Assembly: GCA_918797485.1 (NCBI GenBank) | Contig: CAKKNE010000006.1 | Location: 2,232,001-2,296,000, forward strand | Length of the DNA stretch: 64,000 nucleotides | Direction: 5' to 3' | Source: Pelagomonas calceolata | Taxonomy: Eukaryota | Shown: in pieces, positions 1-64,000 of the stretch | Layout of the letters: every line of letters begins with the position of its first letter | Numbering within the stretch: position 1 is the first letter of the stretch | The notes under the pieces: model-generated | The model's input: the letters and a program-made list of their open reading frames with translations, nothing else | What the model was told of the DNA's origin: nothing | Databases searched by the model: none | Translations under genes and position numbers: made by a program

Positions 1-1269
1 CGCGCGGAAGGCCTCTTCACCATTACCCGCGCCCCACTGTTTCGACGCATGCTCCAGTTGTTCAAGGCGCGCCTCGAGCTCGTGCTTCGCCTTGCGGCCC
101 ATCAGTATCTCCGTGATGGCGTCGTCGACGCTCGCACCGTCAGCTTTCGGCTGCGACGCTCGTCTTTTCACATCTTCAAGGTCGCTCGTCGACAGGCGCC
201 GTCGATCTGTCTTGGTGTTGCGCGGCGCGAGGCCCCTTCTCTGTGAAGGCGCGAAGACTACAGAAGGAGAGGCCTTCGCGTCGATCTTTGACGCAGGCGG
301 TTCCTCCACGGGAGACGCCTCCTTGGCCTCGGCCTCATCACTCACGTCGTCCTCGAAGTCGTCCTCGTACGCGAGTGACGCATTGTATACCCGGACGACG
401 CCGTCCCTGCGGCACGCTACTGTACAGTCGTCGCCGCATTTGAGAGCACAGACACCCGCCAAACCGCCCTCGATTTCTCGACTGATGGGTTTCACATTGG
501 CCACGTTCCACTGTCTCATCCCATTCTCGGCCGCCACGACGAGCGACCGCCCCGACGACGAGAACGCACATTCTCGCACCGCGTGCGCTTCGAGAGATGC
601 AGGATGCGTCGCTCCTAATTCTTTCCACTGCTCCAAGTCATACAATCTAGCGGTTCTGTCCGAGCAAGAAGCAGCCAGCACCAGTTCCGTAGGTGAAAAC
701 ACAAGAGTCTTCGCAAACACCGCTTGGGCTCGTCTCGAAGCCCCGAAGCCCTTGAGCAATTTCCCGGCAGTTAAATCCCACACTCTAATTTGACCATCAC
801 CTCGAGAGGCCGACGCGAGCCATCTGCCGTCCGGAGAGAAACACACGGCATCGACCTCGCCGCCGTGGCCCTTGTAGGTCTGCAGGCAAGCTTTTTTCCG
901 GGCGTCCCAGACTTTCACCGTCGAATCGGCCCCGCCAGTCGCCACGAATTCTCCGTACGGGTGAAAACGACAGCAATTCACTTGGTTCCGGTGGCCCGTC
1001 AACCCTCGCGAGGCCTTGCCTTCTCGTAAATCGTAGACTCGAGCCGAACCACCTTCGCAGCCGCTCAACACGTGGGTCTCGTCATGATCTAGGTCGAGGC
1101 AGGTGATCGACGACGTGCTGGCCGCGAAGGACTGGAGGTGCTCCGCGTCTTTTAGTCTCCAAACACAACAGCGCCGTTCCTGGCCGCCCGTCGCGATGAT
1201 GGACGAGCCGAGCGCGATGCAGTTGATGGGTGCCGGCGAGGCGACCCACTCTTGTTGGAGGGCGGCCAT
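1..1269 (-). CDS. KATNB1: Katanin p80 WD40 subunit B1-like (3' end runs off the window)
   Basis: Manual minus-strand translation from ATG 1269: MAALQQEW...RGLTGHRNQVNCCRFHPYGEFVATGGADSTVKVWDARKKACLQTYKGHGGEVDAVCFSPDGRWLASASRGDGQIRVWDLTAGKLL, matching the katanin p80 WD repeats. Absent from the ORF track, probably because its stop lies outside the window. Confidence 0.85.
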   Translation of the reverse strand, partial: MAALQQEWVASPAPINCIALGSSIIATGGQERRCCVWRLKDAEHLQSFAASTSSITCLDLDHDETHVLSGCEGGSARVYDLREGKASRGLTGHRNQVNCCRFHPYGEFVATGGADSTVKVWDARKKACLQTYKGHGGEVDAVCFSPDGRWLASASRGDGQIRVWDLTAGKLLKGFGASRRAQAVFAKTLVFSPTELVLAASCSDRTARLYDLEQWKELGATHPASLEAHAVRECAFSSSGRSLVVAAENGMRQWNVANVKPISREIEGGLAGVCALKCGDDCTVACRRDGVVRVYNASLAYEDDFEDDVSDEAEAKEASPVEEPPASKIDAKASPSVVFAPSQRRGLAPRNTKTDRRRLSTSDLEDVKRRASQPKADGASVDDAITEILMGRKAKHELEARLEQLEHASKQWGAGNGEEAFRA

Positions 1270-1484
1270 CTTTTGTTGTGGGGCTGCTTTGCTGCTCACG
1301 TTTCGTCGCGGGATCGACGCGTCGCGGGGCAGCCCCCCCAGGAATGGAGGCGTCGCCGCGCTGCACGATTTGAACAGCAGGTCGCGTGGGCCGGCGTTCG
1401 CAGGAATGCGAGGCGTGCGCGGCGCGGCGTGGGCTGCTGCTGGATTTGAATAGCCAGTGGGGTGCGGCTGCAAAACTGAAAAAT

Positions 1485-1506
1485 GCTAGTGTGTCTATGA
1501 ACTAGC
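1485..1506. promoter_or_regulatory. CTAG-pair upstream element (divergent copy)
   Basis: GCTAGTGTGTCTATGAACTAGC between divergent genes. Confidence 0.45.
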
Positions 1507-1713
1507 TCCAGCCTCCCCAATAGGCGTCCGCACGATCACATACGCGCAAACCTAGACATACTGTCCTTCGATCGACGTACCAGCCTCCGCGAAAGCCCTG
1601 CTTGTATACGTAGGCCGGGTTGCAGCTTTGGCCCAACCAGTACTCCAGAGCCAAAAGAGTCCCAGTCCATCCGCGGCGGGGATAAACGCTAGACATCGTA
1701 AAAAGACAGCAAA

Positions 1714-2664
1714 ATGGCCGCCCTGGCCGGCGCCTGGGCGCGCGAGGTCGCCGCCGACGCCTGGCCCGGCCCCGTCAACGAAGGCGCACCGAGAGCTACA
1801 CGATTGTTTGTGGCCGGCGGCGCTACCCACGCGGGCAAGTCGACCGTTTGTTTAGGCATCCTCCAAGCAGCTCTGGAAAAGTACGGCGCTTCCAATATAG
1901 CCTACGTCAAGGCCGCCACCCAAGATGAAAGAGAAGACACGGTGTCGCGGTGGTGCTCTACAAATAAAGTCGAGTATCGTTCGGGAAAGCATTGTCCTAT
2001 TGTGTACTACGCGGGCTTTACAAGAGCGTTCCTCGACGGCTCGGCGGGCACGTCGGCCCAGTGGTTGGATAGAGTCGCATCAGTAGTGGACGACCTCGCC
2101 CAGAACCGGAAATTCGTGCTGGTGGACGGCGTCGGCTTCCCGGCCGTCGGGAGCATCTGCGGCACGTCGAACGCGGATGTCGCCAAACGCCTCGAGGCGC
2201 CCGTTTTGTTAGTGGTGAAGGCGGGCGTCGGGGCTGCTATCGACGAGGCGAATTATGGCACGGCCTTCTTCGGGTCGCGGGACGTGCCCGTGCTAGGCGT
2301 CGTCTTGAACAGAAGCGCCTCTCAGGGCTTCTACGCTAGAGAGAAGATTCTCGCGCCCGTGCACGCGTACTTCGCCAAAACTAGATTGGGGCTGTACGGC
2401 GTCATTCCCGACGAGCCGTCGCTGACGAATCTGAGGAACGAGGCCGCGTCGTCGGACATCGACACGGCACCGGTTGCAACTCACGTGCGGAAGCACGTCG
2501 ATGTCGAGCAATTGATGTCAGACGCGGCGCGCGACCCCTGGAATTCTCGTAGAGCGCCGCCCTCCTCTACAGCAATGGACGCCATCGACGCCGACGATTT
2601 GCGGCTGCGCATCCAGCAGGCCGCGGCGCAGCTGGGGGCCGAGGTCGTCAAGGAGAAGTGCTGA
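1714..2664 (+). CDS. BioD/Pta N-terminal-like P-loop protein (AAA_26 family)
   Basis: LFVAGGATHAGKSTVCLG Walker A; VLVDGVG; NADVAKRLEAPVLLV; GVVLNR. Confidence 0.75.
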   Translation: MAALAGAWAREVAADAWPGPVNEGAPRATRLFVAGGATHAGKSTVCLGILQAALEKYGASNIAYVKAATQDEREDTVSRWCSTNKVEYRSGKHCPIVYYAGFTRAFLDGSAGTSAQWLDRVASVVDDLAQNRKFVLVDGVGFPAVGSICGTSNADVAKRLEAPVLLVVKAGVGAAIDEANYGTAFFGSRDVPVLGVVLNRSASQGFYAREKILAPVHAYFAKTRLGLYGVIPDEPSLTNLRNEAASSDIDTAPVATHVRKHVDVEQLMSDAARDPWNSRRAPPSSTAMDAIDADDLRLRIQQAAAQLGAEVVKEKC

Positions 2665-2761
2665 GGCGGCGGGTGAAGTCGTATTCCTCCCCCTTGCGTG
2701 ATTCGTGACGGCCCGTACCTACTCAGTAGTGGGGTGCGGGCCCGAGTAATTGCTCCATTTA

Positions 2762-3547
2762 CTACTTGCGGTCCATCGGGGCGACGGCGACGACTTCCGC
2801 GACGGCTTGCGGCGTTGCGGCGGCGCCGTAGGGCGGCGGAGCGACGGTCGTTCCGACCGGTTGCGCCGCTTGCGGCGGCGGCGGCGCGTAGCCTTGGACG
2901 ACGGCGCCCGTTGGGGCGGCGGCGTAAGGCGGCGGCTGCGTCACGTGGCCTTGCACGACGCCGCCCGCCGTTGGGGGATAGCTGGAGTTGTACGGCGACG
3001 GAGCAACGGTCGTCGGGACCGCCGGGCCCGGCGCAACTACCGTTCCGACCGCCGGGTTCGCCGCCGGGGAAACTATCGTTCCGACCGCCGGCCCTGCCGC
3101 TGGGACGGCTCCCGCCGTGACGACCACCGCTGGTGCGTTGGCTGGCGTGTAGGCGAGGAGTAAGCCGGGAAACTTCATGGCTCGACCCTTCAAGAGATTG
3201 ACCCACGGCTCGAGCGTGATCCCGAGCGGCGCGAAGGTTTGAGCGTGGCGCGTGCAGAGCTCCTGCATGGCCGTCCACCACTTGTTTCGCACCTCGCCGG
3301 GGCTGTCGAAGCACGGGCCAGAACACCCACATCCGCCGCACTGGGAGAGCGCGAGCGAGGGGAGTTTGTATAACTCTTGGCGGAAGGGCTCCCATTGCGA
3401 TTCTGTGACGCCTTGCGCGGTGAGCCCGGCCGTCAGTCCGCCGTTCGACGATATACGATTGAGTTGGTGCTTGTCGCTGCCGCCCATGAAGAAGAATTTC
3501 GTGCCCTCGGCGCTGTCCTCCGCCGGGATGTGGTGGGCGGCGGACAT
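2762..3547 (-). CDS. Hypothetical protein, possible Erf4/GOLGA7-like domain with Pro/Ala-rich tail; paralog of 3882..4868
   Basis: 261-aa ORF; N-terminal domain aligns by eye with the neighbouring gene; Cys cluster CGGCGC. Confidence 0.6.
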   Translation of the reverse strand: MSAAHHIPAEDSAEGTKFFFMGGSDKHQLNRISSNGGLTAGLTAQGVTESQWEPFRQELYKLPSLALSQCGGCGCSGPCFDSPGEVRNKWWTAMQELCTRHAQTFAPLGITLEPWVNLLKGRAMKFPGLLLAYTPANAPAVVVTAGAVPAAGPAVGTIVSPAANPAVGTVVAPGPAVPTTVAPSPYNSSYPPTAGGVVQGHVTQPPPYAAAPTGAVVQGYAPPPPQAAQPVGTTVAPPPYGAAATPQAVAEVVAVAPMDRK

Positions 3548-3881
3548 AGTCTGCCGTTCGACGCGCGAGTTAGTCTAGCGTTCGTGACCGCTTAATTATA
3601 CTCTCTCCGTTCGAGGACAGCACGACGTGGAGCAGTCTACTAATTCTTGAGCTGAGACAAAAGTATATAATTCTAGGCGGCTCGTAACCCGCAGTAAACG
3701 TTGGTAAGTGCACGTATTCGTCGTATTTACAGCAAGGTTTTCCGCGTGAAGAGGAGATATGGCGCGATCGTACGCGTACGTAAACATAAAAATAAGCTAT
3801 AAGGCTTGGCTTTTTTTTCGGGTTTTTCACGCTTTTTGCTGCAGCTGCGGCGTAATAGAGGAGGACAGACCGGGCGTTTTG

Positions 3882-4868
3882 ATGGCGAGTCGTCTGTTTG
3901 CGCCCGCCTCGTCGGAACGCGTCGACAACTCTGGCTCCCTAAGAGCCTCTGAGGTGAAGGAGCAAGACACTGCTGACAACGAGCCCAGCAGACGGAGGAG
4001 CAGCAGTCTCGTCGGCGATTTGGCCGCGTCTATACTAGGAGCAGACGTGCTCGCGGCCAGGAAGGCGCCGCCGTTCCCGGACGACGCCGAGGACGGCTCA
4101 GACGGTACTCGATACTTTTTTGCGGGCGGAGGCCGGAGCGCGCGTATCTCGTCGCATGGAACGCTGTCGCCGGCGCTCGCAGCCAAGGGCATACCGCCGC
4201 AGCAGTGGGCGGCGTTCCGCGAAGATCTAAAGAAATTGCCTTCGCTCAAGCGATCGATGTGGAGACCGTTGTGTCGGAGCTCCGCGCGAAAACAGGCGTG
4301 GCTCGACGCCGTCGAAGCGCTCGGTGACAAATATATCGCTCTCTTCGCGCCGCTTGGGATCGAGGTCCGCGCGTCCCTCGACGACAGAGCATCGACGCGA
4401 CATCGCGGCCCGGCTATTTTGTTCCGTTATACGCCGGCGGTCGTCGAGCCGGGGGCGACAACTACAATCCCAGTTCCGCCAGGGACGCGCGGCGGCGACG
4501 TGATTCATGCACGCGTGGACGGCCGTGAGATATCGGTCACCGTCCCCTCGCCGCCGCCGATGAAAATAGACGTCGCCGTGCCGCCTCCCTCGGCTCCTCA
4601 AGTCGGCGCATCGTACCAGCCGCTACAGGCACCGTACGTGCCGAAAGCGCCGTACCATCAGCAGGCACCGCCTCCCGCAATGGCCACGGAGTTAAAAGCA
4701 TCTGAGGCCGTTCCCGTCGGCCCGCCGTCGGCGCGCAATCAACGCGCACGCCACCGCGTCGACGACGTCAACGATCTCGAAGCGCCCGGGCGGCCGCCCA
4801 CCCCGCCGTGGCGGGCACGAGCGCCGGCGCGGAACATGTCGGTCGCGGGCGTGAGCGGTATAAATTAG
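3882..4868 (+). CDS. Hypothetical protein, paralog of 2762..3547
   Basis: EDGSDGTRYFFAGG...RISSHGTLSPALAAKGIPPQQWAAFREDLKKLPSL resembles EDSAEGTKFFFMGG...RISSNGGLTAGLTAQGVTESQWEPFRQELYKLPSL; first ATG at 3882. Confidence 0.6.
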   Translation: MASRLFAPASSERVDNSGSLRASEVKEQDTADNEPSRRRSSSLVGDLAASILGADVLAARKAPPFPDDAEDGSDGTRYFFAGGGRSARISSHGTLSPALAAKGIPPQQWAAFREDLKKLPSLKRSMWRPLCRSSARKQAWLDAVEALGDKYIALFAPLGIEVRASLDDRASTRHRGPAILFRYTPAVVEPGATTTIPVPPGTRGGDVIHARVDGREISVTVPSPPPMKIDVAVPPPSAPQVGASYQPLQAPYVPKAPYHQQAPPPAMATELKASEAVPVGPPSARNQRARHRVDDVNDLEAPGRPPTPPWRARAPARNMSVAGVSGIN

Positions 4869-4929
4869 GTATTGTTATACCGAATGAATCCGGAAACAAG
4901 ACGCTGTTTTTTCCCGCCAGCCGTCGGCT

Positions 4930-4953
4930 GCTAGCGGCCTGTAAGACACTAGG
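4930..4953. promoter_or_regulatory. CTAG-pair upstream element
   Basis: GCTAGCGGCCTGTAAGACACTAGG, ~250 bp upstream of ATG 5204. Confidence 0.65.
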
Positions 4954-5203
4954 GATGCCTAGGGAGCACAACAAGCCAAGCTCCAGGCCCTGCACTGTGT
5001 TACGGCACAGCTAATCGTACAGCAACATTGTGTTTCAACGTTCTCTGGTGAGGCAACATCGCCGCCAGCACGCGTAAACGTGTGCCTGTCCCTGTACGGC
5101 TATCTAAGTGGGTCTCTCTGCAGTGCCTGAGAGCTCATCTCTGCAGGCGTCGCACCGGGACGCGCACGAGTTTCCTCCGAAAGAGAACAGACCAGCAGAT
5201 TAG

Positions 5204-6184
5204 ATGCAAGACGAGAACGCACCGCGCGACGCAACCCTACCGTTGCGATTGGCAGTCGTCCTGCTCATTGCATGCACTCAAGTCGGCGCCACGCAGCTCA
5301 CCAGCAGAGTCCAGCGTGGCTTAAACGCACCGTTCGCGATCACCTGGTGCCACGCATGCTTGCAAGTTCTCTGCTGGCCGGCCGGCAACGTTAGGAGGAC
5401 GCCTACGACGGACGCTCTTAACAGAAGCGACCTCGCGATCTTCCCGTTGCTCTTCTTGGGTGCGAATTACGCATATGTCCGAGCGCTCGCTCTGGCGTCG
5501 CCTGCCATCGTGCAGTGCGTCTTCGGCGCCGCACCTGCCGTTGTCTGCGTGCTGTCGAGGCTGTGGCTGAGAGAACCGTTCACGCGACGGCGAGCTCTCG
5601 CCGTCGGCGCCGCGTTATGTGGCGTCGCGCTCGTCGCGGCTCCTTCTGGCTCGGGCAGTCATCATCTGACGATCGGCGCCGTCATCGCGCTCTGCGCGGT
5701 GCTCTGCGCCGCCACGTACAAAGTGCGGTGGAAGCGGCGCTTCGGCGCGCCACCGTCCGATTTTGTTTTGCGAGCCGTCGGGCTCGTCGGCGGCGCTGTG
5801 GCGATATGTAGCTTGCCGATAGCGGTGGCGCTCGCCGCCACCGGCGCCGAGACGCCGCCGGGGCGGTGGACGGCCCACGATACGTTGATCGTGCTCGGCG
5901 GCGGCGTCATCGACGTATTATACAACTGCTCCATCGCGCTCGGGCTGTCGGTTGCGTCGCCCGTATTTGTCGCGACGGGAACAATCCTGGCAATTCCTGG
6001 CAACGCCGTCGTCGACGCGATCCTGGACCGCGAGCGGCTCGGCCCGCTACAGCTGCTCGGAGCGGTCGCGGTAATTGTAGCGTTCGCGGCGCTGGCGTCC
6101 GAGCGGCCGACGACGACGCCAGACGAAGAAACCGACGTGGCAAATCCGCTCGTCGACGACGAGGACGGGGAAACTGTGGTGTAA
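5204..6184 (+). CDS. DMT/EamA superfamily transporter (SLC35F-like)
   Basis: About 10 hydrophobic helices; APFAITW, ANYAYVRAL, LSRLWLREPF, SPVFVATGTILAIP motifs. Confidence 0.8.
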   Translation: MQDENAPRDATLPLRLAVVLLIACTQVGATQLTSRVQRGLNAPFAITWCHACLQVLCWPAGNVRRTPTTDALNRSDLAIFPLLFLGANYAYVRALALASPAIVQCVFGAAPAVVCVLSRLWLREPFTRRRALAVGAALCGVALVAAPSGSGSHHLTIGAVIALCAVLCAATYKVRWKRRFGAPPSDFVLRAVGLVGGAVAICSLPIAVALAATGAETPPGRWTAHDTLIVLGGGVIDVLYNCSIALGLSVASPVFVATGTILAIPGNAVVDAILDRERLGPLQLLGAVAVIVAFAALASERPTTTPDEETDVANPLVDDEDGETVV

Positions 6185-6209
6185 ATTATCTGTAAAAAAT
6201 ACAACATGA

Positions 6210-7016
6210 TTATGATACCCGCTGCCGCGCCAGAAACTCGCGCGCCGCGCGGGGCAGCGCGTCGTCCGCGAGCTCCGCCTCGAGGTCGACCGCGCTCCAG
6301 GCGTCCGCGAAGCGCCGCGACAGGAACGACGCGCCCGAGTCGGGCGACGCGCGCGCGTCGAGGCCCACGTCTGGGATGCGTATCGCGGCGGCGTGCAGGT
6401 AGAGCCTATCTGCTTTTCCGCCGCCGTAGAGGCCGTCGCCGAGAAGCGGCGCGCCAATGCTCTTCGCGGCGACGCGTATCTGGTGCGTCTTACCGGTCAG
6501 TGGTCTCGCGACGAGAAGTCGAGCGGCCGGATCCTCGCCGGGCCCTAGGCCGATCGACCGCGAGAGCCAGGTGCAAGCCGGGTTCGCGCTGTCCCGCGTC
6601 AGCCGCCACTGACTTCGCCGCGAGCGGACCATGTCTCCGACGATGACGCCCTTCTTCTTCGACGGCCTCGAAGCTGTCAGCCCCACGTAGACCTTGGCCA
6701 CGCGTTTCGCCGCGAACGCGTCGCCGATGGCCGCGGCGGCCCGCCGGCCCTTGGCGAGGACGAGGCAGCCGGACGTGCCGTCGTCTAGGCGGTGGCAGAG
6801 TTTCAAGTCCGTGCCGCCCACGAGCTCCAATATACCGGGCCGGTCGTCGCGTCGGTGACAGGGCACGCCGGCCGGTTTGTGGACGACGAGGTACTCAGGA
6901 CCTTCCGCAATAACTGAGATCGTCGGCGTTGACGCCGTCAGCGCCGACGCGCGGGCCACGCAGGCGAGCAGCGTCATAAGTGTCCGCGCGCCGCATCGCT
7001 GACGAATTCCTGCCAT
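6210..7016 (-). CDS. RluA-family RNA pseudouridine synthase, organelle-targeted
   Basis: VVHKPAG, HRLDDGTSGCLVLAK, PLTGKTHQIRV, GAPLLGDGLYG, LYLHA; start uncertain (7016 or 6977). Confidence 0.9.
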   Translation of the reverse strand: MAGIRQRCGARTLMTLLACVARASALTASTPTISVIAEGPEYLVVHKPAGVPCHRRDDRPGILELVGGTDLKLCHRLDDGTSGCLVLAKGRRAAAAIGDAFAAKRVAKVYVGLTASRPSKKKGVIVGDMVRSRRSQWRLTRDSANPACTWLSRSIGLGPGEDPAARLLVARPLTGKTHQIRVAAKSIGAPLLGDGLYGGGKADRLYLHAAAIRIPDVGLDARASPDSGASFLSRRFADAWSAVDLEAELADDALPRAAREFLARQRVS

Positions 7017-7184
7017 GCGTACTGCAGGTCTTGCAGGTGGAGGAGGCTCACGTCGAGTGCGGCGGCGGAACGTCCATATGAGTGCTGCAGCGGTGCAGCC
7101 TCGATCTATGTGATCAAAATCGATGCCCAATCTGCATCTCTACCTGCAAATCGACCCCCTGCTATTCTACGGCTGTGAGCGCTA

Positions 7185-7208
7185 GCTAGCGGTCCGTAAC
7201 ACACTAGC
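7185..7208. promoter_or_regulatory. CTAG-pair upstream element
   Basis: GCTAGCGGTCCGTAACACACTAGC between divergent genes. Confidence 0.6.
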
Positions 7209-7388
7209 AATCATACGCTGGAGTGCATATGCGCCTCTGGCGACGAGGTGCGCCTGAGACGAGTCCGGGCGTCTTATTGCATCGCCAGAGACTGCAAGAA
7301 CCACCCCTCGTTCCAAGCGCGCCGTAAAACTTGCATAACTTTGGGCTGAGTCGGTTTCACCTTTTTTTGCGTACGTCTAAGGAAGACG

Positions 7389-7845
7389 ATGCGCCTCGCT
7401 CTCGTGATATGCATCCTCCACGCCGCCGCCGCCAAGCAGGCGGACACGCTACTATTGAGAGAGGACCAGTGCGACGACGCGTTATTCGTCGCCCACTGGA
7501 CGCACGTGCCCAAGGCCGGCGGGACCGCATTAGCGGGTTTGGCGCGGCGCATCGCCTGCGCGAAGAACCCCCAGATCAAGCACCTGAACCCCTGCTGCAT
7601 CCAGGACTTTTGCGCTGACCACCGGACCTGCGAGGCGACGGCGACGACGTGCCCCCTCATCAAACTTGTGCGGGGCGCTCGACTTTTCCAGGGTCGACGA
7701 CGTCTGCGGGCGGTTGGAAACAAGGGAGGTGCTGCTGAAGAAGGCGGCGCACGACGCGCGGTGCGCGCACCGAGGACCTGGAGCTGTGCCCCGGATCGCG
7801 GACAGAGGAGGGTTGTTTTCGCAGCTGTGAGAAGCTTAACACTTA
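7389..7845 (+). pseudogene. Secreted sulfotransferase-like fragment, apparently truncated or frameshifted
   Basis: Signal peptide MRLALVICILHAAAA and HWTHVPKAGGT (5'-PSB-like loop); protein-like sequence shifts frame after ~7670. Confidence 0.4.
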
Positions 7846-7848
7846 ACA

Positions 7849-8352
7849 TTAGTGGTACTCCGCGCACCAGTCACAAAACGGCGGCGCCCCGGGCACGTCG
7901 TGGCACGCGCACGAGCATCCCCCATCATACTTCGAGGACCCGACCCAGCACGCGTCGTCGTTCAAGTCGACGGCCTTGCCGCCGCCGCCGTCGGCGTCAC
8001 CGTCGGCGACGCGCAGCGCGTGCGCGTCGGCGTCGAACGCACCGGCCTCGCACGCGTCTAGGAAGGGCGCCGCGTCGACAATTGCGACCCCTAGTTTCGC
8101 CGCCTTGCGCACGCGCTGCGTCCTGCGTTCGACGGCGCCGGCGCTCGCCAGCAAGACGTGGACGTTGCGATGGACGGTAGCGCTGTAGGTGCCGCCCAAC
8201 GCTTCGGCGCGCGACCGCACGCTCGCGAAGGAGCCCGTCGCGTCGTCGTCGCCGCGGGCCGCGTCGACACTGATGCTGAACGTACCGATGGCCGAGTCCT
8301 TCGTTTCTTTTTTGCGTCGGCGTCGCCGTTTCTTGGGCCGTGGTTGCTCCAT
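7849..8352 (-). CDS. BRCT-domain small protein
   Basis: AEALGGTYSATVHRNVHVLLAS...TQRVRKAAKLGVAIVDAAPFLDAC; basic NLS; C-terminal Cys cluster. Confidence 0.7.
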   Translation of the reverse strand: MEQPRPKKRRRRRKKETKDSAIGTFSISVDAARGDDDATGSFASVRSRAEALGGTYSATVHRNVHVLLASAGAVERRTQRVRKAAKLGVAIVDAAPFLDACEAGAFDADAHALRVADGDADGGGGKAVDLNDDACWVGSSKYDGGCSCACHDVPGAPPFCDWCAEYH

Positions 8353-8518
8353 CTTCACAGAGAGCACTTATGAGCAGAGAGCGAGGGCAAGCCGAACGGA
8401 TGGGTTGAGTGCTAGCGCGCAGCGTAAATTGGCATGCAGCCGCAAACAGTGATTAGAGTTGCGCCTGCACGCCCTCTCGTACGGCGCTGCTTGCAGGCCT
8501 TGCTTGTGGTTGCAGCGT

Positions 8519-8540
8519 GCTAGTGTCTTGCGACGCTAGC
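8519..8540. promoter_or_regulatory. CTAG-pair upstream element
   Basis: GCTAGTGTCTTGCGACGCTAGC upstream of the BRCT gene. Confidence 0.55.
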
Positions 8541-8579
8541 TCCCTGCATAGGATCCCGTGATTAGTAGCCTCCTGTGAT

Positions 8580-9130
8580 CACCGAAGGCCGATTCTAGGT
8601 CCTTCAGAGACGGATGAAACGCGCATTCATCCTAGAGGTGTATACAGAAGGTTATGTGGCTGCCCGAGCTCGGGCCACGAGAAGCCGATTCTGGAGCTCG
8701 GTCAAGTCGGTCGATTCAAATATAAACCATCGTGCTAAGGTCCCTGGTGATTGGACCGTCGCTGATAGTCTCTGGGTTATCCTATTTGCCCGTCTTTACT
8801 GATCGTTGCGGGGCGGCGTGCTGGGGACCGCAGCTAACGATTCTGTAAAGACGGACAAATAATTAGACCTCGAGATACCACGCGACGCCACCATCCAGGG
8901 GGACCATAGAACTGTTGTTATATTCGCGATCGACTCACTTACGAGTTGTCCAGAGTCGGCCGTGGGTAGACGGAGCACAGAAAGGCCCCCAGACTCGTGG
9001 AGAGTCATGAATAAATTTGCGTTTGCGTCGCAACGGTCCTAGATGTAGAATGGTCCATCCAATCGAGATGAACGAACTCTCTCTACATAGGATTCCCTGT
9101 TTCGTAAGCCGCGATCATGCAAATACGGGC
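8580..9130. repeat. Dispersed AT-richer repeat, homologous to 25720..26420 (possible degraded TE)
   Basis: GCGACGCCACCATCCAG, TGTT.TATTC..ATCGAC, CGGAGCAC.GAAAGGCCCC.GAC and AATAAATTTGCGTTT are shared, in order, with 26061-26200. Confidence 0.65.
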
Positions 9131-9259
9131 AAATGACCCGGAGTTGCGACTATTTATTCCTTTCCCGCTCCTGTGCCCCGCGCAGCGGATGGTGTCTGCT
9201 TGGCGCACGTACAGTGTTTGCTTCCGCATACATCGTAGCGATTGACTAGTCTAGCGTGC

Positions 9260-10117
9260 ATGTCGTCGTCGGTCGGTGCCGAGGCCGCGGGCGCCGCGCC
9301 GCCGCCGTCGCCGCCGCCCGCGCCGCGCGCGCCGCCGCCGCGCATGGCGACGCCGCCCCCGTCCGCGCCGCTCGAGGAGAAGCCGTGCGCGTCGTCGTCG
9401 CCGCCGCCGCCCGTGACGACGCCGCCCGTGCGGTGCGAGGAGCCGGCGCCCGCGCCGTGCAAGGCGCCCGCCCAGGAAGACGCGTCGCCGGCCGCGGTCG
9501 TGCAGGAGAAGCCCGCGGTGCGCGTACCGGCCCGCTCCTTCGTCGCGCAGTGCGTGGAGAAGATCGAGGGGGGCGCCGCGGGCATCGACAAGGAGGAGAC
9601 GGGTGCCGCGCGCGCCGCCGCCGCGCGCGAGGCGCGGGCCGCCGAGCGCGCCGCCGCGGAGGCCAAGCTCAAGGAGGAGGCCGCCGCGCGCGAGGAGGAG
9701 CAGGCCGCCGCGCTCGCCGCCGCGGAGGCCAAGCTCAAGAACGAGGAAGACGCCGCGGCCGCGGCCGCGGCCGCGAAGTCCAGCAAGAAGACCCTGTCCA
9801 AGGCTCCGGCGGCTGACGCTAACTCGCCGCCGACGACGCCGCTGCGCACCCCCAAGGGCCGCTCTCCTTCGGGCCGCTCTACTTCATCATTGTCGTCCGT
9901 CCTCTCGAAGCTGTCGGATTTAACGAAGCGCAAGAACATGCCTTTCCGTACTAGATATCGCCGCGAGAAGTCGCTGTACGGGACGAACGCGTCGGATTAT
10001 GGCACCGAGCGGGCCCTCCGGGCCCGCCGCGGCAGCGGCCATGTGGCTCCGGGACGCTTCGCCAAGGTCCGGGCCAGGATTGCGCGGTTGACCGGCCGCG
10101 CGGCGCCGTCGAGCTAG
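9260..10117 (+). CDS. Hypothetical Pro/Ala/Glu-rich low-complexity protein
   Basis: Open ORF with high GC3; repeated AAEAKLK. Confidence 0.5.
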   Translation: MSSSVGAEAAGAAPPPSPPPAPRAPPPRMATPPPSAPLEEKPCASSSPPPPVTTPPVRCEEPAPAPCKAPAQEDASPAAVVQEKPAVRVPARSFVAQCVEKIEGGAAGIDKEETGAARAAAAREARAAERAAAEAKLKEEAAAREEEQAAALAAAEAKLKNEEDAAAAAAAAKSSKKTLSKAPAADANSPPTTPLRTPKGRSPSGRSTSSLSSVLSKLSDLTKRKNMPFRTRYRREKSLYGTNASDYGTERALRARRGSGHVAPGRFAKVRARIARLTGRAAPSS

Positions 10118-10637
10118 GCGCCACCTCACCATGCCCATTCTCATTCGTGATCACATCGCCTTCCGGTTGCACCGAAACGTTCCCGCCGCAAGACCACAAG
10201 AACGCATGACTTAAGATTCTACTCCCCTCAATTAGCATCTATGCGTCTCGTCTACTAGACACCGACACGAGTGTGCGCGGTGTCGTGAGCCGGAGGGGCT
10301 GCTCCGTGACCGTGACGATCCTGAGCGGCGCCGGTGAGCGCGAGGACGGGGCGGTGACGGTCGGCGCCGTCCGCTTCTCGACGGCCGACGGTCGCGACGC
10401 CTGGCGACCGCTCGACGACGGGGAGGGCGCGCTGCGGTGCGCGGCGTGCGTCGAGGGAGACGTCGCGGCGGCGGACCCGCCGCGACTGGGTCTACTACGT
10501 CCTTCCCGACCTATTCTCGCACTTGCCTCCGCTTCTTTGCCAAAATGATCAATACTTGGTATTGGTCGGTCCGGACGGTGCCTAACCTAGCCTAGCCTAG
10601 CACCGTAACAGATGCTTTACAAGCAGCCTTAAGAAAG

Positions 10638-12305
10638 TCACCTTTCCCGGAACTCGAAGCCCGCCAGGCGCCGGCACCACGTCGCCGCCGCGCGCGCCAT
10701 GGCCCGGCGCAGGCGCGCGTCCGAGAGCCCCGGCGCGTTGGCTCTCAACGTAGCATATTCGAACTCGACCGCGTAGGACAACGCGACGCCCGCCTCACAA
10801 GGCATCAGCCGCCAGCAGGCGGGCAGGACCTCGGCGTCCGCCTTCCCCGCGTCCGCGTGCCGAACGGACCGCGTCGCGAGCGCGTAGCCCTCTCCGTCTT
10901 TCCGCCACGCCCGGAGCAGCGTCAGCCGCGCCACCGACGCCGGCAGCGAGCACCTACACAGACACCTTAGGAATCGCGCAGCGGCGGGCGCCTTGGAGTC
11001 GTGTCGGACTATGTCCCACTCGTCTCCATTCTCAACTTGCTCGATGCCCACACACAAGTGGTCCCACGCCGGCCGGTCATCCTTAACCACTCGAAACGCG
11101 GCGTCGACCGACGCTCCTGGCAGGATACAGTCCGTCTTGAGGACGAACGAGTCGCGGCCCCATGCATTTCCGGAAGCCCACACCACATCATCTGCACAAT
11201 GCTCCCACCGGAGCTCGTCCGTGAGGAACAGTCTCAATGAAGACTCCAATGTGAGCGCCGGCGCCTCCTTGACCAGCGACGCGTGCCAGGCGAGGGCGCC
11301 GCCCGTGCACGTGAGTAGGCGCCTTCGGGCCACGAACATGCGCCGGCGCGCGAGCGCATCAGCGGGTGCCTTGACCTGTGCGGAAATCGACCAGTGAGTT
11401 AGGTTACTCCACGCCATCGAGCCGATGCGCTGCTCGCCCGAAATTTCCACGCAGGCCACCACGTCCGGGAACCGCTGTCTCCCGTCGAAGAAGCCGAACG
11501 AGAAGTAGCCGACGTTGATCAGTTGTTCAGTCCCCGTCGCGATGTCCCGTTTCACGGCCCGCACCTTGACCTCGCCCCCGTCGTCGAACGAGGCCGTCGC
11601 CCTTGCCCGAAACACGAGGTGGTCGCTCACATTCGATCCAGTATTGAATGAGACACCATCCACACCTTGTGTCCGTACCGCGTCGACGGCGCAGCCGCAG
11701 TGCCGCGCGCAGCACGTCCGGGCCGCCTTGTGCATCCAGCTCATCACGACGCCCCCAAACGTGTGACCCATGTGGTTCTGGTGCTTGGGCAGGACGACTT
11801 CGATGGTCTCGAAGGTAAAGGTCTCGTTTGATGGCGTCGGCGGCGGCGCCGCGAGCTTCAGTAAGGCTCGTCTTCTCTTCGCGGTCGCCCGGGCCCACCT
11901 AGTTCGTTCACTTGCATCATCATCTTCCAGCGGCGGGCAGAAGCGCTTCTCGCCGTCCGGACCTCGCGTCGTCACGTAGGTGAACGCCGCGTCGCAGACG
12001 TGGCGCCTTACCTGACCCTTCTCGGCCGAGACACGGACAGAAACATCAATCGACGTCCGCCCCACGAGCACGGGCTCCGCAGTGAGTGTGAGGAGCTCGC
12101 CGACGCGCGGCGAGTGCTCGACGACCACGTCGCCCATCGCCACGGTCACGCAGTTCACCTTCGTGTGCCGTTCCGCCGCCGCGCAGGTCGCGATGTCCAT
12201 GCGCTGCAGTAACAGGCCAACATCGTGCACGGACGACACCTGCTCGACCATGCGCACGCAGCTGCTCGGCGCATTCATGCTGCTGTCGCGGCGGGTGAGC
12301 TCCAT
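10638..12305 (-). CDS. Acyl-CoA thioesterase, double HotDog plus START domain (ACOT11/12-like); intron 11376..11459
   Basis: GLLLQRMDIA, VGRTSIDVSV, VLPKHQNHMGHTFGGVVMSWM; C-terminal START-like YALATRSVRH...VLPACW. Confidence 0.8.
   Translation of the reverse strand: MELTRRDSSMNAPSSCVRMVEQVSSVHDVGLLLQRMDIATCAAAERHTKVNCVTVAMGDVVVEHSPRVGELLTLTAEPVLVGRTSIDVSVRVSAEKGQVRRHVCDAAFTYVTTRGPDGEKRFCPPLEDDDASERTRWARATAKRRRALLKLAAPPPTPSNETFTFETIEVVLPKHQNHMGHTFGGVVMSWMHKAARTCCARHCGCAVDAVRTQGVDGVSFNTGSNVSDHLVFRARATASFDDGGEVKVRAVKRDIATGTEQLINVGYFSFGFFDGRQRFPDVVACVEISGEQRIGSMAWSNLTHWSISAQVKAPADALARRRMFVARRRLLTCTGGALAWHASLVKEAPALTLESSLRLFLTDELRWEHCADDVVWASGNAWGRDSFVLKTDCILPGASVDAAFRVVKDDRPAWDHLCVGIEQVENGDEWDIVRHDSKAPAAARFLRCLCRCSLPASVARLTLLRAWRKDGEGYALATRSVRHADAGKADAEVLPACWRLMPCEAGVALSYAVEFEYATLRANAPGLSDARLRRAMARAAATWCRRLAGFEFRER
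11376..11459 (-). mobile_element. Introner-like 84-nt GT-AG intron with terminal inverted repeats
   Basis: Minus strand GTGGCCTGCGTGGAAATTTC...GATTTCCGCACAG; TIR CCTGCGTGGAAAT / ATTTCCGCACAGG (11/13); removal keeps the frame. Confidence 0.65.
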
Positions 12306-12497
12306 GGCGTCGACGACGCGCGCCGCCGTCGTGCGGGCGGGCTGCTCAGCTCGCTGCCCTTACCGATGGTTTTTGTGGGTCCGAGGGCTGCCCCTGTCGC
12401 TCGGTGGGCGCTTGCCGAGTGCCACTTGCCTCTCCAGCAGCGTCGAGGGCAACACTGGTGTGGATTGCGCTCCCCGGATTGCGCTGAGATTGGGATG

Positions 12498-12521
12498 CCT
12501 AGTGTCTCTACAGGCCGCTAG
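12498..12521. promoter_or_regulatory. CTAG-pair upstream element
   Basis: CCTAGTGTCTCTACAGGCCGCTAG, ~190 bp upstream of the thioesterase ATG. Confidence 0.6.
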
Positions 12522-12564
12522 ACGCCATCGACGCGCCATAAAGAACTTCGCTATTTACCCCACC

Positions 12565-13938
12565 CTAGAGCTGCGACGCGTCGACCTGGACCTCGTTCTG
12601 GAGGAGCTGGTCGAGCGTCGACCTTCTTCTGATCGATACGAAGCCGCCCTTGGTGGTCTTGAGGACCTCGGGCGCCGTCGGGAACGAGTTGTAGCCCGCC
12701 GTCGACATGGCGCTGCAGTACGCGCCCACGCTCTCGACGACCAGCAGATCGCCCCGCTCGCACGACTTGAGCAGCCGCGGCGCGAGAGTCTCGGGCTCGT
12801 CCGGCGCCGGCGTGAGCAGGTCGCCGCTCTCGCAGCAGTGGCCCACGACGACGTACTCGTGCGTAGCATCATCGGCATCCTTCGCGGCGTCGGACGGCAC
12901 GACAACGAGGGGATGCTGCGACCCGTATAACGAGGGTCGCAAGACGTCGGTCATGCCCGCATCCAACTTCAAGAAATCATTACCTTTGGCGGCGCCGGAC
13001 GTGCAGGCGACGTCCTGGACCTTGGTCACCAAAGCGCCGGCGTTGGCCACGAGGTACGTCCCGGGCTCGACCTCGAGCTTGAGCTCCACGCCCGTGCGCT
13101 CCTTGTAATCCCTAAAATTGTCCGTCACCGGCTTGCCCACTTCCTGTAAATTGGTAGACGTCTCGTAGGCCATGCGCCCGACCTTGTAGCCTCCCCCTAG
13201 ATTTAAGGTCTTGACCGAGTCACCTAGTCTTTCACAAAGGTCCAGGGACATCGACGACACGCGCTTCCAGACCTCCGCGTCTGAGCCAGAACCGATGTGC
13301 GTGTGGACCCGGATCACTTCCAAGTCATGTTTCTTCGCGAGTGCTACTACCTCATCAAATTGTTCATGCCAAATCCCAAAGGACGACGACGGGCCGCCGA
13401 CGTTCGTCTTGGCCGTGCCGCCGGAGCCCAAGCCGGGGTTGAAGCGCACGCCGACTTTGGCGCCCGGTAAGGCACTGCCGATCGTATCGAGTTGCGAGAG
13501 CGAGCAGCAGTTGATCTCCAACGAATGTTCTTTCATGAGCGTGATCGCGTCGTCATCCAACTGTTGCGTGCTCAGGGAACATTTCGACGCGGGGACGCCC
13601 GCGCGCATCGCCCTTCTCACCTCGTGCGTCGACGACGCGTCGAAGTTGAGCCCCATGGACTCGAAGAGCTTGAGCACGGCGCCGTTCGGGCAGGCCTTCA
13701 TGGCGTACCTTACGGTGAGACCGTAGGCGTTGGGAAACGCTAACGCTTCCTCGGCCCTCGCTTTGAGGGTGGCGGCGTCGTAGACGTACGTCGGCGTCCC
13801 AAAGTCCTGTTGTACACTTCTGACGTCGTCATTGCTTAAGAAGCGTAACTTCTCTAAGTCCGGCGCCGCGCCTTTGCCCCGCATGATCTTGGGGAGCTGG
13901 AGCGCATGCACTGCGGTGGCAAGCAAGTAGAGCTTCAT
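12565..13938 (-). CDS. lysA: Diaminopimelate decarboxylase, plastid-targeted
   Basis: FGTPTYVYD, RYAMKAC (PLP Lys), HTHIGSG, LNLGGG, EPGTYLVA, RPSLYG, GHCCESGD, GAYCSAMS; leader MKLYLLATAVHAL. Confidence 0.95.
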   Translation of the reverse strand: MKLYLLATAVHALQLPKIMRGKGAAPDLEKLRFLSNDDVRSVQQDFGTPTYVYDAATLKARAEEALAFPNAYGLTVRYAMKACPNGAVLKLFESMGLNFDASSTHEVRRAMRAGVPASKCSLSTQQLDDDAITLMKEHSLEINCCSLSQLDTIGSALPGAKVGVRFNPGLGSGGTAKTNVGGPSSSFGIWHEQFDEVVALAKKHDLEVIRVHTHIGSGSDAEVWKRVSSMSLDLCERLGDSVKTLNLGGGYKVGRMAYETSTNLQEVGKPVTDNFRDYKERTGVELKLEVEPGTYLVANAGALVTKVQDVACTSGAAKGNDFLKLDAGMTDVLRPSLYGSQHPLVVVPSDAAKDADDATHEYVVVGHCCESGDLLTPAPDEPETLAPRLLKSCERGDLLVVESVGAYCSAMSTAGYNSFPTAPEVLKTTKGGFVSIRRRSTLDQLLQNEVQVDASQL

Positions 13939-14415
13939 GGTGTTATGCGTCGCCTGCTGTTGGTGCCTCGGGCTGAGCACGTGTCGTAGCGAAGGTATAA
14001 CGCTGGCCAGCTGCGCAGGTGGCGTTTGCAGTGGCACCAAAAGTATGTCGCTCGCGGATCGCACACCTAGATCAATGGACATACTAGAAATTTCGGCTCG
14101 AGCGCTAGTTCTGCGGGAAGTCGCGGGACAAGTTGATTGAACGGGCAAACGTTGCACATTGTTCGGGGGGGTTTGCCGAGGCGGTTCTGCTTAGAAGGAG
14201 GTACGCTGTTATGAAAGAAGCGGCCCGCGCCCGCCGCCGATGAATCGGCGACGCGCGGTGTCTCCCCCCCAGGGGCTCCGCCCACTAGTCCTAGCACCGT
14301 AACATCGACGCACAGCGCTAGTTCTAGCTGTCGGAACGCCGTCGACGCGACCCCAGGGGCCCACGACTCCGAGCAGGACCGCCCCAAGATGACTAGCAAC
14401 GAAGCCTTACGGACA

Positions 14416-15804
14416 CTACTTGTCGAAGAAGTCCGGGATCTGCTCCGCGCCGCCGTTCCCGAACAGCCAATCTAGTAAAGGCGCCACGAGGAACGTAAAT
14501 AACGCGTAGTTGAACGCGACAAAGGCCACCGTAAATAACAGAGTGGCCCCGCCCGCGAAGAGGTCCACATATCTCGCCACCTTCACGATGAACGCGTCCC
14601 GCAGCTTTTGAGGGTCGAGTTCATCTTTCGGAACCAAATCAAATTCCCGCAGTTTATCTAAAACAACATCCCGCGCTTCCGACTCCGTGACGCGCTCGAA
14701 GAAATAGCCCGCGAGCTGCTCGACGAAGCCCGCGTTCTGGCTGCCTCGTCTAGTGGCGCACCTTAGTAACACCCACAACTCGTCGAAGTCGTCCCGGGAT
14801 CTATCGGAGGCGCTCTGCTTGCAGATCGTTTTGAGCTTCCGCCGAAACGCCCGTTCGAAGAGCGGCGTGCCATCGATCGCTAAGGAACGATCGACTTGCG
14901 TCGCATTTAGATTACACGAAAAATCATGAGTTGAGACCGCTTCGGCCGCGGCCATGAATGAGGATTTCTCGACGGCCGCGCCGAACGCCGCCAATTGGTC
15001 GTCCGGTGGTACTACACCTAAGGCACTTCGTTCGGACGCGACCAGGCACCAGTCGCGCCAGTGGTCATTTAAAGAGCTATAGAATCTTTCATTCACCTTA
15101 TACCCGAGCACCTCAGGAGTCAAGGCCTGCTGGACGTCTATACCGAATATAGTATCATCCTCGTCAAATAATTCTTCACCATCGTCGCCATCATCTACCG
15201 CCTCGGCGACCCTCTGCCAGTCGTCCTCGGACCACTCACCAGAGGTGTTGTTCTGGGAGACGTCACTGAGCGCCTCGACCAGTTTGTCAGTAGCTCCCTT
15301 GAACTGCGTCATGTCAATCTCGTCCTTCAGATCGACCTGGACACCTTCCAGTAAAGCGATGAGGTCGTCGTCGGCGTCTAGGGTCACTACTCGCGCCTGC
15401 ATGACGTCCACATGTTTTAAGCCCTCGCCCTGCATCTTTTCCAGGTTCAACACCTCGGCGAACTTGCGTTTTTCTGCCTCGGCGTCGCAGGTCGCTGGGA
15501 GTTGTGCGGTGTCGAGCTTCGAGAGCACGGTATCGACTTGCACCTTCCCGTCCCGGATCGCGGCGCCGCCCGTGATCCGCTCCTTCTTTGGCTCGGGCTT
15601 TGCTTCGACGGCGACGGGCGCGGCCTTTCGCTGTTCCTGTTTGTCCTTTTCGAGCGAGTCCTCGAGCTCTTTTATTTCTTCGCGGAGGCGCGCGAGCTCG
15701 TCGCCGTCGGTGGCCTGGCGCCGCGCGCGCAGATTGTGCCGGCGCGTCGGCGGTACGAGGGCGCTCGCGCCGACGAGGAGGGCGAGCGTTGTACACCGCA
15801 TCAT
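14416..15804 (-). CDS. Hypothetical plastid-targeted protein with C-terminal TM helix
   Basis: Bipartite-like leader MMRCTTLALLVGASAL; coiled coil; C-terminal hydrophobic helix. Confidence 0.65.
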   Translation of the reverse strand: MMRCTTLALLVGASALVPPTRRHNLRARRQATDGDELARLREEIKELEDSLEKDKQEQRKAAPVAVEAKPEPKKERITGGAAIRDGKVQVDTVLSKLDTAQLPATCDAEAEKRKFAEVLNLEKMQGEGLKHVDVMQARVVTLDADDDLIALLEGVQVDLKDEIDMTQFKGATDKLVEALSDVSQNNTSGEWSEDDWQRVAEAVDDGDDGEELFDEDDTIFGIDVQQALTPEVLGYKVNERFYSSLNDHWRDWCLVASERSALGVVPPDDQLAAFGAAVEKSSFMAAAEAVSTHDFSCNLNATQVDRSLAIDGTPLFERAFRRKLKTICKQSASDRSRDDFDELWVLLRCATRRGSQNAGFVEQLAGYFFERVTESEARDVVLDKLREFDLVPKDELDPQKLRDAFIVKVARYVDLFAGGATLLFTVAFVAFNYALFTFLVAPLLDWLFGNGGAEQIPDFFDK

Positions 15805-15992
15805 GGCTGTGCGCGGCGCTGGCAGGAGAAGAGCTAGTGTCCGAGACTGTGCGTTGTCCGCTGCGGCGGCTCGTGCAAAGGTTTCAGATATGGCCCTGCT
15901 TTCGTCCCACGCAGTTGGCTGGCTTCTGCGGGCGGTTGCGTGCCCGTATGGCGCCCGAATCTGCTCAAGCTCGTCGAGCCTAATCCCCGCGG

Positions 15993-16017
15993 GCTAGCGG
16001 CCGGTAAAGACACTAGC
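15993..16017. promoter_or_regulatory. CTAG-pair upstream element
   Basis: GCTAGCGGCCGGTAAAGACACTAGC, ~190 bp upstream of ATG 15804. Confidence 0.6.
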
Positions 16018-16190
16018 AAGCATTTTCCGGATCGAGCGCTCGAAAGCTAAGGGTAAAGATCAAAAACTCCGCGCCGGAGCCCTACACCAGCGCCCGCCGC
16101 ACTTCCCGCCGCCGACGACTGTCCGAGCGCAGCGTTACCGTAGTTCTAGACCGGCAACAACGCCGCAGGGGGGAATATATATCAGGAAAC

Positions 16191-18122
16191 TTAGGAGAGA
16201 ACGTCCGCCAGCAGCGCGAGCCGCTTCTCGCGCCGCGCCGCGGCCTCCTCCGGCGGCTGGCCCGCGAAGGCTTGCGTGAGCAGCGCCGCCATCCGTGCCC
16301 GCGGCACGCCGGTAAAGAAGCGCCGGAAGCCGTCGCGCGTGCGCAGGTGGCGCACGTGCTTCGGCGGCTGCGCGAGCAGGGCGACGACGTCGGCGTCGGC
16401 CAAACGGTTCGCGGCGCCTTCGCGCGGGTCCGCCGGCGCGGCCGCCGCGGCCGCCGCGGCCACCGCGGCCGACGCCGCGCCCGCGGCGGGCGCTAGTGCG
16501 GGCGACGCGGGTGCGGCGTCGGCGTCGTCGCGCCGCCTCCGCGGTCCGAGCGCGGGCGAGGGCCGCGGTCCTAGCGCGGGCGATACCGCGGGCTCAGCGC
16601 GCGCCGGCGACGCCGCGGTTTCGGAAGAAGGCGTGTCCACGAGCACGAGCTCCTCGGGCGACGCGAAGGGCCGCCGCTTCTTCGTACTACAAGGCGTCCG
16701 CCGGGCTCGCCGCTTGATCTCGGCCCGATCTAGACATTCATCAGAATCAGAAGAGGGAGACGCCGTCCGCGCGGCCCAGGCCTGCTGCGGCGCCTTGCAC
16801 GAGTCCTTACGGCCGCGCGGGCCCCGCCGCGTCTGCGGCCGCGGCGCGAAGCCCAGTTGCTGTTCGGCCTGGCGCCGCGAGAACATCGGTGATGGAACAG
16901 GAGACTTTTTCTGTTGGGAGGGCGGCGTCGCCGGAACGGGCGTCAGTATGGGCCGGCGCTTCTTCTTTTGTACGGCAGCCGTCCGCACCGCATCGTCGGA
17001 TGAGTCCTTGTGGAGCTCCGCGTCGCGCCGCCACTCCTCGAGCAGCTGGTCAGACTCGGCGCTGCCCCGCAGATCCCCATCGAGCTTTCGTGCGACATCC
17101 AACGTCGAACAGACACTTGTAGTGACCTCGCCGACTTTCTTCGCTCGCCGCAAGATAGCTAGCGGCGCTCCAGCAAAAGTTCTATCCTCGGTTTTTGTGA
17201 GTTCACTGTCACTTTCAGAGTGCATCACCACAACAACGTTGTTCGAGTTGACCCGTCGGTTCCCGCGCGTGCCGGGGACCGTCTCCCAATCGGAATCCTT
17301 GCTGGATTCGTGGACAGGTTCTAAAGCCTGGGCCGCCGCCTCGAGGGCGTCATCATCCAACTCCACGTGCTTCGCGTCTAATGGAGATCCGTTCAATCTT
17401 CTAATATGACCGGCGTGATGCCTTACGAGCGTCTCGAAGGTCTTCGTGTCAAAGGCCGTCGCTAGTGGTGTATCGGTAAGTTCGACCTCCCTTAACTCAG
17501 CACAGGTCCCCAGCACTTCCAAACAGGTCAGCTCGTGCAGTGCCGTGCGACGCGCTCGCAATACAGATAGAGTGTCGTGATGAAATAAATCCGAGATGTC
17601 CGTCAATTCACTATTGTCGGAGATGTCGAGCTCTTGGAGCGACGGGAACGCGTTCAAGCCGTCGAGGTCGGTCAGCCCGCACTTCTTTATGCTCAGTTTA
17701 TTCAAATCTTGCAGGCGCGTGCCGAGGTCCCGCAGCGAACTCAAATGCGAGCCGTCCAGCGTCAGGCTCCGCAATGACGGCAGCAGCTCGCCCAGCGCGC
17801 CGGCGTCGTCGCCCTCCTTTATGCATAGGCGGGCCTCCCGCACTCCATCCAAGTGCGCCGTGTCGAGCTCGCGCCGCAACCGCCTCTTGTCAAAGGTGTG
17901 CCCTATAATTCTCTCGAGGTCGCTCTCGAGGCCCTCGTCTTCGCTGGGCGCCGGGTCGCTCGGGGGCGGCGCGGCGGCTTCACCGGTTCCGGGGCTGAGC
18001 TGCTGGCGGCGGTCGCCCTTCTTCCGCCGCCTTGCTTTTTGCTTGCGGCTGCCGCCCGGCGTGAGCAGGGGCGCGCCCACGTCGACGAGGGGGGACTCCA
18101 TCGGCGCGGCGCAGAGGACCAT
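16191..18122 (-). CDS. LRRC56: Leucine-rich repeat protein 56-like (ciliary)
   Basis: GELLPSLRSLTLDGSHLSSLRDLGTRLQDLNKLSIKKCGLTDLDGL matches the LRRC56 LRR signature; start uncertain (18122 or 18101). Confidence 0.7.
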   Translation of the reverse strand: MVLCAAPMESPLVDVGAPLLTPGGSRKQKARRRKKGDRRQQLSPGTGEAAAPPPSDPAPSEDEGLESDLERIIGHTFDKRRLRRELDTAHLDGVREARLCIKEGDDAGALGELLPSLRSLTLDGSHLSSLRDLGTRLQDLNKLSIKKCGLTDLDGLNAFPSLQELDISDNSELTDISDLFHHDTLSVLRARRTALHELTCLEVLGTCAELREVELTDTPLATAFDTKTFETLVRHHAGHIRRLNGSPLDAKHVELDDDALEAAAQALEPVHESSKDSDWETVPGTRGNRRVNSNNVVVVMHSESDSELTKTEDRTFAGAPLAILRRAKKVGEVTTSVCSTLDVARKLDGDLRGSAESDQLLEEWRRDAELHKDSSDDAVRTAAVQKKKRRPILTPVPATPPSQQKKSPVPSPMFSRRQAEQQLGFAPRPQTRRGPRGRKDSCKAPQQAWAARTASPSSDSDECLDRAEIKRRARRTPCSTKKRRPFASPEELVLVDTPSSETAASPARAEPAVSPALGPRPSPALGPRRRRDDADAAPASPALAPAAGAASAAVAAAAAAAAPADPREGAANRLADADVVALLAQPPKHVRHLRTRDGFRRFFTGVPRARMAALLTQAFAGQPPEEAAARREKRLALLADVLS

Positions 18123-18479
18123 CCGCGGCGTCGACGGCGTCGGAGCTGGCCTCCCGGGGCTGCCCGGCTCCGCGGGAAGCGGCTGCTCCCAATTAACTAA
18201 GTCTTGGGTGTCCGGGGCTGCCGCTCCGTCCACGGGCGCGCCGCGACGCGGGGCTGCCCGAGGGGCCAAAAGGGGCTGCCGGAGGGGCTTTGCACGCACC
18301 GAGCCCTGCCGGAGGGCGCTATTCGACGCCTGCTCCCGCAAAAACCACCGCGGCGCTACCCTAGTGGCTTTTGCAACCTACTAGACACAGATTGCAATCA
18401 GGAAAGCTTCCGACGAGTCTCGGGCCTGCGGGTGCCACTCCGGCCCAGAGGCGGTGCCAGGGCACGCGTCGATGCCGGG

Positions 18480-18502
18480 GCTAGCGGCTGTAAGACACTA
18501 GG
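18480..18502. promoter_or_regulatory. CTAG-pair upstream element
   Basis: GCTAGCGGCTGTAAGACACTAGG followed by AATGCCTAG, between divergent genes. Confidence 0.65.
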
Positions 18503-18758
18503 AATGCCTAGCACTGCCGTAGTGCCGCCGAGCAAAACACAGCCTGCACAGCCTTGCTGCATGCTAACGCGGCGGCAAATAGGCCGCACACTGCCGCATT
18601 CAGTTGCTGAAAGCTTCCGGTGCTGTCTCGACGCGTATCAGTGCTGTCTCCGCGAGTTGCTCTCTTGCAGCAGCTCTAGCGGTGCTCTGTTGCAGTGGCC
18701 GAGCGGTGCGTTACTCCAGGCAGCTCGCGCACGAGCCCTGCGACGCGCACAAGCCGTG

Positions 18759-19262
18759 ATGGGTAAAAAACGGCGAGCCTTCGACGACGACGACGAGTCC
18801 GAGGAGGATGAGATCTCGCGGCACGCGGAGGCGGCCTGGCTCGCGCGGCGCCGCGCGCAGCAGCCGCTGGCGGCCGCGCCGCCGCCGCCGCCGCCGCCGC
18901 CTCGAGGTCCTGGGCACCGGACGCAGGGCAAGGGCAAGCCGCCGAAGAAGAAGCGCAAGAAGCCGGCACCGCCGCCGCCCGCCGAGACCACTGAGCCGGA
19001 AGCCCAGCCGAAGCGGAGCAAGAGCGCGCGCAAGCGCGCCGCGGCCGCCGCCGCGCGCGAGCGCAAGGCCAAGGCCGTCAAGGCCGAGAAGAAGGCGAAG
19101 CGAAAAGAACGGTGGCGCCAGGAGGGCATCAAGAACAAAAAAGCCGCGGGAGGTCGAGTCCAGCGCCAGAGCGAGAAGCACGGCGAGAGCCGCTGGGGCA
19201 AGAAGGACGGCGAGGACGCTCCGAAGCCGTCCGCGAAGCCGGGGGGTCCTAAGAAGCCGTAG
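18759..19262 (+). CDS. Lys/Arg-rich hypothetical (nuclear or nucleolar-like) protein
   Basis: ATG 18759, MGKKRRAFDDDDESEED...; high GC3. Confidence 0.55.
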   Translation: MGKKRRAFDDDDESEEDEISRHAEAAWLARRRAQQPLAAAPPPPPPPPRGPGHRTQGKGKPPKKKRKKPAPPPPAETTEPEAQPKRSKSARKRAAAAAARERKAKAVKAEKKAKRKERWRQEGIKNKKAAGGRVQRQSEKHGESRWGKKDGEDAPKPSAKPGGPKKP

Positions 19263-19333
19263 CTACCGTGACCTGCCGCGTCGATGGCGTGGCCCGTGCG
19301 TCTTAGTTAGAAACTACTTAGGCGCGCCGAACA

Positions 19334-19885
19334 CTACGTGTTCATCGTCTTGAAGATCTGGTCCGTGATCGTGCTAATCGCTTGCGAGGCCGTCATGTCC
19401 GTGATGGGCTGGCCTCCTTCCACACCTCTCATTTGCACCCGATTGGCCACGGCGTTCGCGTCCGTCTCCAGGATGGCCCCTCCATCCACAACCTCGTCGA
19501 CGCAAAGCATCGCCGTCTCGAGGTTCTCGAAGCACGTCCGCGCGTCGAAGGTGCCTCCGAGCAGCGCTGTTAAAGCGTCCACAAGACCGTCCAGGACCAT
19601 GTTCAGGATGAGCTCGTTCTCGTCGGACGAGCCGACGACGTAGGCTCTTGCGTCGGGCCCGCAGCGGAACACCGCCACGCTCTTGTCTATCAGGATGACA
19701 TCGGACTCACCTCTAGCTACCGCGGCGTTTTTGGTTTTCTTAAATAATTTCGCTTCAAAGGCGGCCGAGTCCCACTGCCGCGCTCCTCGATAGTACTTGG
19801 CCACGATGCGGCGGCCGTCGCCGTCCAACAGTAAAATGGCCTGGACGTTGGGCACCAAACTCTCCATGCCGGGCAGGGCCGCCAT
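19334..19885 (-). CDS. COPZ1: Coatomer subunit zeta
   Basis: AILLLDGDGRRIVAKYY, FEAKLFKKT, ENELIL, VDEVVDGGAILETD. Confidence 0.93.
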   Translation of the reverse strand: MAALPGMESLVPNVQAILLLDGDGRRIVAKYYRGARQWDSAAFEAKLFKKTKNAAVARGESDVILIDKSVAVFRCGPDARAYVVGSSDENELILNMVLDGLVDALTALLGGTFDARTCFENLETAMLCVDEVVDGGAILETDANAVANRVQMRGVEGGQPITDMTASQAISTITDQIFKTMNT

Positions 19886-20207
19886 CGCTGCGTAGTCCCT
19901 GGGTGTCTCCCGGTGTGCGGCACCGCTGCGGCGGTCCTAGAGTGTGCGGCGCGCGGTACCACACTGTAGAGTGTGCGCGCTGCCGAGGGCTACCCAGTGA
20001 TCGGCGCGTCCGGAGCTGTGGAGCTACGTGGCGCTGCCCGGCTCGGCGCAGGCCTCTGGTACGCTTGGTTGCGCGGCGACGGACGGCGTCCTCCCCAAGT
20101 TTGAGAGGCGGCGGCGCCGGGACGGCGGAGGTCGGCTCCCTCCGTCAGAAGAGCTCTGGGGAGACTTAGAAACGTATCTAAGAACCCGCAGCGGTGTGTC
20201 TCCTGAT

Positions 20208-20231
20208 GCTAGTGTCTTACAGGCCACTAGC
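20208..20231. promoter_or_regulatory. CTAG-pair upstream element
   Basis: GCTAGTGTCTTACAGGCCACTAGC between COPZ and fibrillarin. Confidence 0.65.
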
Positions 20232-20436
20232 TCGATTTCACCGCGAGAGCCTGGACTGAAGCGGCGAATACGAGCGTGCCGCCGCACCCGGAAGCCGGCC
20301 TGCGTGTTCGTAGGTCCCACTGGTGCGAGACCTCGGCGTAACCAGCGAGCGACGCGCCCGCAGCGGCCCCGCGCAACAGTTGCAGCGGCTCGCCGGGAGC
20401 AGAGCGCTGCGCTAAAGGAGCGCCGCAGAGGCACAA

Positions 20437-21324
20437 ATGGGCGGCTTCGGCTCGCCCGGCGGCGGACGGGGACGAGGCGGCAAGGGCCGCGGGAGAGGAG
20501 GAGGCAAGGGCGGCCGCGGCAGAGGCGGCGGCAAGGGCAAGGGCCGCGGCAAAGGAGGCAAAGGCAAGGGCAAGGGCAAGGGCGGCGCCAAGGGCGGCGC
20601 CAAGGTCGTCGTCGAGCCTCATAGACATGAGGGCGTCTTCATCGCGAGAGGCAAGGAGGACGTCATTGTGACCCTCAACAGCACCCCCGGCAAGGACGTC
20701 TATGGGGAAAAAAGAATTAGTGTGGACGGCCCGGCGAACGAGGACGGCACGACGACCAAGATTGAATACAGAGTGTGGAATCCGTTCCGCTCGAAGCTGT
20801 GCGCCGCAATCCTCGGCGGCGTCGATACGATACACATGAAACCCGGTAGCAAAGTTTTATACTTGGGAGGCGCCGCGGGTACCACAGTATCCCACGTGTC
20901 TGATCTAGTCGGCCCGCAGGGCTGCGTCTACGCCGTCGAGTTCTCGCACCGGCCGGGCAGAGATTTGATTAATATGGCCAAGCATAGAACCAACGTCATT
21001 CCCATAATAGAAGATGCCAGACACCCGCTCAAGTACCGCATGTTGGTGGGCATGGTCGATTGTGTGTTTGCGGACGTCGCGCAGCCGGATCAAGCCCGAA
21101 TTGTCGCGTTAAATTCGCAGTACTTCCTCAAGGCGGGCGGCGGCTTCGTGGTCTCGATCAAGGCGTCGTGTATTGATAGTACGGCGACGCCGGAGGCCGT
21201 CTTCGCCGCCGAGGTCGCGAAGCTCCAGAAGGACCAGTTCAAGCCCAAGGAGCAGCTGACGCTCGAGCCGTACGAGCGCGACCACGCGGTCGTGGTTGGC
21301 TTGTACCGGCCGCCCAAGAAGTAG
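20437..21324 (+). CDS. FBL: Fibrillarin (rRNA 2'-O-methyltransferase)
   Basis: GAR domain; [55 protein letters not shown]. Confidence 0.98.
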
Positions 21325-21632
21325 CCTACTACGCGTCGCCTAAGGGTCGCTCCACCACGTTTAGTATCTCGTCGGCCAGCCTTGCCGGGGCTCGGGGCGT
21401 GCCTAGGGGCTCAAAAACGTATGAGGCCGGGGGCGGGAAAAACATTCATGGCGAGAAGCTCGGTACAACGAGGTCCGTACTACTAGATTCAGAGAGCCGA
21501 CCCTTACTCGGGCGCCAGAGCGTAGTCGTGCTCGGGGGAAGAGGGGAAGGGCGCGCGGCTCCGGCGTCGTCTCGCGCCGCGGCCCGTTGTTTGGGGGAAG
21601 GGAGACTGTCGCAACAGCCCTTGAAAGCGCCG

Positions 21633-22004
21633 CTAGGGCGCGACCGCGGCCAACGGTTCGTCCTCGTCGCCGCAGTCCTTGATCTCGCACGTGCAGCCGC
21701 CCTCGCCGCCGTTGAAGCACGTGTCGACGCCGCCCTGGCCGACGACGTAGTTGTAGCCGCCCGACGCGGCGAGCGTGTCGTCGCCCCAGCCGCCGTCCAA
21801 ATAGATGTAGTCGCCGACGGCCTCCACAATGTCGTCGCCGTCGTCGGCGTAGACGTAGAGCTCGTTGCCGGCGACGCGCGCGCAGTCGTCGTAGGGCGTG
21901 AGCGTGACCTCGGTGCCGTCGGGCACGGCGCCGTCGAAGCAGACGCACGACGACGCGTCGCCGAAGTCGAAGCCGTTGCTGCCGTCGACGACGGCGCATA
22001 AGCG
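21633..22004 (-). CDS. Fragment with RTX/hemolysin-type Ca-binding GGxGxD-like repeats (5' end unresolved)
   Basis: YADDGDDIV, LDGGWGDDTL, VGQGGVDTC; an in-frame stop or possible 3' splice site lies just upstream. Confidence 0.45.
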   Translation of the reverse strand, partial: RLCAVVDGSNGFDFGDASSCVCFDGAVPDGTEVTLTPYDDCARVAGNELYVYADDGDDIVEAVGDYIYLDGGWGDDTLAASGGYNYVVGQGGVDTCFNGGEGGCTCEIKDCGDEDEPLAAVAP

Positions 22005-22251
22005 CTAAGTCTTTCCGACGTATTCAGCTTGCGAAACTTTTAGAGTGAAGCACTGAGTCCGCCGCGGGGGGGCGCGAACGGTCGGAACGTTGAAAGAGTC
22101 ACGCTGCGATGAGTACAACTAGCGCCGAGGTAAATGCGCCTCCTCGACTCCTGTTTTTCACGCCCAGGATTTTCTCCGTAAACCTGCCCGTAGGTCTTCA
22201 GCGGCCTAAGAGGCGTCCGAGACGGCTGCGAGGCCGGTTTTTCCAAATGGT

Positions 22252-22274
22252 GCTAGCGTCATAAACACACTAGG
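22252..22274. promoter_or_regulatory. CTAG-pair upstream element
   Basis: GCTAGCGTCATAAACACACTAGG. Confidence 0.5.
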
Positions 22275-22508
22275 AAACTCTGTCCCGATGAGCTTCATGC
22301 GCGCCCATTTAGCTGCCCGAGGCTGCCCCGTTACGTCCTGAACGTTGAAACCCCGCACGATACGCCCCGACGCCACGCCGCCGCACGCCTTAGCCGCCCT
22401 CCGCGCCCGCGACACGCCTCCGCCGTCGGCGAGTGCGTAAATATGAGCCTTCTACGTGGTTCACGAGACGGAACGGATCGCTTGACGCGCATAAATAACA
22501 CAGCCAAC

Positions 22509-23141
22509 TTAGTCCAGTAGCCACTCGTCCCCCGACGCCTTCTCCGTAGGAGCCTCCTCCGATGCCGCCGCCGGCGGCGCCTCGTCTTCGTCATCGTCCA
22601 AACCCAAAGCCGCGTCCAATAAATCGGACGCGTCGTCCGCGAAGAGCGGGTCCTTCTCCTCCTTGACGACCGGTTCGATGTCGTCCACCGCCTCGACCTT
22701 TGTCGTCTTCTTCTGCTGCTTCTTTTTTCTTGGTTTATTGATTTTCTCGTCCTCGTCGTCGTCGACGAAGCGCCCCGCCTTCTCGAGGCGCTCCCAGGGA
22801 CTGAGCATGGCCGGGTGGTTCGCGGGAAGCCGCGCGTGGAAGGGCGCCTCGAAGAACGCGTGCGGCGCGATATTTGCTACTAAACTCAGATCTTCCAGAG
22901 GAGCGTTGTCTCTGGCAGTACCGGGCACGCAGGTCCCTTCGTAGGTCTCGTCGGGCACGTATTCGTCGGGCCAGTCCCGGAACCGATCTAGAGTAGAGTC
23001 CTCGTCCTGCTCGACATAACCAGAACCCTTCGGGGCGTAGAGGTGCCGTTTGATTGAGTGCCTCGTTGGTGTTGTCGTGACGTGGAACGCTGTTGTTGTG
23101 CAGGCGGTCGCGGCGACGGCGGCGCGGCGGAGGCGGCCCAT
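22509..23141 (-). CDS. Hypothetical plastid-targeted protein; its predicted 5'UTR intron hosts tRNA-Trp
   Basis: Leader ...ATACTTTAF (ASAFAP-like); acidic C-terminus. Confidence 0.65.
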   Translation of the reverse strand: MGRLRRAAVAATACTTTAFHVTTTPTRHSIKRHLYAPKGSGYVEQDEDSTLDRFRDWPDEYVPDETYEGTCVPGTARDNAPLEDLSLVANIAPHAFFEAPFHARLPANHPAMLSPWERLEKAGRFVDDDEDEKINKPRKKKQQKKTTKVEAVDDIEPVVKEEKDPLFADDASDLLDAALGLDDDEDEAPPAAASEEAPTEKASGDEWLLD

Positions 23142-23154
23142 CGCTGTTCTGTGC

Positions 23155-23308
23155 CTGTGGGTGTACCGTAGGCGTTGCCGCCATGGCCACCTGTAAAGTG
23201 ACCGATACGCGATTCGAACGCGTAACCTTCAGGACTGGAATCTGACGCGCTGCCGTTGCGCCAATCGGTCGGTCGAAGACAAGTAACGATGAGACGCCGC
23301 CGCGGTAC
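23155..23308 (-). mobile_element. tRNA-carrying intron element, copy 1 (154 nt)
   Basis: Minus strand GTACCGCGGCGGCGTC...tRNA...GCCTACGGTACACCCACAG|GCAC, ending 14 nt before ATG 23141. Confidence 0.65.
23199..23270 (-). tRNA. trnW: tRNA-Trp (CCA)
   Basis: GACCGAT TGGCGCAACGGCAGCGCG TCAGA TTCCAGT CCTGA AGGTT ACGCG TTCGAAT CGCGT ATCGGTC A: 7-bp acceptor stem, CCA anticodon, TTCGAAT T-loop. Confidence 0.93.
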
Positions 23309-23479
23309 GGCTCGGGGACGCCCTTGGGCAGTGCCGGCGAGCGCTGCTAAAGGCCGGCGTTGCGGCGCTGTTGTTGCCGTGTCGCAGTGTTGGCGTCAAG
23401 GACACTTGTGCACACACTTCTTTACTCGGTGACGGCGTGCAAGTGTGGTTTTGCGCCGCTGTTCAACTCTGGCGCAGGT

Positions 23480-23503
23480 GCTAGCGGCATGTAAGACACT
23501 AGC
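23480..23503. promoter_or_regulatory. CTAG-pair upstream element
   Basis: GCTAGCGGCATGTAAGACACTAGC upstream of the tRNA-hosting gene. Confidence 0.65.
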
Positions 23504-23632
23504 ACCGAATTGAGAAACGCGCGTGCGTGCGTAACCCGCACATGACAACGCTGCAGAGGCGGTTGCCGCCGCCGACGGACACGACGCAACGCGCAGGCGC
23601 CGGAGCACGCCACCGAAGCACAGAACTAAAAC

Positions 23633-24145
23633 TTACACCGTCGCATCGTCCGAAGGCGGCACGACGGGCGCCAGGCCGTTCCCATCTCTGGAATCCAAGC
23701 TCAGCGTCACGGGCCCATCATTAATTAACGACACGTCCATCATCGCCCCGAACCTCCCGTCGGCGAGCTTGGAACTTTCGGGCAGCTCTCCTCTCAAATC
23801 ACTCAGAAACGTCTCGTAGAACGCCTTAGCAGGCTCCGGGCCCATCGCGTGGCGCCAGTCGAGGTTGCCGCGCCCCTTCTTTCGTTTCAATTCGCCGTAC
23901 AACGTGAACTGCGAGACGCACAACACATCTAAACCAAGGCTCCCGACCGAATGCTTCCAGGGCCGCCCGTTTTCGTCGGCCCAGAAGTTCGTTTTCAGGA
24001 TGCGTTCGCGGCACCAAGCAGCGTCCGCGTCCACGTCGTCCCGGTGGATGCCCACGAGCACGAGCATGCCTTTGCCGATCTCGCCGACGACCTCCTCGTC
24101 GACGGTCACGCTCGCGCGCTTGACGCGCTGGAGCACGAGCCGCAT
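23633..24145 (-). CDS. DTD1: D-aminoacyl-tRNA deacylase
   Basis: MRLVLQRVKRASVTVD, LCVSQFTLYG, GRFGAMMDVSLINDGPVT. Confidence 0.95.
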   Translation of the reverse strand: MRLVLQRVKRASVTVDEEVVGEIGKGMLVLVGIHRDDVDADAAWCRERILKTNFWADENGRPWKHSVGSLGLDVLCVSQFTLYGELKRKKGRGNLDWRHAMGPEPAKAFYETFLSDLRGELPESSKLADGRFGAMMDVSLINDGPVTLSLDSRDGNGLAPVVPPSDDATV

Positions 24146-24241
24146 CGCCCGAGCGCTTGTCGCTGCGAGGAGCAGCAGAACTTGTGGGCGCGCCAGCGTA
24201 CAGTGATGGGTCGCCTCGGCAGCGTCAATCGGAAGCCGTGC

Positions 24242-24391
24242 CTGTGGGTGTACCGTCGGCATATCTCACCTGTTAAGCCCAGTGACCGATACGCGATTCG
24301 AACGCGTAACCTTCAGGACTGGAATCTGACGCGCTACCGTTGCGCCAATCGGTCGAAGAGAGGGCACGCAGAGGAGACGCGGCCGCGGTAC
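24242..24391 (-). mobile_element. tRNA-carrying intron element, copy 2 (150 nt)
   Basis: Minus strand GTACCGCGGCCGCGTC...tRNA...GCCGACGGTACACCCACAG|GCAC, upstream of the DTD1 ATG. Confidence 0.65.
24283..24354 (-). tRNA. trnW: tRNA-Trp (CCA)
   Basis: Same cloverleaf as 23199..23270 with D-loop GGTAG; identical to copy 3. Confidence 0.95.
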
Positions 24392-24876
24392 GAGGACGCC
24401 CTTGGCAGGTGAGTGTCGTGCGTGCTGCGAGACGCTCCAGCCAAGTGAGCCTGCACAGGCTCTGCGGCGAGAGAATTGCCCGGCGAAGCTGCTGCGGCAG
24501 GCGTAGGACTCGCGAGCGACAACTGCACCGAGTCTGGCTACTGCTGCGCGTAGCGTTGCCGCGTTTCAGACTCCCAATGCGAGAGCCTGCAGCTGCCTCT
24601 GCGAGGCTTAGTCTTTCAACCCAACGACACACGTCGTACGGGACACAGCACACGTCTGGAAGTCTCGTGGAAGCCTAGACAACAAAAAGCGGAGCAGCTC
24701 TCCGTGATGCACAGCGCGGCTGCGGAGACTTTGGGCAGCAAAACGCCGTCCGCGCGTGCGCCTCTCCGGCGCCTACGAGCCGTTCGTAGCTCACGGTCGA
24801 GCTGTTCGTCGCTCACGGTCGCAAAACTAAAAAGGGCTGTGTGAGGATAGCTGCCCAGCTCACAAGGGCATCAGCC

Positions 24877-25629
24877 ATGACCGAGGCCCTGCAGGCAGCC
24901 AGACCCCACCACCACGAAACCCTCGTGAACCAATTCCACGACGAGTTCGTCACGCCATCAGAGTTGAGAGATAGGGTAGAGGGCTGCCTGAAAGAGCGAC
25001 CGTCGAAAACGAAGGGCAAAATACCAAAAGAGGGCGAAGGCACCGTCACGGCCGCCCACTTATTACCAGTAAAACACCCGCAGTACCCGGCCCACGCTTT
25101 GCTCAAAGTGGACGACGTTCGGATCCTCGCGACGCCCGCGCAACTCCTCAAGCTGGCGGACGACGACCCGCGCTTCGGCCGGCTCCGGGAACGGGGCCTC
25201 TACGCCGAGTGGGATCCATCAAATTTTACTGAGAGAAGACTCCGCTACAGCTATATCATAAAAGTGCCCGTCGAACTTAATGGAGGCACTTTCTTCGTAC
25301 GCTCGGCGACGAAGCTGTACGCTCCTCGGGCGCCAGTTGCTACAGTACGACGGCGGTCGCGCTCTCCTAAAAAAAGGCGGCCGCGCACGGCGAAGGAACG
25401 GCAGAACGGTTGTGTGGACCGCAGCGTCGGCTTCCTGGACGCGATGCGCGATGCGTCGTTTAATGCAAGGCGGCGGCGCCAGCGCAGCGTCCGGCGCCTG
25501 GTGAACAGCGACGACTACGACTTCGCGGCCCAGTGGCGCGTGGCGTCGGAGTTCGTGGAGGCGTCCGGCGCGAGGGTGCCTCACGAGGCGCTCGATTGGG
25601 AGGCCATGGATGCCACCGACCTTTTATAA
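24877..25629 (+). CDS. Hypothetical protein
   Basis: 250-aa ORF from ATG 24877; no family recognised. Confidence 0.5.
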   Translation: MTEALQAARPHHHETLVNQFHDEFVTPSELRDRVEGCLKERPSKTKGKIPKEGEGTVTAAHLLPVKHPQYPAHALLKVDDVRILATPAQLLKLADDDPRFGRLRERGLYAEWDPSNFTERRLRYSYIIKVPVELNGGTFFVRSATKLYAPRAPVATVRRRSRSPKKRRPRTAKERQNGCVDRSVGFLDAMRDASFNARRRRQRSVRRLVNSDDYDFAAQWRVASEFVEASGARVPHEALDWEAMDATDLL

Positions 25630-25719
25630 CTTGTTGAGTCTTCTTTTGCGCGTCGACGGCGTATTGGGGGTCCGCATCGATGGCGTGAAATCGAGGCATC
25701 TGTTTCCTAGTATGTCCAT

Positions 25720-26960
25720 ACGCTAGATCACTAGGTCTTAAGGCCCGCCAAAATACACCAGCGATTGAAGGCGCCTTCTACCATCCGAATAGTACATTAT
25801 ATCAACTCCAGCCCAGTTTTCATACATATTGGACGGAACCGGAGCCGACGGCCCGCGCTCGGAGGGCGGGAGAAGAATTCTACTAGACAACTCCCGGGTT
25901 TATGTTCGTTTCCTTCCGTTTGTTGGTGGTAGAGTCCATCCATACCGCTAGAACGCCCAGCTAGACCCATCTCTTACTCCGTAGGCTCCGCGCGAAAGAG
26001 CGACTTCGCGCCCCGCGTTTATACGAATATGGACAACAAGACCTCAACCTGCGAGTATCAGCGACGCCACCATCCAGATGAACCATAACGCCGTTGTTCT
26101 ATTCACAATCGACCGACTTGCCCGTTCTCCGCGGACGACGGTACGTACGCGGAGCACCGGAAAGGCCCCAGACCGGTGGTTTATATAATAAATTTGCGTT
26201 TCGGGCGCTTTAGTAGTGGGACGGGCCAGATAACCGGCTTGATTGTGTACTACATTGCTCCGAGACCCAAAGATGCTCGGCGCGGGTCGTCGGTCTTGCG
26301 AGCCCACGATCTGGCTAGATTTTGCTCCAGACCTGAACCTACGACCATCAGCGCGTGTACCATCACCATGGACCATGACGCGATCATTTGTTCCATGATC
26401 GACCGACTTCCGCGAGGTCCAGATGCAGATGTTCACGTCCCGACCGTGGGCAGCCAAAAGTACCCTTCTTATAATGTAGATGTCATATACTTGTAGTTGA
26501 CTATCGGTGGGGTAGTATGGGGTCCAACGAGACCGCTATTACGATTCCTGGGGGCCCTCGGGTAATTGACGTTTTTGACGGGAACGGGGCGCCATCGGGC
26601 CCAAATTACACACTTTTTTCGGGGGCCGATCGGCTCCTGGAGGCCTCTCGGGGTAGGTCTGGTGGTGGGTAAGCGCCTGCACCGCATACGCCATCGATGC
26701 GGCAGCCTAGAGCTCTGGAAGCCATTGCCAAGTAATTCATGGTTCAATGAGCCGCAGTGGTGAGAGAATTGGTCGATTATGCCCCGAGCCCGGGCGCATG
26801 CGCTATAGGCGATTGCACGTGTATAGTACCGACCATATGCGCCCCTCGGGAGACCTGTTTGGCAGGGATTGACAGGATTCCACTGGTGCGGCCGCCATCG
26901 ACCGTAGGGCGCCCTCGGCCGCGAATTAAAAAAAATTCTTTTTCGGCCCCCAGTACGTGT
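25720..26960. repeat. AT-richer non-coding element with degenerate ~290-bp subunits; homologous to 8580..9130
   Basis: ACCATC-anchored blocks at 25780, 26069 and 26359; ATCGACCGACTT at ~26108 and ~26398. Confidence 0.6.
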
Positions 26961-27027
26961 CCCATTGATCTCTTTGGACCAGTAGCGAACCGAACGGTAC
27001 TCAAGCGGCTGCATGTCGCGATTTGGC

Positions 27028-27051
27028 GCTAGTGTCTTACAAGCCGCTAGC
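27028..27051. promoter_or_regulatory. CTAG-pair upstream element
   Basis: GCTAGTGTCTTACAAGCCGCTAGC, ~235 bp upstream of ATG 27285. Confidence 0.65.
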
Positions 27052-27284
27052 TGCCTCAACCGAGCGGCGCCCGAGAGCGATCGCTTGTGCGGCGTGTGAG
27101 GCCGGCCAGCTTTAGTGAAAAGTCTATATCGCTGCGGTCCATCGATTATCGCTGCCGCGTGTCAAGGCTGCATCATCAATCGAGCACTGCCACTACAGAG
27201 TGCACCCAAGAGAGAGCACCATTGCTGCACGCCACCGACGCGCATCAACAACAAAGACGCGCAGCAACAACAGCACACAACAAA

Positions 27285-28874
27285 ATGGCCGACAGCCAAA
27301 AGTACACCGCCGAGGAGAAAGCGCGCCACGCCGCGCGCGTCAAGGAGCGCGAGGCGCGCAAGAAGGAGCGCCAGAAGCAGAAGAAGGCCCTGACGAAGCA
27401 AGCTTCAATCGCACCACAAGCTACGAACGGCGGCCACAAGACTTATGATGCTTCATTACTCAAACGCGCGAGAAACGTGGGCGGACCCCCGTACGAGGCG
27501 TTTTTGAAATACTTGCCCCATGATTGTACCGAACAGCAAGTCACACAATTCTTCGCGGGCTGCGGTTCGTTGGAAAAAGCGCCTCGCATCCTGAAAGACC
27601 GGGCCACGGGAAGAGTTATAAGAGGCTTCGTGACGTTCGCCGAAGAGCAAGGCTTACAAAACGCTCTACAAAAAGACGGTCATAAGTTAGGTGGAAGAAA
27701 CATCAGCGTCACAATAGCCACAACGCACGGCACGTGCCAGCAGGAGGGCACGCACACGCCGGCGATGGCGTCTGAAGTGGTTGATGTTCTAGGTGCTCGA
27801 CATTCGAACGGTGTCTTCGTTGACGGGACTTTTGGAAGAGGCGGACATTCAAGGGAAATCCTGAAAGCGCTGGGTCCGTCGGGACGGTTACATGGCTTCG
27901 ACGTGGACGAGGACGCGATACGAGCCGGTAAACAACTGGAAAAACAGGACTCAAGGTTCACGATCCACCGGGCGCCCTTCTCGCAGATGCTCAAACACCT
28001 AGGAGACAAGGTACAAGGTGTTCTGCTGGATGTTGGTATTTCTTCACCTCAACTGGATGGCGGGCGAGGGTTTCGTCCGGAAGTGGAAGGTCCTGTTGAT
28101 ATGAGATTTGACGCCTCTGAGCAGTCCGAGACGGCGTTGCAGTACCTCGTACGAGTTTCAAGACAAGAATTAGCGGCTGCTCTAGAAGCGTTCGGTGGGG
28201 AGCGGCCCGCGCATGCTAGACGCATAGCCGACGCCGTCGCGCTCGCGAAGGCCGAGGACCCGTCACTCTCAAGCATGACGACGTCGAAACTAGCGCAATT
28301 GGCCTCGGCGGCGAAGGGGCACCGGGAGTACCAGCAGATGCACCCGGCCAAGATGACTTTTCAGGCTCTTAGGGTCGCGGTGAACCGGGAATTTGCCGAG
28401 TTAAGGGATGGCCTGGAAGCGGCGACGGAGGCTTGTGGCTTGAATGGCGCCGTTGCGGTCCTGACGTGGAAGCACGCCGAGTGTGCGGTTGTGGTCGATT
28501 TTCAGGCGACGCACTCATTGGCCGAGAAGGATTCAATGCTACTCAAGTATAGTAGTGGTGTCTCAGATTCTTGGGGCGTCGTGGTAGATCAAGCGCGGCG
28601 GCCCACGGATGCGGAACTGCGGCGCAACTCGCGGGCTAGGTCGGCCGTCTTGCATGTGCATAGGAAGTCAAGAGGGACGCGGTTGTCTGACTTGGAGGCG
28701 AAGGCTGGTGCAGTGTTGAATTGGGCGCCTCATCATATACCAGTGCCGGCGGAGCAGAGAGCCGGCTGCGACCGCTGGGGCGCCGGTGCTGGAAAGAAGA
28801 AGAAGAAGCGCGACGAGACGCCCGAGGAGCGCAAGGCTCGGAAGAAGGCGAAGAAGGCTCGCCGCAAAGAGTAA
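27285..28874 (+). CDS. RRM plus RsmH/MraW-family methyltransferase fusion
   Basis: RRM (AFLKYLP...RGFVTF) followed by HTPAM, FVDGTFGRGGHS, LLDVGISSPQLD, GPVDMRFD, HPAKMTFQALRVAVNRE, NSRARSAVL. Confidence 0.85.
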   Translation: MADSQKYTAEEKARHAARVKEREARKKERQKQKKALTKQASIAPQATNGGHKTYDASLLKRARNVGGPPYEAFLKYLPHDCTEQQVTQFFAGCGSLEKAPRILKDRATGRVIRGFVTFAEEQGLQNALQKDGHKLGGRNISVTIATTHGTCQQEGTHTPAMASEVVDVLGARHSNGVFVDGTFGRGGHSREILKALGPSGRLHGFDVDEDAIRAGKQLEKQDSRFTIHRAPFSQMLKHLGDKVQGVLLDVGISSPQLDGGRGFRPEVEGPVDMRFDASEQSETALQYLVRVSRQELAAALEAFGGERPAHARRIADAVALAKAEDPSLSSMTTSKLAQLASAAKGHREYQQMHPAKMTFQALRVAVNREFAELRDGLEAATEACGLNGAVAVLTWKHAECAVVVDFQATHSLAEKDSMLLKYSSGVSDSWGVVVDQARRPTDAELRRNSRARSAVLHVHRKSRGTRLSDLEAKAGAVLNWAPHHIPVPAEQRAGCDRWGAGAGKKKKKRDETPEERKARKKAKKARRKE

Positions 28875-28884
28875 TTGTAGTGTG

Positions 28885-29409
28885 TTAAATGACGTTAAGC
28901 CCGAAGCCCAGCCCCTTCGACAGCACGACCGAGCGCAGCCTCACTTGAAAATAGACGTCCGCGTTCGGCGGGATGATGGATCCTGCTTTTTCGCCGGACT
29001 TGGGGTAGCCTGTGCTACCATAAGCGAGCTTCGCCGGGAGCTTGCACCGCCGCGTGCCGCCGATGTTCATGTCGGCCAGGAGGCACTCCTCCAATCCCGG
29101 CGCTACTTTTTTTTCGCCGAGTTTGACTTTGATAGGCTTCTCGAAGCGCGAGAACTCCTTGCCCTCGAAGTCGTTGAGCCACGCGATGTAGTCGATCGTG
29201 ACGGTGTTATCTATTTTTGCCGGGCCGTCGCCCTGGCCAACCTTGACGTCGTAGTACTCTAAACCGGAGGCGGTTTTGGTCATCTCTTGGGCATGCGTCG
29301 GCGTCGGCAGGGCGAGGGCCGCGGGCGCGCCTAGCATCCATGCGCGGCGGTGCATCGGTTTCAGAGCGCTTGCTGCACATGCCGTGGCTGCGATGGCGAG
29401 GAGCTGCAT
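28885..29409 (-). CDS. FKBP-type peptidyl-prolyl isomerase, plastid/thylakoid lumen
   Basis: TASGLEYYDVKVGQG, MNIGGTRR, LAYG, IPPNADVYFQV; signal peptide plus RR lumen-type leader. Confidence 0.9.
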   Translation of the reverse strand: MQLLAIAATACAASALKPMHRRAWMLGAPAALALPTPTHAQEMTKTASGLEYYDVKVGQGDGPAKIDNTVTIDYIAWLNDFEGKEFSRFEKPIKVKLGEKKVAPGLEECLLADMNIGGTRRCKLPAKLAYGSTGYPKSGEKAGSIIPPNADVYFQVRLRSVVLSKGLGFGLNVI

Positions 29410-29535
29410 TTTTGCTAGCTAAAAATCGTAGTAATGCAGCAACAAGAACGCAGTGGTCGATTGAAGCAATCCGCAGTCAGCTGAGAGCACCAATCGCGCG
29501 TTTGCAGCTCACTTTTTGCCTGGCTGCAGCTGCAT

Positions 29536-29559
29536 GCTAGTGCCTTACATGCCGCTAGC
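29536..29559. promoter_or_regulatory. CTAG-pair upstream element
   Basis: GCTAGTGCCTTACATGCCGCTAGC between divergent genes. Confidence 0.65.
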
Positions 29560-29810
29560 TCTAAGTTTCCGGCTTCTCTTTGTCCGGGACGATTTAGCGG
29601 CCGTCGGCTTCAGCTGGACATCCCAGGCACTTATTCGTGAGATTTCTTGTGACCGCAGCGACCTCTCGGCTCCCAGGAGCTAGATACGCTAGCACCCCCT
29701 CAGTGGCACCTGGCCTGCAGCATCGCAGCGGTGGTCGGATCGGTGCACAAGCATCGTAGCGTCGCATAGGTGCGCAGTCGTCGCTGCGTCGTCGCGGATC
29801 GTAAGAAAAA

Positions 29811-30680
29811 ATGCTAAACACGCTGCGCCGCCGCGCCGACTACGCCACGCTGTCGCGAAGAGGCACGTTTCGCGAGTGGACGCGCGAGGTTCGGCTGCGC
29901 GAGTACGTGAAACGCGCCCTCAAGGCGACCGCGGCCGTCGCGGGCATCATCCTCGCCGGCGGCGCCGTCTATAGTCTTGCAGAGGGCCGCCAGTTCGCCG
30001 AGAGCTGCTACACGGCGCTCGCAATAGCAACAACAATTGGCGTTTCCGACGACCTCGAGCCGAAGACCGCCGCGGGCCGCTGCTTCACGGTTTTCTACTC
30101 GCTGTCGACGTTCGTCGCCCTGCCCTTGTTACTAAATGTGGCGGCCAACGGCGTGGCGCGCGTCGGCCTGACGCTCTGGGGCGCCGTGGCCGGCTACGAG
30201 TTGACGCGGGACCCGACGCTGCGCCACCAGCGCCGGCTGGGCTGCGTTTTAACAATTCTCGTGCTGCACGTATTGCTATTCGGCGGCCTCATGGGCTACA
30301 CGCTGACGTTTCTGGCGCCGTCGTACTGGGAGTCGGTCTACTACGCGTACATGGCGCTCTCGTCGATTGGCGTTGATTCCACTGTTCCGCACACGCCCGC
30401 GGCCGTCGCCTACGTGGCGTACTACGTGCTCGCCGGGCTGGGGCTCCTGACGCTCGTCGCGGAGGACGCCTACGGCCTCTACTGCGTCTACAAGGCGTAC
30501 CTGGATGACGAGGAGGATTGCGCCGTGCACGAGTCTCCCCGGTTACTGCGGCGCGACAGCTCGCAGATTGAACCAAAACTCAATTGGGTCCTCGGCACCG
30601 TGCACAAGATACTAAACCTCCCGCGGCGCCTCTCGGCCCAGGCCCTCGCGAGCGCCACGACGAATCCCCTGCGACCATGA
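29811..30680 (+). CDS. Two-pore (4TM/2P) potassium channel-like protein
   Basis: EGRQFAESCYTALAIATTIG...PKTAAGRCFT; YWESVYYAYMALSSIG. Confidence 0.8.
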   Translation: MLNTLRRRADYATLSRRGTFREWTREVRLREYVKRALKATAAVAGIILAGGAVYSLAEGRQFAESCYTALAIATTIGVSDDLEPKTAAGRCFTVFYSLSTFVALPLLLNVAANGVARVGLTLWGAVAGYELTRDPTLRHQRRLGCVLTILVLHVLLFGGLMGYTLTFLAPSYWESVYYAYMALSSIGVDSTVPHTPAAVAYVAYYVLAGLGLLTLVAEDAYGLYCVYKAYLDDEEDCAVHESPRLLRRDSSQIEPKLNWVLGTVHKILNLPRRLSAQALASATTNPLRP

Positions 30681-30711
30681 CTGTGTGTGTCCTAAGTGTT
30701 GTTAACATAAC

Positions 30712-32931
30712 CTACTTCCGCCGCTTCTTTTTCTTCGTCGGCAGCTCACCAGGCACTGGCGCCTCGACGTCTCCGTCCTCGTCCAATTGATCGGGGTGCG
30801 CCGCGAAATACGCGTCGGCGTCGGCGAAGGGCGACGCGCCCTTGCGCTTCTTTTTTTCCGAAGGCGCGGGCGCCGCGGCGGTCTTCTTCTCCTGTTGAGG
30901 GGGCGCCGCGTCGTCCTCGTCGTCATCAGAGAACGGGAAGTCGTCGGGCTCCGAGCCCGCGCTGCCGGAGTCGCCAGAGTCGCCCGACGACGCGTCCGAG
31001 GCCGCATCGCCGGAGCCGTCGGAGTCCGAAGCGCCGCCTTCAGACCCGTCGGAGTCGTAGATCGGCAGGCCGACGATCGGCGAGTCGTCACTATCACTAT
31101 CATCTTCCAGATCAAGGTCGTCCGCCGCGAAGGCCATAGCGTCGGCGCGGACGTCGTCGTCGTCGTCGTCTGAGGACGAAGCGTCCTCCTTCTTCGATGC
31201 TACGGCTTTGAAGGACCTCAAGAAAAACCGGTCTTCCGGCGCTACACTATCAAGGTGCTTCCCGGTCAAAGCCTTGACAGGTACTCTATCGTCGATAGCC
31301 GTCGTGCGCGCGTGGCCGTGCTGCTTCGTCCGCTGCTTCGGGTTTCTATAGGCAAATCTATCCAGGAAGCGCATCAGACCAAAGTCTACCAAGGGGTCGC
31401 CTCCATATTGGATCGTTTTTGAGGAAGCCAGCTTCTCGGCCCAGGCCCTACAAGAAGGGTGGTAGTGCGTCCTCAGCGTGTGGAGCTCCCAGAGCTTGCC
31501 CGGTGAGGCGTGGGCTGGATCGCGCTTCAAGAGCAAGCGCCAGTCATCTTCTGAAGCACGGCCCGCGATGAGTGATCGGCCTAATTCAGGCCGTTTCTCG
31601 AAGACATTGGACGCCAAATAAGTCGACGCGCAGGCGACCTGCGGCGAGTTGTGCAAAGCGACTTGGACGCATCTTTTTAGTAGAGCCGAGGCGTCGCCGC
31701 CTTTACACGCTCGGAAGACCACGTTGAGCAGTAGCGCGGGTTTGGACGGCGTCCGCGTCTCCGGGGCATGCAAAGCCGCATACAAGGCGCGCTCGAAGCG
31801 CGATCGCAGCACGGGCGCCTCCGACGACAATCTCTCTAGTAACTGTAAAGCCCTCACGCGGGCCGGTCCCGTGCCCGCGTGGGCCAGCCCAAACAAAGCA
31901 TCTAGCTCTTTGGAGGTAGAGGCGTCCAAGACACCCTTCCGGGCGTACGGTAAGGCGCGCGCGACGCCGGTCAGCAGCGCCGCTAATAGTTTGGTCTGGA
32001 GGTCGCCGGCGTCCACCGACGCCACAAATAAAGCAAGGTACATCTTCACGAGGGAGGTGGCGACCGGTTCTAACTCAGAAGACAGGTAGACCTGGGACAG
32101 GCACGCCACGGCGGCCAGGCGCGCCTTGGCTCCTACGGAACCTTTCGGTGCTCTCGCCGTGAAGCCCTGGATTTCTTCCACAACAACACCCGTCATCGCC
32201 CGATGCGCCTTGAGCACCTCTGATAATAGCTGAGACGCCCGCGCTGAGACCGACGGATCGGGATCACCCAACTTGTTGACTAAGAGAGCCAACAACTCCG
32301 CTTCTTGCTCGGGTTTTGATTTTAGTAAATGAGCGCACGTCTCCGCGGCAAAGCGTCGTAGTTCCGACGCGGAGTGCTTCAGGTAGCCCTGCACCACGTT
32401 CACAAAAGACGCGTAGCGTTGTTTGAGCTTCTCCTCAAACAACCACAGCACCTGCCGTTCCGAGGACTGCGGGAGAGGGGGGCGGTTCTCCAGCGTGACT
32501 AATCTACGGTCGCCCGGCAAGCCCGATCTGCTGGAAAAGACCTCCTTCAAGGAATCGATGGCCATCTTCGCCGTGTGCTTTCCCGCCTTCGCCGTCGAGA
32601 GTAATGAATCCAGCGTCTCGAGGCGATGGATCGGAGACTCTTGCACCATGAGCGTCATCGCAGCTACTTTGTCGGCCATGGTGCCGCTTCTTAAAACTTG
32701 ACTCATGTAGCGGTCGTCGCCGGAGGCGCGCGCTTCTCTTTTTGAAGTCCAATTTCGCACTTCGTCTCCAAATAAGCGCTCGGCGCTCGCTCGCAGCGCC
32801 GCGACTTGCGTCGCGTTCGGCGTGCCTTGCTCCTTGCCACCGTTTCGGGCGTGCCACGGCGTGTCATCCGTGTCGTCGAAGAGGACCGTGCCTTTGCCGC
32901 TGCCGCGCGGCTTTGCGGCGGGCTTGGGCAT
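30712..32931 (-). CDS. NOC1: CBF/Mak21 (Noc1/CEBPZ) ribosome biogenesis protein
   Basis: SGTMADKVAA, KPEQEAELLALLVNKLGDP, LWEL..HYHPS, YGGDPLVDFGLMRFLDRFAYRNPK, SPFADAD. Confidence 0.92.
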   Translation of the reverse strand: MPKPAAKPRGSGKGTVLFDDTDDTPWHARNGGKEQGTPNATQVAALRASAERLFGDEVRNWTSKREARASGDDRYMSQVLRSGTMADKVAAMTLMVQESPIHRLETLDSLLSTAKAGKHTAKMAIDSLKEVFSSRSGLPGDRRLVTLENRPPLPQSSERQVLWLFEEKLKQRYASFVNVVQGYLKHSASELRRFAAETCAHLLKSKPEQEAELLALLVNKLGDPDPSVSARASQLLSEVLKAHRAMTGVVVEEIQGFTARAPKGSVGAKARLAAVACLSQVYLSSELEPVATSLVKMYLALFVASVDAGDLQTKLLAALLTGVARALPYARKGVLDASTSKELDALFGLAHAGTGPARVRALQLLERLSSEAPVLRSRFERALYAALHAPETRTPSKPALLLNVVFRACKGGDASALLKRCVQVALHNSPQVACASTYLASNVFEKRPELGRSLIAGRASEDDWRLLLKRDPAHASPGKLWELHTLRTHYHPSCRAWAEKLASSKTIQYGGDPLVDFGLMRFLDRFAYRNPKQRTKQHGHARTTAIDDRVPVKALTGKHLDSVAPEDRFFLRSFKAVASKKEDASSSDDDDDDVRADAMAFAADDLDLEDDSDSDDSPIVGLPIYDSDGSEGGASDSDGSGDAASDASSGDSGDSGSAGSEPDDFPFSDDDEDDAAPPQQEKKTAAAPAPSEKKKRKGASPFADADAYFAAHPDQLDEDGDVEAPVPGELPTKKKKRRK

Positions 32932-33090
32932 GCTGCACTGCAGCTACAGTGTGTTGCGCGCGTCTGTCGCGTCGAAGCAGCTTGTGCAGCGGCGGCAGCG
33001 TCACGGTTTCGATGAATGCGGCTCAGCGAGCACGCTTATGTGGTAGCTGAAGTGAGTGCGGCGCCTCAGCAGCTTCAGCTTCGCCTATTT

Positions 33091-33113
33091 CTAGTGGTCT
33101 TACAGACGCTAGC
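33091..33113. promoter_or_regulatory. CTAG-pair upstream element
   Basis: CTAGTGGTCTTACAGACGCTAGC between divergent genes. Confidence 0.6.
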
Positions 33114-33251
33114 TCGTTCGCGGCCTTGGCCTTTTGAGTAGCGCATTGATCACGCGCGCGCTGATTACACACGTAAATCTCACCCGCCACACCGCCCGGC
33201 AGCGCAGCGCCGCGCCGCAGTTCCGCTGAGTCGACGCAGACTGCTGTGGAG

Positions 33252-34181
33252 ATGGACACCAACAACATCGATGTGGTGCGCGCCATCGTCAAGGCCGCGC
33301 GACCCTCCGACGCGAAGCGGGCGCCGCCGCGGCGCCCGCAAAAGCCGCCGCCGGCGCTCCAGCGCGCCGCGGCCTTGGTGCAGGGCGTGGACGCGTGCGA
33401 AACCGCTCTGAAACGCTGCGCGCGCGCTTATGCGATGCCCGATGACGACTCAGCGATGACGGATGCCGCCAGGGACGCCGTCGACGCGCGCGTCCGGGCG
33501 CTCTTGCGGGAATGCCAAGCTGCTTTGGACGAACCGTCGGCGGACAGCGGGAAACCGGGTTCACGAGAAGCGCACGCCCGGGGCGGCGTCGAGGTCGCGC
33601 GGGCGCGCACGGCGGCGCTGGCTGCGTTATTCCGGGACCTCGAGGTTTTAAGAAGGCGCCGAGAAGCCGCGGCGTCGGCGCCGCTCGCGATTCGCGCGGC
33701 GGTGGACGCCGACGCGGCGCTCCGCACGTCAAACGAGGACGCGGAGCTCCAAGCGATGCGCGGCCGGCGCATCGTCGCCGTCGAGCCGCCAAAGCCGAAG
33801 CCGAGGCCAGTCGCTGCGAAGCCGGCCGCGACGCCGCGGCCGGCGCCGGCGCCCGCGCGAGTGCCCGCGAACCAATTGCAACGGGAGCAGGCGCAGCTCG
33901 AGGCCGAGTTCGAGAGCCTGTCCGACGCCGCGCGGACCGTCGAAGCCAGGACCGAGGACGTGTCCCGCCTCGCGGCGCAGTTCGCCACCCTCGTCGACGA
34001 GCAGCACGACCAGGTCGTGACGCTCGACGGCCTCGTGGGCGACACGGCGAACCAGGTCGACAAGGCCGGCGACCACGTCGCCCAGGCGGCGTCGCGCCGG
34101 GCGACGCTGCCGCGCGTCTTCAACGCCGTCGTGTTAACGTTGGCGGCGCTGCTGCTGCTGATCCATGCGGTGCACTCGTAA
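33252..34181 (+). CDS. Qa-SNARE syntaxin (Syntaxin-18/Ufe1-like)
   Basis: SNARE motif VEARTEDVSRLAAQFATLVDEQHDQV...; C-terminal TM helix. Confidence 0.75.
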   Translation: MDTNNIDVVRAIVKAARPSDAKRAPPRRPQKPPPALQRAAALVQGVDACETALKRCARAYAMPDDDSAMTDAARDAVDARVRALLRECQAALDEPSADSGKPGSREAHARGGVEVARARTAALAALFRDLEVLRRRREAAASAPLAIRAAVDADAALRTSNEDAELQAMRGRRIVAVEPPKPKPRPVAAKPAATPRPAPAPARVPANQLQREQAQLEAEFESLSDAARTVEARTEDVSRLAAQFATLVDEQHDQVVTLDGLVGDTANQVDKAGDHVAQAASRRATLPRVFNAVVLTLAALLLLIHAVHS

Positions 34182-34251
34182 TGTTATGTTTGTGTCTTCT
34201 TACGCTGTCTGTGTCTAGACGGGGCTGTCTTCCTTAGAATTTGTTGTGGTT

Positions 34252-35544
34252 TTAAAGCATATGTCTTAAGCTACTCCATTTTCCCGAAGAGGAGGAGTCT
34301 CGGCGCCCGATATTCTGATCCGAATATGCGATGCGCTGTTCTGCGTGCTGCTTCTTCGCCGCAAGATACTCGTCGAGGTTGTCGAACTCGCGGCCGGGGA
34401 AAACGTGGTTGTTGGCCCACTTGCCGTTTTGTTTCTGATAGCCCCCCTCAACAGACACCCTTTCTAGCTCCGATTTGAACTTCATGCGCTTTGCCGAACG
34501 GTGACTAAATGTCGCTCTGAGCGTTGGCGCCTCGGGGTCGACAATCACCTTCGGCGCCGGCGCGCGTCCAGATCGGCGCGGTGTAGCCGCCGCCGCCAGC
34601 GTCGGCGGTAGCGCGGCCAACACTGAGGCGAGCGGCGCCTCCCCGGGAAAGTTGACGGCCGGCTCGTTCCTATACTCGACCAGCGCGGCGTCGTAGGCCC
34701 GCGCGGCGTCCTCCTCCTCGTCGAAGTCGCCGAGGTGAACTTTAGACCCTAGCAATTTGATCTGCGCGGTCCACTTGCCCCTATGCCGGCGCACGCCCGT
34801 AAATCGACTGGTCTTGGGGGCGCGGACCGGCGCGGGCCGCGCGGCAGGGACCGGCGCCGGTGCCTGCTTGTACTCAGCCTCAGTGCGGTAGGCACCGCCG
34901 GTTCGCGCGAGGGCGAGGGCGCCCTCGAGGTACTTCCTCAACGCGGACAACGACTGCGCATAGTCATGGGTTACGTAGTCCTTGCCGGTGACGTCGTAGT
35001 AGCACGGGAAGTCTTGAGGCACCGTGACGGCGAATTTGGTTTCATTCTCCTGTCCCGCGCCACAGATGAAGCCACGGCTCACCAGCGGCTCGTGGAGGCC
35101 CCTCATGTTCGTGCGATCCTTGAGCGCCTCGAGCAGGTCCGTGCAGACGGTGACCCAGGCCGACGCCGTCGACGCGACGTGTCGCCTCGTCGCGGGCTGC
35201 GGTGCCGGCGCGCCTGGCCTGGGTGCGAGGCAGACGTCGCCCTGTTTTGCCCGGCAGGGAGCACATTCGCCACAACGCCGATGAGGTAGGCCACAGCCGC
35301 AGCTCGCCGGGCACGGGTAGGTGCGGCGCGGCGCTACGGCGCGTGGCCTTGTCTGTGCGTCCCGGGGCACGACGGCGCGCGGAGCCGGTGGCGTGCCCAA
35401 CGCGCGAGGCGTCGACGCCGGCGGCGGGGCGGGTGGGGCCATCACCGGCGGCGGCGAATTGCCGTCGCTCAGAGACTCGCTCTCGCGTTGCGCGACGATG
35501 ATGGCGTCAAGCTGGAGCAGGACGTGGGGCGGCGGGAGTTCCAT
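34252..35544 (-). CDS. AP2-domain DNA-binding protein
   Basis: TSRFTGVRRHRGKWTAQIK...VHLGDFDEEEDAARAYDAA...AVNFP; N-terminal Cys cluster RCGECAPC. Confidence 0.85.
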   Translation of the reverse strand: MELPPPHVLLQLDAIIVAQRESESLSDGNSPPPVMAPPAPPPASTPRALGTPPAPRAVVPRDAQTRPRAVAPRRTYPCPASCGCGLPHRRCGECAPCRAKQGDVCLAPRPGAPAPQPATRRHVASTASAWVTVCTDLLEALKDRTNMRGLHEPLVSRGFICGAGQENETKFAVTVPQDFPCYYDVTGKDYVTHDYAQSLSALRKYLEGALALARTGGAYRTEAEYKQAPAPVPAARPAPVRAPKTSRFTGVRRHRGKWTAQIKLLGSKVHLGDFDEEEDAARAYDAALVEYRNEPAVNFPGEAPLASVLAALPPTLAAAATPRRSGRAPAPKVIVDPEAPTLRATFSHRSAKRMKFKSELERVSVEGGYQKQNGKWANNHVFPGREFDNLDEYLAAKKQHAEQRIAYSDQNIGRRDSSSSGKWSSLRHML

Positions 35545-35721
35545 TTCACGACTAAACTTGTTTCACTTCAGGCAGAGCAGAGTCTCCAAAGCCAGGACTC
35601 CAGGATGAACCAGTACGAATTTCGACGCGAAATGATGCGCGGTCTGTGCGGTCTATTCACAACTATATTCACGGCGTCCGGCGAGCAAAGAGTGGCCCTC
35701 ACTTGAGGTCAAGCCTCGAGA

Positions 35722-35850
35722 GCTAGCTGCTGTAAGGCACTAGCAGGCAACGCGTTCGGCAATGAGCCAGTTTGAGGAGATCCCGCCCCCGGGGCGCGGC
35801 TTCCAGGGCTCCCGCGCTTTAGGTGGGCTAGCGGCCTGTAAGACACTAGC
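35722..35850. promoter_or_regulatory. Two CTAG-pair upstream elements
   Basis: GCTAGCTGCTGTAAGGCACTAGC (35722-35744) and GCTAGCGGCCTGTAAGACACTAGC (35827-35850) upstream of the AP2 gene. Confidence 0.65.
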
Positions 35851-35923
35851 AAGCAAGCAACGCGAAGCGCTCGCTCGCCTAGACTACTCGGGCGAGGATT
35901 CACGAAGAACACAGGATAGCATA

Positions 35924-36997
35924 TTAAGTCGGCGCCGCCTCCCCGCGCACCGCCGCGAGCACGGACGCCGTCTCGCGCTGCGCGACGGAGTCCGATCCCG
36001 CGCCGACGAACGTCCCGGGCAGCGGCGCCGCCCCGCGGCGAGGACGCTTCGCCGCCGGCGCCGCCGCGCCACCCTCCTCAGGAACGTAGGCTTCCTCTGA
36101 CGAAGCCGGCCGCTTCTTCGGTTGTGGAGGATCCCGCCACAGCGCCGTTCTTTTTAACCGCTTGCGGATCTTCTTCAAAGCCGCGGCGTCCTCGTCAGGT
36201 TCCGCCTGTGATGCCAGGGCCTTCGCCTCGTCCAGGGCCTCGGGCGTCAAAATCTCCTTCAATTTCTCTTCACATCCACCGACCCTCAGACACGCCACGG
36301 CCGCGAGCAAGGATGGCGCATGTATTAATGGAGCGTCCGTCGTCAGCAGCTTGTCGCACTCATCTTCTATTCTACTAACGTCAACGTCCACTCCATCGAC
36401 GAGCGCGCGCGCGGCCCCGTGCGGGTGCGCGACCCGCAAATCGTAGCCCACGCCGCTCAAGATGGCCTGCTCCGCCTTTGACGCACGGAACGCCAGCCGC
36501 TGGACCTCGTCGCTGCTCTCGACGACGGCCGCCGCGAGTTCTCCGGCAGAGACGAACTCATCTTCCGTTTTGGCCGCCAAGAAGACCGCCGCGAGCGTAT
36601 GCGCGAGCGGCTCCCGTTCCAGCATGGAGTGGCTCAGGTAGAAGCGTTTTATTAGTATAGTGGCCGTCGCCGCGACTTTCCTATTTCTTCTCAGGCGTCT
36701 CGGTGCTTTTGTATCACCCGTTCGACCAACCAGTAAAGGGATCTGCTTCTCGTACCACCGTAGTAGTTTCGCCTCGTCATCAGCGGAAACGCCCGGCTCG
36801 GCGCACTCGTCGATTGTTGTTAATGGTACTCTACAACACGCTTCAGGCGGCGTCGTGACGCCGGCCGCGACCAATCCTCTTCCGCGTGCGTTCGCCGCTT
36901 TTCTCAGAGAAGTGATGTCTTGGGGCGTCAACCGCCACCGGTCTTGATTGGACGAGGGCTGGAACTCGTCTTTATCGGTGCGCGCGATGTGGCTCAT
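35924..36997 (-). CDS. Cyclin H-like protein
   Basis: FQPSSNQDRW, KVAATATILIKRFYLSHSMLE, AVFLAAKTED, YDLRVAHPH. Confidence 0.85.
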   Translation of the reverse strand: MSHIARTDKDEFQPSSNQDRWRLTPQDITSLRKAANARGRGLVAAGVTTPPEACCRVPLTTIDECAEPGVSADDEAKLLRWYEKQIPLLVGRTGDTKAPRRLRRNRKVAATATILIKRFYLSHSMLEREPLAHTLAAVFLAAKTEDEFVSAGELAAAVVESSDEVQRLAFRASKAEQAILSGVGYDLRVAHPHGAARALVDGVDVDVSRIEDECDKLLTTDAPLIHAPSLLAAVACLRVGGCEEKLKEILTPEALDEAKALASQAEPDEDAAALKKIRKRLKRTALWRDPPQPKKRPASSEEAYVPEEGGAAAPAAKRPRRGAAPLPGTFVGAGSDSVAQRETASVLAAVRGEAAPT

Positions 36998-37151
36998 GGT
37001 GTTGCTGCGGCGTCTGCTGCGTCGTTTGTGGCGGCGCCAATGCGGCGGATCGGTGGTCCAGTGGATTTTATTGATGCAGCAGGCTCATACAAGGCTTCAG
37101 GAGGTGCACTGGCGATCAATATGCGATTTTGCCAGGCCCGGCTTGCTTTTT

Positions 37152-37175
37152 GCTAGTGTCTTACATGCCGCTAGC
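37152..37175. promoter_or_regulatory. CTAG-pair upstream element
   Basis: GCTAGTGTCTTACATGCCGCTAGC between divergent genes. Confidence 0.65.
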
Positions 37176-37438
37176 TGGGCCGTGATTAAAGAGCCGTGAC
37201 TGCCCGGCCGTCTTCCCGCGGCCTCAGGAGCACGCCACGGCCGCTGAGCACCGCACTGGATCAAAGATACGGTGCCAGCGCAAGCGAGCCGCCCCACGCC
37301 AGCCGTCGCGCCAAAATCAGTCAGCTCTGAGGCAGGCGGAAACCGCAAGCCCGAGCGCGGCACGCCCGCAAACGCCGAGCGAGCGCGTAAAAAGAGGCGC
37401 CAACTACCACTAAAACACAACCGGGCCAAAAGGAAGCG

Positions 37439-38389
37439 ATGCCGCGCCCGGCCTACACCCCGCTCGACGTCGAGCAGCAAGAGGAGCGACCAACAGTACA
37501 AATCCCGAACGTGCTGCGGAGGGAGGAGCCGTCGCGGAGCGCGAGACGAGGCCGACGACTTTTGAGATTACTGCACGCCAACGACCCCTTGGTGGCCTTC
37601 TACTGCTCGTGTCTCGTTAACCTTCCCCAAATTATTGCAGTGATCGTCGTCTTCGCGTACTTTAATGAAAACAAAGTCTGTTCCGTAACGGCCCGGAGGC
37701 AGTGGCGCGCCTGGGGGATTGTGCACGCTCTTCGATTAACAGCCGGAACTTTGGTGAGTGCGGGCCGCGCCCGGTTAGCAGCGACCGCGGGACCGCCTCC
37801 GGAGCCCGAAGGCCGGCGACGTTTACGAGCACTGGCCGCCAACGCCCGGAACTCCCTGGATGCATTAGCGCTGATCTGGTTCGTGGTGGGGAACATGTGG
37901 TTACTTGGTAGCGTACCATCTACTACATCATCAGGTGTCTGCCACGACGCGGGAAGAAGCCCAGTGTACGTCACCGATGTAGCGATGCTCGTCATCCAGT
38001 ACGCGCAGATTTGTTTGCCGTGTTTGTTTGCCGTGGCGATGGTGCCCGTCTTCTGCTTTTGCCTGCCGTGTGTGATTCGGTTGTTGGCGGCGCTGCACGA
38101 TCCCCAACATGGGCGAGGCGCGACACGGAGAGATCTAGACAAATTGCCGACTTGCCCCTTCAGTGCGGATTTAGACCTACTGAAGGGCGAGGAGCCGTGC
38201 TGCCCCGTGTGTATCTGCGACTATGAAGAAAATGACCGGTTGCGAGTCCTGCCCTGCTCGCACGTCTTCCATGCGGACTGCGTGGACCAGTGGCTCGCGG
38301 TCAACGCGACGTGTCCCTTGTGCCGGAAGTCGATCTTCGTGCCCGACAGCGACGTGGAGTCACCGACGCCGGGCGTAAACTTAACGTGA
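37439..38389 (+). CDS. Transmembrane RING-H2 E3 ubiquitin ligase
   Basis: IWFVVGNMW; CPVCICDY...LPCSHVFHADCVDQWLAVNATCPLC. Confidence 0.92.
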   Translation: MPRPAYTPLDVEQQEERPTVQIPNVLRREEPSRSARRGRRLLRLLHANDPLVAFYCSCLVNLPQIIAVIVVFAYFNENKVCSVTARRQWRAWGIVHALRLTAGTLVSAGRARLAATAGPPPEPEGRRRLRALAANARNSLDALALIWFVVGNMWLLGSVPSTTSSGVCHDAGRSPVYVTDVAMLVIQYAQICLPCLFAVAMVPVFCFCLPCVIRLLAALHDPQHGRGATRRDLDKLPTCPFSADLDLLKGEEPCCPVCICDYEENDRLRVLPCSHVFHADCVDQWLAVNATCPLCRKSIFVPDSDVESPTPGVNLT

Positions 38390-38395
38390 CATTAA

Positions 38396-39175
38396 TTACA
38401 CCCCTGGCTTTCGGATCAATCTCTCGGCGACGCGCGTCTCCCGGACCCGCTCTCCGTCAGCATACCTGTAGTAGACGATGTCGTACGTATCGTCGCCGTG
38501 GTCCCTCGCAACATTTCCGCGATAGAACGTGCCAAGCCTGCGTGGGAGCACTCGCCTCGAGGCCGTCGACGCGGCATTTCCAACTCGGACAAGGCACCCG
38601 GCGTAGTCGGCCTCGACCTCGTCCATTTCGCGGAGGCCCTCGCTGTCCTCGCGCGCGCCGTCGTCGTCGGGCGTGCCGAACAACTCATCACCTCGGTAGC
38701 GCCCCGAGGCCCTCATACATTGTACAATATAGGTCATGAGGTCCTTCCCGGTTTCCGCGTCGGTGGCGTAGATGTCTGTTCCGCTATCCCACTCTTCGTG
38801 GTACGAGTGCACGGTGAAGGGGCCGTAAAGCGTACTGTAGTCGGTGTAGGTGTTTATCGAGATGCTGCCGTCCCAGTCGGGGTCGGATAATGATTTGGGA
38901 TACTGGAATTTATCGCTCTTGACGCGCTTGGGCTCCAGCGCCGCAATCGCTTCGAGAAAGCCTCCGACGCGATCGAGTCCGAGCATAATTCCTCCGAGGT
39001 GATGGTCACGGACAGAAACGTCGGTCGGCGTCGACGCGAGCCGGGTAGCACCTCGACGCGGCGTCCTCGCCAACGTCAGCGCCGCTGCATGCGTCGCAAG
39101 TGCGATGACGAGCGTCGTCATCGGCCTGGGTGTGGTGCTCAGCCACCGCCTACCAAGCATGCTTGCGGCTCTCAT
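38396..39175 (-). CDS. Hypothetical organelle-targeted protein with C-terminal Tudor-like segment
   Basis: FYRGNVARDHGDDTYDIVY.YADGE; start may be 39121. Confidence 0.55.
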   Translation of the reverse strand: MRAASMLGRRWLSTTPRPMTTLVIALATHAAALTLARTPRRGATRLASTPTDVSVRDHHLGGIMLGLDRVGGFLEAIAALEPKRVKSDKFQYPKSLSDPDWDGSISINTYTDYSTLYGPFTVHSYHEEWDSGTDIYATDAETGKDLMTYIVQCMRASGRYRGDELFGTPDDDGAREDSEGLREMDEVEADYAGCLVRVGNAASTASRRVLPRRLGTFYRGNVARDHGDDTYDIVYYRYADGERVRETRVAERLIRKPGV

Positions 39176-39391
39176 CGATGCTTTTTGCCTTTACGCGTCG
39201 CGGGGCAGCTCCAACTGCACGAATCTACAGCTGCAACCAAGTTCAGCTCTCGCAATGCTTTGCAGCTCGAGGCACATTCTTGGGCAGCCAACCATCAAAG
39301 AAATATCCGGGCTCCTGACAAGGCTCAGGGAGCCGCACGGAGCCGCTTGCGAAGGCTCAGAGGCCTCGTGGCCGCTCAGACGTGCGCTAGA

Positions 39392-39413
39392 GCTAGTGTA
39401 GACAGGCACTAGG
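39392..39413. promoter_or_regulatory. CTAG-pair upstream element (divergent copy)
   Basis: GCTAGTGTAGACAGGCACTAGG between divergent genes. Confidence 0.45.
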
Positions 39414-39540
39414 TTTATCAGACGCCGCGGCTTGGCAAAAGGGATGCAATAAACGGCAGCGAGAGCTGCCCCCGTGCGCCGTGGACACGCCAACTCGTCC
39501 TCGCGTACCACGGCGCACCGCTTCGGCACGACTGGGCACC

Positions 39541-40809
39541 ATGCGCCGCATCTTGTTGTGCTGCGCTGCCCTCACGCACGCATTGAGACTGGAGCTCGAC
39601 GTCGACGGGAGACGCCTACACCTCGAGTACGAGGAGAGCAACCTCTGGGAGGCGCGCTTCCGCTACGCCGAGGCGTTCGTGGCGAAGCACGACCTCGCCA
39701 AGTACCAGGGTCTCGGCTGCGAAGAAGTTTTATATGCGAGGCATAAATGCGTCGCGTCGAAGATCGAGGAGGCCATGAAGGCGCATCGGGACCAGGTCCG
39801 GGCGATCATGCGCCAGTGGGTCTCTACTGTTAAGGAGACCGTCTCACTAAATGCTGATGGGGAGGAGGACACTACCTGGCTCCAGTTTTTACAGAGGCGC
39901 ATGTTCCGGGGCTGTGCGCTAGATTCGATCGCCGACCCTCCTTCAAATATCCTGTCGAAATTCATTGCATTAGAAGTAGGATGCGGCTCGGGAAAACTGA
40001 TGAAGCGCCTCGCTACCAGGGTACGACGGTTGGACGGCGCGGACACGTCGAAGGCTGCATTATCCAAAGCCCACGAGAGATTAAGTGGAGAGTACACGTT
40101 ATTCCATGCCGACGGTTTATCATTGGACGCCGTGCCCAACGCCACCTATGATATTGTTTATTCTGCGAACTTGCTGCAACGCATACCGATTCACGCTTTA
40201 CGGTACAAGCACCTCGAGGAGTTCTTCCGCGTTTTGAAGTGCGACGGCCACGTATCGCTACAAATGGGCTTCGGTGAAGGCGGTGCCGACTATCATGACG
40301 ACCACCTGACGACTTCCACTGAGGTCTCGGTCACGAACGCGACGCACCTCTTGCAAGACCTCTACAAGGTCGGGTTCAGGGACCACACCCACGAGATTAT
40401 TGAGCAGAGCCCCCCTGGTTCATTATTCAGTCAGTCGCTGATGGTCGTCGCCAGGAAACAGTGTCCCAGGCTCGGGATCACAGTTATTATCGACGGCGTC
40501 GAACAACCAAAGATCGAGGCGGGCGGCTCGAGGCAATACGTGGATCCCGTCGTGCACGACGTCGCGCCTTCTCCGGAAGGTATCAGGCGGCGGAAGCGCG
40601 CCGCGGAGAATTGTGGTGGGGAGGTCGAAATTGATGAAGACGAGGTCGACGCGGAGATCGCCGACTTACAGAGACAGCTCGCCGAGGCGAAGCGGAAGAA
40701 GAAGCGGAAGAAAGGTGCTCCGACGAAAAGACAACCTTTGCATCCGCAGTTCGTCGAGGACAACCTCGTGGGTCTGGACGGGAAGACTTGTCCTTCCTGC
40801 GTAAACTAG
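39541..40809 (+). CDS. Class I SAM-dependent methyltransferase with signal peptide
   Basis: ALEVGCGSG, GADTS, YDIVYS, EFFRVLK. Confidence 0.8.
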   Translation: MRRILLCCAALTHALRLELDVDGRRLHLEYEESNLWEARFRYAEAFVAKHDLAKYQGLGCEEVLYARHKCVASKIEEAMKAHRDQVRAIMRQWVSTVKETVSLNADGEEDTTWLQFLQRRMFRGCALDSIADPPSNILSKFIALEVGCGSGKLMKRLATRVRRLDGADTSKAALSKAHERLSGEYTLFHADGLSLDAVPNATYDIVYSANLLQRIPIHALRYKHLEEFFRVLKCDGHVSLQMGFGEGGADYHDDHLTTSTEVSVTNATHLLQDLYKVGFRDHTHEIIEQSPPGSLFSQSLMVVARKQCPRLGITVIIDGVEQPKIEAGGSRQYVDPVVHDVAPSPEGIRRRKRAAENCGGEVEIDEDEVDAEIADLQRQLAEAKRKKKRKKGAPTKRQPLHPQFVEDNLVGLDGKTCPSCVN

Positions 40810-41709
40810 TTATGTGTTATCAAAGCTCGCGTCCACTACAACGACTTTCACGAGGGGCTGGCCCGCCTTGCCCCCCAATGCTGCTCGTGACGAGACGACG
40901 GGCAGCGACCCAAGCCGCGCAAGCAGCTTCATGGACGCGTCGTCGAGTAGTGCACCGACCGCATACCTGCCCTTGCCGTCGGAGGGCGCGAACGACAGCG
41001 CGAAATCCAGGTCCGGGCCCGGGCCGCTCTTCGCTACAGACAAAGCGCCGGCGGGCAGCGGCATTGATGGCGCCTCCGATTTGATCTTTTGCGGCGTCGC
41101 CGCCCGGAAGTCCGCTGGTGTTTTTCTAGAACCGGTCCGCCGGCGGTAGGCCAGTTCCTGGGACGACGCGGACTGCGCGAGAAAGACGAAGGGTTTTTCT
41201 ACTTTCCAGGTCGTGCCGTCCAAGCCCGCTGGTGTTGTTTCCGGAGTATCTTTGTAGGCGCCCTGAGCTAACAAAGCGAAGGTCTCCGCGGCGACGGGAG
41301 TTTCAGAATAGAGTCCTACTCTGAGCAGCCCCTCGTCGTTGCCGGCTATACTAATACGCAGCGTCGCGACGCCGCCGAACCGGCCCGCTGGTTGGGGCAC
41401 GGGCTGCGCCGTGGCGAATTCGCCCGTGCCTCCATCCGTAACGCAATTTGGGTCGGCAGCATCACATCTAGAAGCGCCGCCCCAGCTGATACCTAATGCG
41501 GCATCAAGATCCAGCTCCTTGTTGGGCGTGCCGACGGCGCGCATGCCTCTTCCTATTTTCGTCGTCGCTGGCGCGGCGTCGGCTGCTGTCGAAATCAACG
41601 GTGCGACGGCTGCTGCGCCGCCGGCGAGCCATGTGCGGCGGGTGGGTCGCAGGGCGGCTGCAAGGCTGCCCAAAAGCAATGCTGCTGTATGCGGGCTGAG
41701 ACGCGCCAT
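40810..41709 (-). CDS. Divergent cyclophilin-like plastid protein
   Basis: LRISIAG..GLLRVGLYSETPVAAETF, GALSV, YAVGAL, QPLVKVVV; RR lumen-type leader. Confidence 0.6.
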   Translation of the reverse strand: MARLSPHTAALLLGSLAAALRPTRRTWLAGGAAAVAPLISTAADAAPATTKIGRGMRAVGTPNKELDLDAALGISWGGASRCDAADPNCVTDGGTGEFATAQPVPQPAGRFGGVATLRISIAGNDEGLLRVGLYSETPVAAETFALLAQGAYKDTPETTPAGLDGTTWKVEKPFVFLAQSASSQELAYRRRTGSRKTPADFRAATPQKIKSEAPSMPLPAGALSVAKSGPGPDLDFALSFAPSDGKGRYAVGALLDDASMKLLARLGSLPVVSSRAALGGKAGQPLVKVVVVDASFDNT

Positions 41710-41826
41710 TGCTGGAGCCGGCTTGTGTAGGAGAAGGGCGAGGCTACAGTAATACGCGACTGAAGCGCCAAGCTCCAGAAAGACCGGTGCGCCCAGTTTT
41801 CGCGTAGATCGCGCCGAGGGCTCATT

Positions 41827-41852
41827 GCTAGTGTGTCTTACATGCCGCTAGC
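41827..41852. promoter_or_regulatory. CTAG-pair upstream element
   Basis: GCTAGTGTGTCTTACATGCCGCTAGC between divergent genes. Confidence 0.65.
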
Positions 41853-41965
41853 TAACTCAGCCACAGGAGTTACGCGCCGCATTGCCCGCGGGACGCGCGT
41901 GCGAGCGGCCCCAGCTCTCTAGACGCACCTCAGATATCGGCACACCCGAACGCGGGAGCGCTAAG

Positions 41966-42874
41966 ATGCTCAAAACGCCCCGCCGCCGCGGAACTGAAGA
42001 CGATGAAGAACAGCACCGGCAAGCGAAGCGCGCCGCGCCGGACGCCGTCTGGGCCACAGAATTACCGACCGACCTCTGGAAGCGGTGCCTGGACTTCGCC
42101 TACGGCCCGGCGACGGCCTGCGTCGACCCGCTGGCGCCGCTCAAGGCCGCCGCGACGCTCGCGATGGTGTCGCGCGGCACGCAGCGCGCGATGGCGGACC
42201 CGGGGCTCTGGAAGGACCTCGCGCGGGGCTCGGAGCGCTGCGGCTGCGACAAGATCGTCCTGGCGGCCGACGTCGGAGGCTTTTCGGCGCAGAACGGGCG
42301 GCCGTGGCGCGTCCTCGGCCGCGCGCTGCGCGACTTTTTGAAGAAGTGCACCCACTGCCGCGCCGTCGAGGCGCCGATCCGCGTGCCGTTCGGCGTGCGC
42401 CTCTGCAACGCCTGCGCGACGATCCGGCCCGGCGGCGCGTTGATCAGAGAGGGCCGCGCGCGCGACGACTACCACCTCGCCGCCGCGGATCTTGTGAAGC
42501 TGCCGTTCCTCGACACGCCGAGGAGATCAGCGCCCCCGCCCGTGCCGGACTTCACGGAAGCGCCACCAGTGACCCAGTCGCCGGCCCTCGTCTTCTCGCC
42601 GCGGAGCGGCGAGGTCGCGCTCGACGTCGCGCCGCCGGTCGAGGAGCGCGTCTTCGGCGGCGCGCCGTTCCTGTCGCCGCCGCCCTATACAAGGGCGCCG
42701 CCGGCGGAGCGCGTCTTCGCGCGGCGGCACCTCGTCTTCGCGCAGCAGCGGCGCTTCGGCACGGCCGCGGCCGTGGACGTCCTGGACCGCGATGCGGACG
42801 CGGCGCGGACGGCCGTCGACGCGGCGCGGCGCGCGGCGGCGACGGAGGAGCTCCTCCAGGCGTACAGCCTCTAG
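41966..42874 (+). CDS. F-box-like protein with CxxC motifs
   Basis: LPTDLWKRCLDF...LAMVSR...LWKDL; CTHC...CNAC. Confidence 0.55.
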   Translation: MLKTPRRRGTEDDEEQHRQAKRAAPDAVWATELPTDLWKRCLDFAYGPATACVDPLAPLKAAATLAMVSRGTQRAMADPGLWKDLARGSERCGCDKIVLAADVGGFSAQNGRPWRVLGRALRDFLKKCTHCRAVEAPIRVPFGVRLCNACATIRPGGALIREGRARDDYHLAAADLVKLPFLDTPRRSAPPPVPDFTEAPPVTQSPALVFSPRSGEVALDVAPPVEERVFGGAPFLSPPPYTRAPPAERVFARRHLVFAQQRRFGTAAAVDVLDRDADAARTAVDAARRAAATEELLQAYSL

Positions 42875-42926
42875 GTTGTGCGACTAAGAAGATATCGCAA
42901 CAACGTACTTACCGGCCCCGATCAAC

Positions 42927-43163
42927 CTAGTCGCCCCCGCCGCCGTCGTCGGCCGCCGGCGCCGCGGCGGCCTCGCCCTCGAGCACCTCCGGGTAGTGCT
43001 TCGCGAGGTACTCGTACATGAATTTGACGGGCGACTCGGGCATCGTCGCGATGAGCTCCGCCGTCATGTCTCTATATAATTTCTCGACGCCGTGGGCGGC
43101 GAGGTACTCCTCCCACTTTTTTTGTTGCTGGGCGACGTGGGCGCTGACGCTGTCCTCGGCCAT
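42927..43163 (-). CDS. Small RIIa/Dpy-30-like dimerization/docking domain protein
   Basis: EYLAAHGVEKLYRDMTAELIATMPESPVKFMYEYL. Confidence 0.75.
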   Translation of the reverse strand: MAEDSVSAHVAQQQKKWEEYLAAHGVEKLYRDMTAELIATMPESPVKFMYEYLAKHYPEVLEGEAAAAPAADDGGGGD

Positions 43164-43469
43164 CGTCGTCTCCCGGTGGTCGTGCGCGTGAGTGGTCGCG
43201 GCCGGGGGTGGCTCCTCGGGGAGGTTGCTCACTGGGCTGCTCGTTCGTCGGCGCCGGGCGGTCTTCTCCGCGGCGGGTGGGCGACGAGGGACGACGGAGC
43301 CTTTGTGGAGTGACCCTACGTGTCGATAGTCGGGGGTGCGTGAGTTGGGCAGCCCTGCGCTAGATGGATGAGCGGCGCTGCGTGTTGCTAGATAGACTTA
43401 CTAGAATTCCGCAGGAGTTCCGCGTGTGCAGCTTGTAGCGCTATTCCAAGCGCTTCGGGCAGCCCAAAG

Positions 43470-43902
43470 ATGCGCTTCTTACTACTCTTGATCGGTCTTG
43501 CCGCCGCCGCCGAGGTGGGTCCCGGCGCCGACTCACCCCAGCCTTCGCATCCCGAGAGAGCGCCACGCGCAACGCCATCGAGCAGACGCAGTAGAGCGAC
43601 GCCGCCGCGCGCAGGTCATCCGCGACAAGAAGGAGGCCGAACAGGTCGCCAAGAAGCTGTTCAAGGACCGCCCCGGCCCTCCAAAAAAGGTCAAGGACGC
43701 GCGGAAGGCCGTCAAAAAAGAAGAATCGATCAAGCTGACGCGCGGCGGCGGCGCGCCACCCATCCCGAAGCCGCCGTCGGGCGAACCGCCGTCGGAGGAG
43801 GAAGCTAGGCGCCGCGCGCGGCGGCTGATGCGGCGCATGTCGCGGAAGCGCAAGGGCAAGAAGCACCGCAAGTCGAAAGCTTTCAAGAAGGGTATGCTAT
43901 AA
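43470..43902 (+). CDS. Small basic protein with signal peptide; intron 43515..43614
   Basis: MRFLLLLIGLAAAAE|GTGGGT...CGCAG|VIRDKKEAE; removing the 100-nt intron joins two ORFs in frame. Confidence 0.55.
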
Positions 43903-43925
43903 TGTGCCTTTCCATGTACTAGTCT

Positions 43926-45092
43926 CTAGTTACTCCCGCCGCGCCGGAAGAACGGCAGCGATATCTCCGCGTCGAGCATCCGCGCGACGAGACCTGGGGC
44001 CTCGGGCCGGTCGTCGTCGTCGTCCCAGCCCTCGCCGGCCGGCGCGGCGGGTGCCGGCGCGGGCGTGGGCGGCGGATCCTCGACGGCGCCGTCGTCGCCC
44101 CAGCCGTCGCCCGCAGCTGGTTCGGGCTCTTCTGACGGCGGCGGCGGCGCTTCGGGCGTCGCGGGCGCCGGCGGCGGCGCGGCCGGCTTTTTCTGCGCGG
44201 CCTGGATCGCGAGGCGCGCCTTTCTCTTCGCCTCGGCGGCCTTGGCGTGCGCGAGGCGCGCCGCGACCTTGACCGCCGACGTCATCGCGTCCTGCGCTTC
44301 TTTTTGAGCCGCCGCCGATGTACGAGAAGCGGCGATCGCGGCGTCGGCGGCGACCAAAGCAGCCCGGTCCGCCGCGGCCGCGCCGGCGTCCTTCCCTTGG
44401 GGCTTCTTCGCCCCTCTCAACACCTTGTTCGACCGCCGCTTATACCTCTCGAAGTCCGCCCGCAGCCGCGCGTTCGCGTCGCGCTCGTTGTCCAGAGCGT
44501 CGAGCGCGGCCCGTAATCTCGCGTCGTCGCCGCCTTTTTGTGGTACTACGGGTGCCGCGGCGACTGGCGTACGCGCCTGTCGTAAAGCGTCGTCGCGCTG
44601 CGTCTGCGCGTGGCGTAACTGAGCCTTCACATCGTCGAGGGCCGTCGCCTTGGCCTCTTCGAGAGAAGCCAATTTCAATTCCGCGGCCTTGCACTCCTCG
44701 TCGCGCTTCTTCGCGAAGTCCTGGACGGCTTTCAGTTTCTCTTTGACGGCGGCGATCTTCTTTTTTGCTTCTATTTTAACATCTTCTACCGCTTTTTTGA
44801 CCGCATTGTCTTTCTCGGTCTTTGCATCTCTCTGTAATTGTGAGAGTGCCCCCTTGGCGCCGTCCTTCACACTATCGATCGATTGACTTAGTTGGCGTTC
44901 CGCCTTTGCTCTTGCTTCCTCGGCCGCGTCGCGGGCGTCGAGGGCCGCGTCGCGCTCCCGCTCCAGCGCTTTTATCAGTTCATTGTCATCTTTGGTGTTG
45001 TTGCTGGGGGCGCTCGCGGCCAGCGCGTCTCGCAAGACTTCGAGTTCTTCCTCGGCGGCGGCGGCGCGCGCTTCGGCGGCGGCCAGGGCCAT
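43926..45092 (-). CDS. Coiled-coil protein
   Basis: Long heptad-rich ORF, 388 aa. Confidence 0.65.
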   Translation of the reverse strand: MALAAAEARAAAAEEELEVLRDALAASAPSNNTKDDNELIKALERERDAALDARDAAEEARAKAERQLSQSIDSVKDGAKGALSQLQRDAKTEKDNAVKKAVEDVKIEAKKKIAAVKEKLKAVQDFAKKRDEECKAAELKLASLEEAKATALDDVKAQLRHAQTQRDDALRQARTPVAAAPVVPQKGGDDARLRAALDALDNERDANARLRADFERYKRRSNKVLRGAKKPQGKDAGAAAADRAALVAADAAIAASRTSAAAQKEAQDAMTSAVKVAARLAHAKAAEAKRKARLAIQAAQKKPAAPPPAPATPEAPPPPSEEPEPAAGDGWGDDGAVEDPPPTPAPAPAAPAGEGWDDDDDRPEAPGLVARMLDAEISLPFFRRGGSN

Positions 45093-45306
45093 GTCTTGGT
45101 GTGACTGCTGCGCGTCGGCGGCGCGTGGCGTCTGTGTTTGGCTGGCTCAGCTGTTTAGGGCAGCAGCTTTTTTTTGCCTCGGCGGCGGTTGCGCGCAAGG
45201 TCTCGTTATAGCTCGACGGTGAACGGCTCCAGGAGGCCTCGCCTCTCGCGCAGGCGTGCGAACAGTGCGCGTGCCGCGAGCAATCGAGCCCGCGACCTTA
45301 AGCGGA

Positions 45307-45330
45307 GCTAGCGTATGTAAAGCCACTAGC
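45307..45330. promoter_or_regulatory. CTAG-pair upstream element
   Basis: GCTAGCGTATGTAAAGCCACTAGC between divergent genes. Confidence 0.55.
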
Positions 45331-45548
45331 AAGTGGTCGACGACGCGGCCTTTGCGAGGGCATAGCGCTTGGCCACGGCGTACTACGAGACGCTGTGACT
45401 CGCGCATCGCTGCGCACTTACCCTCGCGCCGCGATATCTCATCCCTCGACGCCGCCGCAGCGCGCCGCTGCAGCAAGCCTCGACTCCACACCACACCGCA
45501 CCGCCGCGCGCCGCGCCGCACCGATCACGCGACGCCCGCAAGACAACC

Positions 45549-46493
45549 ATGTCCAAAAAAGGCGCCGGCTACCGCTTAAGGAAGGAACTCCTAGCGATCA
45601 ACAAGGACCGCCCCGAGTTCATCTGGGCGACTCATAAAGAAACAAACATACTACTATGGTCCTTTCTCGTAGCCCCCCCGGACGACACGGTCTACGGCGG
45701 CGGCTACTACTGGGGCCGAGTGACCTTCCCCCAGGACTACCCCTTCGCGCCGCCCGGGATTCAATTTGTCACACCGTCCGGACGGTTCCGACCGGAGACG
45801 AAGATCTGCATGTCCATGTCGGATTACCATCCCGAGAGCTGGAACCCCGCATGGTCGGTGTCGACCATATTGAAGGGTGTCCTGTCGTTCATGCTGAGCG
45901 ACGAGATCACTACTGGTGCCGTCGAGTGTTCGGATAGTGAAAGGAGGAGGCTCGCAAGTGCATCTGTAGCCTGGAACTGTAGTCAACCGGAGTTTAATGC
46001 TCTATTTCCGGACTTCGCGGAGCTGCGGGAGGAAGAGTTGTTGCGGAGAGCGCGTCCGAAAAATGCGGGGCTCATCGCGAGGGGTGCGCTGGACGAAGCC
46101 GGGCTGCCCGGCGCCGCGGCCGCGAAAGCCACTGGTGATGCGTTCTTCCGCGCCAAAGCCTACGACAAGGCCATCGGTGCCTACACGCTCGCTCTAGAGG
46201 CGGCGCCGGGCTGCGCGGCCGTGTTAAGGAACCGCGCGGCGGCGCACGAGAAGCTCTCGGACTGGATTAATGTAGAAGCCGACGCGGCCGCGTCCCTGAA
46301 AGCGGACGCGGCGGCCGGCGAGCCGGTGTCCGCCAAGGCATTATTGCGGCGCGCGGCGGCGCTGGTGCAGCTTTCGCGGCCTGAGGACGCCATCACAGCG
46401 TATACGGATGCTCTGGCGCTGAAGCCGCCGAACGCCGATGCGATCAAGAAGGCGCTCGCGGCGCTCGAGAAGCCGCCGCCGCCTCCGAGCTAA
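45549..46493 (+). CDS. Ubc6/UBE2J-type E2 enzyme fused to TPR repeats
   Basis: YPFAPPGI..TPSGRF..TKICMSMSDYHPESWNPAWSVSTIL; TPR KATGDAFFRAKAYDKAIGAYTLAL...NRAAA. Confidence 0.88.
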   Translation: MSKKGAGYRLRKELLAINKDRPEFIWATHKETNILLWSFLVAPPDDTVYGGGYYWGRVTFPQDYPFAPPGIQFVTPSGRFRPETKICMSMSDYHPESWNPAWSVSTILKGVLSFMLSDEITTGAVECSDSERRRLASASVAWNCSQPEFNALFPDFAELREEELLRRARPKNAGLIARGALDEAGLPGAAAAKATGDAFFRAKAYDKAIGAYTLALEAAPGCAAVLRNRAAAHEKLSDWINVEADAAASLKADAAAGEPVSAKALLRRAAALVQLSRPEDAITAYTDALALKPPNADAIKKALAALEKPPPPPS

Positions 46494-46523
46494 GGCGCTC
46501 GCGGCGCTAAAGTAAGTATGTTG

Positions 46524-47732
46524 TTACGCAAGCGACAGCAGCTCCGCGCCGCCCTCCGTCGTCATGACCTCTGACTCATCATCATCAAAAGCCATGACCT
46601 CCGGCTCCGCCAGCGAAGCGAGACTGCGAGACGCCGTCTCCTCGTCCAGCGCCTGGCCCGGCGACTGGGGCTGGAAGGACGCCGATTCGTCGTCGAAGGC
46701 CATCACCTCGGGCTCCGACGAATCTTCCTGAGTAGCACGGGCGAGGCCGTGCCGCGCGAGCGTGAGGAAGTAATCTCGTAACGCCGCGCAGTCGACGGCG
46801 TCCTCGGCGACGGACGACGGAAAGGCGAGTGACAAAGCCACTGCTTCGTGGTCGTCGATATGGACCCTAAATAAATCGAACAATAGCCGAGCCGCCTCGT
46901 CGCACGGCATGGGCGCGCCTAGCACATCTAGTCCTTTGGCGCCCTCGCCCACTCGATCATAATCTAGAGCAGCAGCCAATAACTTGAGGAAGGCACTTCG
47001 TAAGACTCGCGCACGTCGATCTAAGGACGCCTCCCCGGAAGGCGTCATCGTCGTCGGCGGTCGCTGGCCCGCAGCCCCCCAGAAGCGTCTTTTCCCGCCG
47101 AAGAACTTTTCTTCACGCATTTTCAGCCGCGTTTTCTGGCGAGCTTTCCACTCGTAAAAAGCTCGCGTTCCTTTCTCCGGCACCTTTGCAGTGTCGGGGG
47201 ACCACTTCTTGTCCGGGGACATGCGCTTGACCCGTCGGGAAGGCTCTTTGAGTAGCGAGCTGGACATGCCCCTCGTCTTGATGCCGATGTTCCTTCGACA
47301 CTGTTCGATGGCGCCCAATTCAGAGTAAAAAACGGCAAAATCCCGCGAGTCGACGCGCCCGTCCGGCGCCAGGGCCAAGACAATGCTGCCGAGCTCCTTT
47401 GGTGTTAAACTCTTGGGCAGGACGCCTTTCAACAGATACCTCAGATCCTTCGGGGATAACAATCTTTTAGCTGCCCGCCAGACGGGTGGCAACGGATTGC
47501 GAGCGGCCGCGTCCGTGAGCTTGGCTACTGCTCTTCTTCGGTCGCGCTCGGTGTGATCGTAATCGCAGCCCGTGAGTGAGAACTCGAGGTCATCAAGTCT
47601 ATTCAGTATGATCGTCGAGGCCGCGGACCGTGACGTCGTGACCGTCGGCTGGGCGAGGTCGTAGTAGGCGTCGTCCTCTTCTTCGTCTGAGGAGGACATG
47701 GCGTGACGGCGTCGGGCAGCCTCCGGGTCCAA
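46524..47732 (-). CDS. Hypothetical protein with degenerate EF-hand-like segments
   Basis: 402-aa ORF; LTPKELGSIV...DGRVDSRDF. Confidence 0.55.
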   Translation of the reverse strand: MDPEAARRRHAMSSSDEEEDDAYYDLAQPTVTTSRSAASTIILNRLDDLEFSLTGCDYDHTERDRRRAVAKLTDAAARNPLPPVWRAAKRLLSPKDLRYLLKGVLPKSLTPKELGSIVLALAPDGRVDSRDFAVFYSELGAIEQCRRNIGIKTRGMSSSLLKEPSRRVKRMSPDKKWSPDTAKVPEKGTRAFYEWKARQKTRLKMREEKFFGGKRRFWGAAGQRPPTTMTPSGEASLDRRARVLRSAFLKLLAAALDYDRVGEGAKGLDVLGAPMPCDEAARLLFDLFRVHIDDHEAVALSLAFPSSVAEDAVDCAALRDYFLTLARHGLARATQEDSSEPEVMAFDDESASFQPQSPGQALDEETASRSLASLAEPEVMAFDDDESEVMTTEGGAELLSLA

Positions 47733-48078
47733 TGGGGCTGGCTAACTTGGTGGTGCCGGCGGGTGCTCACGCGTGCCGCGGCGACGAGTCCGATGGAGGG
47801 AGTTGCTGGCGACCGCTGCGCGTTGGACGCAGCCCCTGCGTCCACGCGGGCCGTATTACTCTGGCCGCTATACAGAGAGCAAAATCGGCCTGGGAGCCGA
47901 GAGCCGTTGTCGAGCCAGGGAGCGCGCCAGGCGTCTGGGTACCATTGATATGGCTCGTCGACGACTGCGTGGCGCGGCTTAAAAACGCGCGGGTTGAAAT
48001 GGTGATGCATCCTTGATCATTGATTTACGGCGCTGGTACTCCGTCAATTCAAGCCAAGACATCAAGGGCAGCGGTGCC

Positions 48079-49251
48079 ATGAAGTCTATCATCGTCGCCC
48101 TCGCGCTCAGCAGCGCCACGGCCCTGGTCGCGCCGTCAGCGCCGCGTATGCCCACTGCTTTACAAGCTGCGACCAAGGACCCGGCCACGACCTCCTACCA
48201 GCCGACGGAGGGCGCCAACGCCGCCGTGGACACGAATAATAAGGGAGACGCCTGGGTGAGCCAGATGCAGCGGCCGCGGAGGAACCGCAAGTCCGCCGGC
48301 GTCCGGTCGATGGTGCGCGAAAACTTTTTGACACCGGCCAACCTCATGCAGCCCATTTTTATTCATGAAGATTCGGACCAAGTGGTTCCTATTCCCTCGA
48401 TGCCTGGACAGAGCAGACACACGCTCGACTCCATGGTCGAGCAGGTGAAAAAGGGCATGGCGTTAGGTGTCAAGTCCTTCATCTTGTTCCCGAAAGTACC
48501 TGATGACTTAAAGACGAATTTTGCTGATGAGTGCTACAATCCCGACGGGATTGTTCCTAGAGCGGTCGCCATGTGCAAGGCCGCGTGCCCGGAGGCGACG
48601 ATCTGCACTGATATTGCTTTAGACCCTTATTCGGACCAAGGGCACGACGGCATTGTACTGGATGGCAAGATCGTCAACGACATGACCATCGAGCAGCTCT
48701 GCAAGCAGGCCGTCTGCCACGCGCGCGCGGGCGCGGACTTCGTCGGACCGTCGGACATGATGGACGGGCGCGTGGGCGCTTTACGTATGGCGTTGGATGC
48801 GGAGGGCCACACGGACGTCGGCATCATCTCCTACTCCGCGAAGTACGCGTCGGCCTTCTACGGCCCCTTCCGAGATGCGTTGGATTCGCACCCGGGTTTC
48901 GGAGATAAAAAAACCTACCAGCAGGACCCGGCGAATGGCAGGGAAGCGATCATCGAGGCGACCTTGGATGCGGCGGAAGGTGCCGATATGTTGATGGTGA
49001 AACCGGGCGTGCCTTACTTAGATGTGATTCGCAGAATCAGAGACGTCGTGGACCTGCCGATCGCGGCCTACCACGTGTCGGGCGAGTACGCGATGATCAA
49101 GGCCGGCGCGGAAAAGGGCTGGGTCGACGAGAAGGCGATCGTCCTCGAGACGCTCATGTGCTTCCGGCGCGCGGGCGCGGACGTCATCCTGACGTACTAC
49201 GCGACGGACGCGGCGCAGTGGATGAACGACGAGGGCAACGTGTGCCTCTAA
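48079..49251 (+). CDS. hemB: Delta-aminolevulinic acid dehydratase (porphobilinogen synthase), plastid, Mg-type
   Basis: RPRRNRKS, DIALDPYSDQGHDG, PSDMMDGR, YSAKYASAFYGPFRDA, MVKPG, AYHVSGEYAM. Confidence 0.97.
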   Translation: MKSIIVALALSSATALVAPSAPRMPTALQAATKDPATTSYQPTEGANAAVDTNNKGDAWVSQMQRPRRNRKSAGVRSMVRENFLTPANLMQPIFIHEDSDQVVPIPSMPGQSRHTLDSMVEQVKKGMALGVKSFILFPKVPDDLKTNFADECYNPDGIVPRAVAMCKAACPEATICTDIALDPYSDQGHDGIVLDGKIVNDMTIEQLCKQAVCHARAGADFVGPSDMMDGRVGALRMALDAEGHTDVGIISYSAKYASAFYGPFRDALDSHPGFGDKKTYQQDPANGREAIIEATLDAAEGADMLMVKPGVPYLDVIRRIRDVVDLPIAAYHVSGEYAMIKAGAEKGWVDEKAIVLETLMCFRRAGADVILTYYATDAAQWMNDEGNVCL

Positions 49252-49317
49252 TCGCGTAAGTTTCACAAGACATCTTAGATACTACGTTCTTCTTCGACCC
49301 GTGATTGCCGCGGTCGT

Positions 49318-49395
49318 CGCGTCGATGGCGTCACCCTACGCCGTCGCCGCGACGCGTCGTTGGGTTCGCGATACCACCAGGGCGCCATCGACGCG
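49318..49395. repeat. 13-bp inverted repeat between convergent genes
   Basis: CGCGTCGATGGCG (49318-49330) ... CGCCATCGACGCG (49383-49395). Confidence 0.65.
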
Positions 49396-49398
49396 CCG

Positions 49399-49896
49399 TC
49401 ATGGAGAAGAAGCGTCCGCCGCGGTGAACCCCATGCCGTTCTTGTCACTATACCTCTTCATGAAGCGCATGAACCGGTTCCATTCATCGGGGTTTGTGAG
49501 TAAGACCACGGCCGAGATGCCCGACGGGTTGCCTCTGACGAATTTGGCGCGCACGTCTTCTGTCGTCATACACCCCTCGGCGTCGCACAATCTCATGCCC
49601 GCTATTAATGAGTCCGGCGTGATCTCCCTATACAGCGCGTCAGCTCTCGGAAACCAGAACGTCGCCGTACCCGTAAAAAACTTGCCGTCTCTTTGGGAAG
49701 TGGCGCTGCGCGTCATCGAGACTTCCGGGATGACCGTCTCATCCACACCGGGCACGAACTGTATGACCGGATCGGACGACGGGCTGTCCTCTCGTATAAT
49801 CGGCTTGAGGTCGCGCGCGCGCTTGATGTCGCTGAAGGCCGTTGTTTTTGCGAGTAATGCGATTAGCGTCCAGCGTCGTCGTCGTCCGGGAGGCAT
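49399..49896 (-). CDS. psb28: Photosystem II assembly factor Psb28, nucleus-encoded
   Basis: IQFVPGVDETVIPEVSMTRS, GTATFWF, KFVRGNP, EWNRFMRFMKRYS; leader ...LLAKTTAF. Confidence 0.9.
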   Translation of the reverse strand: MPPGRRRRWTLIALLAKTTAFSDIKRARDLKPIIREDSPSSDPVIQFVPGVDETVIPEVSMTRSATSQRDGKFFTGTATFWFPRADALYREITPDSLIAGMRLCDAEGCMTTEDVRAKFVRGNPSGISAVVLLTNPDEWNRFMRFMKRYSDKNGMGFTAADASSP

Positions 49897-50266
49897 CGCG
49901 GCGACGGCCTCTGGGTTGCTAGAGTGCGTGCAGCTGGTGAGTGCAGCTCTAGTGTGCTAAGAGCGCTGATCGCGGCGGCGGCGTCTGGGTGCGTAGATTG
50001 TGCAGCAGTGCTCAAGTGAGCAGTGTGCAGAGTGTGGCGCCTTACGGATGCGCACGATTAGAGATGTGGATGTAAGGACAATCGGGATGCAGTACAGAGG
50101 ACACGCACTGCTCACCTCCAGCTGTGGCGTGCGTTTGCCCTTTGCCAAAGCCCTGCATCGCAGCAAAGAGGGCTTGAGCGGCGCGGCTCTTTACTTGCCC
50201 GGGATCGGTCACGCCGTCTGTTGGAAGGCTCTGAACGTCGTTCGACGCGTTTCGCGCCACTGAGGA

Positions 50267-50290
50267 GCTAGCGGCTGTAACACACTTAGC
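50267..50290. promoter_or_regulatory. CTAG-pair upstream element
   Basis: GCTAGCGGCTGTAACACACTTAGC between divergent genes. Confidence 0.6.
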
Positions 50291-50463
50291 AAGCGCTCAG
50301 TTTTTGCGTTTGTGCTGCGTACGGCCCACTTGACGCGGTGTTGACATACACAACGCTGCTGCGAGCGCAAGTCGGTCATCAAGCCGCGAGAGAGGCGAAA
50401 TCTTGGCGTGAAACGGCGCAGCGGGTGATATTTTAACGCTATTCTCAAAGTAACTGTTAGACG

Positions 50464-51894
50464 ATGCCGCGGAGCGCCAGACACACGATGGGCGGCCGGG
50501 AAGTCCTCGACGCGAAGACGATGCTGGACCTGCTCGAGGGCTCGGCCTCCGACGGCGGGCCCACGGTCACCATCGACGTGGACGTGTTCAAGGACAACTT
50601 CGGCGCGCCGCCGCCGCGGCGGAGCAGCGTCTCGGGGGGCCGGCGGTCGAGCTCGAGCGGCGCCTCGCGCCGCCGCGAGACGGCGGACCCGGCGCAGCTC
50701 AAGGAGCTGCTCCAGGCGTGCCTACTCGAGGGCAACGACGCGGCGGCGGCCGCGAGCCCGACGAGCCAGCCGCCGCGGCCCGCGCCGCGCCGGAGCCCGC
50801 GCTTCGCCAAGCCGCGGAGGCGGATGACGTGCGACCCGCGCCTGCTGAACCGCCTCGTCATGGAGCACTCGGGCGAGATCCCGACGATCCCCGAGGAGAC
50901 GAGCGCCACGGAGTCGCTCACGTCGAACCCGTACCGCGGCCGCGTCCGTCGTAGGTGCCTTCCGACCGATTGGCGCAACGGTAGCGCGTCAGATTCCAGT
51001 CCTGAAGGTTACGCGTTCGAATCGCGTATCGGTCACTGCCAGCTCGTCGATGCGCGCTGCCGACGGTCCACCCACAGGCTCACGAGCAATCTGACGAGCA
51101 ACCCGGCGACGAGCAACCTCACGAGCGGCGTCAGCAACCTCACGTCGGGCACGGGGCTCGAGTCCTTCGAGGAGAGCCGCGCGGCGGCGGCGCACGAAGA
51201 TCCACAAGAGAACGAGGACGACGACGACGACGAGGACGACGTGAGCTACGCGCGGCCCGTCGCGGCGCGTTCGTCAATTGCGTGGACCTTCGACGAGACG
51301 CGCGCGACGATGCAGGAGCTGCGGCGCCAGCTGCAGATCGAGAAGGAGGTGTCGCGCGACGCCGAGCGCGAGCGCGACGAGCTCGCGCGCGAGTTGAGTG
51401 GAATGCGCGCGGAGCAGGCCGCTAGAAGCGAGGTGCAGCAGGCGCTCGAGGCGCAGCGCGACGCGGCGGCGGCGCGCGCGTCGTCGGCCGAGGGCCGCGC
51501 GACGCGCGCGGACGCGGCGCTCGGCCGGCAGTCCCAGGAGTTCGCGGCCATCGACGCGGACCTCGCGGCGCGGGAACGGGAGATTGAACAAAGCGCCGAG
51601 CGCGTGAAACTCGAGGCCGACGCGCGCGTCGCCGCGGCCGAGCGCGACAAGGCCGAGGCCGAGGCCGAGCTCCTCGCGTTGAGGGACGAGGCGGCGGCTT
51701 TACGGGCGCGCGTGGCGCAGCTCGAGAAGGTCAAGATCACGTCGGGCCTCGCGGCGAAGATCCAGAAGGTCGTTCAGGAGCGCGACGAGTTATTGGCGGC
51801 GGCGCGCAAGGGCGGCCGGTTCAACGACGAGAACGCGGCGCCGTTCGGCGCCGAGGACCTCTCCCAGGCCGGCGGCGAGTGCCGCCAGTCCTAG
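50464..51894 (+). CDS. Coiled-coil protein with LTSN repeats; intron 50931..51077 hosts tRNA-Trp
   Basis: After removing 147 nt the repeat reads ESLTSNP-LTSN-LTSNP-ATSN-LTSG; C-terminal CRQS (CaaX-like). Confidence 0.7.
   Translation: MPRSARHTMGGREVLDAKTMLDLLEGSASDGGPTVTIDVDVFKDNFGAPPPRRSSVSGGRRSSSSGASRRRETADPAQLKELLQACLLEGNDAAAAASPTSQPPRPAPRRSPRFAKPRRRMTCDPRLLNRLVMEHSGEIPTIPEETSATESLTSNPYRGRVRRRCLPTDWRNGSASDSSPEGYAFESRIGHCQLVDARCRRSTHRLTSNLTSNPATSNLTSGVSNLTSGTGLESFEESRAAAAHEDPQENEDDDDDEDDVSYARPVAARSSIAWTFDETRATMQELRRQLQIEKEVSRDAERERDELARELSGMRAEQAARSEVQQALEAQRDAAAARASSAEGRATRADAALGRQSQEFAAIDADLAAREREIEQSAERVKLEADARVAAAERDKAEAEAELLALRDEAAALRARVAQLEKVKITSGLAAKIQKVVQERDELLAAARKGGRFNDENAAPFGAEDLSQAGGECRQS
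50931..51077 (+). mobile_element. tRNA-carrying intron element, copy 3 (147 nt)
   Basis: GTACCGCGGCCGCGTC...tRNA...GCCGACGGTCCACCCACAG; interrupts the codon CC|G. Confidence 0.75.
50964..51035 (+). tRNA. trnW: tRNA-Trp (CCA)
   Basis: GACCGATTGGCGCAACGGTAGCGCGTCAGATTCCAGTCCTGAAGGTTACGCGTTCGAATCGCGTATCGGTCA. Confidence 0.95.
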
Positions 51895-51925
51895 GTGACC
51901 TCCCCCGCGTAACGACCAAGCGTTA

Positions 51926-52810
51926 CTACTCCTCAGGCTTACGCCTACTCCTTGACGCGCGCGCCGCCGCGTCGACGGCGTCGAGCCGCGCTTGCAATTC
52001 GGGATTTTTGGTGCCATCACGGTAGGCCATCCGGGCCTTGCCCGCGGACAGGGGCAAATCCACAGAAGGCGACCGGGCCACATGCTCACAATGTACGGTA
52101 GCCGGCGAAACACCGGTCAGCCCGACGCGCTGGGCGATGGACCCGTCGTAGGCGCGCGCCGGCGGGTGGCGCGTGACCGCTTTCTGTGGATTTTCCACTG
52201 TGTCGCACGCCGAGAACTCCAAAAAAGCGGTCGGAGACACGGGCCGGTCGTGATTAGGTACCAAGGCCGACGGCGGCGTGACGCCCCGCTTCGTCCCGGA
52301 CGGCGTCGCGTAGCCTCCCCGAAACACGCGCAGGTCCAAGGTACCGCCCTGGATAACTGTACCGGGGCCCTTCGCGACTTCATAATGAGATTTGGGGGGT
52401 GCAAACCTCCCGAGCGGGCCCCGTAACATGCGTGCGAGCTTCCGCTTCGTCGCCCGATCTTCCGGAGAGAACTGGGGTCTTGGTAATTCTGGGCTCGCCA
52501 TTGATTTCATTATCAATGCAGGTGGCACTTGTTCGTTCTTTGGCGGCGACGCGGCGACGTAGGCGTCCCGCAGCGGGCTATGTTGCGAGTCCTTGCCGGA
52601 GCACTCTGATCTATAAGCCTCGACCAAAGGGTGCTCCAATTCATTACTGCCCCGTCCATAGCTCGCGTCGAGCGCCGGTAATAGGTGGCCGTCCTTGACC
52701 TCCGCGCTTCTTACCCTTCCATCGTCGCTCTCCGACGGTAACGAGAGCGACGTCTGGGGCGAGAGGACCGGCGGGTCGCTCGCGTAGCGCGGGCGGCGCG
52801 GCGCCGGCAT
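51926..52810 (-). CDS. Hypothetical protein
   Basis: 294-aa ORF with ATG preceded by an A-rich context. Confidence 0.55.
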   Translation of the reverse strand: MPAPRRPRYASDPPVLSPQTSLSLPSESDDGRVRSAEVKDGHLLPALDASYGRGSNELEHPLVEAYRSECSGKDSQHSPLRDAYVAASPPKNEQVPPALIMKSMASPELPRPQFSPEDRATKRKLARMLRGPLGRFAPPKSHYEVAKGPGTVIQGGTLDLRVFRGGYATPSGTKRGVTPPSALVPNHDRPVSPTAFLEFSACDTVENPQKAVTRHPPARAYDGSIAQRVGLTGVSPATVHCEHVARSPSVDLPLSAGKARMAYRDGTKNPELQARLDAVDAAARASRSRRKPEE

Positions 52811-53209
52811 TTGTTTTTTGTCGTTTCCGGCTGCCCCTCCCTCGTTTTACGCTGCCCGACCGGCGCAGGTGCTGAATACGTTACTTGCGAAGTGTTCTTG
52901 CGCTACGGAGACGCCGTGCGCGGCTACAATGGCACGGAGAGCGGCTTGGCGCTGCGTTCGCGGAGGCCCCGGGTTTTGCGACGCCGTCTACACTTTACCA
53001 CTCCTAGGGCAACACCTCTGCGCTCACTACTCTTCACGCGACCTTTGTTTGGAGCTCGGCGGCCCAAGGAGAGCTAAGCAAGCGGACAGGCGAGCAATTT
53101 GCTGCTTGACGTACGCGCGAAAACGCAGACGCAGCACTGCTCTCGCACGCTCACATCATCTCAAAAGCACCGCATTACTGCACCGCGAAAAGCGCCGCAC
53201 CGCTAACAC

Positions 53210-54433
53210 ATGGCATCCACCACAAAAGACAAGCTCACCGCCGCCGCCGCGGGCGCGGCCATAGCGCTCGTCGTCAGCCGCTACCTCAAAAAGCAAGCAC
53301 CGTATGATGCATCCCATGATGAAGTGAGAGCCATCGTCCGACCGAACATTAGGAAATTGGAGCCGTACCGGTGCGCGCGCGACGACTACGAGGAGGGCGT
53401 TTTGCTCGACGCGAATGAAAATGCCTACGGTGCGTGCGTGAAAAGCGACGAAGCCTTGGTGAAGGCGGCGCTGAAATTTGATTTACATAGATACCCCTGC
53501 CCGCATCAACGTACTGTCAAAGATCGCGTCGCGGCGTTCCGAGGTGTGAAGCGCGACAACGTGTTTGTCGGTGTGGGATCAGACGAGGCCATCGATTTGC
53601 TGTTCCGAGTGTTCTGCGAGCCGCGGACGGCGAATGTGGTCGTGACGCCGGCGACCTATGGCATGTACAAGGTGTGTGCGGCAACGCAAGATGTGGAAGT
53701 TCGAAGTGCCAATCTGCTGCCCGAGTCGTTTGACGTGGACGTCGACGCTGTGGAACGAGCTGTCGATGCGAACACGCGGTTAGTGTTCCTCTGCAGTCCG
53801 GGCAATCCGACCGCGAGACAAGTGCCTCGGAAAACGGTAGAAAGATTACTGGCTTCGCCCAAGCTACAACGAACAATAGTGGTCGTAGACGAGGCCTACG
53901 TGGACTTCGCGCCGGAGCCGTCGACCGCACCCTTGGTGAAGACGTACCCTCGGTTAGTTGTATTACATACGCTGTCCAAAGCCTTTGGCTTAGCTGGTGT
54001 AAGGTGCGGCACGGCGATCGGGTCTCCCGCTACCATACACTACATGAACGCCGTCAAGGCGCCCTACTCCATCAACAAGATGACGTCGTGTCTGGCCGCG
54101 GAGGCCCTGTCGTCTCCATCACTGGCGGCGTTGAAAGCTGTGGTAAAGGATACGCTGCGGGAGCGCGAGCGACTCGCGGCGCGGCTCGCTTCCTTACCGT
54201 ACGTGTGCACCGTGTTTCCGTCGGACGCGAACTTTTTGTTGGTGCGCCTGAAGCAGCACGACAAGGCGAAGCCGCTGTACACGAAGCTGGCCGAGAGCGG
54301 CGTCGTCGTGCGGTACCGAGGCGACCAGGCGAATTTATCCGGGTGCATCCGCGTGACCGTGGGGACGCCGAGCGACAGCGACGCGCTGCTGAAGCTGCTG
54401 GGCGAGGTCGCGCCGTCGTTCGGTTTGATCTAA
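53210..54433 (+). CDS. hisC: Histidinol-phosphate aminotransferase
   Basis: PYRCARDD, LLDANEN, GVGSDEAID, CSPGNPT, VDEAYVDF, TLSKAFGLAGVRCG. Confidence 0.96.
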   Translation: MASTTKDKLTAAAAGAAIALVVSRYLKKQAPYDASHDEVRAIVRPNIRKLEPYRCARDDYEEGVLLDANENAYGACVKSDEALVKAALKFDLHRYPCPHQRTVKDRVAAFRGVKRDNVFVGVGSDEAIDLLFRVFCEPRTANVVVTPATYGMYKVCAATQDVEVRSANLLPESFDVDVDAVERAVDANTRLVFLCSPGNPTARQVPRKTVERLLASPKLQRTIVVVDEAYVDFAPEPSTAPLVKTYPRLVVLHTLSKAFGLAGVRCGTAIGSPATIHYMNAVKAPYSINKMTSCLAAEALSSPSLAALKAVVKDTLRERERLAARLASLPYVCTVFPSDANFLLVRLKQHDKAKPLYTKLAESGVVVRYRGDQANLSGCIRVTVGTPSDSDALLKLLGEVAPSFGLI

Positions 54434-54557
54434 GATATCATGAGTTAACTTAGAACGAGGTAGTCTAGGACGGCCACGTCACGAGGTGCAGAGCGGGAGG
54501 GCGTCGCGGTTCGGCCGCGAACGAGGTCCCGCCCCGCGGCATGCAGAGGGAGATCAG

Positions 54558-56090
54558 TCAGAAGGGCCACGTCGCGAGGCAGAGTAATAGAAAGGCGATT
54601 TTGGATTGTTCGAGGCATAGCATCAAGACGGCGAGGCACCACAGGATTCGAGGCACGTGATTCACCGGCCGCGGCTTCTCCCGCCAGCGCACCAAACAAA
54701 GCACGGTATGTTCCATGTCGTGCGGGCTGTCTCCACTTTCCAAGGCAATACCTAATGAATCCTCCCTCTCCGAACAACGGCGGCCGATCGCGACCCCATC
54801 GTTCAAGCCAGACGGCACGAGCAGGTCGCCGCAGCGCACGGGCCCGCGGCACCGCACGGGCACCTGGCCCAGGAATGCGCACGTCGCGCCCGAACTATTT
54901 GCACAGGGCACGCCGGCGGCCAGAGATGGAGAGGTGGAAGTGACGAGGCACGGGCCCGATCCGCGCGTGTCCAGGGTCAATTTTCGGGCAGCGAGCCGCA
55001 CGACCGTGCCCGGCGGTGTCACGCAACCATTCCTAGACTGCAGAATATCAGACCAGGGAAACCACTCCCCATAATCGGCGGCGCCGGGCGGCGTGACCAG
55101 CGTCCCGTGGATCCTCCCCGAAACGTAGATGGACCCCAAAAAGCGCACGTCGTCGGCCACGACGTGTTCCCCACGATGTGGAGACAGCGGCCTCTGTTGA
55201 AGGGGGGGCGACGGGCCGCCCACGCTGCCGGCGGACGACGCCCAGCCGCCCGAGGAAGAACCAGAAGCCATACCAGCTTGCAGCCAACGAGGAGACTCCT
55301 CTACATCACTTCCAGTAACACCGGTGGCGGAGGAGCCCGCGTCACTGCCAGCATCGTCCTCGTCCGAGCCCTTGGCCTTGTGGCGCTTGCGCGACTTGCG
55401 CGTCGCCACTGCTTGCTGGGGCGCGTGGGCCTCCTTCCATATTTGTACCAAGCTGCACTGGGCGTTTCTATCCGCAGCAGCGGGGCCGTCCGGGAGTCTC
55501 CTCTGGACCAAGGTGTACTGCCTCCCTCGATAGCCGTGGACCTGTCCCGCGCTCTCGCCCGACCTATACCTCCGCGCCATCGGCCGCGCACACACGCCAT
55601 TCGCTGGTGAAAGCGGGTCCCACCAGCACTCGCCGTTCAGCGGCGACTGGAAGGCGACGGACACCGTGTTTGTGTTAGGTGGTCCCACGACGGGCGGCGC
55701 GCGTTCTCTGGAAACAAAAAAGGCGTCGTGGTCTTGAGCGAAGGCGGCGAAGGGGCTCGCTCGAGGTCGCACCGACACGGAAGCAGGAAAGGGCTCCTGG
55801 TCCGACCGCGAGAGGCGTCTTAGTACAGCATAGACGCCCTCCAGCGTCGCGACCTCGCCCTGTTGGAGGCGCCTGACAGCATCAGCCTCGGCCGCTTGTT
55901 CTGAAGCGGTCTGTTCCAGTGGAGGCGGCGGCGGGTTCGACGGCTGCGCCGCGGCCACGGCCTCGAAGGCGTCGGCCTTGACCTCCTCGTCAAAAACGCC
56001 GCCGCCCGTCGCGAAGAGGGAGTCCTCGAGCTGCCGGCCGTCGCCCGTGTCCTCGAAGCCGCTGCCGAAGTCGGTCCACTGGTCCGCCAT
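54558..56090 (-). CDS. Protein with NLS, Peptidase_G2/intramolecular-chaperone-like domain and C-terminal TM
   Basis: RKSRKRHK; ADYGEWFPW...PGTVV...AFLGQVPVRCRGPVRCGDLLVPSGLNDG; hydrophobic C-terminus. Confidence 0.6.
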   Translation of the reverse strand: MADQWTDFGSGFEDTGDGRQLEDSLFATGGGVFDEEVKADAFEAVAAAQPSNPPPPPLEQTASEQAAEADAVRRLQQGEVATLEGVYAVLRRLSRSDQEPFPASVSVRPRASPFAAFAQDHDAFFVSRERAPPVVGPPNTNTVSVAFQSPLNGECWWDPLSPANGVCARPMARRYRSGESAGQVHGYRGRQYTLVQRRLPDGPAAADRNAQCSLVQIWKEAHAPQQAVATRKSRKRHKAKGSDEDDAGSDAGSSATGVTGSDVEESPRWLQAGMASGSSSGGWASSAGSVGGPSPPLQQRPLSPHRGEHVVADDVRFLGSIYVSGRIHGTLVTPPGAADYGEWFPWSDILQSRNGCVTPPGTVVRLAARKLTLDTRGSGPCLVTSTSPSLAAGVPCANSSGATCAFLGQVPVRCRGPVRCGDLLVPSGLNDGVAIGRRCSEREDSLGIALESGDSPHDMEHTVLCLVRWREKPRPVNHVPRILWCLAVLMLCLEQSKIAFLLLCLATWPF

Positions 56091-56663
56091 TTGCCGCTGC
56101 TCGTGTTGGTCGTGGGCTTAGTGTTCTCCGCAGTGGGGTTGGGCAGTTGTTCTCCGCTGATTGCCGCCGCGGAGGCCCTGCTGCTCTCACAGGGCTGCTT
56201 GTGGCCCCCGGCGCCAGCTGCTGGGCAGCCCGCAGGCGCGCGGCGCGATTCCTGTGGATGATGTGGAGCCACCGACGGTGTCGATTGGCCTCTGACGAGA
56301 TTTTACGCCTTGCGAATTTGACGTGATCTGCAGGACAACAGGAGCAGGAGCAGTGCCTGAGGCGTTTGGCATCTGCACGTGCCATTTCAGAGGCAATCCA
56401 TTGGCAAGAGACGGGTGCGTGTGGGGGGTTCGAGTCCTAGGACGGGTTCTTCTCGTTTGAGTCTAGTGTGTATCATCTAATAAGGCATGGTTAAAGCCCC
56501 AACGTTGAATGTGCCGCCTAGCCTGCGTAGGCATCGCTACGCGATCTTAATAGACGTCCTGGTCACAATTGAACGGCCCGTCATCGCTTCGGCGCGCTCG
56601 CTGACTGCATCGCTCGGTGCCACTCACGCTGCTTGCTGCAGCAGCCTGCCAGTCGCCGCATCG

Positions 56664-57248
56664 ATGCGGCGCGCCGTCTTCTCCGTAGCTGCAGCAGCAC
56701 ACTCGGCGCTCTCCATCAATGTGCCACGAGCCAAGGGCGGCGCACAAGTAGTTGGGCCGAAAATAGCGCAGCAGTTGGAAGCGCAGCTCGGCTACTGCCC
56801 GCTCAACGCCCTCGACGTCGTGACGACGACGGACGACGCGCCAGCCGTCGTGATCGCCCATCCGCTCCTGCACCGCAAAAAGAAAGTGGAGCCCTTCCCG
56901 ACGACCTACTGGCTGGCGCACGGCGACATCGCAGCAGCCGTAGCGACGGTGGAGCGAGACGGCGGCGTGAGCGCAGCGGGGGCCGCGGTCGATAGTGACG
57001 CGATGGCGAGGGCGCACGCGGCCTACGCGGCGGACCGCTGGGCTTTGCTAGACGATGAGGAACGCGCGTTCGTCCAGGACCGCGGCTGGGACTCGTTGAG
57101 GACCGTGGGCGTCGCGGGCATCCGCGACGGCGGCACGAAGTGCTTGCATGCACATTATGCGCACTTCCTCGCGACGCGCGCGAACCCGGTCGGCGAGTGG
57201 GTCCACGAGCGGCTCCCCGAGGCCATCCGGGCGCTCTGTCCAGACTAA
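56664..57248 (+). CDS. DUF501-family protein
   Basis: AQLGYCP, EPFPTTYWL, GVAGI...KCLHAHYAHFLA..NPVG. Confidence 0.85.
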   Translation: MRRAVFSVAAAAHSALSINVPRAKGGAQVVGPKIAQQLEAQLGYCPLNALDVVTTTDDAPAVVIAHPLLHRKKKVEPFPTTYWLAHGDIAAAVATVERDGGVSAAGAAVDSDAMARAHAAYAADRWALLDDEERAFVQDRGWDSLRTVGVAGIRDGGTKCLHAHYAHFLATRANPVGEWVHERLPEAIRALCPD

Positions 57249-57262
57249 TCTGTGAATTGTTA

Positions 57263-57784
57263 CTACCGCCGCTCCCAGTTCTCTCCAGGCTCCGGCACCG
57301 ACGCGAGCGCGCGAATCGTCGCCGCGAGCGCAATCAACCTAGCTTCGACGGCGGGCCACGGGTTTCTGAGGAGAAACAGCACGGGCAGGCGGAACAACCG
57401 CCCGCCCGCCGCGAGCGCGGACGCCGCGAACGGCTCCCGGACTTCCGCCCGCTGCAAGTGGCCGAGGGCAACTGAATAAGCATCCCGGGCGCCGTTCAGG
57501 TCACTTTTGGTCGCCAGCTGCTCGGCTACCTCTATATATTTGCGAGCATCCCGCAGACTCCACTCGTCAAAAAGGTGCGCCGCGAGCCACACAAAACTGA
57601 GCCACACCATGGTCAGCTTCGTCGTGTCCCACAGGAAACGGAGAATGGCATAAAAGCGGTCCCTATACACCTCGCCGCGCGTCGGCTCGTACTCCCAGTC
57701 GTCACTAGAGTCGCTCTGGAAGCTCCGGCGGCGCTGCGAGCCCGCGGAGCCGCTGCTCGTCGTGGGCTTGCGGCGGCGCGGCAT
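57263..57784 (-). CDS. Hypothetical membrane protein
   Basis: 173-aa ORF with one TM helix. Confidence 0.5.
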   Translation of the reverse strand: MPRRRKPTTSSGSAGSQRRRSFQSDSSDDWEYEPTRGEVYRDRFYAILRFLWDTTKLTMVWLSFVWLAAHLFDEWSLRDARKYIEVAEQLATKSDLNGARDAYSVALGHLQRAEVREPFAASALAAGGRLFRLPVLFLLRNPWPAVEARLIALAATIRALASVPEPGENWERR

Positions 57785-58380
57785 TTTTTGTGGTTTTGCG
57801 GTAACGGAGGCGCTGCGGCAGCGTTCCTCGCGTGCACCGCCGCCCGATGTCGATGGCGACGCGCACGCGGGAGAGCGCTCGTCGGCGAGCGCGGCTGGAG
57901 TGAAGCAGTGAGTGGCTGTGCACTCTCAGTGCGCGCAGCGTCCGGAAAGACCTCGCGCGATCGATTGCGGCGTTCTAACGCTGTCACAAGCGTATAACGA
58001 ATACGTCGTAAAGCTGCCGCGCGCTGGGTTATGCGCTGCTGCAGTCTGCTGCACTGAGAGCAAAGTCAATCGAGCGCTGGGCTGATCCGCCCGAATGAAC
58101 TCGTCTACAGAACGGAGGGGTGATAACATGGCGTTTTATCGGCTCGAAAGGGAGAGCGGATAAAACCCGCACTCTCAGAGATCAGTCGAGCGCGGCGGCG
58201 GTCCCAGCTCGTATATACGCGCCCGCTGACCCCAGAAGGCTAGCGCTCGCGGACACAGCCACCTGCCAGTGCTGCGCGGCGAGCGAGCCAGCTCTTTCTG
58301 CGCGCGCGCGCCGCCAAGAGCCAGGAGAGCCAAAAGGCGTAATTTAAACCCAGCGCTGCGCCGCCGCCGCAACAAAACAA

Positions 58381-60654
58381 ATGTGGCTCCTCACGCAAAC
58401 AAACCCACCCCAAGACGGCTCGAAGCCGACCATCTTCCGCCTGCCGCGCGGCAGGTCCAACGTCGGCCGCAAGGACCAGCCGGTTTTGATCGCAGAAAAA
58501 TCTGTATCTAGAAACCACGGCTACGTCACTTCTGATGGCAAAACGCTCAAAGTGGGCGACGGCGGCTCGAAGTTCGGGACCCACGTCGATGGGAAAAAAG
58601 TTTCCAGTGAATCGGAAGTGCAGGAAGGCCAGGTCATAAGGTTTGGCGGGCGAGAAGACGGCTCCGCGGACTTCCGCGCGTCCAAAGAAAGTGTCCTGAT
58701 CGCCCTGACGGCGTGCGGCGAGAAGCATGCTGCCTTCAAAACGCAAGCGCTCACGTGCGGCCTCGATGTCATCGGCGAGCACGACGCGTGGCCCCAGGTG
58801 CCCATCGCTTGTGTTTCTACTGCCGATCCTTCCAAGAAGAAACCTTTCTCTGTTGCCTGTTTAAGAGCTGCTGCGTTGGGTGTGAAACTAGTGCAACCTT
58901 CCTACCTCGAGGCGTGGCAGTCTCGCAATCCCTTATCTGAAGCGCCGCCGGCCGTCGAGGACCACCTGCTGCCTTCCTCACAACTATTACAAAGGATCGG
59001 CGAGTCGTGTGCTTCTGCTCTGGAAAATCTACGATTAGTTTTCGTCGGCGACGCGCTAGGCGACCTGCAGCACACGCTCCAAAGTCTCGGTTTTAAGGAC
59101 CAGTGCCCGTCCGTCACGAGAGCCCAGGCGTCCGCTACGACGCTGCCGGCGTGCCTACGAGGCTTCACTGGGAAAGTCGCCGTCGTCTCGGCGGACCCGT
59201 GCTTTGGGCCGCTCGCGCAGCCGCCGCGCTTCTTCGAGGCCGAAAAGTTGGTGGCGGCTTTAGTTGATGGTGCACCTTTAGCTTCGGTCGACGCGGCGTC
59301 GCTGGTGCCTACGCCGGCGCCTCCTGCGCCGGCACCGAAGCGGTCGAAGCGCCGCACCGACGAGACCGACGACGGCGCGGAGCCGGAGCCGGCGCCGGCG
59401 CCGGCGCCGCGGCGGTCGCCTAAAAGAAAAGCGAGGGAGGCGCCTTCACCAGCACCGAAGCGGTCCAAGACCGACGAAGATTTTGATGAGGCCGCCGCCA
59501 CGCGCGCGGCGAAGAAGCTGAAGGTCGCGGAGTTGCGGGCGGCGCTCGAGGCCCTGGGCGAGGCGACGGACGGCACGAAACCTATCTTAGTCGAGCGGCT
59601 CGTCGACGCGCGGCGCCGCGCGGCGGCAACCCCCGCGGAGCCCTCGCCGGAGCCCCCGCCGCCCCCGTCGCCGGAGCCGTCGCCGGCGCCGCCGCCGGAG
59701 CCCTCGCCGGAGCCGTCGCCCGCGCCGAAGCGCCCGCGTCGCTCGCCGAAGCGCAAGGCCCGCGAGGAGCCGTCGCCGCCGCCGAAGCGCCAGCGCGCCG
59801 CAGAAGAGGAGGCGCCGCCGCCGCCGCCGCCGGAAGAAGATGATGAAGACGAGTTCGACCTCGCGGCGGCCATGGACGCGCCGCGCGCCGCGCCGGCGCC
59901 GGCGCCTCAGGCCGCGTCGCCGTCGCCGCCACCTAGAAGGAAGCGTCGAGCTGCCGAGGAAGAAGAAGAGTCGCCGGCGCCTGTACCAAAGCGCAAGAAG
60001 AAGCGGCGCGAGGAAGAACCCGTGGTCCAAAGGCGGGGCCCCACGCATGTGCCGCCGCCTTCACAAAGAAAGCCCGCCGACACGACGGGCGGCGGCTGGC
60101 TGAGTACGTCAGAACACGCCGTCGCGAATGATGAGGGAGGCGACGTCGACCCGGAAGCGGCGCTCGCGGCGCAGTTAGCTGACCAGGAGCCCGAGGTCGT
60201 CGAGGAGGCCCCGAAGCCGAAGGCGAAGCGGGGCGGCCGTGCGACGAAGCCGTCGAAGGCCGAGGAAGCGAGGCAATTGGACGCCTTCGCCGAGAGCGGC
60301 GCGCGCGATAAAGAATTAGACAAGGCCTACGCGAACTGCGTGGCTCCTCGGGCGCCGACGGTCGTGCGCGATCTCGTCGTGCCGCGGAAGGAAAGGCCGG
60401 CCACAGCTTCCAAGAAGAAGAAGGGCCCCAACTTCAAGAGGTTCCGCAAGAACGCCGTCCGCGTCGCGCCCGCGTCGGACATCGTGACGGGCGATTACCT
60501 GGACAAGCTTGCTGCTGCGGAAAGCGAGACCGAGCTGCAACTACGACGGGACGCGGCTGCTCTCGCGCAGGAGAAGGCTCGGGCGGAGGAGGACTGGGAC
60601 GACGACGCGGCGCCCAAACCTAAAAGGAAGCCTGCGGCGCGGAAGCGGCGCTGA
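58381..60654 (+). CDS. NBS1: Nibrin/NBS1-like (FHA, BRCT-like, SAP, Mre11-binding motif)
   Basis: MWLL start; FHA VGRKD..SVSRNHG..SKFGTHVDG; SAP LKVAELRAALEALGEATDGTKPILVERL; NFKRFRKN. Confidence 0.8.
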   Translation: MWLLTQTNPPQDGSKPTIFRLPRGRSNVGRKDQPVLIAEKSVSRNHGYVTSDGKTLKVGDGGSKFGTHVDGKKVSSESEVQEGQVIRFGGREDGSADFRASKESVLIALTACGEKHAAFKTQALTCGLDVIGEHDAWPQVPIACVSTADPSKKKPFSVACLRAAALGVKLVQPSYLEAWQSRNPLSEAPPAVEDHLLPSSQLLQRIGESCASALENLRLVFVGDALGDLQHTLQSLGFKDQCPSVTRAQASATTLPACLRGFTGKVAVVSADPCFGPLAQPPRFFEAEKLVAALVDGAPLASVDAASLVPTPAPPAPAPKRSKRRTDETDDGAEPEPAPAPAPRRSPKRKAREAPSPAPKRSKTDEDFDEAAATRAAKKLKVAELRAALEALGEATDGTKPILVERLVDARRRAAATPAEPSPEPPPPPSPEPSPAPPPEPSPEPSPAPKRPRRSPKRKAREEPSPPPKRQRAAEEEAPPPPPPEEDDEDEFDLAAAMDAPRAAPAPAPQAASPSPPPRRKRRAAEEEEESPAPVPKRKKKRREEEPVVQRRGPTHVPPPSQRKPADTTGGGWLSTSEHAVANDEGGDVDPEAALAAQLADQEPEVVEEAPKPKAKRGGRATKPSKAEEARQLDAFAESGARDKELDKAYANCVAPRAPTVVRDLVVPRKERPATASKKKKGPNFKRFRKNAVRVAPASDIVTGDYLDKLAAAESETELQLRRDAAALAQEKARAEEDWDDDAAPKPKRKPAARKRR

Positions 60655-61962
60655 TGGGCTCCTAGGCCGTGTATAAGGTGTGATATACTTATCTAATCGT
60701 ACTGTGTAGGGCGGCTTCCATGGATCGGACCAGAGAGTTTGGTCAGTACCTGGAACCGGCTTCCATGTATGCTTCGAAACTGCGTCTCCGCCGCGAAGAA
60801 GGAGGATTTCACGGGCCTCATCCGCATCCTCATCACTCTCACAGTGTAACCAAGTATAAAAGTCGGAGAACACACGCAGGCGCGGGCACCCCCGCACCAA
60901 CCGCAGCACGTGCTCTCCGCCCAGATCGAGGCCACGGTCCGTTTTAGAGATTTCTATCTCCTCGAGCGACGCCGCGCTGGAGCTACCAAGGATACCGTCA
61001 ACGATTCCAGGGTCGTCACCAATTTGATCGCAATCTAGGGCTACAAGGCACCTCAGACTCAAAGACGAGCATGCTGCTGCGATGTGGCTATCTTCTGTGG
61101 TCTCGGACGCACAGAATTCGAGATAAGCGAGCTCGGGGCGCGCATGCGCGAGCGCTTCATAGAACGCGACGCCTCCAAGCTCATTCTTGGGAAGAACTAA
61201 CACCCGTAGCTGGGGAAACCCTCGCGCACAGGCCAAAAGATCATCGGCATCAACTTGACCATCACGAAATGACAGGGCCCGGAGCCGGGTCCCGAACGGC
61301 GTGCCAATGAACAGGTCAACGACGGGGCGCGCAATTTGGCACTGATTACAATACAATTCGACGGCACTTGCGCACACGCGCAATGTCTCCGATATGGCAG
61401 CTAAGTCGGTGGGAACATAATCATCAGTCAGCTCACCACTTCTATCCGGACTTAGGTGCACCTGGCGCAGTTTGGGGAAGCACCTTGCCCAGGTCTCGGC
61501 GGGGCTGACCTCATCCCAACCAGAAAATTTGACATCCTCCAACAGCGGACACGCGCTACCAATGGCAGCGGCTCTCTCCATAGTGATGCAGACGTGTGAC
61601 GAAGCGTCGAGGGACACTAGGTTAGGCGCCGTCCTGCACCACTCGACGAGAAAATTGTCTCTTGGAAGGCTCTGGCCATTCAGGACGGCATAATTAGGTG
61701 TGGTAGACCATTCAAGATGACGGCACGCGTGGCCAAACGCACGCGCCACGAGCATCCGCGACTCCATCGATCGAGTAGATCTCAACTGCACACGAGAGCA
61801 CCCAACGTGTGACCCCGCGGCATACCGAATCGCATCGCGGCAATGCGTCGACTGGCAGCGGAGGCCCAGGAGCTCGTGACCGTGCAAGTAGCTGGTGATA
61901 TGGCAGAGCGCGTCCCGCGGCAGGGTGTCTAGAGCTATGACCTGCTCAGGCGGCTGAGCCAT
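60541..61962 (-). CDS. F-box/LRR (RNI-like) protein
   Basis: LDTLPRDALCHITSYL; repeated CPLLE/FPKLR/CPRLR LRRs; 3' end overlaps NBS1. Confidence 0.7.
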   Translation of the reverse strand: MAQPPEQVIALDTLPRDALCHITSYLHGHELLGLRCQSTHCRDAIRYAAGSHVGCSRVQLRSTRSMESRMLVARAFGHACRHLEWSTTPNYAVLNGQSLPRDNFLVEWCRTAPNLVSLDASSHVCITMERAAAIGSACPLLEDVKFSGWDEVSPAETWARCFPKLRQVHLSPDRSGELTDDYVPTDLAAISETLRVCASAVELYCNQCQIARPVVDLFIGTPFGTRLRALSFRDGQVDADDLLACARGFPQLRVLVLPKNELGGVAFYEALAHARPELAYLEFCASETTEDSHIAAACSSLSLRCLVALDCDQIGDDPGIVDGILGSSSAASLEEIEISKTDRGLDLGGEHVLRLVRGCPRLRVFSDFYTWLHCESDEDADEAREILLLRGGDAVSKHTWKPVPGTDQTLWSDPWKPPYTVRLDKYITPYTRPRSPSAPLPRRRLPFRFGRRVVVPVLLRPSLLLRESSRVPS

Positions 61963-62108
61963 TTTTTTTTAGCCGCAGTTCTCGTCGCAGCGCTATCCTT
62001 CGCAAGTACTGCTCCGCTGCGGTTCGCGGCGCCCCCTGTGAGCTCCGCTGTGGACAATTTGGCCCAGCAATTATGGTCGACTCCAAGACTCCAAAGTCGA
62101 CCCGAATT

Positions 62109-62132
62109 GCTAGTGCCTTACATACCGCTAAC
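62109..62132. promoter_or_regulatory. CTAG-pair upstream element
   Basis: GCTAGTGCCTTACATACCGCTAAC between divergent genes. Confidence 0.55.
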
Positions 62133-62185
62133 TCATTTTTTCGAGCAGTTTCGAGCCCGCAGGGCCATTGGCAGCATAGAGAGCA

Positions 62186-63730
62186 ATGAGAGCGCTACTT
62201 ACATTCGCATTGCTGGCCTGCAGCGCGCGGGCCGGCTGGTTCAGCCGCGGTGGCACTGAAAAGCCAGATACCAAAAAAGCAGCCCCAGCAACACCAGCCG
62301 CGCCCGACGCCGCCGAGAAAAAGACAAAGGCGCCGCCGCCGCCGCCCGTCGAAGAGCTGGCCGCCGCCGAAAGGGACCACACCTGCGCCGCCGGCCTCGT
62401 GTTCGATGTCTACGCGAACGGCGCGTCTGAAAATCCGGTCAGAGTAGAAATGTCCGGCGGCCAGTGCGAGACGGTAGCGGCCTTCGAAGCTGCCGTGTCG
62501 AGAGCGGTTTGTGAAGATACGGCGGCCTGTCATGTGCGAGACGGCGCCGGGAGAAGAGTACGGCGCTGCTCCGAACTCTCGAGAAACAGCGCCGAGGCGG
62601 GCGTCCAGCCTGGATTAATCCCGCGGGCCTACGGTGTCAGGAGAGACATGCGCTGGGTCTTTCCGACGGAGGAGGTTGGTTATAAACGATACTTACCCCA
62701 CCTGCAGATCACGTTAACGACGCTCGCGGAGGAGCCTCGACTTTTCGCCCTCGACAACTTCCTGACCGAAGAGGACGCGTCGCAGCTCATCGAAGACGCC
62801 CTAGCTATTTCTGATGATGAGCACAAGCTGACACGGAGTAGTGTGGGCGCCAAGGGCTACACGGTGTCCTCCACGAGAACGTCGGAGAATGCTTGGGTCA
62901 AAGATACAAAAACGGCCATGCGCATGAAACGTCGAGCGTTTGAATTACTGGGCTTCGACCATTACGACGAGCGCATGGCCGACGGGCTGCAAGTTCTCAG
63001 ATATAACAACACGAATGGCTATGCGGCGCACAAGGACTACTTAGATAGGCCGCGAGGTTTGTCGAGGGAAGCGATGGAGCCGTCCCTGGGTGGTGCTAAT
63101 AGACTCGCGACGGTGTTCTTGTACTTATCCGACGTGCAACACGGCGGCCAGACGGTCTTTCCTCACGCGCCGCGGCCTTCGATTGCATCATCATTACCAG
63201 CTTTGGAGTCCAGACCGTTAGATGACGAGGTCATTGGACTGAGAGACGCTATAGTATCAAAAGATGAATACACGTGGGAGCCCCGTTTGATCGATGAGTG
63301 CTATACCAAATTAGCAGCAGCCCCGAAGAAAGGTCGCGCGATCCTCTTCTACAGCCAACATCCGGATGGTACGTTGGACAACATGGCGACGCACGGCGGC
63401 TGCCCCGTCCTCGAGGGCACGAAGTGGGCGTCGAATCTGTGGATCTGGAACAAGGCGATGCCCTTTGGTTCTTCTCGGTTCCAGTCAAAGGACGACGATT
63501 CAGGAGATAGCTCAGGCGTCGACGTCGAGGTCTCTACTACTGGTGTCAGTGCCGAAGTGTTCTGGGTTGGTGGCGGCGGCGAGGAGGCGCCCATGGGGAC
63601 GGTCTCACAGGGAGACAACCTGCGGCTGAACTCGTTCGTGGGACACTCGTTCGTGGCGCGGCGGAATGGCGCGGAAGTTTCTAGGTATACGGTCGCGCGG
63701 GGGGCGCAGGCGTGGGCCGTGCCTCCGTAA
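62186..63730 (+). CDS. Prolyl 4-hydroxylase alpha-like 2OG-Fe(II) oxygenase
   Basis: RTSENAW, LQVLRY, HKDY, NRLATVFLYLSDVQHGGQTVFP, HGGCPVLEGTKW; signal peptide. Confidence 0.92.
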   Translation: MRALLTFALLACSARAGWFSRGGTEKPDTKKAAPATPAAPDAAEKKTKAPPPPPVEELAAAERDHTCAAGLVFDVYANGASENPVRVEMSGGQCETVAAFEAAVSRAVCEDTAACHVRDGAGRRVRRCSELSRNSAEAGVQPGLIPRAYGVRRDMRWVFPTEEVGYKRYLPHLQITLTTLAEEPRLFALDNFLTEEDASQLIEDALAISDDEHKLTRSSVGAKGYTVSSTRTSENAWVKDTKTAMRMKRRAFELLGFDHYDERMADGLQVLRYNNTNGYAAHKDYLDRPRGLSREAMEPSLGGANRLATVFLYLSDVQHGGQTVFPHAPRPSIASSLPALESRPLDDEVIGLRDAIVSKDEYTWEPRLIDECYTKLAAAPKKGRAILFYSQHPDGTLDNMATHGGCPVLEGTKWASNLWIWNKAMPFGSSRFQSKDDDSGDSSGVDVEVSTTGVSAEVFWVGGGGEEAPMGTVSQGDNLRLNSFVGHSFVARRNGAEVSRYTVARGAQAWAVPP

Positions 63731-63835
63731 GTTTATCGTGTGGTTAGCTTGCCTTTGGGGCCGCGTCGGCGGCTTCTTGCGGACGGCTATTCACGCAGTT
63801 TTAAGGCTCAGGCTCAGTTCGTCGCGTATTTAAAT

Positions 63836-63858
63836 ACTAGTGTGTTACTGGTCGCTAG
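63836..63858. promoter_or_regulatory. CTAG-pair upstream element (for a gene presumably beyond the window)
   Basis: ACTAGTGTGTTACTGGTCGCTAG. Confidence 0.45.
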
Positions 63859-64000
63859 ATAACTCCGGCTCGAGGAGGTCAAAAGGCACAATCTCCCGCT
63901 CGCAGCTCTATCGCCTTTGCGTCAACTGAACACGTGCGCTGCTTCAGCGGCGCCTGAGAATTAGCCCTCGCCGCGCGGCCTTTGCGCGGATAATTGCGAC

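Follow-up and report, generated by a model that had tools for sequence, protein, structure and literature searches.

The 64,000-nucleotide window of the pelagophyte picoalga Pelagomonas calceolata analysed here (contig CAKKNE010000006.1, positions 2,232,001 to 2,296,000) carries, between one gene and the next, many copies of a sequence built on a pair of CTAG palindromes. The genes beside the copies are functionally unrelated, which raises the question of what the sequence does there and how it came to be there. Pelagophyte genomes have been sequenced, yet their promoter logic is undescribed in the literature that we searched, and no published description of the element was found there.

Identity of the element

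The 24-bp element is real. Two CTAG half-sites flank an asymmetric core that is itself conserved, and the 22 coordinates listed in a preliminary description of the window were confirmed, every one showing the element or a degenerate form of it. The window has 11 CTAG pairs with a spacing of 18 bp (14-bp core), while each other spacing up to 60 occurs one to four times. With a gapped consensus score of ≥26, we obtained 20 window sites versus a total of 7 when 30 windows of 64 kb were simulated. A profile HMM built solely from metagenome copies, all from outside the window, recovers 20 of the 22 sites at 10.4 to 33.2 bits. The best match other than these sites reaches 5.4 bits, and the null gives 0.05 matches of ≥9 bits per 14-kb set, with a maximum of 11.5. 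The two sites missed by the HMM, 1485..1506 (minus strand, at the centre of a divergent promoter) and 39392..39413 (minus), keep both CTAGs and one half-site around a 12-bp core and are probably degenerate copies. No further strong sites were found in the window.

Consensus copies lie at 23480..23503 (plus), 27028..27051 (minus), 35827..35850 (plus, followed by a CAAG repeat), and 37152..37175 (minus). The core varies in other copies, with 12 bp at 8519..8540 (minus), 13 bp at 18480..18502 (plus), 15 bp at 12498..12522 (minus) and 15993..16017 (plus), and 16 bp at 41827..41852 (minus); in the whole collection, core indels (±2 bp) affect 17 of 164 copies (core range, 12 to 16 bp). The copy at 50267..50290 (plus) has one base inserted in its right CTAG, the one at 62109..62132 (minus) has one substitution in its left CTAG, and the one at 7185..7208 (plus), in a divergent promoter, has a tandem CTAG on its left. 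The others are found at 4930..4953 (plus, upstream of an EamA gene), 20208..20231 (minus, in the gap between a clathrin-adaptor-family gene and fibrillarin), 22252..22274 (plus), 29536..29559 (minus), 33090..33113 (minus), 35722..35744 (plus, an older copy), 45307..45330 (plus), and 63836..63859 (minus).

Position relative to genes

The gene models built for the window cover 49,234 of its 64,000 bp, and none of the 22 copies falls within them (P about 1e-14), in agreement with the earlier statement that coding sequences are avoided; this also led us to reject an identity with introners. The same holds in metagenomes, where 0 of 140 copies (121 loci) are inside a predicted CDS. With a gene assumed to the right of 63836, at the window edge, copies occupy 13 of 20 divergent gaps, 8 of 9 tandem gaps, and 0 of 19 convergent gaps. 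The absence from convergent junctions is thus as first described, but it is not significant by itself (P=0.16), because such gaps total only 1,193 bp. The element had also been called ubiquitous and a mark of most promoter regions; "most" is right, with 21 of 29 promoter-type gaps occupied, usually by a single copy, but "ubiquitous" is too strong for an element that 8 of the 29 lack.

Gene ends adjoining metagenome copies are mostly 5' ends (99 versus 24 3' ends; n=123, p=5e-12), and these 5' ends lie 52 to the left and 47 to the right of the element. An orientation bias in tandem promoters, hinted at by the window, was rejected on this count, and the ATG distance compared between the left and right sides gave p=0.051. 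Copy density is lower outside the window, where 26 extra copies in 265 kb amount to about one per 10 kb; inside it, there is one per 3 kb. A genome-wide number in the thousands of promoters is an estimate by extrapolation.

A compositional zone phased to the element

New in this analysis is a CA/AG-rich, CpG-poor zone located 130 to 160 bp from the element, on both sides and only toward gene starts. CpG in this interval is 0.091, compared to 0.117 and 0.139 in the neighbouring intervals (n=286 flanks, p=5e-13). The dip is present on flanks that face 5' ends (n=121, p=5.5e-10) and not significant on those that face 3' ends (n=32, p=0.37). Measuring distances from the element makes it sharper than measuring them from the ATG. 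When the best position was taken from jittered anchors, the maximum in 300 trials was 0.032, against an observed value of 0.075. In the window alone, the CpG dip gives p=0.01 and the CA/AG rise fails to reach significance (p=0.52, n=35).

Nine proxies for RNA 5' ends, from a single sample and from region 20001-40000, fall in two distance classes, at 14, 28, 30, 30, and 33 bp and at 117, 137, 139, and 142 bp from the element. Pile-ups of 5' ends were seen at 20091 (117 bp from the copy at 20208), 23450 (30 bp from 23480), 29506 (30 bp from 29536), and 39247/39252 (about 142 bp from the probable degenerate copy at 39392). The other five are RNA contig ends, which cannot formally show a start, at 27079 (28 bp from 27028), 33058 and 33127 (33 and 14 bp from 33090), and 37015 and 37314 (137 and 139 bp from 37152). 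PolyA RNA contains the element itself at at least one other locus, with about 100 reads that have foreign flanks. A divergent pair at 24421-24876 is transcribed although it lacks the element.

The flanks provide a TATA-less context, as TATA[AT]A words number 17 in 274 flanks with no positional peak; CCAAT and INR-like words in the flanks do not peak either. A/T tracts are enriched within 20 bp of the element. CpG shows no nucleosome-length periodicity in phase with the element, which leaves the nucleosome-positioning role suggested at the outset without support.

Half-site constraint and orthologous promoters

In 40 copies that were not chosen through the search pattern, changes affect 2 of 320 cells in the CTAG columns and 58 of 520 in the core (p=1e-10). 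The element is reversed at two of seven matched loci. One of the copies concerned is at 41827, where a block of about 40 bp is inverted in the orthologous promoter L100, with the adjoining CDS identical at 155 of 163 positions. The presence of the element in both members of an ortholog pair is built in, because the pairs were found via the motif. Half-site constraint and independence of orientation support a reading as a promoter element.

Probable traces of mobile DNA

The copies at 35722 and 35827 form a direct pair separated by an 84-bp segment (35744..35827, plus), and a second direct pair around a segment occurs at metagenome locus L061. Of 149 flanks to the element's left, 9 carry the 84-bp segment collinearly and with variable 5' truncation, at unrelated, non-orthologous loci (the window's own copy included), against 0 of 149 in each reverse-complement control. 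To the right, CAAG follows immediately in 34 of 149 copies, versus 2 of 149 on the left, and two CAAG units are present in 8. The sole copy in a convergent gap, from a metagenome (L018), is embedded in a nest of repeats. A common 3' end, variable 5' truncation, and a short-repeat tail, seen in a minority of copies, are traits of SINEs and non-LTR elements. Rfam gave no match to a tRNA-, 5S-, or 7SL-derived head on the 84-bp segment, in the window or at five loci, and none to the element itself. Helitron 3' ends have a GC-rich hairpin about 10 bp ahead of a CTAG; the segment contains a stem of 6 bp located 10 bp ahead of the left CTAG, but it folds no better than shuffles. Around 149 short copies, target-site duplications are not in excess over shuffled pairings, and a clear flanking repeat of 7 to 8 bp is found at the window copy only.

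A second trace is a 10-bp extension at the right CTAG, consisting of a 6-mer and a duplicated CTAG. It is present at 4953..4962 (plus) and, with one mismatch in the 6-mer, at 18502..18511 (plus), and in decayed form at the 12498 copy. Of 153 copies, 11 have the exact 6-mer behind the right CTAG, and they occur in both orientations; the left side never has it (0 of 154), nor do the sides of other CTAGs (0 of 1165). The extra CTAG is intact in only 5 of 17 extensions. Two alleles that are 99.4% identical (L005 and L076) differ by presence or absence of the 10 bp, which could also be a deletion between direct CTAGs instead of an insertion. A fixed short remnant, a duplicated target, either orientation, and polymorphism fit the footprint of cut-and-paste transposition. 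No long element inserted at the right CTAG was seen in 161 flanks. In the listed rows of the published gene table, at least one gene is labelled Tc1-like DDE, and Harbinger, piggyBac, and Helitron labels are absent. We disfavour a Helitron 3' end, as T follows the right CTAG in just 3 of 155 copies and the left CTAG is followed by C, and also a loxP-like recombinase site, for which inverted arms are present, yet the core of 12 to 16 bp has no fixed length. The suggestion of a domesticated transposon footprint finds partial support as history, given the truncated upstream repeat and the recurrent 10-bp insertion, but not as a current state.

The strict pattern, the 84-bp segment, and a TTAA palindrome were all absent (0 matches) from viral contigs. 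A relaxed pattern matched 13 viral stretches, which we took as chance; 8 are one identical string, none has the consensus, and their GC content is 35 to 47%. Prokaryote genomes gave one match, near the start of a contig from a bacterial bin, and we claim no occurrence in prokaryotes because that stretch looks algal. Nothing in our data connects the element to the CTAG methylation described for an Aureococcus giant virus (PMC12700378), and this tie was abandoned.

Alternative explanations

These traces would also be expected if the element were a neutral remnant. A small mobile unit would then insert into open promoter DNA and leave the 24 bp behind as its most-retained 3' end or an excision scar. 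The truncated 84-bp segment at non-orthologous loci, the one-sided CAAG, and the nested repeats around the only convergent-gap copy all agree with such an origin, but we consider this explanation unlikely, since the half-sites are constrained by position while the extension's CTAG decays freely, a start-like zone lies at a fixed distance, promoters that have the element usually hold a single copy, and target-site duplications are not in excess. Neither does it seem at all likely that the element exists chiefly for recognition and cutting by a site-specific recombinase, transposase, or nuclease and is retained at promoters as a landing pad. The 6-mer confined to the right CTAG, the 10-bp polymorphism, the segments flanked by direct pairs, and the reversed orientation at matched loci point that way; the variable core, the lack of long insertions in the flanks, the possible deletion, and the transposon labels in the listed rows of the gene table do not, and the phased start zone would be left unexplained.

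A replication origin, cohesin/condensin site, or boundary could share nucleosome-free promoter DNA without directing transcription. One orientation-free copy per 3 to 10 kb beside unrelated genes, with A/T tracts close by, would suit this, but a compositional zone phased to the element solely toward gene starts makes it very unlikely. Structure rather than sequence could matter if the element formed a DNA or RNA hairpin, as its ends pair in a 5-bp stem and the local inversions fit hairpin template switching. However, folding is not above shuffles (z of -0.87 for the element and +1.2 for the longer unit), the outermost pair shows no compensatory change, and the asymmetric core is conserved too, so that we regard a hairpin as highly improbable.

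Proposed role and significance

The explanation that we favour, and consider probable, is an orientation-independent site of TATA-less promoters from which a putative dimeric general factor would set transcription starts, with a history in mobile DNA. Location, independence of orientation, half-site constraint, and the distance-phased zone speak for a promoter element; the divergent pair expressed without it speaks against. A candidate protein would contact both half-sites, GCTAG(C/T)G, with a flexible spacer between them, although changes of ±2 bp in core length are unusual and count against a rigid dimer site. Once bound, it may keep the DNA open or recruit the initiation machinery at a fixed reach, with starts placed to either side at about 135 to 160 bp, or in some cases about 30 bp, so that one two-way landmark would serve unrelated genes. 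New copies may arrive with a small mobile unit whose end consists of the element and the CAAG repeat; the rest of the unit would then decay while selection keeps the 24 bp. A bolder version, possible but doubtful, is that the promoters of this alga, which ranks among the ocean's most abundant eukaryotes, are built from the tail of a unit that is still spreading, whose last 24 bp act as the main two-way ruler for start sites, flip in place harmlessly, and are the landing site of a second, CTAG-duplicating transposon guided by the bound factor.

A single long element at most promoters offers a handle on how a stramenopile with a compact genome chooses its TATA-less starts. It can also be built into expression constructs as it stands, and as a marker it would improve the annotation of gene starts in ocean metagenomes. 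Because it bears traces of mobility, one can further test on it whether a site carried by a transposon has turned into genome-wide core promoter architecture.

Comparison with known systems

Two kinds of promoter site invite comparison, those of the general regulatory factors Reb1 and Abf1, the latter with a split site that parallels the bipartite form of our element, and the 8-bp DRE, relative to which the Pelagomonas element is about three times longer, bipartite, and indel-tolerant, with no likeness of sequence claimed. As described for Drosophila, DRE/DREF and Ohler motif 1/M1BP belong to TATA-less housekeeping promoters, where they are thought to replace TBP-centred recognition (PMC10183819). 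They share with our element one sequence-specific site at TATA-less promoters of unrelated genes, but according to that source DRE and Ohler motif 1 do not instruct the start position (PMC10183819), whereas the Pelagomonas element has a start-like zone phased at 130 to 160 bp on both sides. Reb1 and Abf1 sites in budding yeast are reported at a preferred distance upstream of starts and, similarly, serve many unrelated genes (PMC3170328); they differ in sequence, and ours, a single element, is in 21 of 29 promoter gaps. The nearest stramenopile core-promoter element that we found described is the oomycete INR, which spans the start and is directional (PMC3597505), while the Pelagomonas element is upstream and orientation-free.

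For the mobile history, the closest parallel is the ISX transposon of Drosophila miranda, which is described as dispersing dosage-compensation sites, 77 on one chromosome (PMC4384637). In both cases a mobile element would spread a regulatory site, and gene conversion could homogenise the copies (PMC4384637); in Pelagomonas, however, the estimate is thousands of promoters, and only a minority of copies retain carrier sequence. Pelagophyte introner elements, described as introns of about 200 bp with terminal inverted repeats, are likewise numerous short mobile-derived repeats of the same lineage (PMC9481584), but our element has 24 bp and is intergenic. A 76-bp repeat that we had at first read as an introner core is a tRNA-Trp.

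Distribution of the element in the window and in metagenomes

The element, about 24 bp with two CTAG palindromes around an asymmetric core, is real. It is present at all 22 positions named in the preliminary description, far above chance, and a profile trained on outside copies, with no window copy in the training set, recovers 20 of the 22 sites; those at 1485 and 39392 are probably degenerate copies. None of the 22 is genic under ORF-based gene models, as had been claimed, and the element occurs in 13 of 20 divergent and 8 of 9 tandem gaps. The claimed absence from convergent junctions holds as a count (0 of 19), but these gaps total only 1,193 bp, too short for a stand-alone test (P = 0.16). 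Eight of the 29 promoter-type (divergent and tandem) gaps lack the element, and one divergent pair without it is nonetheless expressed (RNA, window 20001 to 40000), which weakens the case for its being necessary for transcription.

The window is 62.9% GC and densely packed, by sequence and gene models, with housekeeping and photosynthetic genes unrelated to one another; the Pelagomonas calceolata genome is reported at 63% GC, 32.4 Mb, and 16,667 genes (PMC9481584). Among named organisms, Pelagophyceae sp. CCMP2097 has the homolog nearest to the window ALAD protein (74%), with environmental proteins ranking above it at 84 to 98%. On this evidence, the host is a pelagophyte and probably Pelagomonas.

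A metagenome scan gave at least 124 stretches, grouped as 121 loci of 55 to 71% GC, and 8 allelic or orthologous duplicates were removed before counting. Among the listed matches, predicted CDS holds none of 140 copies, with a coding share of 59% in loci L001 to L078; the gene end facing the element is the 5' end in 99 of 123 cases, evenly to left and right; surroundings are convergent in 1 of 33 two-sided cases; and the ATG lies 47 to 526 bp away (medians, 192 and 151). Extra copies not targeted by the search occur about once per 10 kb in these loci, whereas the window has one per 3 kb; the genome total can therefore only be extrapolated, to some 3,000 to 10,000. Matched loci range from alleles at >99% identity down to pairs at about 77%, and several related lineages therefore carry the element. 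One locus (L122, the first few kb of G001 contig 13, from a bacterial genome bin) is alga-like DNA whose perfect element lies close to the contig start; contamination or a chimera is probable.

Anatomy and orientation

The element consists of two inverted half-sites, GCTAG(C/T)G, enclosing the asymmetric core, and 147 of 164 copies have 14 bp of core between the CTAGs (12 to 16 bp in the rest). In 40 copies outside search-pattern selection, with insertions not counted, the 8 CTAG columns are changed in 2 of 320 cells versus 58 of 520 for the 13 core columns. The half-sites are thus near invariant, no compensatory change of the outermost base pair was found among copies, and folding is ordinary. 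A dimer reading the sequence would explain this pattern better than would neutral decay or a hairpin.

In the metagenome promoter orthologous to that of window copy 41827 (L100), a block of about 40 bp containing the element is inverted, while 155 of 163 positions of the neighboring CDS are identical. Orientation agrees in five of seven matched pairs and differs in the other two; in the pair L030/L086, position differs as well. As the pairs were found via the motif itself, conservation estimated from them is biased. Judged from sequence, orientation is free in evolution.

Relation to transcription starts

RNA, all from one sample, was mapped on window positions 20001 to 40000. Read ends pile up at 20091, 23450, 29506, and 39247/39252, and contig ends, weak evidence of starts, fall at 27079, 33058, 33127, 37015, and 37314; these nine proxies lie either 14 to 33 bp (five) or 117 to 142 bp (four) from the element. 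Independently of the RNA, outward-reading flanks contain a CA/AG-rich, CpG-poor zone at 130 to 160 bp on both sides, seen toward gene 5' ends and absent toward 3' ends, and sharper with the element as anchor than with the ATG. Since the zone was picked after the profile had been seen, we scored the best position against sets of anchors jittered by as much as 70 bp; the maximum in 300 trials was 0.032 versus the observed 0.075. No TATA peak accompanies the zone in these flanks. We infer that it is the start region, a reading backed by four of the RNA proxies.

About 100 poly(A) RNA reads at window 35823 to 35854 derive from another locus, where the element has other flanks; transcription therefore includes at least one copy. 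Promoter gaps of the window (for example, at 43347, 43457, 47714, 52829, and 56223), among them some without the element, repeatedly contain a second short word, GGGCAGCC or its complement, which appears to cluster 34 to 51 bp right of the element at several loci.

The element is probably functional, and a promoter role seems reasonably likely. A dimeric factor would bind the two half-sites and, given the phasing, could place transcription starts a fixed distance away to the left and right, one site serving both genes of a divergent pair. In its way of working, such an element may be likened to the DRE/M1BP sites of Drosophila and the general-factor sites of yeast, a likeness proposed for function only. 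According to PMC10183819, the fly motifs do not determine where transcription starts, whereas a fixed reach is proposed here.

Probable traces of mobile DNA

We are less sure of the element's origin than of its promoter role. An exact 6-mer, in either orientation, comes after the right CTAG in 11 of 153 copies, against none of 154 left sides and none of 1,165 other CTAG sides; it is usually accompanied by a further CTAG, intact in 5 of 17 cases. Between two alleles (L005/L076; 99.4% identical), exactly this 10-bp extension is present or absent; it resembles the scar of a transposon excision, duplicated target included, as if the bound site attracted a second mobile element at its right CTAG. 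Deletion from a longer variant is a possible explanation of the same difference, and no full-length transposon was seen there in the flanks of element copies.

An 84-bp segment, lying in the window between copies 35722 and 35827, recurs collinearly to the left of the element with variable 5' cut points in 9 of 149 flanks, the window's own included, at nonorthologous loci; each reverse-complement control gave 0 of 149. In 34 of 149 copies, a CAAG unit stands directly to the right of the element. Segment, element, and CAAG together resemble a small mobile unit with the element at its end, and the truncated repeats suggest that such a unit may seed new copies, of which only the selected 24 bp are later kept, for which ISX in D. 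miranda is a model of transposon-spread sites (PMC4384637). Some Helitron and SINE hallmarks failed on the putative unit, and others gave no clear outcome. At two loci (L018 and L052), a variant CTAG-14-CTAG lies within a MITE-like unit.

A 26-bp palindrome centered on TTAA occurs at unrelated loci (L018, 3795 to 3930; L052, 1 to 75; L079, 584 to 610) and borders the MITE-like unit in the former two; in L018, one convergent gap contains, in this order, the palindrome, telomere-like repeats, a member of the 84-bp family, and a perfect element. Two low-GC noncoding patches of the window (8600 to 9150 and 25700 to 26950) share a 119- to 143-bp repeat at about 73% identity, multicopy in DNA and RNA runs and probably a transposon remnant; L004 also contains the flank adjoining the second patch.

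Previous descriptions

The element is apparently undescribed. A literature search for its 13-letter core string gave 0 papers. Nucleosome and introner papers on Aureococcus by Huff and colleagues could bear on its novelty, as could subscription papers and bioRxiv supplements. Among the matches listed in literature searches on Pelagomonas, Aureococcus, and pelagophyte promoters, introners, and CTAG footprints, none showed the element. Term searches turned up nothing on it concerning promoters or motifs in the text, readable supplements, and partial gene table of PMC9481584 or in the accessible parts of 10.1101/2024.10.30.620910, PMC13284251, PMC12054182, and 10.64898/2026.09.29.755320.

Other features of the window

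The 19 convergent gaps measure 0 to 245 bp (median, about 31 bp). As convergent genes nearly touch and one RNA contig (37314 to 39253) crosses two of them, their 3' ends seem to overlap. Three tRNA-Trp(CCA) genes, nearly identical to one another, are nested in protein-coding genes, each on the strand of its enclosing gene and with similar intron-like ends: 23198 to 23270 (minus strand), 24282 to 24354 (minus strand; within a 150-nt intron spliced in RNA), and 50964 to 51036 (plus strand). They suggest an introner-like intron family carrying a tRNA gene.

Follow-up and report, generated by a model that had tools for sequence, protein, structure and literature searches.

How did one and the same tRNA gene, tRNA-Trp(CCA), come to lie three times inside intron-like segments of a 64-kb window of Pelagomonas calceolata (the window being the whole stretch of 64,000 nt analysed), and is it the tRNA or the intron around it that spreads? 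The original prediction had placed the three genes in GT-AG segments of 154, 150 and 147 nt; coordinates, lengths and GT/AG ends proved exact. The features of the locus are as follows.

23155..23308, minus strand: copy 1, a GT-AG cassette of 154 nt located 5' of the host 1 ATG, probably a 5' UTR intron
23199..23270, minus strand: tRNA-Trp(CCA) of copy 1 (ARAGORN and Rfam RF00005)
23309..23331, minus strand: exonic flank of copy 1, LPKGVPE (compare VPKVVLET), which from its peptide appears homologous to eEF3-type coding sequence before the donor site
22509..23141, minus strand: host 1 reading frame, without Pfam family
24242..24391, minus strand: copy 2, a GT-AG cassette of 150 nt located 5' of the DTD ATG, a probable 5' UTR intron
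24283..24354, minus strand: tRNA-Trp(CCA) of copy 2 (ARAGORN and Rfam RF00005)
24392..24408, minus strand: upstream exonic flank of copy 2, with a 12-nt exact match to the copy 1 flank
24231..24241, minus strand: downstream exonic flank of copy 2, the HGFH codons of the eEF3-type site, common to metagenome copies L005 and L012
23633..24145, minus strand: host 2, coding sequence of D-Tyr-tRNA(Tyr) deacylase (DTD, PF02580)
50931..51077, plus strand: copy 3, a GT-AG cassette of 147 nt, in frame and stop-free within the coding region
50964..51035, plus strand: tRNA-Trp(CCA) of copy 3 (ARAGORN and Rfam RF00005)
50464..51894, plus strand: host 3 reading frame, 476 aa when read through and 427 aa minus the cassette, without Pfam family

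Copies 1 and 2 end 13 nt and 96 nt upstream of the first host ATG, respectively; the RNA depth of tRNA-Trp does not place the transcript start upstream of either. The hosts are unrelated, as originally stated, with DTD at copy 2 and no Pfam family for hosts 1 and 3; copies 1 and 2 do have exonic flank sequence in common.

Rfam RF00005 matched at the three loci with E-values of 4e-10 to 9e-11, the only three Rfam hits in the 64-kb window. The tRNA-Trp shows a full cloverleaf, the CCA anticodon, A and B boxes and purifying selection. Copies from the window and from metagenomes agree in its sequence at all but a single position, while their flanks have diverged. The copy 1 tRNA has one C/T difference to copies 2 and 3, and the same change occurs in L007 and in L026, a diverged allele in which the site of copy 1 is also occupied (an allele of copy 2 is represented by P0058). 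Relatives of the tRNA, including one giant-virus copy, bear compensatory stem changes. An A-C mismatch at the anticodon-stem base was considered as a peculiarity and rejected, as the same read-through is present in unrelated matches and in the giant virus. Judged by sequence, the cassette likely delivers a working tRNA. The trailer following the tRNA measures 41-44 nt in all nine DNA copies, and a T4 run as canonical Pol III terminator was found in only one of these nine trailers, although this alga's terminators may differ. Because a T-run terminator is lacking, the tRNA would be freed from the intron by RNase P and RNase Z.

All three copies carry the shared 5' and 3' end motifs exactly as originally written. 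Within the 64 kb, the 3' motif has three matches even when three mismatches are allowed, and the 5' motif has three when one is allowed. Being this rare, the ends are not a generic intron consensus; that source was rejected on the motif counts and on the differing ends of an ordinary introner-like intron near 11376-11470. Of 5937 GT..AG segments comparable in length, 53 (0.9%) have a 6-nt complement of their 5' end somewhere in their final 30 nt. The proposed 10-bp terminal stem is perfect in copy 2, but pair 7 is broken in copy 1 and pair 2 in copy 3, and the stem is imperfect in 4 of 70 cells. Fold z-scores were -2.4 for copy 1 (first 150 nt), -2.8 for copy 2 and -1.2 for copy 3. Single folds had hinted at spacer-to-spacer covariation, which was dropped when pairing between the spacers was not significant (permutation p = 0.11, 0.07 and 0.12). 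As predicted, the spacers vary independently of the ends: they are unalignable, with nearly fixed lengths despite their variable sequence, and at a mean column identity of 77% the copies do not show the end-to-end near-identity that marks recent activity.

Beyond the window, sequence-similar segments occur in pooled samples at many unrelated genic sites, as is characteristic of introners. Counted by hand over read-through proteins and DNA, the distinct host contexts number 21 upstream and 14 downstream; these stem from pooled lineages, and the two halves were counted separately because metagenome records can be chimeric across the tRNA (P0161, P0009). Read-through records with the window's tRNA variant have the 5' end in 26/31 and the 3' end in 15/20 cases. 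Among 26 metagenome loci matching the 3' end, six hold the tRNA, four with the full 5' end at 142-156 nt. The remaining 20 lack the tRNA and have no 5' end within 400 nt at fewer than three mismatches; they were treated as chance hits. No tRNA-less or other-isotype copy with the same 3' end was found among the 26 loci. The 3' end had no match in viral contigs; the 5' end had 102, and in the 80 of these that were examined the motif was followed by neither the 3' end nor a tRNA. Prokaryote genomes gave no matches. DNA depth was 19870 against about 560, a copy-number hint only, as summed contig depth is no copy number.

Presence and absence at orthologous sites, which the original prediction had pointed to, was seen at the copy 3 site and at the eEF3-type site. 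P0029 (427 aa, five mismatches) and P0005, both 99% identical to host 3, are without exactly the 49 residues of copy 3 and could be intron-less alleles, while P0027 (a public protein), P0004 and P0028 read through the copy. In a sister cluster (~83% identical), all seven members are without copy 3, on contigs of up to 36,705 nt. At the eEF3-type site, P0076/P0121 lack the cassette (VPKVVLET-HGFHK) and P0099/P0059 contain it without any residue beyond it. The flanks show no target-site duplication of 1-12 nt, and the cassette is the sole difference between an empty site and a filled one. The segment recurs at twelve or more further gene sites and is cleanly missing at two matching ones, which points to a likely self-copying intron.

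Where did the copies come from? The 12-nt match of copies 1 and 2 within 30 nt upstream was equalled by 6 of 3000 random pairs, and downstream, 24231..24241 agrees with L005 and L012 at 10 and 11 of 12 nt. Both copies appear to carry exon remnants of one donor, an eEF3-type site, so that 'independent insertions' is too simple a description. The link to eEF3 comes from P0076 and P0121; for P0059 and P0099, searches turned up no full-length relative. In related records this 5' end also stands ahead of further tRNA-like sequences and clusters of tRNAs, within eEF3, eL24 and, as a variant, uL2 genes. Long tRNA-cluster introns have this 5' end in common and differ in their 3' ends; behind it, in genes for eL24 and of the eEF3 type, peptide evidence points to read-through of tRNA-like sequences other than Trp that show A- and B-box spacing. 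The idea of a dedicated scaffold for tRNA-bearing introns is also strengthened, as the 5' end is followed by tRNA-like sequences of other kinds.

In poly(A) RNA, tRNA-Trp together with its flanks was read on the sense strand to a depth of about 480-fold, and the commonest upstream flank, translated by hand, was the leader of uL2 read-through proteins. As 456/481 and 188/205 of the poly(A) tRNA-Trp reads carried a different T-stem variant, one that in 0 of 17 cases came with the cassette 3' end, most of what is visible in that sample does not stem from the cassettes. Exact-length proteins and the restored frame of L007, in which excision of the 148-nt copy joins 60 upstream codons to 239 downstream ones, fit spliceosomal removal; no splice-junction read for any copy was among the matches listed, a table filled by DNA contigs.

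On balance, we lean towards a single ~150-nt GT-AG tRNA-Trp cassette that is probably a spliceosomal intron multiplied as a unit, probably via RNA, and from which the tRNA is probably cut. In related algae, tRNA genes, frequently clustered, would be housed behind the same 5' end within introns of genes for translation and housekeeping (eEF3, eL24, uL2); a version with one tRNA-Trp and a constant 3' end would have entered an eEF3-type site and then spread. Exact insertions into coding exons would fit reverse splicing. Reverse splicing does not predict the exon remnants seen at copies 1 and 2, which count against it; DNA or unspliced cDNA may have brought these two copies, short stretches of exon included, into untranslated leaders. 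While the spacers drift, ends and tRNA would be kept constant by selection on splicing and on the tRNA. Hypervariability of the flanks is also compatible with Pol III transcription (PMC6130373), a point against this reading. A bolder version is conceivable, though we hold it only tentatively: the supply of tRNA-Trp may have passed wholly to this mobile intron family, an introner that an essential cargo has domesticated, coupling splicing and tRNA biogenesis, with dispersed copies replacing an ancestral clustered gene and, as part of the same tentative reading, housekeeping genes transcribed by Pol II supplying cytosolic tRNAs from spliceosomal introns that share one 5' leader.

The exon remnants also suit a route without RNA, in which an intronic tRNA spread by DNA duplication and ectopic gene conversion via short exon-junction homology, splicing preserving the ends and Pol III-associated mutation scrambling the spacers. 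Remnants of one donor's exon occur at copies 1, 2, L005, L012 and P0103, copies 1 and 2 are only 1084 nt apart, and GC resumes after the cassette at all seven DNA-level sites, as at the donor. Moreover, the same leader variants recur across loci, yet alleles of one locus differ, and active tRNAs have flanks with a several-fold raised mutation rate (PMC6130373). This route sits poorly with the coding-site copies (copy 3, L007 and L015), which agree with the others at no more than 4-6 of 12 downstream bases, copy 3 adding no residues; plain duplication is unlikely to have produced two exact breakpoints at each of many coding sites, and eight of nine trailers are without a Pol III terminator. We regard it as rather unlikely.

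We think it unlikelier still that the cassette is a non-autonomous DNA transposon, a MITE-type introner whose inverted ends a transposase acts on and which has captured a tRNA-Trp as Pol III passenger. The termini do show 6-10 bp of complementarity, the ~30-nt arms of L007 pair almost fully, the last five bases equal the right end of ordinary introners in the same organism, and the target is a constant C|GC; TIR elements make up ~82% of classified introners (PMC12130899), and 956 putative TIR introners are given for P. calceolata (PMC9481584). However, the right arm stops 8 nt inside the 3' end and leaves a constant 8-nt tail outside it, the left end has no ordinary introner end, and the 5' end is common to tRNA-cluster introns with other 3' ends. 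With sites that fill without duplication, no covariation in the terminal stem (0/10 pairs) and no tRNA-less copy among the 26 loci, the original suggestion of a TIR transposon of the Aureococcus/Micromonas kind is not supported. Among 43 window frames scanned with Pfam there was no autonomous partner with the same ends. The multi-copy mobile cassette dispersing a tRNA stood in its conserved ends, independent spacers, presence/absence and dispersal. A tRNA-derived SINE-like retroelement that happens to be spliced, its tRNA part serving as promoter only and not as working tRNA, is very improbable. Its internal A and B boxes, many copies and a metagenome copy with a damaged anticodon loop (L025) would agree with such an element. 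Its tRNA is central instead of a 5' head and constant save one position between diverging flanks, relatives show compensatory stem changes up to the giant-virus copy, and neither a poly(A) or simple-repeat tail nor a duplication is present.

A spliceosomal intron multiplied with its tRNA would join two questions, how introns spread without target-site duplication and whether working tRNAs are cut from spliced introns (compare PMC4999229). Both become testable in a culturable, abundant marine alga, since the family is small, its cargo does not vary, sites occur with and without it, and the donor flanks can be traced. In-frame copies are also a source of annotation error, being annotated as protein (P0027). 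Priming of stramenopile retroelements by tRNA-Trp is a further idea, on which the literature searched yielded nothing.

Intron-encoded snoRNAs sit in ribosomal-protein and translation-factor genes, in sense orientation, at a fixed distance to the 3' splice site and with pairing ends. The cassette shares these features, with a sense small RNA in highly expressed translation genes, but its cargo is a tRNA and the host intron itself has multiplied. The nimtRNAs of human introns, which look like mitochondrial tRNAs (PMC7722341), are also cloverleafs in spliceosomal introns and may promote splicing; unlike the cassette they derive from mitochondrial inserts, are not processed as tRNAs and lack common intron ends. 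In Caenorhabditis (PMC4999229), tRNA genes including tRNA-Trp lie in introns under host-promoter influence, and release by splicing was raised only as a possibility; there, however, 44% are intronic, no more than by chance, 56% are in sense, and the introns have no common ends. Fungal introner-like elements (PMC3609843), for which spread by spliceosomal retrohoming was proposed, resemble the cassette as splice-site-bounded units with a predicted hairpin and no duplication; compensatory changes are reported there and none were found in the cassette, and a tRNA cargo is unmentioned. A tRNA-carrying intron cassette was not found described in the literature searched, though the supplements of introner surveys and Huff et al. 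2016 may list it; the word 'tRNA' is absent from the main texts of PMC9860276, PMC12130899, PMC4540971 and PMC9481584. Compared with the introners of Micromonas, Aureococcus and Pelagomonas treated in these four papers, the cassette has hypervariable instead of near-identical interiors, tens instead of hundreds of copies and no target-site duplication, and it carries a full, conserved tRNA.

The three tRNA genes that ARAGORN and Rfam detected in the whole 64,000-nt window are all tRNA-Trp(CCA), and each lies in a GT-AG segment whose coordinates and end sequences agreed with the original prediction:

23155-23308, minus strand, cassette copy 1, 154 nt
24242-24391, minus strand, cassette copy 2, 150 nt, upstream of the DTD (D-Tyr-tRNA(Tyr) deacylase) ATG
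50931-51077, plus strand, cassette copy 3, 147 nt, in the frame 50464-51894

The cassette ends are not a generic intron consensus, as the 3' motif has three matches in the window at up to three mismatches and the 5' motif three at up to one mismatch. Based on the three window copies and four complete metagenome copies, a 16-nt 5' end is followed by 15-24 variable nt (stopping near CTTC), the 72-nt tRNA, CT, 20-23 variable nt and a 19-nt 3' end. The terminal stem proposed to close the cassette is real (0.9% by chance), but it lacks covariation, and in copies 1 and 3 its pairing is imperfect. In all nine DNA copies the trailer measures 41-44 nt, and one of the nine carries a T4 run. The window (56-69% GC, rich in GC) is eukaryotic sequence that occurs in marine samples; a pelagophyte origin, as supposed from the sequence, agrees with the 63% GC and the introners that PMC9481584 reports for Pelagomonas calceolata.

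A metagenome scan with the 3' end alone as query yielded 26 loci. This tRNA lies directly upstream in six, and in four of these six the 5' end is present as well, at 142-156 nt; neither tRNA nor 5' end was seen at the remaining 20. At one locus, L025, the anticodon loop is short by 7 nt, reflecting a pseudogene or an assembly error. A profile-free protein search with the 50-residue read-through, i.e. the translated cassette, returned 90 proteins; together with six found earlier, 61 of 96 records were of this tRNA type and the other 35 were set aside. Records with the window's T-stem variant had the 5' end in 26 of 31 cases with enough upstream sequence and the 3' end in 15 of 20, compared to 7 of 23 and 0 of 17 for the other variant. 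As chimeras across the tRNA are frequent among the records (P0161 fuses one locus to the copy-3 exon), upstream and downstream halves were counted apart. This gave 27 upstream keys, reduced by hand to 21 host contexts (the window's variant accompanies 17 of them), and 14 downstream contexts, all pooled over samples and lineages and not from a single genome. The cassette family is real, occupies multiple loci and is not ordinary.

Copy 3 is stop-free and in frame with its host, and the public record P0027 (50464-51894) annotates it as protein; the 49 residues thus added by reading through the tRNA are probably spurious. Exactly these residues are missing from two proteins, P0005 and P0029; the latter has 427 aa and differs from the window protein at five positions. 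Copy 3 is likewise absent from all seven members of a sister cluster (~83% identity), which must be genomic since its contigs reach 36,705 nt. At the outside locus L007, a copy of 148 nt throws the host out of frame; taking it out connects 60 upstream with 239 downstream codons. The first ATG follows copies 1 and 2 by 13 and 96 nt, respectively. Cassettes 1 and 2 were present in both DNA runs examined. Read depth at 24271, within copy 2, was 5 and 3, while the DTD exon reached 51 and 28; splicing or a downstream transcript start would explain this equally well. Among the 15 of 38 joints listed for reads placed on the window, where DNA contigs prevailed, none was a splice junction.

Sense-strand reads of tRNA-Trp in poly(A) RNA reached depths of 481 and 205, the other T-stem variant accounting for 95% and 92%; this variant was seen in DNA run X8, not in X2. 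The flank found most often upstream of them (158 reads, at an agreement of 0.66) equals the uL2 leader by hand translation. Some poly(A) reads placed on 23198-24355 join tRNA-Trp to tRNA-Trp via 26- and 32-nt spacers beginning with the core of the cassette 5' motif; these may derive from tandem arrays or circles at another locus.

The spacers vary strongly. The copy-3 exon is joined to six different 3' spacers while the proteins are ~99% identical, and between loci L015 and L025, 196 of 200 downstream bases are identical with unalignable spacers; as their upstream parts are only 85% alike, one may be a mosaic. Pairing of a copy's own spacers was not better than that of swapped pairs. Flanks of active tRNA genes are highly mutable (PMC6130373), and exchange between copies is a possible second cause.

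A candidate origin emerged in eEF3/New1-like proteins. P0121 and P0076 (E 4e-39) read VPKVVLET-HGFHK uninterrupted, whereas in P0099 and P0059 the cassette separates these residues, none being gained; the latter two may be fragments and not the eEF3-type gene itself, as their eEF3 match is short. Flanking sequence resembling the codons of this site occurs at copies 1 and 2, L005, L012 and P0103, suggesting that these copies derive from it along with ~20 nt of exon. No such remnant was seen at coding-site copies (4-6 of 12 bases). After the cassette, sequence resumes with GC at all seven DNA-level sites, and the left side, where known, ends in C in all five cases.

We cautiously favor an intron that would spread through RNA and yield its tRNA by processing. 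Sense orientation is weak evidence here, because antisense copies escape the protein search and are removed by selection. Exon remnants are better accounted for by DNA-level duplication with conversion, which we nevertheless regard as rather unlikely overall. Slightly less probable still is a MITE, as the termini do not fit and a target-site duplication is absent; the same two points speak against a TIR-bounded DNA-transposon introner. A SINE appears very improbable given the conserved tRNA. That the whole tRNA-Trp supply comes from such a mobile intron is conceivable, if doubtful.

Whether other isotypes share the frame was answered in part, at the peptide level: the 5' end also precedes non-tRNA-Trp sequences in P0076 and P0121 (eEF3-type), P0111 (part of eL24) and P0114. 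The peptides that follow contain translated tRNA A and B boxes at correct spacing (in P0076 and P0121, three per record), presumably from tRNA-Arg, -Leu or -Ser. Records of uL2 stop at residue ~120, followed by a similar leader and tRNA-Trp, with tRNA-like sequence also before residue 35; peptides of cold-shock and cyclophilin genes show a similar pattern. These peptides point to a wider scaffold, in which tRNAs would be housed in introns behind a shared 5' end.

Conventional introner-like introns have CTG..CAG inverted ends, GT or GC donors and last five bases similar to the cassette 3' end:

~11376-11470, minus strand, window
2093-2202, oriented, L007
817-895, oriented, outside locus L026

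A four-mismatch copy of the cassette 3' motif (33523-33541, minus strand) lies near the start of another, tRNA-free introner-like segment. The region 25640-27000 is a very high-copy repeat (DNA depth ~4e5 versus 570), and poly(A) RNA contains transcripts of both its strands. A 24-nt motif whose ends are palindromic (GCTAG..CTAGC) may be a promoter or terminator element; it has ten apparently intergenic window copies (up to four mismatches) and a similar one at the matching place in L026:

Window copies of the 24-nt motif (both strands in the set)
4930-4953
7185-7208
20208
23480-23503
27028
29536
35827-35850
37152
41829
62109

A stand-alone tRNA-Trp, without cassette ends, also occurs in five AT-rich marine viral contigs (L027-L031), of which one is filed under giant-virus genomes. 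It is identical at 68 of 72 positions, shows compensatory changes in its acceptor and T stems, and adjoins an Hsp70-like frame.

In line with the claim of novelty, our literature search found no tRNA-carrying introner, although most subscription journals lay outside its scope and absence is not proof. None appears in the passages seen of PMC11282704, PMC9860276, PMC12130899 and PMC9481584, nor in those of PMC4999229, PMC12218528 and PMC7722341, which were also compared. The cassette family is a kind of introner with conserved tRNA cargo, linked to a wider habit of intron-housed tRNAs.

What the first reader, a model, noticed from the sequence alone, without database searches (positions are those of the whole stretch)
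23155..24391. Intronic tRNAs lack Pol III oligo-T terminators: possible Pol II, snoRNA-like tRNA biogenesis
Seen in sequence: the 3' trailers are CTTTACAGG (copy 1), CTGGGCTTAACAGG (copy 2) and CTGCCAGCTCG (copy 3), and no run of four or more Ts occurs before the 3' splice site. All copies are in sense orientation with the host, and a CTAG-pair upstream element lies at 23480, above copy 1. Established: eukaryotic tRNA genes normally end at a run of at least four Ts. Inference: the tRNAs may be excised from host pre-mRNA introns by RNase P and RNase Z. One host is the D-aminoacyl-tRNA deacylase gene, a tRNA quality-control enzyme, which may be coincidence.
Basis: partly seen in the sequence, partly recalled or inferred. 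Interest (0 to 1): 0.7.

Follow-up and report, generated by a model that had tools for sequence, protein, structure and literature searches.

The report
tRNA genes carried inside mobile introns
In this marine microalga, transfer-RNA genes sit inside the spliced-out introns of ordinary protein genes and lack the usual tRNA stop signal, so the tRNAs are likely cut out of messenger-RNA introns, and one such tRNA-carrying intron likely copies itself into new genes.

Summary
Observation confirmed and much wider than the window. Three tRNA-Trp genes each fill a 147-154-nt GT-AG intron on the host's sense strand; poly(A) RNA reads show splicing of copies 1 and 2, a protein record the spliced form of copy 3. 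The first T4 run is 650-1760 nt away. In 74 related metagenome contigs, tRNAs of ten anticodon classes, often arrays with 1-27-nt spacers, lie in such introns of ribosomal-protein, ubiquitin, cyclophilin and other genes: 29 sense, 1 antisense, 17 unclear of 47 sites; T4 after the last tRNA in 3 of 44 (background 4.5%); no AT-rich upstream region. Intron ends pair into a stem around the tRNA. Introns are precisely present or absent in near-identical alleles, and the single-Trp intron occupies about 23 sites. Best reading: snoRNA-like release from Pol II pre-mRNA introns (0.6, untested); Pol III is not excluded (A/B boxes intact). The CTAG element is a general host-gene upstream motif and the deacylase host is coincidence. 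No description found in ten literature searches.

The parts
23155..23308 (-). Copy 1 intron (154 nt, GT-AG) in the 5' UTR of an uncharacterised gene; partly retained
   Evidence: Splice joint in 25+6 poly(A) reads and an X5 contig; unspliced contigs in X5 and X7
23198..23270 (-). tRNA-Trp(CCA), copy 1 (one D-loop difference from copies 2 and 3)
   Evidence: ARAGORN, Rfam RF00005 58.6 bits
23293..23308 (-). Shared 5' intron end (donor plus GCGTC box); predicted 5' arm of the terminal stem
   Evidence: Alignment, duplex and fold
23155..23169 (-). Shared 3' intron end: unpaired A at -15 (predicted branch point), 3' arm of the stem, acceptor
   Evidence: Motif search, fold; branch point inferred
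22509..23141 (-). Host ORF of copy 1 (210 aa, no Pfam family); transcript 5' end near 23450
23481..23502 (.). CTAG-pair element: recurrent upstream motif of protein-coding genes, not tRNA-specific
   Evidence: 14 matches in the window; 150-380 nt above many ORFs
23633..24145 (-). D-aminoacyl-tRNA deacylase CDS, host of copy 2
   Evidence: Pfam PF02580, E 8.7e-46
24242..24391 (-). Copy 2 intron (150 nt, GT-AG) in the deacylase 5' UTR; absent in orthologue L040
   Evidence: Splice joint in 9+8 reads and X5, X7 contigs
24282..24354 (-). tRNA-Trp(CCA), copy 2
   Evidence: 61 bits
50931..51077 (+). Copy 3 intron (147 nt, in frame, no stop) inside a coding sequence
   Evidence: Spliced product matches P0035 at 422 of 427 residues; P0002 lacks the same 49 residues; not tested with reads
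50964..51036 (+). tRNA-Trp(CCA), copy 3
   Evidence: 61 bits
50464..51894 (+). Host gene of copy 3 (427 aa spliced; a 476-aa record P0033 translates through the tRNA)

Best explanation
These are tRNA genes housed in spliceosomal introns of protein-coding genes, and the tRNAs are likely released from the host's Pol II pre-mRNA intron, as intronic snoRNAs are, rather than made by Pol III. Shown: the intron location, splicing of the window's copies 1 and 2, sense orientation, lack of T-run and of an AT-rich upstream region, and arrays with spacers down to 1-2 nt. Inferred: Pol II makes the host transcript; the paired intron ends close the tRNA into one stem-loop; the spliceosome excises it; RNase P and RNase Z cut each tRNA out of the lariat or debranched intron, and CCA is added. 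Highly expressed hosts (ribosomal proteins, ubiquitin, an eEF3-like ABC protein, cyclophilin) would tie tRNA supply to translation-gene transcription. Also inferred (about 0.65 on its own): the intron plus tRNA is the unit of duplication and inserts at N|G sites without a target-site duplication, sometimes with short flanks of an eEF3-like exon, which would explain three copies in 64 kb.
For: Splice joints at the motif-defined ends. 100 tRNA arrays at 47 host sites: coding-strand sense, 1 antisense, 17 unclear (classifier right in 100 of 101 confident held-out pieces); Pfam domains continue across the introns on the tRNA strand, e.g. L24e 7-28|29-65, peptidase C1 58-152|157-205. T4 within 25 nt of the last tRNA in 3 of 44 sites against 4.5% background; mean 4.5 T per 25 nt against about 8 in algae (PMC13578239); T4 in the last 15 nt before the first tRNA in 6 of 41 sites and inside tRNA-Leu(TAG). 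AT fraction at -40..-20 is 0.28 against 0.50-0.75 in 8 foreign control loci, 7 of which have T4+ within 45 nt. tRNA-Sec starts 1 nt after Trp, Val 2 nt after Sec. Sense-strand poly(A) reads carry Trp-Sec (196+76 reads) and Trp-Trp junctions from other loci. tRNA bodies 96-100% identical between orthologues whose spacers are unrelated. Terminal pairing: own pairs -26.0 against -22.4 kcal/mol for foreign pairs, better in 45 of 61. Empty sites. Precedent that Pol II transcripts can yield tRNA: PMC2943599, engineered intronic tRNA-gRNA arrays (PMC6912757).
Against: No result distinguishes the polymerases. A and B boxes of the Trp gene fit the consensus (sequence; consensus recalled), so TFIIIC could bind. 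Poly(A) reads across an intron show only that pre-mRNA covers it; poly(A) selection cannot see Pol III precursors. Chlamydomonas has polycistronic tRNA genes without poly(T) that are treated as Pol III genes (PMC3531208). Mitochondrial-type tRNAs in human Pol II introns are not processed out (PMC7722341). One RPL8 array ends in T6 in two contigs though not in a third, and a T5 lies between two Arg genes. Loci were chosen by a Trp pattern, so about two thirds of the anticodon classes were not seen; no genome was held. Sites are related by descent, which inflates every count, and some contigs are chimeric through the tRNA. The GCGTC box also heads one tRNA-free intron.
Confidence: 0.6

Rival explanations
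1. The tRNA genes are ordinary Pol III units that merely shelter in introns of a gene-dense genome: TFIIIC binds the internal boxes, Pol III reads through the array and stops at a non-canonical signal, at a distant T-run, or is released by co-transcriptional RNase Z cleavage.
For: Intact A/B boxes; polycistronic, poly(T)-poor tRNA genes are known in Chlamydomonas (PMC3531208); the share of tRNA genes with T4 varies widely among lineages (PMC13437025); intron-encoded tRNAs may still be Pol III units (PMC2943599). Sense bias could be inherited if all introns descend from one.
Against: Ten anticodon classes, none antisense within a locus (23 loci with more than one tRNA, only the window with both strands); distances to the first T4 are mostly hundreds of bases, deep in host exons; T4-5 runs sit just before the tRNA in 6 of 41 sites; the -40..-20 region is the GC-rich splice donor.
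Confidence: 0.25
2. The single-Trp introns, including the three in the window, are passengers: a mobile intron that carries a tRNA copy serving as a structural splicing aid, while working tRNA-Trp comes from the arrays in highly expressed genes or from genes not seen here.
For: About 23 sites for a rare amino acid; modestly expressed hosts (depth 20-70); several copies carry single changes (lower Rfam scores); intronic tRNA look-alikes enhance splicing without being processed in human cells (PMC7722341); identity among copies could be kept by gene conversion.
Against: tRNA body, including the anticodon, stays 96-100% identical while adjacent spacers turn over completely; a compensatory T-stem variant exists; this reading leaves the arrays, which share the same architecture, unexplained.
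Confidence: 0.1
3. The introns are old, vertically inherited and not mobile; the shared ends are this lineage's ordinary splice signals, and empty sites are intron losses or cDNA contigs. (Rival to the mobility part only.)
For: A tRNA-free intron has the same 5' box (L023); L040 keeps the exon start that follows the copy-2 intron, as a deletion would; the collection may hold transcript contigs.
Against: Three introns at different sites of one eEF3-like gene share near-identical ends and are reciprocally present or absent; L004, L016, L057 and L076 run into promoter or downstream-gene DNA; the strict 5' motif marks 48 sites, all tRNA introns; an introner-like intron in L012 lacks the box.
Confidence: 0.3

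Closest known systems
Intron-encoded snoRNAs of Pol II host genes (recalled; PMC6912757 passage)
   Same: Small stable RNA in the sense strand of an intron, hosts rich in ribosomal-protein and translation genes, paired flanks, no promoter or terminator of its own.
   Different: Cargo is tRNA, needing RNase P, RNase Z and CCA addition rather than exonucleolytic trimming under snoRNP proteins; arrays of up to seven or more; release not shown here.
Trypanosoma brucei tRNA-Sec, Pol II-transcribed (PMC2943599; abstract and Discussion)
   Same: A tRNA gene embedded in a Pol II unit; the paper also notes a few intron-encoded tRNAs in C. elegans and Drosophila.
   Different: One gene, in a polycistron and not a cis-spliced intron, with a deficient B box; here many isotypes with intact boxes, and the polymerase is untested.
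Polycistronic, poly(T)-lacking tRNA genes of Chlamydomonas reinhardtii (PMC3531208 passage; PMC13578239 sections 20-21)
   Same: Arrays with short spacers and no T-run after inner genes.
   Different: Described as clusters or islands of often variable orientation, not as intron contents; here even last and single genes lack a T-run.
Introner elements of Aureococcus, Pelagomonas and Micromonas (PMC9860276 passages; PMC9481584 passage)
   Same: Homologous introns at many unrelated sites, presence/absence between close relatives, inverted-repeat-like ends, same algal class.
   Different: No target-site duplication; cargo is an essential host gene; spacers are hypervariable, not near-identical; about 150 nt, not about 210 nt; few tens of sites, not hundreds.
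nimtRNAs (PMC7722341; abstract and one Results section) and engineered inPTG arrays (PMC6912757)
   Same: tRNA structures in Pol II introns; inPTG shows RNase P/Z release from an intron is possible.
   Different: nimtRNAs are organelle relics that are not processed; inPTG is synthetic. Here the genes appear to be the cell's own cytosolic tRNAs.

Membership tests
Canonical Pol III (type 2) tRNA gene | Internal A and B boxes | tested here: met
   Sequence of the three Trp genes against the recalled consensus
Canonical Pol III (type 2) tRNA gene | Run of at least 4 T shortly after the gene | tested here: not met
   0 of 3 in the window; 3 of 44 sites, background 4.5%
Canonical Pol III (type 2) tRNA gene | AT-rich or TATA-like upstream region (not universal in algae) | tested here: not met
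   AT 0.28 at -40..-20 over 41 sites against 0.50-0.75 in 8 controls
Canonical Pol III (type 2) tRNA gene | Pol III/TFIIIC occupancy and triphosphate precursor | not testable with these tools
   Only poly(A) RNA-seq was found
Intron-encoded, Pol II-derived small RNA (snoRNA-like) | Lies in a spliced intron of a Pol II gene | tested here: met
   Splice joints for copies 1 and 2; spliced protein for copy 3; Pfam continuity elsewhere
Intron-encoded, Pol II-derived small RNA (snoRNA-like) | Sense orientation throughout | tested here: met
   29 sense, 1 antisense, 17 unclear of 47 sites; the antisense call is a decayed eEF3-like fragment
Intron-encoded, Pol II-derived small RNA (snoRNA-like) | Mature RNA depends on host transcription and splicing or debranching | not testable with these tools
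   No small-RNA or inhibitor data
Introner (transposon-derived intron family) | Homologous introns at unrelated sites | tested here: met
   39 single-Trp introns at 23 sites, 139-165 nt
Introner (transposon-derived intron family) | Presence/absence in close relatives | tested here: met
   eEF3-like site B empty in L076 and L048 at 98.9% junction identity; site C empty in L004, L057, L076; copy 2 absent in L040
Introner (transposon-derived intron family) | Target-site duplication (present in only some families) | tested here: not met
   Intron ends are constant whatever the flank; only a G at exon +1 in 46 of 50 junctions
Introner (transposon-derived intron family) | Terminal inverted repeats | tested here: inconclusive
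   Ends pair, but the 3' arm stops 8-12 nt short of the intron end and covaries with the leader: RNA stem or repeat cannot be told apart
Introner (transposon-derived intron family) | High end-to-end identity among copies; autonomous transposase | tested here: not met
   Spacers 0.50-0.65 alike even at the same site; a transposase was not searched for

The most novel reading that the evidence does not exclude
This algal lineage has moved most or all of its nuclear tRNA genes out of the Pol III system into spliceosomal introns, makes its tRNAs from Pol II pre-mRNA by splicing plus RNase P/Z, and amplifies tRNA genes as self-copying introns: a tRNA gene and an introner in one unit, possibly with loss of TFIIIC dependence.
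Probability: 0.4. Interest if true: 0.93.

Novelty: new variant of a known kind. Interest (0 to 1): 0.83.

Why it matters
Pol III transcription of nuclear tRNA genes is treated as universal, with trypanosome tRNA-Sec as the tested exception (PMC2943599). A cultured, abundant marine alga whose tRNAs of many isotypes come from mRNA introns would break that rule at genome scale, couple tRNA supply to ribosomal-protein transcription and splicing, and show how RNase P/Z and the spliceosome share one substrate. The precise gains and losses, with an essential gene as cargo, give a natural, countable case of intron transposition. Practically, gene models translate through these introns (P0033, 476 aa against 427), and short-read assemblies become chimeric at them.

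Tried and rejected
No genome was held, so no genome-wide census. A second read-laying, on the RPL8 array locus, gave no result, so splicing of array introns and of copy 3 is not shown with reads. An ab initio intron finder gave too few tRNA-free introns (one clear, L023) to say whether the GCGTC box is general. Rfam found only tRNAs in 64 locus scans, so no U6, 5S or 7SL gene as an in-lineage Pol III control. The intron-plus-tRNA pattern is absent from prokaryotic genomes. Rejected: CTAG pair as a tRNA promoter; a functional link to the deacylase; the AG just after the tRNA as acceptor (reads use the later one); a target-site duplication; swapping of spacers from a shared pool as the whole cause of their variability, since no trailer is shared between sites above 0.74 identity; the free tRNA 3' half as a fixed methylation guide, since its register varies. 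TFIIIC presence could not be tested: no query sequence was available and one search found no statement. Earlier-findings look-ups by sequence, place and words found nothing on this system. Huff 2016 and Cognat 2008 were not held; supplements of PMC9481584, which hold its intron note, were not read.

Full report
Setting. The window is 56-69% GC and gene-dense. The best hit of its fibrillarin named as an alga is Aureoumbra lagunensis, 87% identical (one insect-labelled record at 80% ranks just above it), so I take the organism to be a pelagophyte; Pelagomonas-like is my inference from GC and compactness. No genome was held.

Observation. ARAGORN and Rfam find three tRNA-Trp(CCA) genes, at 23198-23270(-), 24282-24354(-) and 50964-51036(+). 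The trailers are as quoted, and the first T4 on the tRNA strand lies 1757, 652 and 970 nt downstream. On its own this is weak: 89% of 60-nt windows lack TTTT. The three copies share 16 nt 33-38 nt above the tRNA and 15 nt about 40 nt below it; the exact 9-nt core of the upper motif and the lower motif occur nowhere else in the window.

These motifs are intron ends. Two raw poly(A) runs (one sample, about 6% of each read) and two contig sets from other studies (RNA by guess) were laid on 22300-24700. Joints give introns 23155-23308 (25+6 reads, X5) and 24242-24391 (9+8 reads, X5, X7), both in 5' UTRs. Copy 1 is partly retained (X5 intron contigs at depth 180-189 against 248 for the joint; X7 unspliced). 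Reads are almost all of one orientation, which in most stranded libraries is the tRNA strand. Most reads on the tRNAs come from other loci with a compensatory T-stem variant and carry Trp-Sec (196+76 reads) and Trp-Trp junctions. For copy 3, removing 50931-51077 gives 427 aa, 422 identical to P0035; the database also holds the 476-aa read-through form (P0033).

The CTAG pair at 23481 lies about 30 nt above the host's 5' end (23450), recurs 14 times in the window and sits 150-380 nt above many ORFs. It is a host-gene element.

Related loci. A scan of metagenome contigs with a 23-nt Trp pattern gave 86 stretches, 83 loci. I set aside 8 loci of other organisms as controls and dropped 1 partial match (L047); 74 loci plus the window gave 100 tRNA arrays at 47 host sites by flank clustering (some chimeric contigs merge sites, and copy 1 is split from its orthologues). 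ARAGORN calls ten anticodon classes: Trp, Arg(TCG, CCT, TCT), Leu(TAA), Gly(GCC, TCC), Ala, Sec, Val; I also read Ser(TGA) and Leu(TAG) genes with inserts. Of 81 arrays with enough upstream DNA, 79 have a G[TC] donor followed by a GCGTC-type box (pattern built from these data; 5.5% of all 70-nt windows match); the two others have further tRNA or a variant donor upstream. A strict form occurs 48 times, always before tRNA sequence. Donors are GT in 42 and GC in 8 of 50 junctions. Hosts with Pfam hits on the tRNA strand include RPL8, RPL24, L7Ae, ubiquitin, an ABC-F protein I read as eEF3-like, cyclophilin, a cold-shock/CCCH protein, a papain protease, a nucleoside transporter, a zinc dehydrogenase and a KH protein; 24 of 96 pieces had a hit, and domains continue across the introns. 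I saw no free-standing tRNA of this lineage, but the sample is tied to Trp.

Orientation: a coding-strand classifier (103 of 108 held-out pieces right; 100 of 101 with a clear margin) sites sense, 1 antisense, 17 unclear; the antisense call is a decayed eEF3-like fragment. T-runs: T4 within 25 nt after the last tRNA in 3 of 44 sites, background 917 of 20448 windows; mean 4.5 T per 25 nt, against about 8 in algae (PMC13578239). Seven of 8 controls have T4+ within 45 nt, but five are one viral lineage and the eighth is cut at 18 nt. T4 lies in the last 15 nt before the first tRNA in 6 of 41 sites, and AT at -40..-20 is 0.28 against 0.50-0.75. Spacers between tRNAs are 1-27 nt, so arrays are almost certainly co-transcribed, by whichever polymerase.

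Terminal stem. In 61 leader/trailer pairs (7 chimeric or mis-bounded arrays and short trailers left out) the first 24 nt pair with the intron's own 3' region at -26.0 kcal/mol against -22.4 for foreign trailers, better in 45 of 61; z is below -2 against shuffled trailers in 42 of 61; within the Trp family 26 of 38. Pairs are related, so the P values overstate. All three window introns fold with the ends paired and an unpaired A at -15, the likely branch point (inferred).

Mobility. The single-Trp intron was found 39 times at 23 sites, 139-165 nt long, with G at exon +1 in 46 of 50 junctions of all families and no target-site duplication. In the eEF3-like gene three introns share near-identical ends; site B is filled in L004 and empty in L076 and L048 (98.9% junction identity), site C filled in L016 and L048 and empty in L004, L057, L076. 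These contigs run into promoter or neighbouring-gene DNA, which argues against cDNA; L048 is chimeric at one end. A fourth site is filled only in decayed fragments of this gene, and copy 2's flanks resemble it in short. The deacylase orthologue L040 lacks the copy-2 intron with about 170 nt of upstream sequence, which could be gain or loss. Between orthologues the tRNA is 96-100% identical and intron ends mostly 88-100%, but spacers are 56-81% alike even where exons are 97-100% identical; the copy-3 site shows at least five leaders while the RPL8 leader hardly varies. This hypervariability is unexplained.

Mechanism. Most likely (0.6) the host's Pol II transcript is the precursor and RNase P and RNase Z release the tRNAs from the excised intron; every step after splicing is inferred. 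For: location, strand, missing flanking signals, tiny spacers, the nature of the hosts, and precedents (PMC2943599; PMC6912757). Against: intact A/B boxes, no polymerase data, poly(T)-poor polycistronic genes in Chlamydomonas (PMC3531208), unprocessed nimtRNAs in human introns (PMC7722341), and two T5-6 runs at plausible terminator places. Pol III with unusual termination gets 0.25, passenger copies 0.1.

Literature. Ten searches found no description of intron-housed tRNA sets in pelagophytes or of tRNA-carrying introners; the library lacks most subscription journals. Seen: PMC2943599 abstract and Discussion; PMC7722341 abstract and one Results section; PMC13578239 abstract, passages, sections 20-21 (36, 37, 39, 40; 'intronic' and 'polycistronic' 0 hits); passages of PMC3531208, PMC13437025 ('intronic' 0 hits), PMC9481584 ('tRNA' 0 hits in main text, supplements unread), PMC9860276 ('tRNA' 0 hits), PMC3978253, PMC11237714, PMC11282704, PMC6912757, PMC8450103; PMC12130899 gave 0 hits. 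Huff 2016 and Cognat 2008 were not held; what I say of snoRNA hosts and of A/B-box consensus is recalled.

Verdict. The feature is real, lineage-wide as far as sampled, and unlike any described tRNA gene layout I could find. It works like intron-encoded snoRNA expression by inference and spreads like an introner by partial test, without meeting the full definition of either. New variant of a known kind; interest 0.83.

Noticed in passing
window 23481-23502 and 13 further matches (4931, 7186, 18481, 20230, 27050, 29558, 35723, 35828, 37174, 41851, 50268, 62131, 63858): A well-conserved 21-22-nt element bounded by two CTAG, in either orientation, 150-380 nt above many protein-coding ORFs; candidate core-promoter or general regulatory element of this alga.
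   Followed up: partly
L004, L021, L027, L033, L055, L058, L065 (inside tRNA arrays): A free tRNA 3' half (variable loop, T arm in two compensatory forms, Trp-type acceptor strand) with no 5' half beside it, whose start is nearly antisense to the Trp anticodon arm; missed by ARAGORN and Rfam; relic, split tRNA or guide.
   Followed up: partly
L058:560-774, L027:94-200, L004:1115-1215, L055:296-507: Leu genes with variable inserts in the D-loop and a Ser(TGA) gene with an insert after the variable arm: candidate non-canonical tRNA introns.
   Followed up: no
L012:1656-1790(-), inside the deacylase CDS: A tRNA-free insertion absent from the window and L040, with an imperfect 8-bp direct repeat at its ends: a polymorphic introner-like element.
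   Followed up: no
L023:215-325(-) and L009 near 1764: A tRNA-free 111-nt intron with the same 5' box and a TGATGA inside; no Rfam match; possible snoRNA host or sign that the box is a general intron signal.
   Followed up: partly
L028, L039, L049, L053, L067, L084-L088: About 30% GC contigs, also held in the virus collection (one labelled as a giant-virus MAG), carry a closely related tRNA-Trp as a free gene with AT-rich upstream DNA and a T-run at +42, and an intronless ubiquitin gene.
   Followed up: partly
L015:1-1181: A polyubiquitin gene whose repeats are interrupted by introns holding Sec-Trp-Gly and Gly arrays, with GC donors.
   Followed up: partly
window 22392-22428: A 37-nt stretch that attracts about 200+100 poly(A) reads from another locus with two fixed differences; source not identified.
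   Followed up: no
window 50464-51894: A public protein record (P0033) translates through the tRNA intron, 476 aa instead of 427: a likely annotation error.
   Followed up: yes
L004:3926-4290: A long inverted repeat upstream of the eEF3-like gene.
   Followed up: no

What the first reader, a model, noticed from the sequence alone, without database searches (positions are those of the whole stretch)
50931..51077. An intact tRNA gene hidden in-frame inside a coding ORF; splicing restores a protein repeat
Seen in sequence: the 147-nt cassette is 3n and stop-free, so the ORF track translates through the tRNA (PTDWRNGSASDSSPEGYAFESRIGH). Removing GT..AG (CC|G) joins ESLTSNP to LTSN-LTSNP-ATSN-LTSG-VSN-LTSG, a continuous repeat array. 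This is strong internal evidence that the cassette is an intron inserted into a pre-existing coding repeat. Its flanks are unrelated to those of copies 1 and 2, which implies an independent insertion. Gene predictors could easily mis-annotate it as coding.
Basis: partly seen in the sequence, partly recalled or inferred. Interest (0 to 1): 0.8.

Follow-up and report, generated by a model that had tools for sequence, protein, structure and literature searches.

The report
Mobile intron carrying a tRNA gene
In what is likely a marine alga, a 147-base intron that is spliced out of a protein gene's messenger RNA holds one intact tryptophan-tRNA gene between conserved ends; the same cassette sits at six or more unrelated gene positions and relatives appear to lack it at two of them, so it is likely a mobile intron that spreads a tRNA gene without breaking the genes it lands in.

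Summary
Confirmed and extended. Window 50931-51077 (147 nt, GT..AG) holds an intact tRNA-Trp(CCA). One transcriptome-sized contig and one stranded polyA read join 50930 to 51078 exactly, so it is an intron; the 476-aa read-through protein is nevertheless in NCBI nr/UniRef. A tRNA-independent metagenome scan gave six more cassettes, all with this tRNA, marking at least six unrelated sites, all sense within genes, at C|GC junctions. A sister lineage lacks it at this site; eight of ten informative records lack it at copy 2. It works like an introner (mobile intron) with a tRNA gene as cargo. No consistent target-site duplication, no cargo-free copy, not a SINE. Eight of nine copies lack a poly-T terminator, so the tRNA is probably cut from the host transcript (untested). 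How it moves is inferred: probably ragged copy-paste. I found no published precedent. New variant of a known kind; interest 0.72.

The parts
50464..50930 (+). Exon 1 of the host gene (coiled-coil protein of unknown family, 427 aa when spliced)
   Evidence: no Pfam hit; Atlas hits all under 0.9, coiled-coil only
50931..51077 (+). tRNA-carrying spliceosomal intron (cassette, site A), 147 nt, GT..AG
   Evidence: splice joint 50930->51078 in X3 contig and one X22 read
50931..50946 (+). Conserved 16-nt 5' end: donor, one arm of an imperfect inverted repeat, and a GCGTC box about 20-30 nt before the tRNA
   Evidence: 94-100% alike in 7 of 7 full cassettes
50964..51035 (+). tRNA-Trp(CCA) gene, 72 nt, intact cloverleaf, A and B boxes, no T-run behind it (first TTTT 969 nt on)
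51059..51077 (+). Conserved 19-nt 3' end: other arm of the inverted repeat, then an invariant 8-nt acceptor tail
   Evidence: 89-100% alike; pairs with the 5' end in folds
51078..51894 (+). Exon 2 of the host gene, starting with the rest of the LTSN-type repeat
24242..24391 (-). Cassette site B (copy 2), 150 nt, tRNA 24283-24354, in the leader of a D-aminoacyl-tRNA deacylase gene; present/absent among close relatives
   Evidence: splicing not tested
23155..23308 (-). Cassette site C (copy 1), 154 nt, tRNA 23199-23270, ending 13 nt before the ATG of ORF 22509-23141; same site filled in L052
   Evidence: splicing not tested

Best explanation
The 147 bases are a spliced-out intron made of one intact tRNA-Trp gene between conserved ends, and they are likely one copy of a mobile intron family that has been copied into several unrelated genes, where splicing would keep the host gene working and the tRNA would likely be cut out of the host transcript. 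Shown: splicing at this site; shared ends at six or more sites; filled and apparently empty alleles. Inferred: (1) a tRNA-Trp gene once came to lie between a donor and an acceptor, probably inside a small introner of this alga; (2) copies spread by copy-paste through a DNA or cDNA template, often dragging a few exon bases along, rather than by cut-and-paste with a target duplication or by exact reverse splicing; (3) only sense insertions that splice cleanly survive in this gene-dense genome; (4) recombination between copies through the identical tRNA keeps ends and tRNA alike and swaps spacers; (5) RNase P and RNase Z release the tRNA from the intron, as no terminator follows it.
For: Splice joint. 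Same ends at three window sites with unrelated flanks. Scan with the 3' end alone: 6 of 52 loci are cassettes and all 6 hold this tRNA; sites D (L014, coding, 148 nt), E (L035/L051, probable coding, 147 and 142 nt), F (L011, 35 nt before an ATG), G (L029, chimeric upstream) are new, L052 is site C. Removing the 148-nt cassette of L014 joins two frames that match one 1675-aa protein P0055. 6 of 6 assignable sites are sense within a gene; C precedes GT at 5 of 5 sites with an intact 5' side and GC follows AG at 7 of 7. Empty alleles: site A in a sister lineage on contigs to 36.7 kb; site B in 8 of 15 listed cluster members, against 2 filled, 1 unclear, 4 uninformative. Ragged ends: about 22+9 extra exon bases at B and 3+2 extra residues at D against the empty forms (protein-level inference); B and C share a 16-nt leader, B, F and G an 11-nt tail. 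tRNA has 0-1 differences in the 7 intact or end-cut copies while spacers at one site (L035/L051, exons 37/40 and 40/40 alike) are 0.63 and 0.48 alike, near shuffled 0.52 and 0.48. No T4 within 175 nt in 8 of 9 copies.
Against: Raw-read support for the splice is 1 read; the strong support is one contig of a run only guessed to be RNA. Splicing at sites B-G was not observed; the 209-aa protein that starts inside cassette B is also listed from a transcriptome source (mmetsp), which suggests retained or cut transcripts there. Empty alleles are read from proteins, not DNA; gain versus loss is not polarised; the 8 empty records at B may be one population. No genome was available, so copy number and cargo-free copies are unknown; the scan needed 17 exact bases. 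One copy (L051) has lost 7 nt of the anticodon arm, so some copies are dead. Most tRNA-Trp reads in polyA RNA come from a different variant at other loci (380 of 410 and 196 of 214 reads), so the cassette is not the only source and may be dispensable. Mature tRNA from a cassette was not observed. Leader similarity across all sites is not significant (438 of 3000).
Confidence: 0.7

Rival explanations
1. A MITE-type introner (non-autonomous DNA transposon) that captured a tRNA gene and is moved by a transposase using the imperfect terminal inverted repeats; target duplications have decayed or been overwritten.
For: The two ends pair as a 10-11 bp imperfect stem; cognate arms pair better than mixed arms (62 of 5040 permutations); fixed C|GC target; TIR-bearing introners are reported in P. 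calceolata (PMC9481584 supplementary note 3) and an Aureococcus introner adds exon bases on insertion (PMC9860276); intron start and commonest exon start differ by one base, like a decayed 4-nt duplication; the other intron in L014 has a perfect 4-nt duplication.
Against: An invariant 8-nt tail lies outside the repeat at all sites; no site-specific duplication (439 of 5000 random sets score as high, 1152 of 5000 without site A); 0 cargo-free copies among 6 metagenome hits and in the window; spacer-only pairing is not significant (565 of 5040).
Confidence: 0.15
2. The excised intron RNA itself is mobile: lariat or circle is reverse-spliced into other transcripts and fixed by reverse transcription.
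For: Always sense within genes (6 of 6); at site A the residues on both sides of the junction match the sister lineage without extras; no duplication; intron circles have been proposed as a route to transposition (PMC11146597 abstract).
Against: Sites B and D seem to carry extra exon bases, which exact reverse splicing would not give; sense bias also follows from selection alone.
Confidence: 0.08
3. Ordinary old introns into which a tRNA gene was inserted independently; the shared ends are only this alga's splice consensus plus a tRNA promoter box.
For: The other intron in L014 also ends in a C/A-rich CAG and shares 7 nt near its start; a GCGTC-like box also precedes tRNA copies at other loci; nested tRNA genes are common in nematodes (264 of 608, PMC3342880).
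Against: Relatives lack the whole intron, not just the tRNA, at sites A and B; 35 nt of shared ends were found only around this tRNA, never in other introns; all cassettes carry one T-stem variant that is a minority elsewhere.
Confidence: 0.05
4. The 49 codons are real protein sequence, or the copies are a tRNA-derived SINE.
For: 3n and stop-free in three alleles of site A (147, 147, 144 nt); public annotation keeps it.
Against: Spliced RNA; alleles were found through full-length proteins, which selects for open frames; their spacer residues are unrelated; other coding sites are not 3n. A SINE would begin at the tRNA and end in a tail; the unit begins 31-40 nt before it and has no tail.
Confidence: 0.02

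Closest known systems
Introners (Huff et al. 2016, seen only as summarised in PMC11282704; Gozashti et al. 2022, PMC9860276; putative introner elements of Pelagomonas calceolata, PMC9481584)
   Same: Short, repeated, GT-AG introns with family-specific ends at unrelated genic sites; presence/absence between relatives; terminal inverted repeat-like pairing; some families lack duplications or add exon bases.
   Different: The body is an intact, conserved tRNA gene; copies are alike at ends and cargo but not in spacers; no site-specific duplication; low copy number as far as seen. The word tRNA does not occur in the main text of PMC9860276 or PMC9481584.
tRNA genes nested in introns of Caenorhabditis genes (PMC4999229 abstract; PMC3342880 passages)
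   Same: tRNA gene inside an intron; expression can depend on the host Pol II promoter.
   Different: There, losses and gains concern the nested gene inside a host intron; here tRNA and intron come and go together and the intron is hardly longer than the tRNA.
Intron-encoded snoRNAs, e.g. 72 intronic snoRNAs of Ostreococcus tauri (PMC7671301 passages), and the GUT15 intronic tRNA-like RNA (PMC6152437, search listing only)
   Same: A structured RNA predicted to be released from a spliced intron of a Pol II transcript.
   Different: Cargo here is a canonical tRNA with A and B boxes, and the host intron is itself a repeated, apparently mobile unit; release from the intron is untested here.
tRNA-derived SINEs (recalled)
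   Same: tRNA sequence in a dispersed repeat.
   Different: Unit starts 31-40 nt before the tRNA, tRNA is intact and central, no tail, no duplication, ends are splice sites.

Membership tests
Spliceosomal (U2-type) intron | GT..AG ends removed precisely from RNA | tested here: met
   joint 50930->51078 in one contig (depth 114.6) and one stranded read; sites B-G not tested
Introner | Family of introns with similar sequence at unrelated loci | tested here: met
   ends 89-100% and tRNA 99-100% alike at 6-7 sites with background-level flanks; spacers not alike
Introner | Recent gain shown by empty orthologous sites | tested here: met
   site A empty in sister-lineage proteins on contigs to 36.7 kb; site B empty in 8 of 10 informative records; protein-level only, direction not polarised
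Introner | High copy number and end-to-end similarity of young copies | tested here: inconclusive
   no genome held; no two cassettes alike end to end among 7 full copies
MITE-type (DNA transposon) introner | Terminal inverted repeats at the element ends | tested here: inconclusive
   imperfect 10-11 bp repeat, but 8 nt inside the 3' end
MITE-type (DNA transposon) introner | Site-specific target-site duplication | tested here: not met
   439 of 5000 random sets score as high
MITE-type (DNA transposon) introner | Autonomous transposase partner with the same ends | not testable with these tools
   no genome
tRNA-derived SINE | Element starts at the tRNA 5' end and ends in an A-rich or simple tail | tested here: not met
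   31-40 nt of element before the tRNA, conserved acceptor end instead of a tail
Functional nuclear tRNA gene | Intact cloverleaf, anticodon, A and B boxes | tested here: met
   T-stem differs from the other genomic variant by a compensatory pair
Functional nuclear tRNA gene | Poly-T Pol III terminator just downstream | tested here: not met
   1 of 9 copies (L011); at site A first TTTT 969 nt away; background 239 of 2844 45-nt tiles
Functional nuclear tRNA gene | Mature, charged tRNA made from this copy | not testable with these tools
   polyA libraries do not hold mature tRNA

The most novel reading that the evidence does not exclude
This alga makes tRNA as a passenger of Pol II transcripts: its Trp tRNA genes lack terminators, appear in polyA RNA as tandem arrays, and no TFIIIC subunit is annotated in the visible 87% of the P. 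calceolata gene table; the cassette is then a self-propagating 'tRNA-tron' that uses any host gene as its promoter, creating a new intron and a new working tRNA gene in one step.
Probability: 0.2. Interest if true: 0.92.

Novelty: new variant of a known kind. Interest (0 to 1): 0.72.

Why it matters
How new spliceosomal introns arise and how tRNA genes multiply are both open questions. Here one 150-nt unit seems to do both: an introner whose cargo is useful to the host, which would let selection keep and spread new introns. Filled and empty alleles among close relatives, and a variant T-stem that marks cassette-born tRNA, make origin, mobility and processing directly testable in a cultured organism. 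Practical point: the public 476-aa protein includes a translated tRNA and should be 427 aa.

Tried and rejected
No whole genome held. Reads were not obtained for copies 1 and 2, so their splicing and DNA-level empty alleles stay open; X12 could not be read. 3' end pattern in viral contigs: 0 hits; tRNA pattern in prokaryote genomes: 0. Homologue search for the site E host protein: none passed among 23 candidates, so that ORF rests on L035/L051 agreement only. P0005 looked like a non-3n allele of site A but its sequence after the cassette is unrelated, probably a chimeric contig: not counted. A 7-nt repeat 15 nt upstream of the donor at site A looked like a target duplication, but it lies in a coding repeat whose first unit exists in the sister lineage, and the test over sites was not significant. 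A shared exon leader at all sites: not significant. Co-varying spacer stems: mixed, 3 of 7 cassettes beat shuffles at 5%. 46 of 52 metagenome loci had neither tRNA nor the 5' end and were dropped as chance; their origin was judged by eye. Host protein family: none. Earlier scan findings: none in this genome or by sequence; eight archaeal or phage notes do not bear on it. Huff et al. 2016 was not held.

Full report
Setting. The window is eukaryotic, gene-dense, intron-poor and 63% GC. Runs that hold it are one organism with DNA contig sets of 32-71 million letters, plus marine metatranscriptomes. A pelagophyte alga near Pelagomonas calceolata (63% GC, 0.45 introns per gene; PMC9481584 passages) is my inference; it was not established. 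No whole genome was available.

The observation. 50931-51077 is 147 nt, GT..AG; it holds tRNA-Trp(CCA) at 50964-51035 (ARAGORN; Rfam 61 bits). ORF 50464-51894 reads through it (476 aa); without it the ORF is 427 aa and the LTSN-type repeats are contiguous. Of 4 runs asked, 3 were laid: X3 has one 899-nt contig, depth 114.6, no mismatch, that joins 50930 to 51078; X22 has 1 stranded read with the same joint; X21 has 0 at junction depth 1-2. X3 is only guessed to be RNA. The read-through protein P0030 is held by NCBI, UniRef and NCBI nr: the predicted mis-annotation is real.

Copies 1 (23155-23308, minus) and 2 (24242-24391, minus) share the ends of copy 3: a 16-nt 5' end and a 19-nt 3' end. Neither end occurs elsewhere in the window in a form that pairs up, at up to 3 mismatches. 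A metagenome scan with the 3' end alone, which does not ask for a tRNA, gave 52 loci; 6 hold this tRNA upstream (L011, L014, L029, L035, L051, L052) and 46 hold neither tRNA nor 5' end and were dropped as chance. Four of the 6 are complete; L011 is cut by its contig end; L029 is chimeric upstream; L051 lacks 7 nt of the anticodon arm. They define sites A (this one, coding), B (leader of a D-aminoacyl-tRNA deacylase gene, Pfam PF02580), C (leader of an unknown gene; also filled in L052), D (L014, coding, 148 nt), E (L035 and L051, probable coding, 147 and 142 nt), F (L011, 35 nt before an ATG) and G. All 6 assignable sites are sense within a gene. C precedes GT at 5 of 5 sites with an intact 5' side, GC follows AG at 7 of 7; C|GC is 4.7% of window positions. 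At D, removing the cassette joins two frames that match one 1675-aa protein.

Anatomy. Among 7 full cassettes: 5' end 94-100% alike, 3' end 89-100%, intact tRNA 99-100%, spacers mostly 0.4-0.65 against 0.41-0.54 for shuffles (one pair, C and D, 0.82 in the 5' spacer), flanks of different sites about 0.5. At site E the exons are 37/40 and 40/40 alike but the spacers are not; alleles of site A seen as proteins also differ in spacers, two sharing the 5' and differing in the 3' one. This pattern fits selection on ends and tRNA with recombination between copies. The ends pair as an imperfect stem that leaves an 8-nt tail; with the cloverleaf enforced, the arms close a long stem beneath it at about 1 kcal/mol cost in 5 of 6 cassettes and 5 in one. 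Cognate arms pair better than mixed arms (62 of 5040 permutations), spacers alone do not (565 of 5040): weak. No T-run follows the tRNA in 8 of 9 copies, whereas short poly-T tracts are the usual Pol III terminators (PMC13578239 section 20).

Empty sites. Site A: sister-lineage orthologues (81% identical) keep the repeat and lack the 49 aa, on contigs up to 36,705 nt, hence most likely DNA. Conspecific forms without the insert (P0002, P0032) may simply be transcripts. Site B: of 15 listed of 16 cluster members, 8 read straight across the place, 2 are filled (one is the window's own), 1 is unclear, 4 say nothing; the missing block is about 180 nt, some 30 nt more than the intron, so these are not spliced products of the window's allele. 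Site D: P0055 lacks the cassette and 5 flanking residues but may be a transcript; P0056 (64%, 36.6-kb contig) has an unbroken ORF. All this is read from proteins; gain versus loss is not polarised.

Mechanism. A SINE is excluded by anatomy. A classic MITE-type introner is weakened by the invariant tail outside the repeat, by the lack of site-specific duplication (439 of 5000) and by 0 cargo-free copies. Exact reverse splicing is weakened by the extra exon bases at B and D and by flank pieces shared between sites (B with C upstream; B, F, G downstream; downstream test 207 of 5000 with all 7 sites, 1402 of 5000 without G). I therefore favour templated copy-paste of the cassette with ragged ends, filtered by selection for sense, spliceable and frame-keeping insertions. 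The tRNA would be released by RNase P and Z, both annotated in P. calceolata. Against importance: 380 of 410 and 196 of 214 polyA reads over the T-stem come from another variant at other loci, some in tandem arrays without T-runs, so the cell has other Trp tRNA genes; and a protein starting inside cassette B is listed from a transcriptome source, which hints at incomplete splicing there.

A bolder lead. In the P. calceolata gene table (cut at row 14,549 of about 16,700) Pol III subunits, Brf1, Bdp1, Maf1, La and SNAP43 are annotated, but 13 TFIIIC terms and accessions gave no true hit. Divergence, the missing chromosome or a different species could explain this; two literature searches gave nothing on it in their listings.

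Literature. Seen: PMC9481584 (passages, supplement 2 part 1 of 2 without its figures, term searches in supplement 4); 10.1101/2024.10.30.620910, PMC11282704, PMC9860276, PMC3342880, PMC7671301 (passages); PMC13578239 (passages, section 20); PMC4999229 and PMC11146597 (abstract and outline); Huff et al. 2016 not held. Searches listed no report of an introner or newly gained intron that carries a tRNA gene; subscription journals and unread supplements (introner sequence tables of PMC9860276, figure S3 and table S3 of PMC9481584) may hold the family unlabelled. SINE features are recalled.

Verdict. The intron is real (about 0.97). A mobile, tRNA-carrying intron family is likely (about 0.8 to 0.9 counting the rival mechanisms); the specific route of copying and of tRNA release is inferred (0.7 for the package at best). 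New variant of a known kind; interest 0.72.

Noticed in passing
window 50964-51036, reads of X21/X22: PolyA reads show tandem tRNA-Trp arrays elsewhere in the genome with 26-32 nt spacers rich in CA repeats, a GTCTCC box like the cassette's, and no T-run; stranded, sense.
   Followed up: partly
PMC9481584 supplement 4: No TFIIIC subunit annotated in the visible 87% of P. calceolata genes, while Pol III and TFIIIB are.
   Followed up: partly
L053-L057 (about 30% GC viral contigs, one a giant-virus bin): Carry a tRNA-Trp with 4 differences (two compensatory pairs) from the cassette tRNA, no cassette ends, T-run 42 nt downstream; probably host-derived.
   Followed up: partly
L014, minus strand, about 1051-1170: A second, 120-nt intron in the same gene with a perfect 4-nt duplication at its junction: an ordinary introner-like intron, useful as a control.
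   Followed up: partly
window 4953, 7208, 20208, 23503, 27028, 29536, 35850, 37152, 41829, 62109: A 24-nt motif with inverted ends occurs 10 times at up to 5 mismatches, apparently between genes; promoter element or tiny mobile element.
   Followed up: no
window 8882-9000 and 26061-26179: Two 119-nt intergenic-looking copies, 73% alike; unexplained.
   Followed up: no
window 23633-24262 (-): The public 209-aa D-aminoacyl-tRNA deacylase starts at an ATG inside cassette B; its N-terminus is probably mis-annotated too. A tRNA gene in the leader of a tRNA-editing enzyme is probably coincidence.
   Followed up: partly
window 50464-51894: Host protein has conserved RRxTxDP motifs, a coiled coil and a KEN-like C-terminal motif in orthologues; motif names recalled; possibly a cell-cycle protein.
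   Followed up: no
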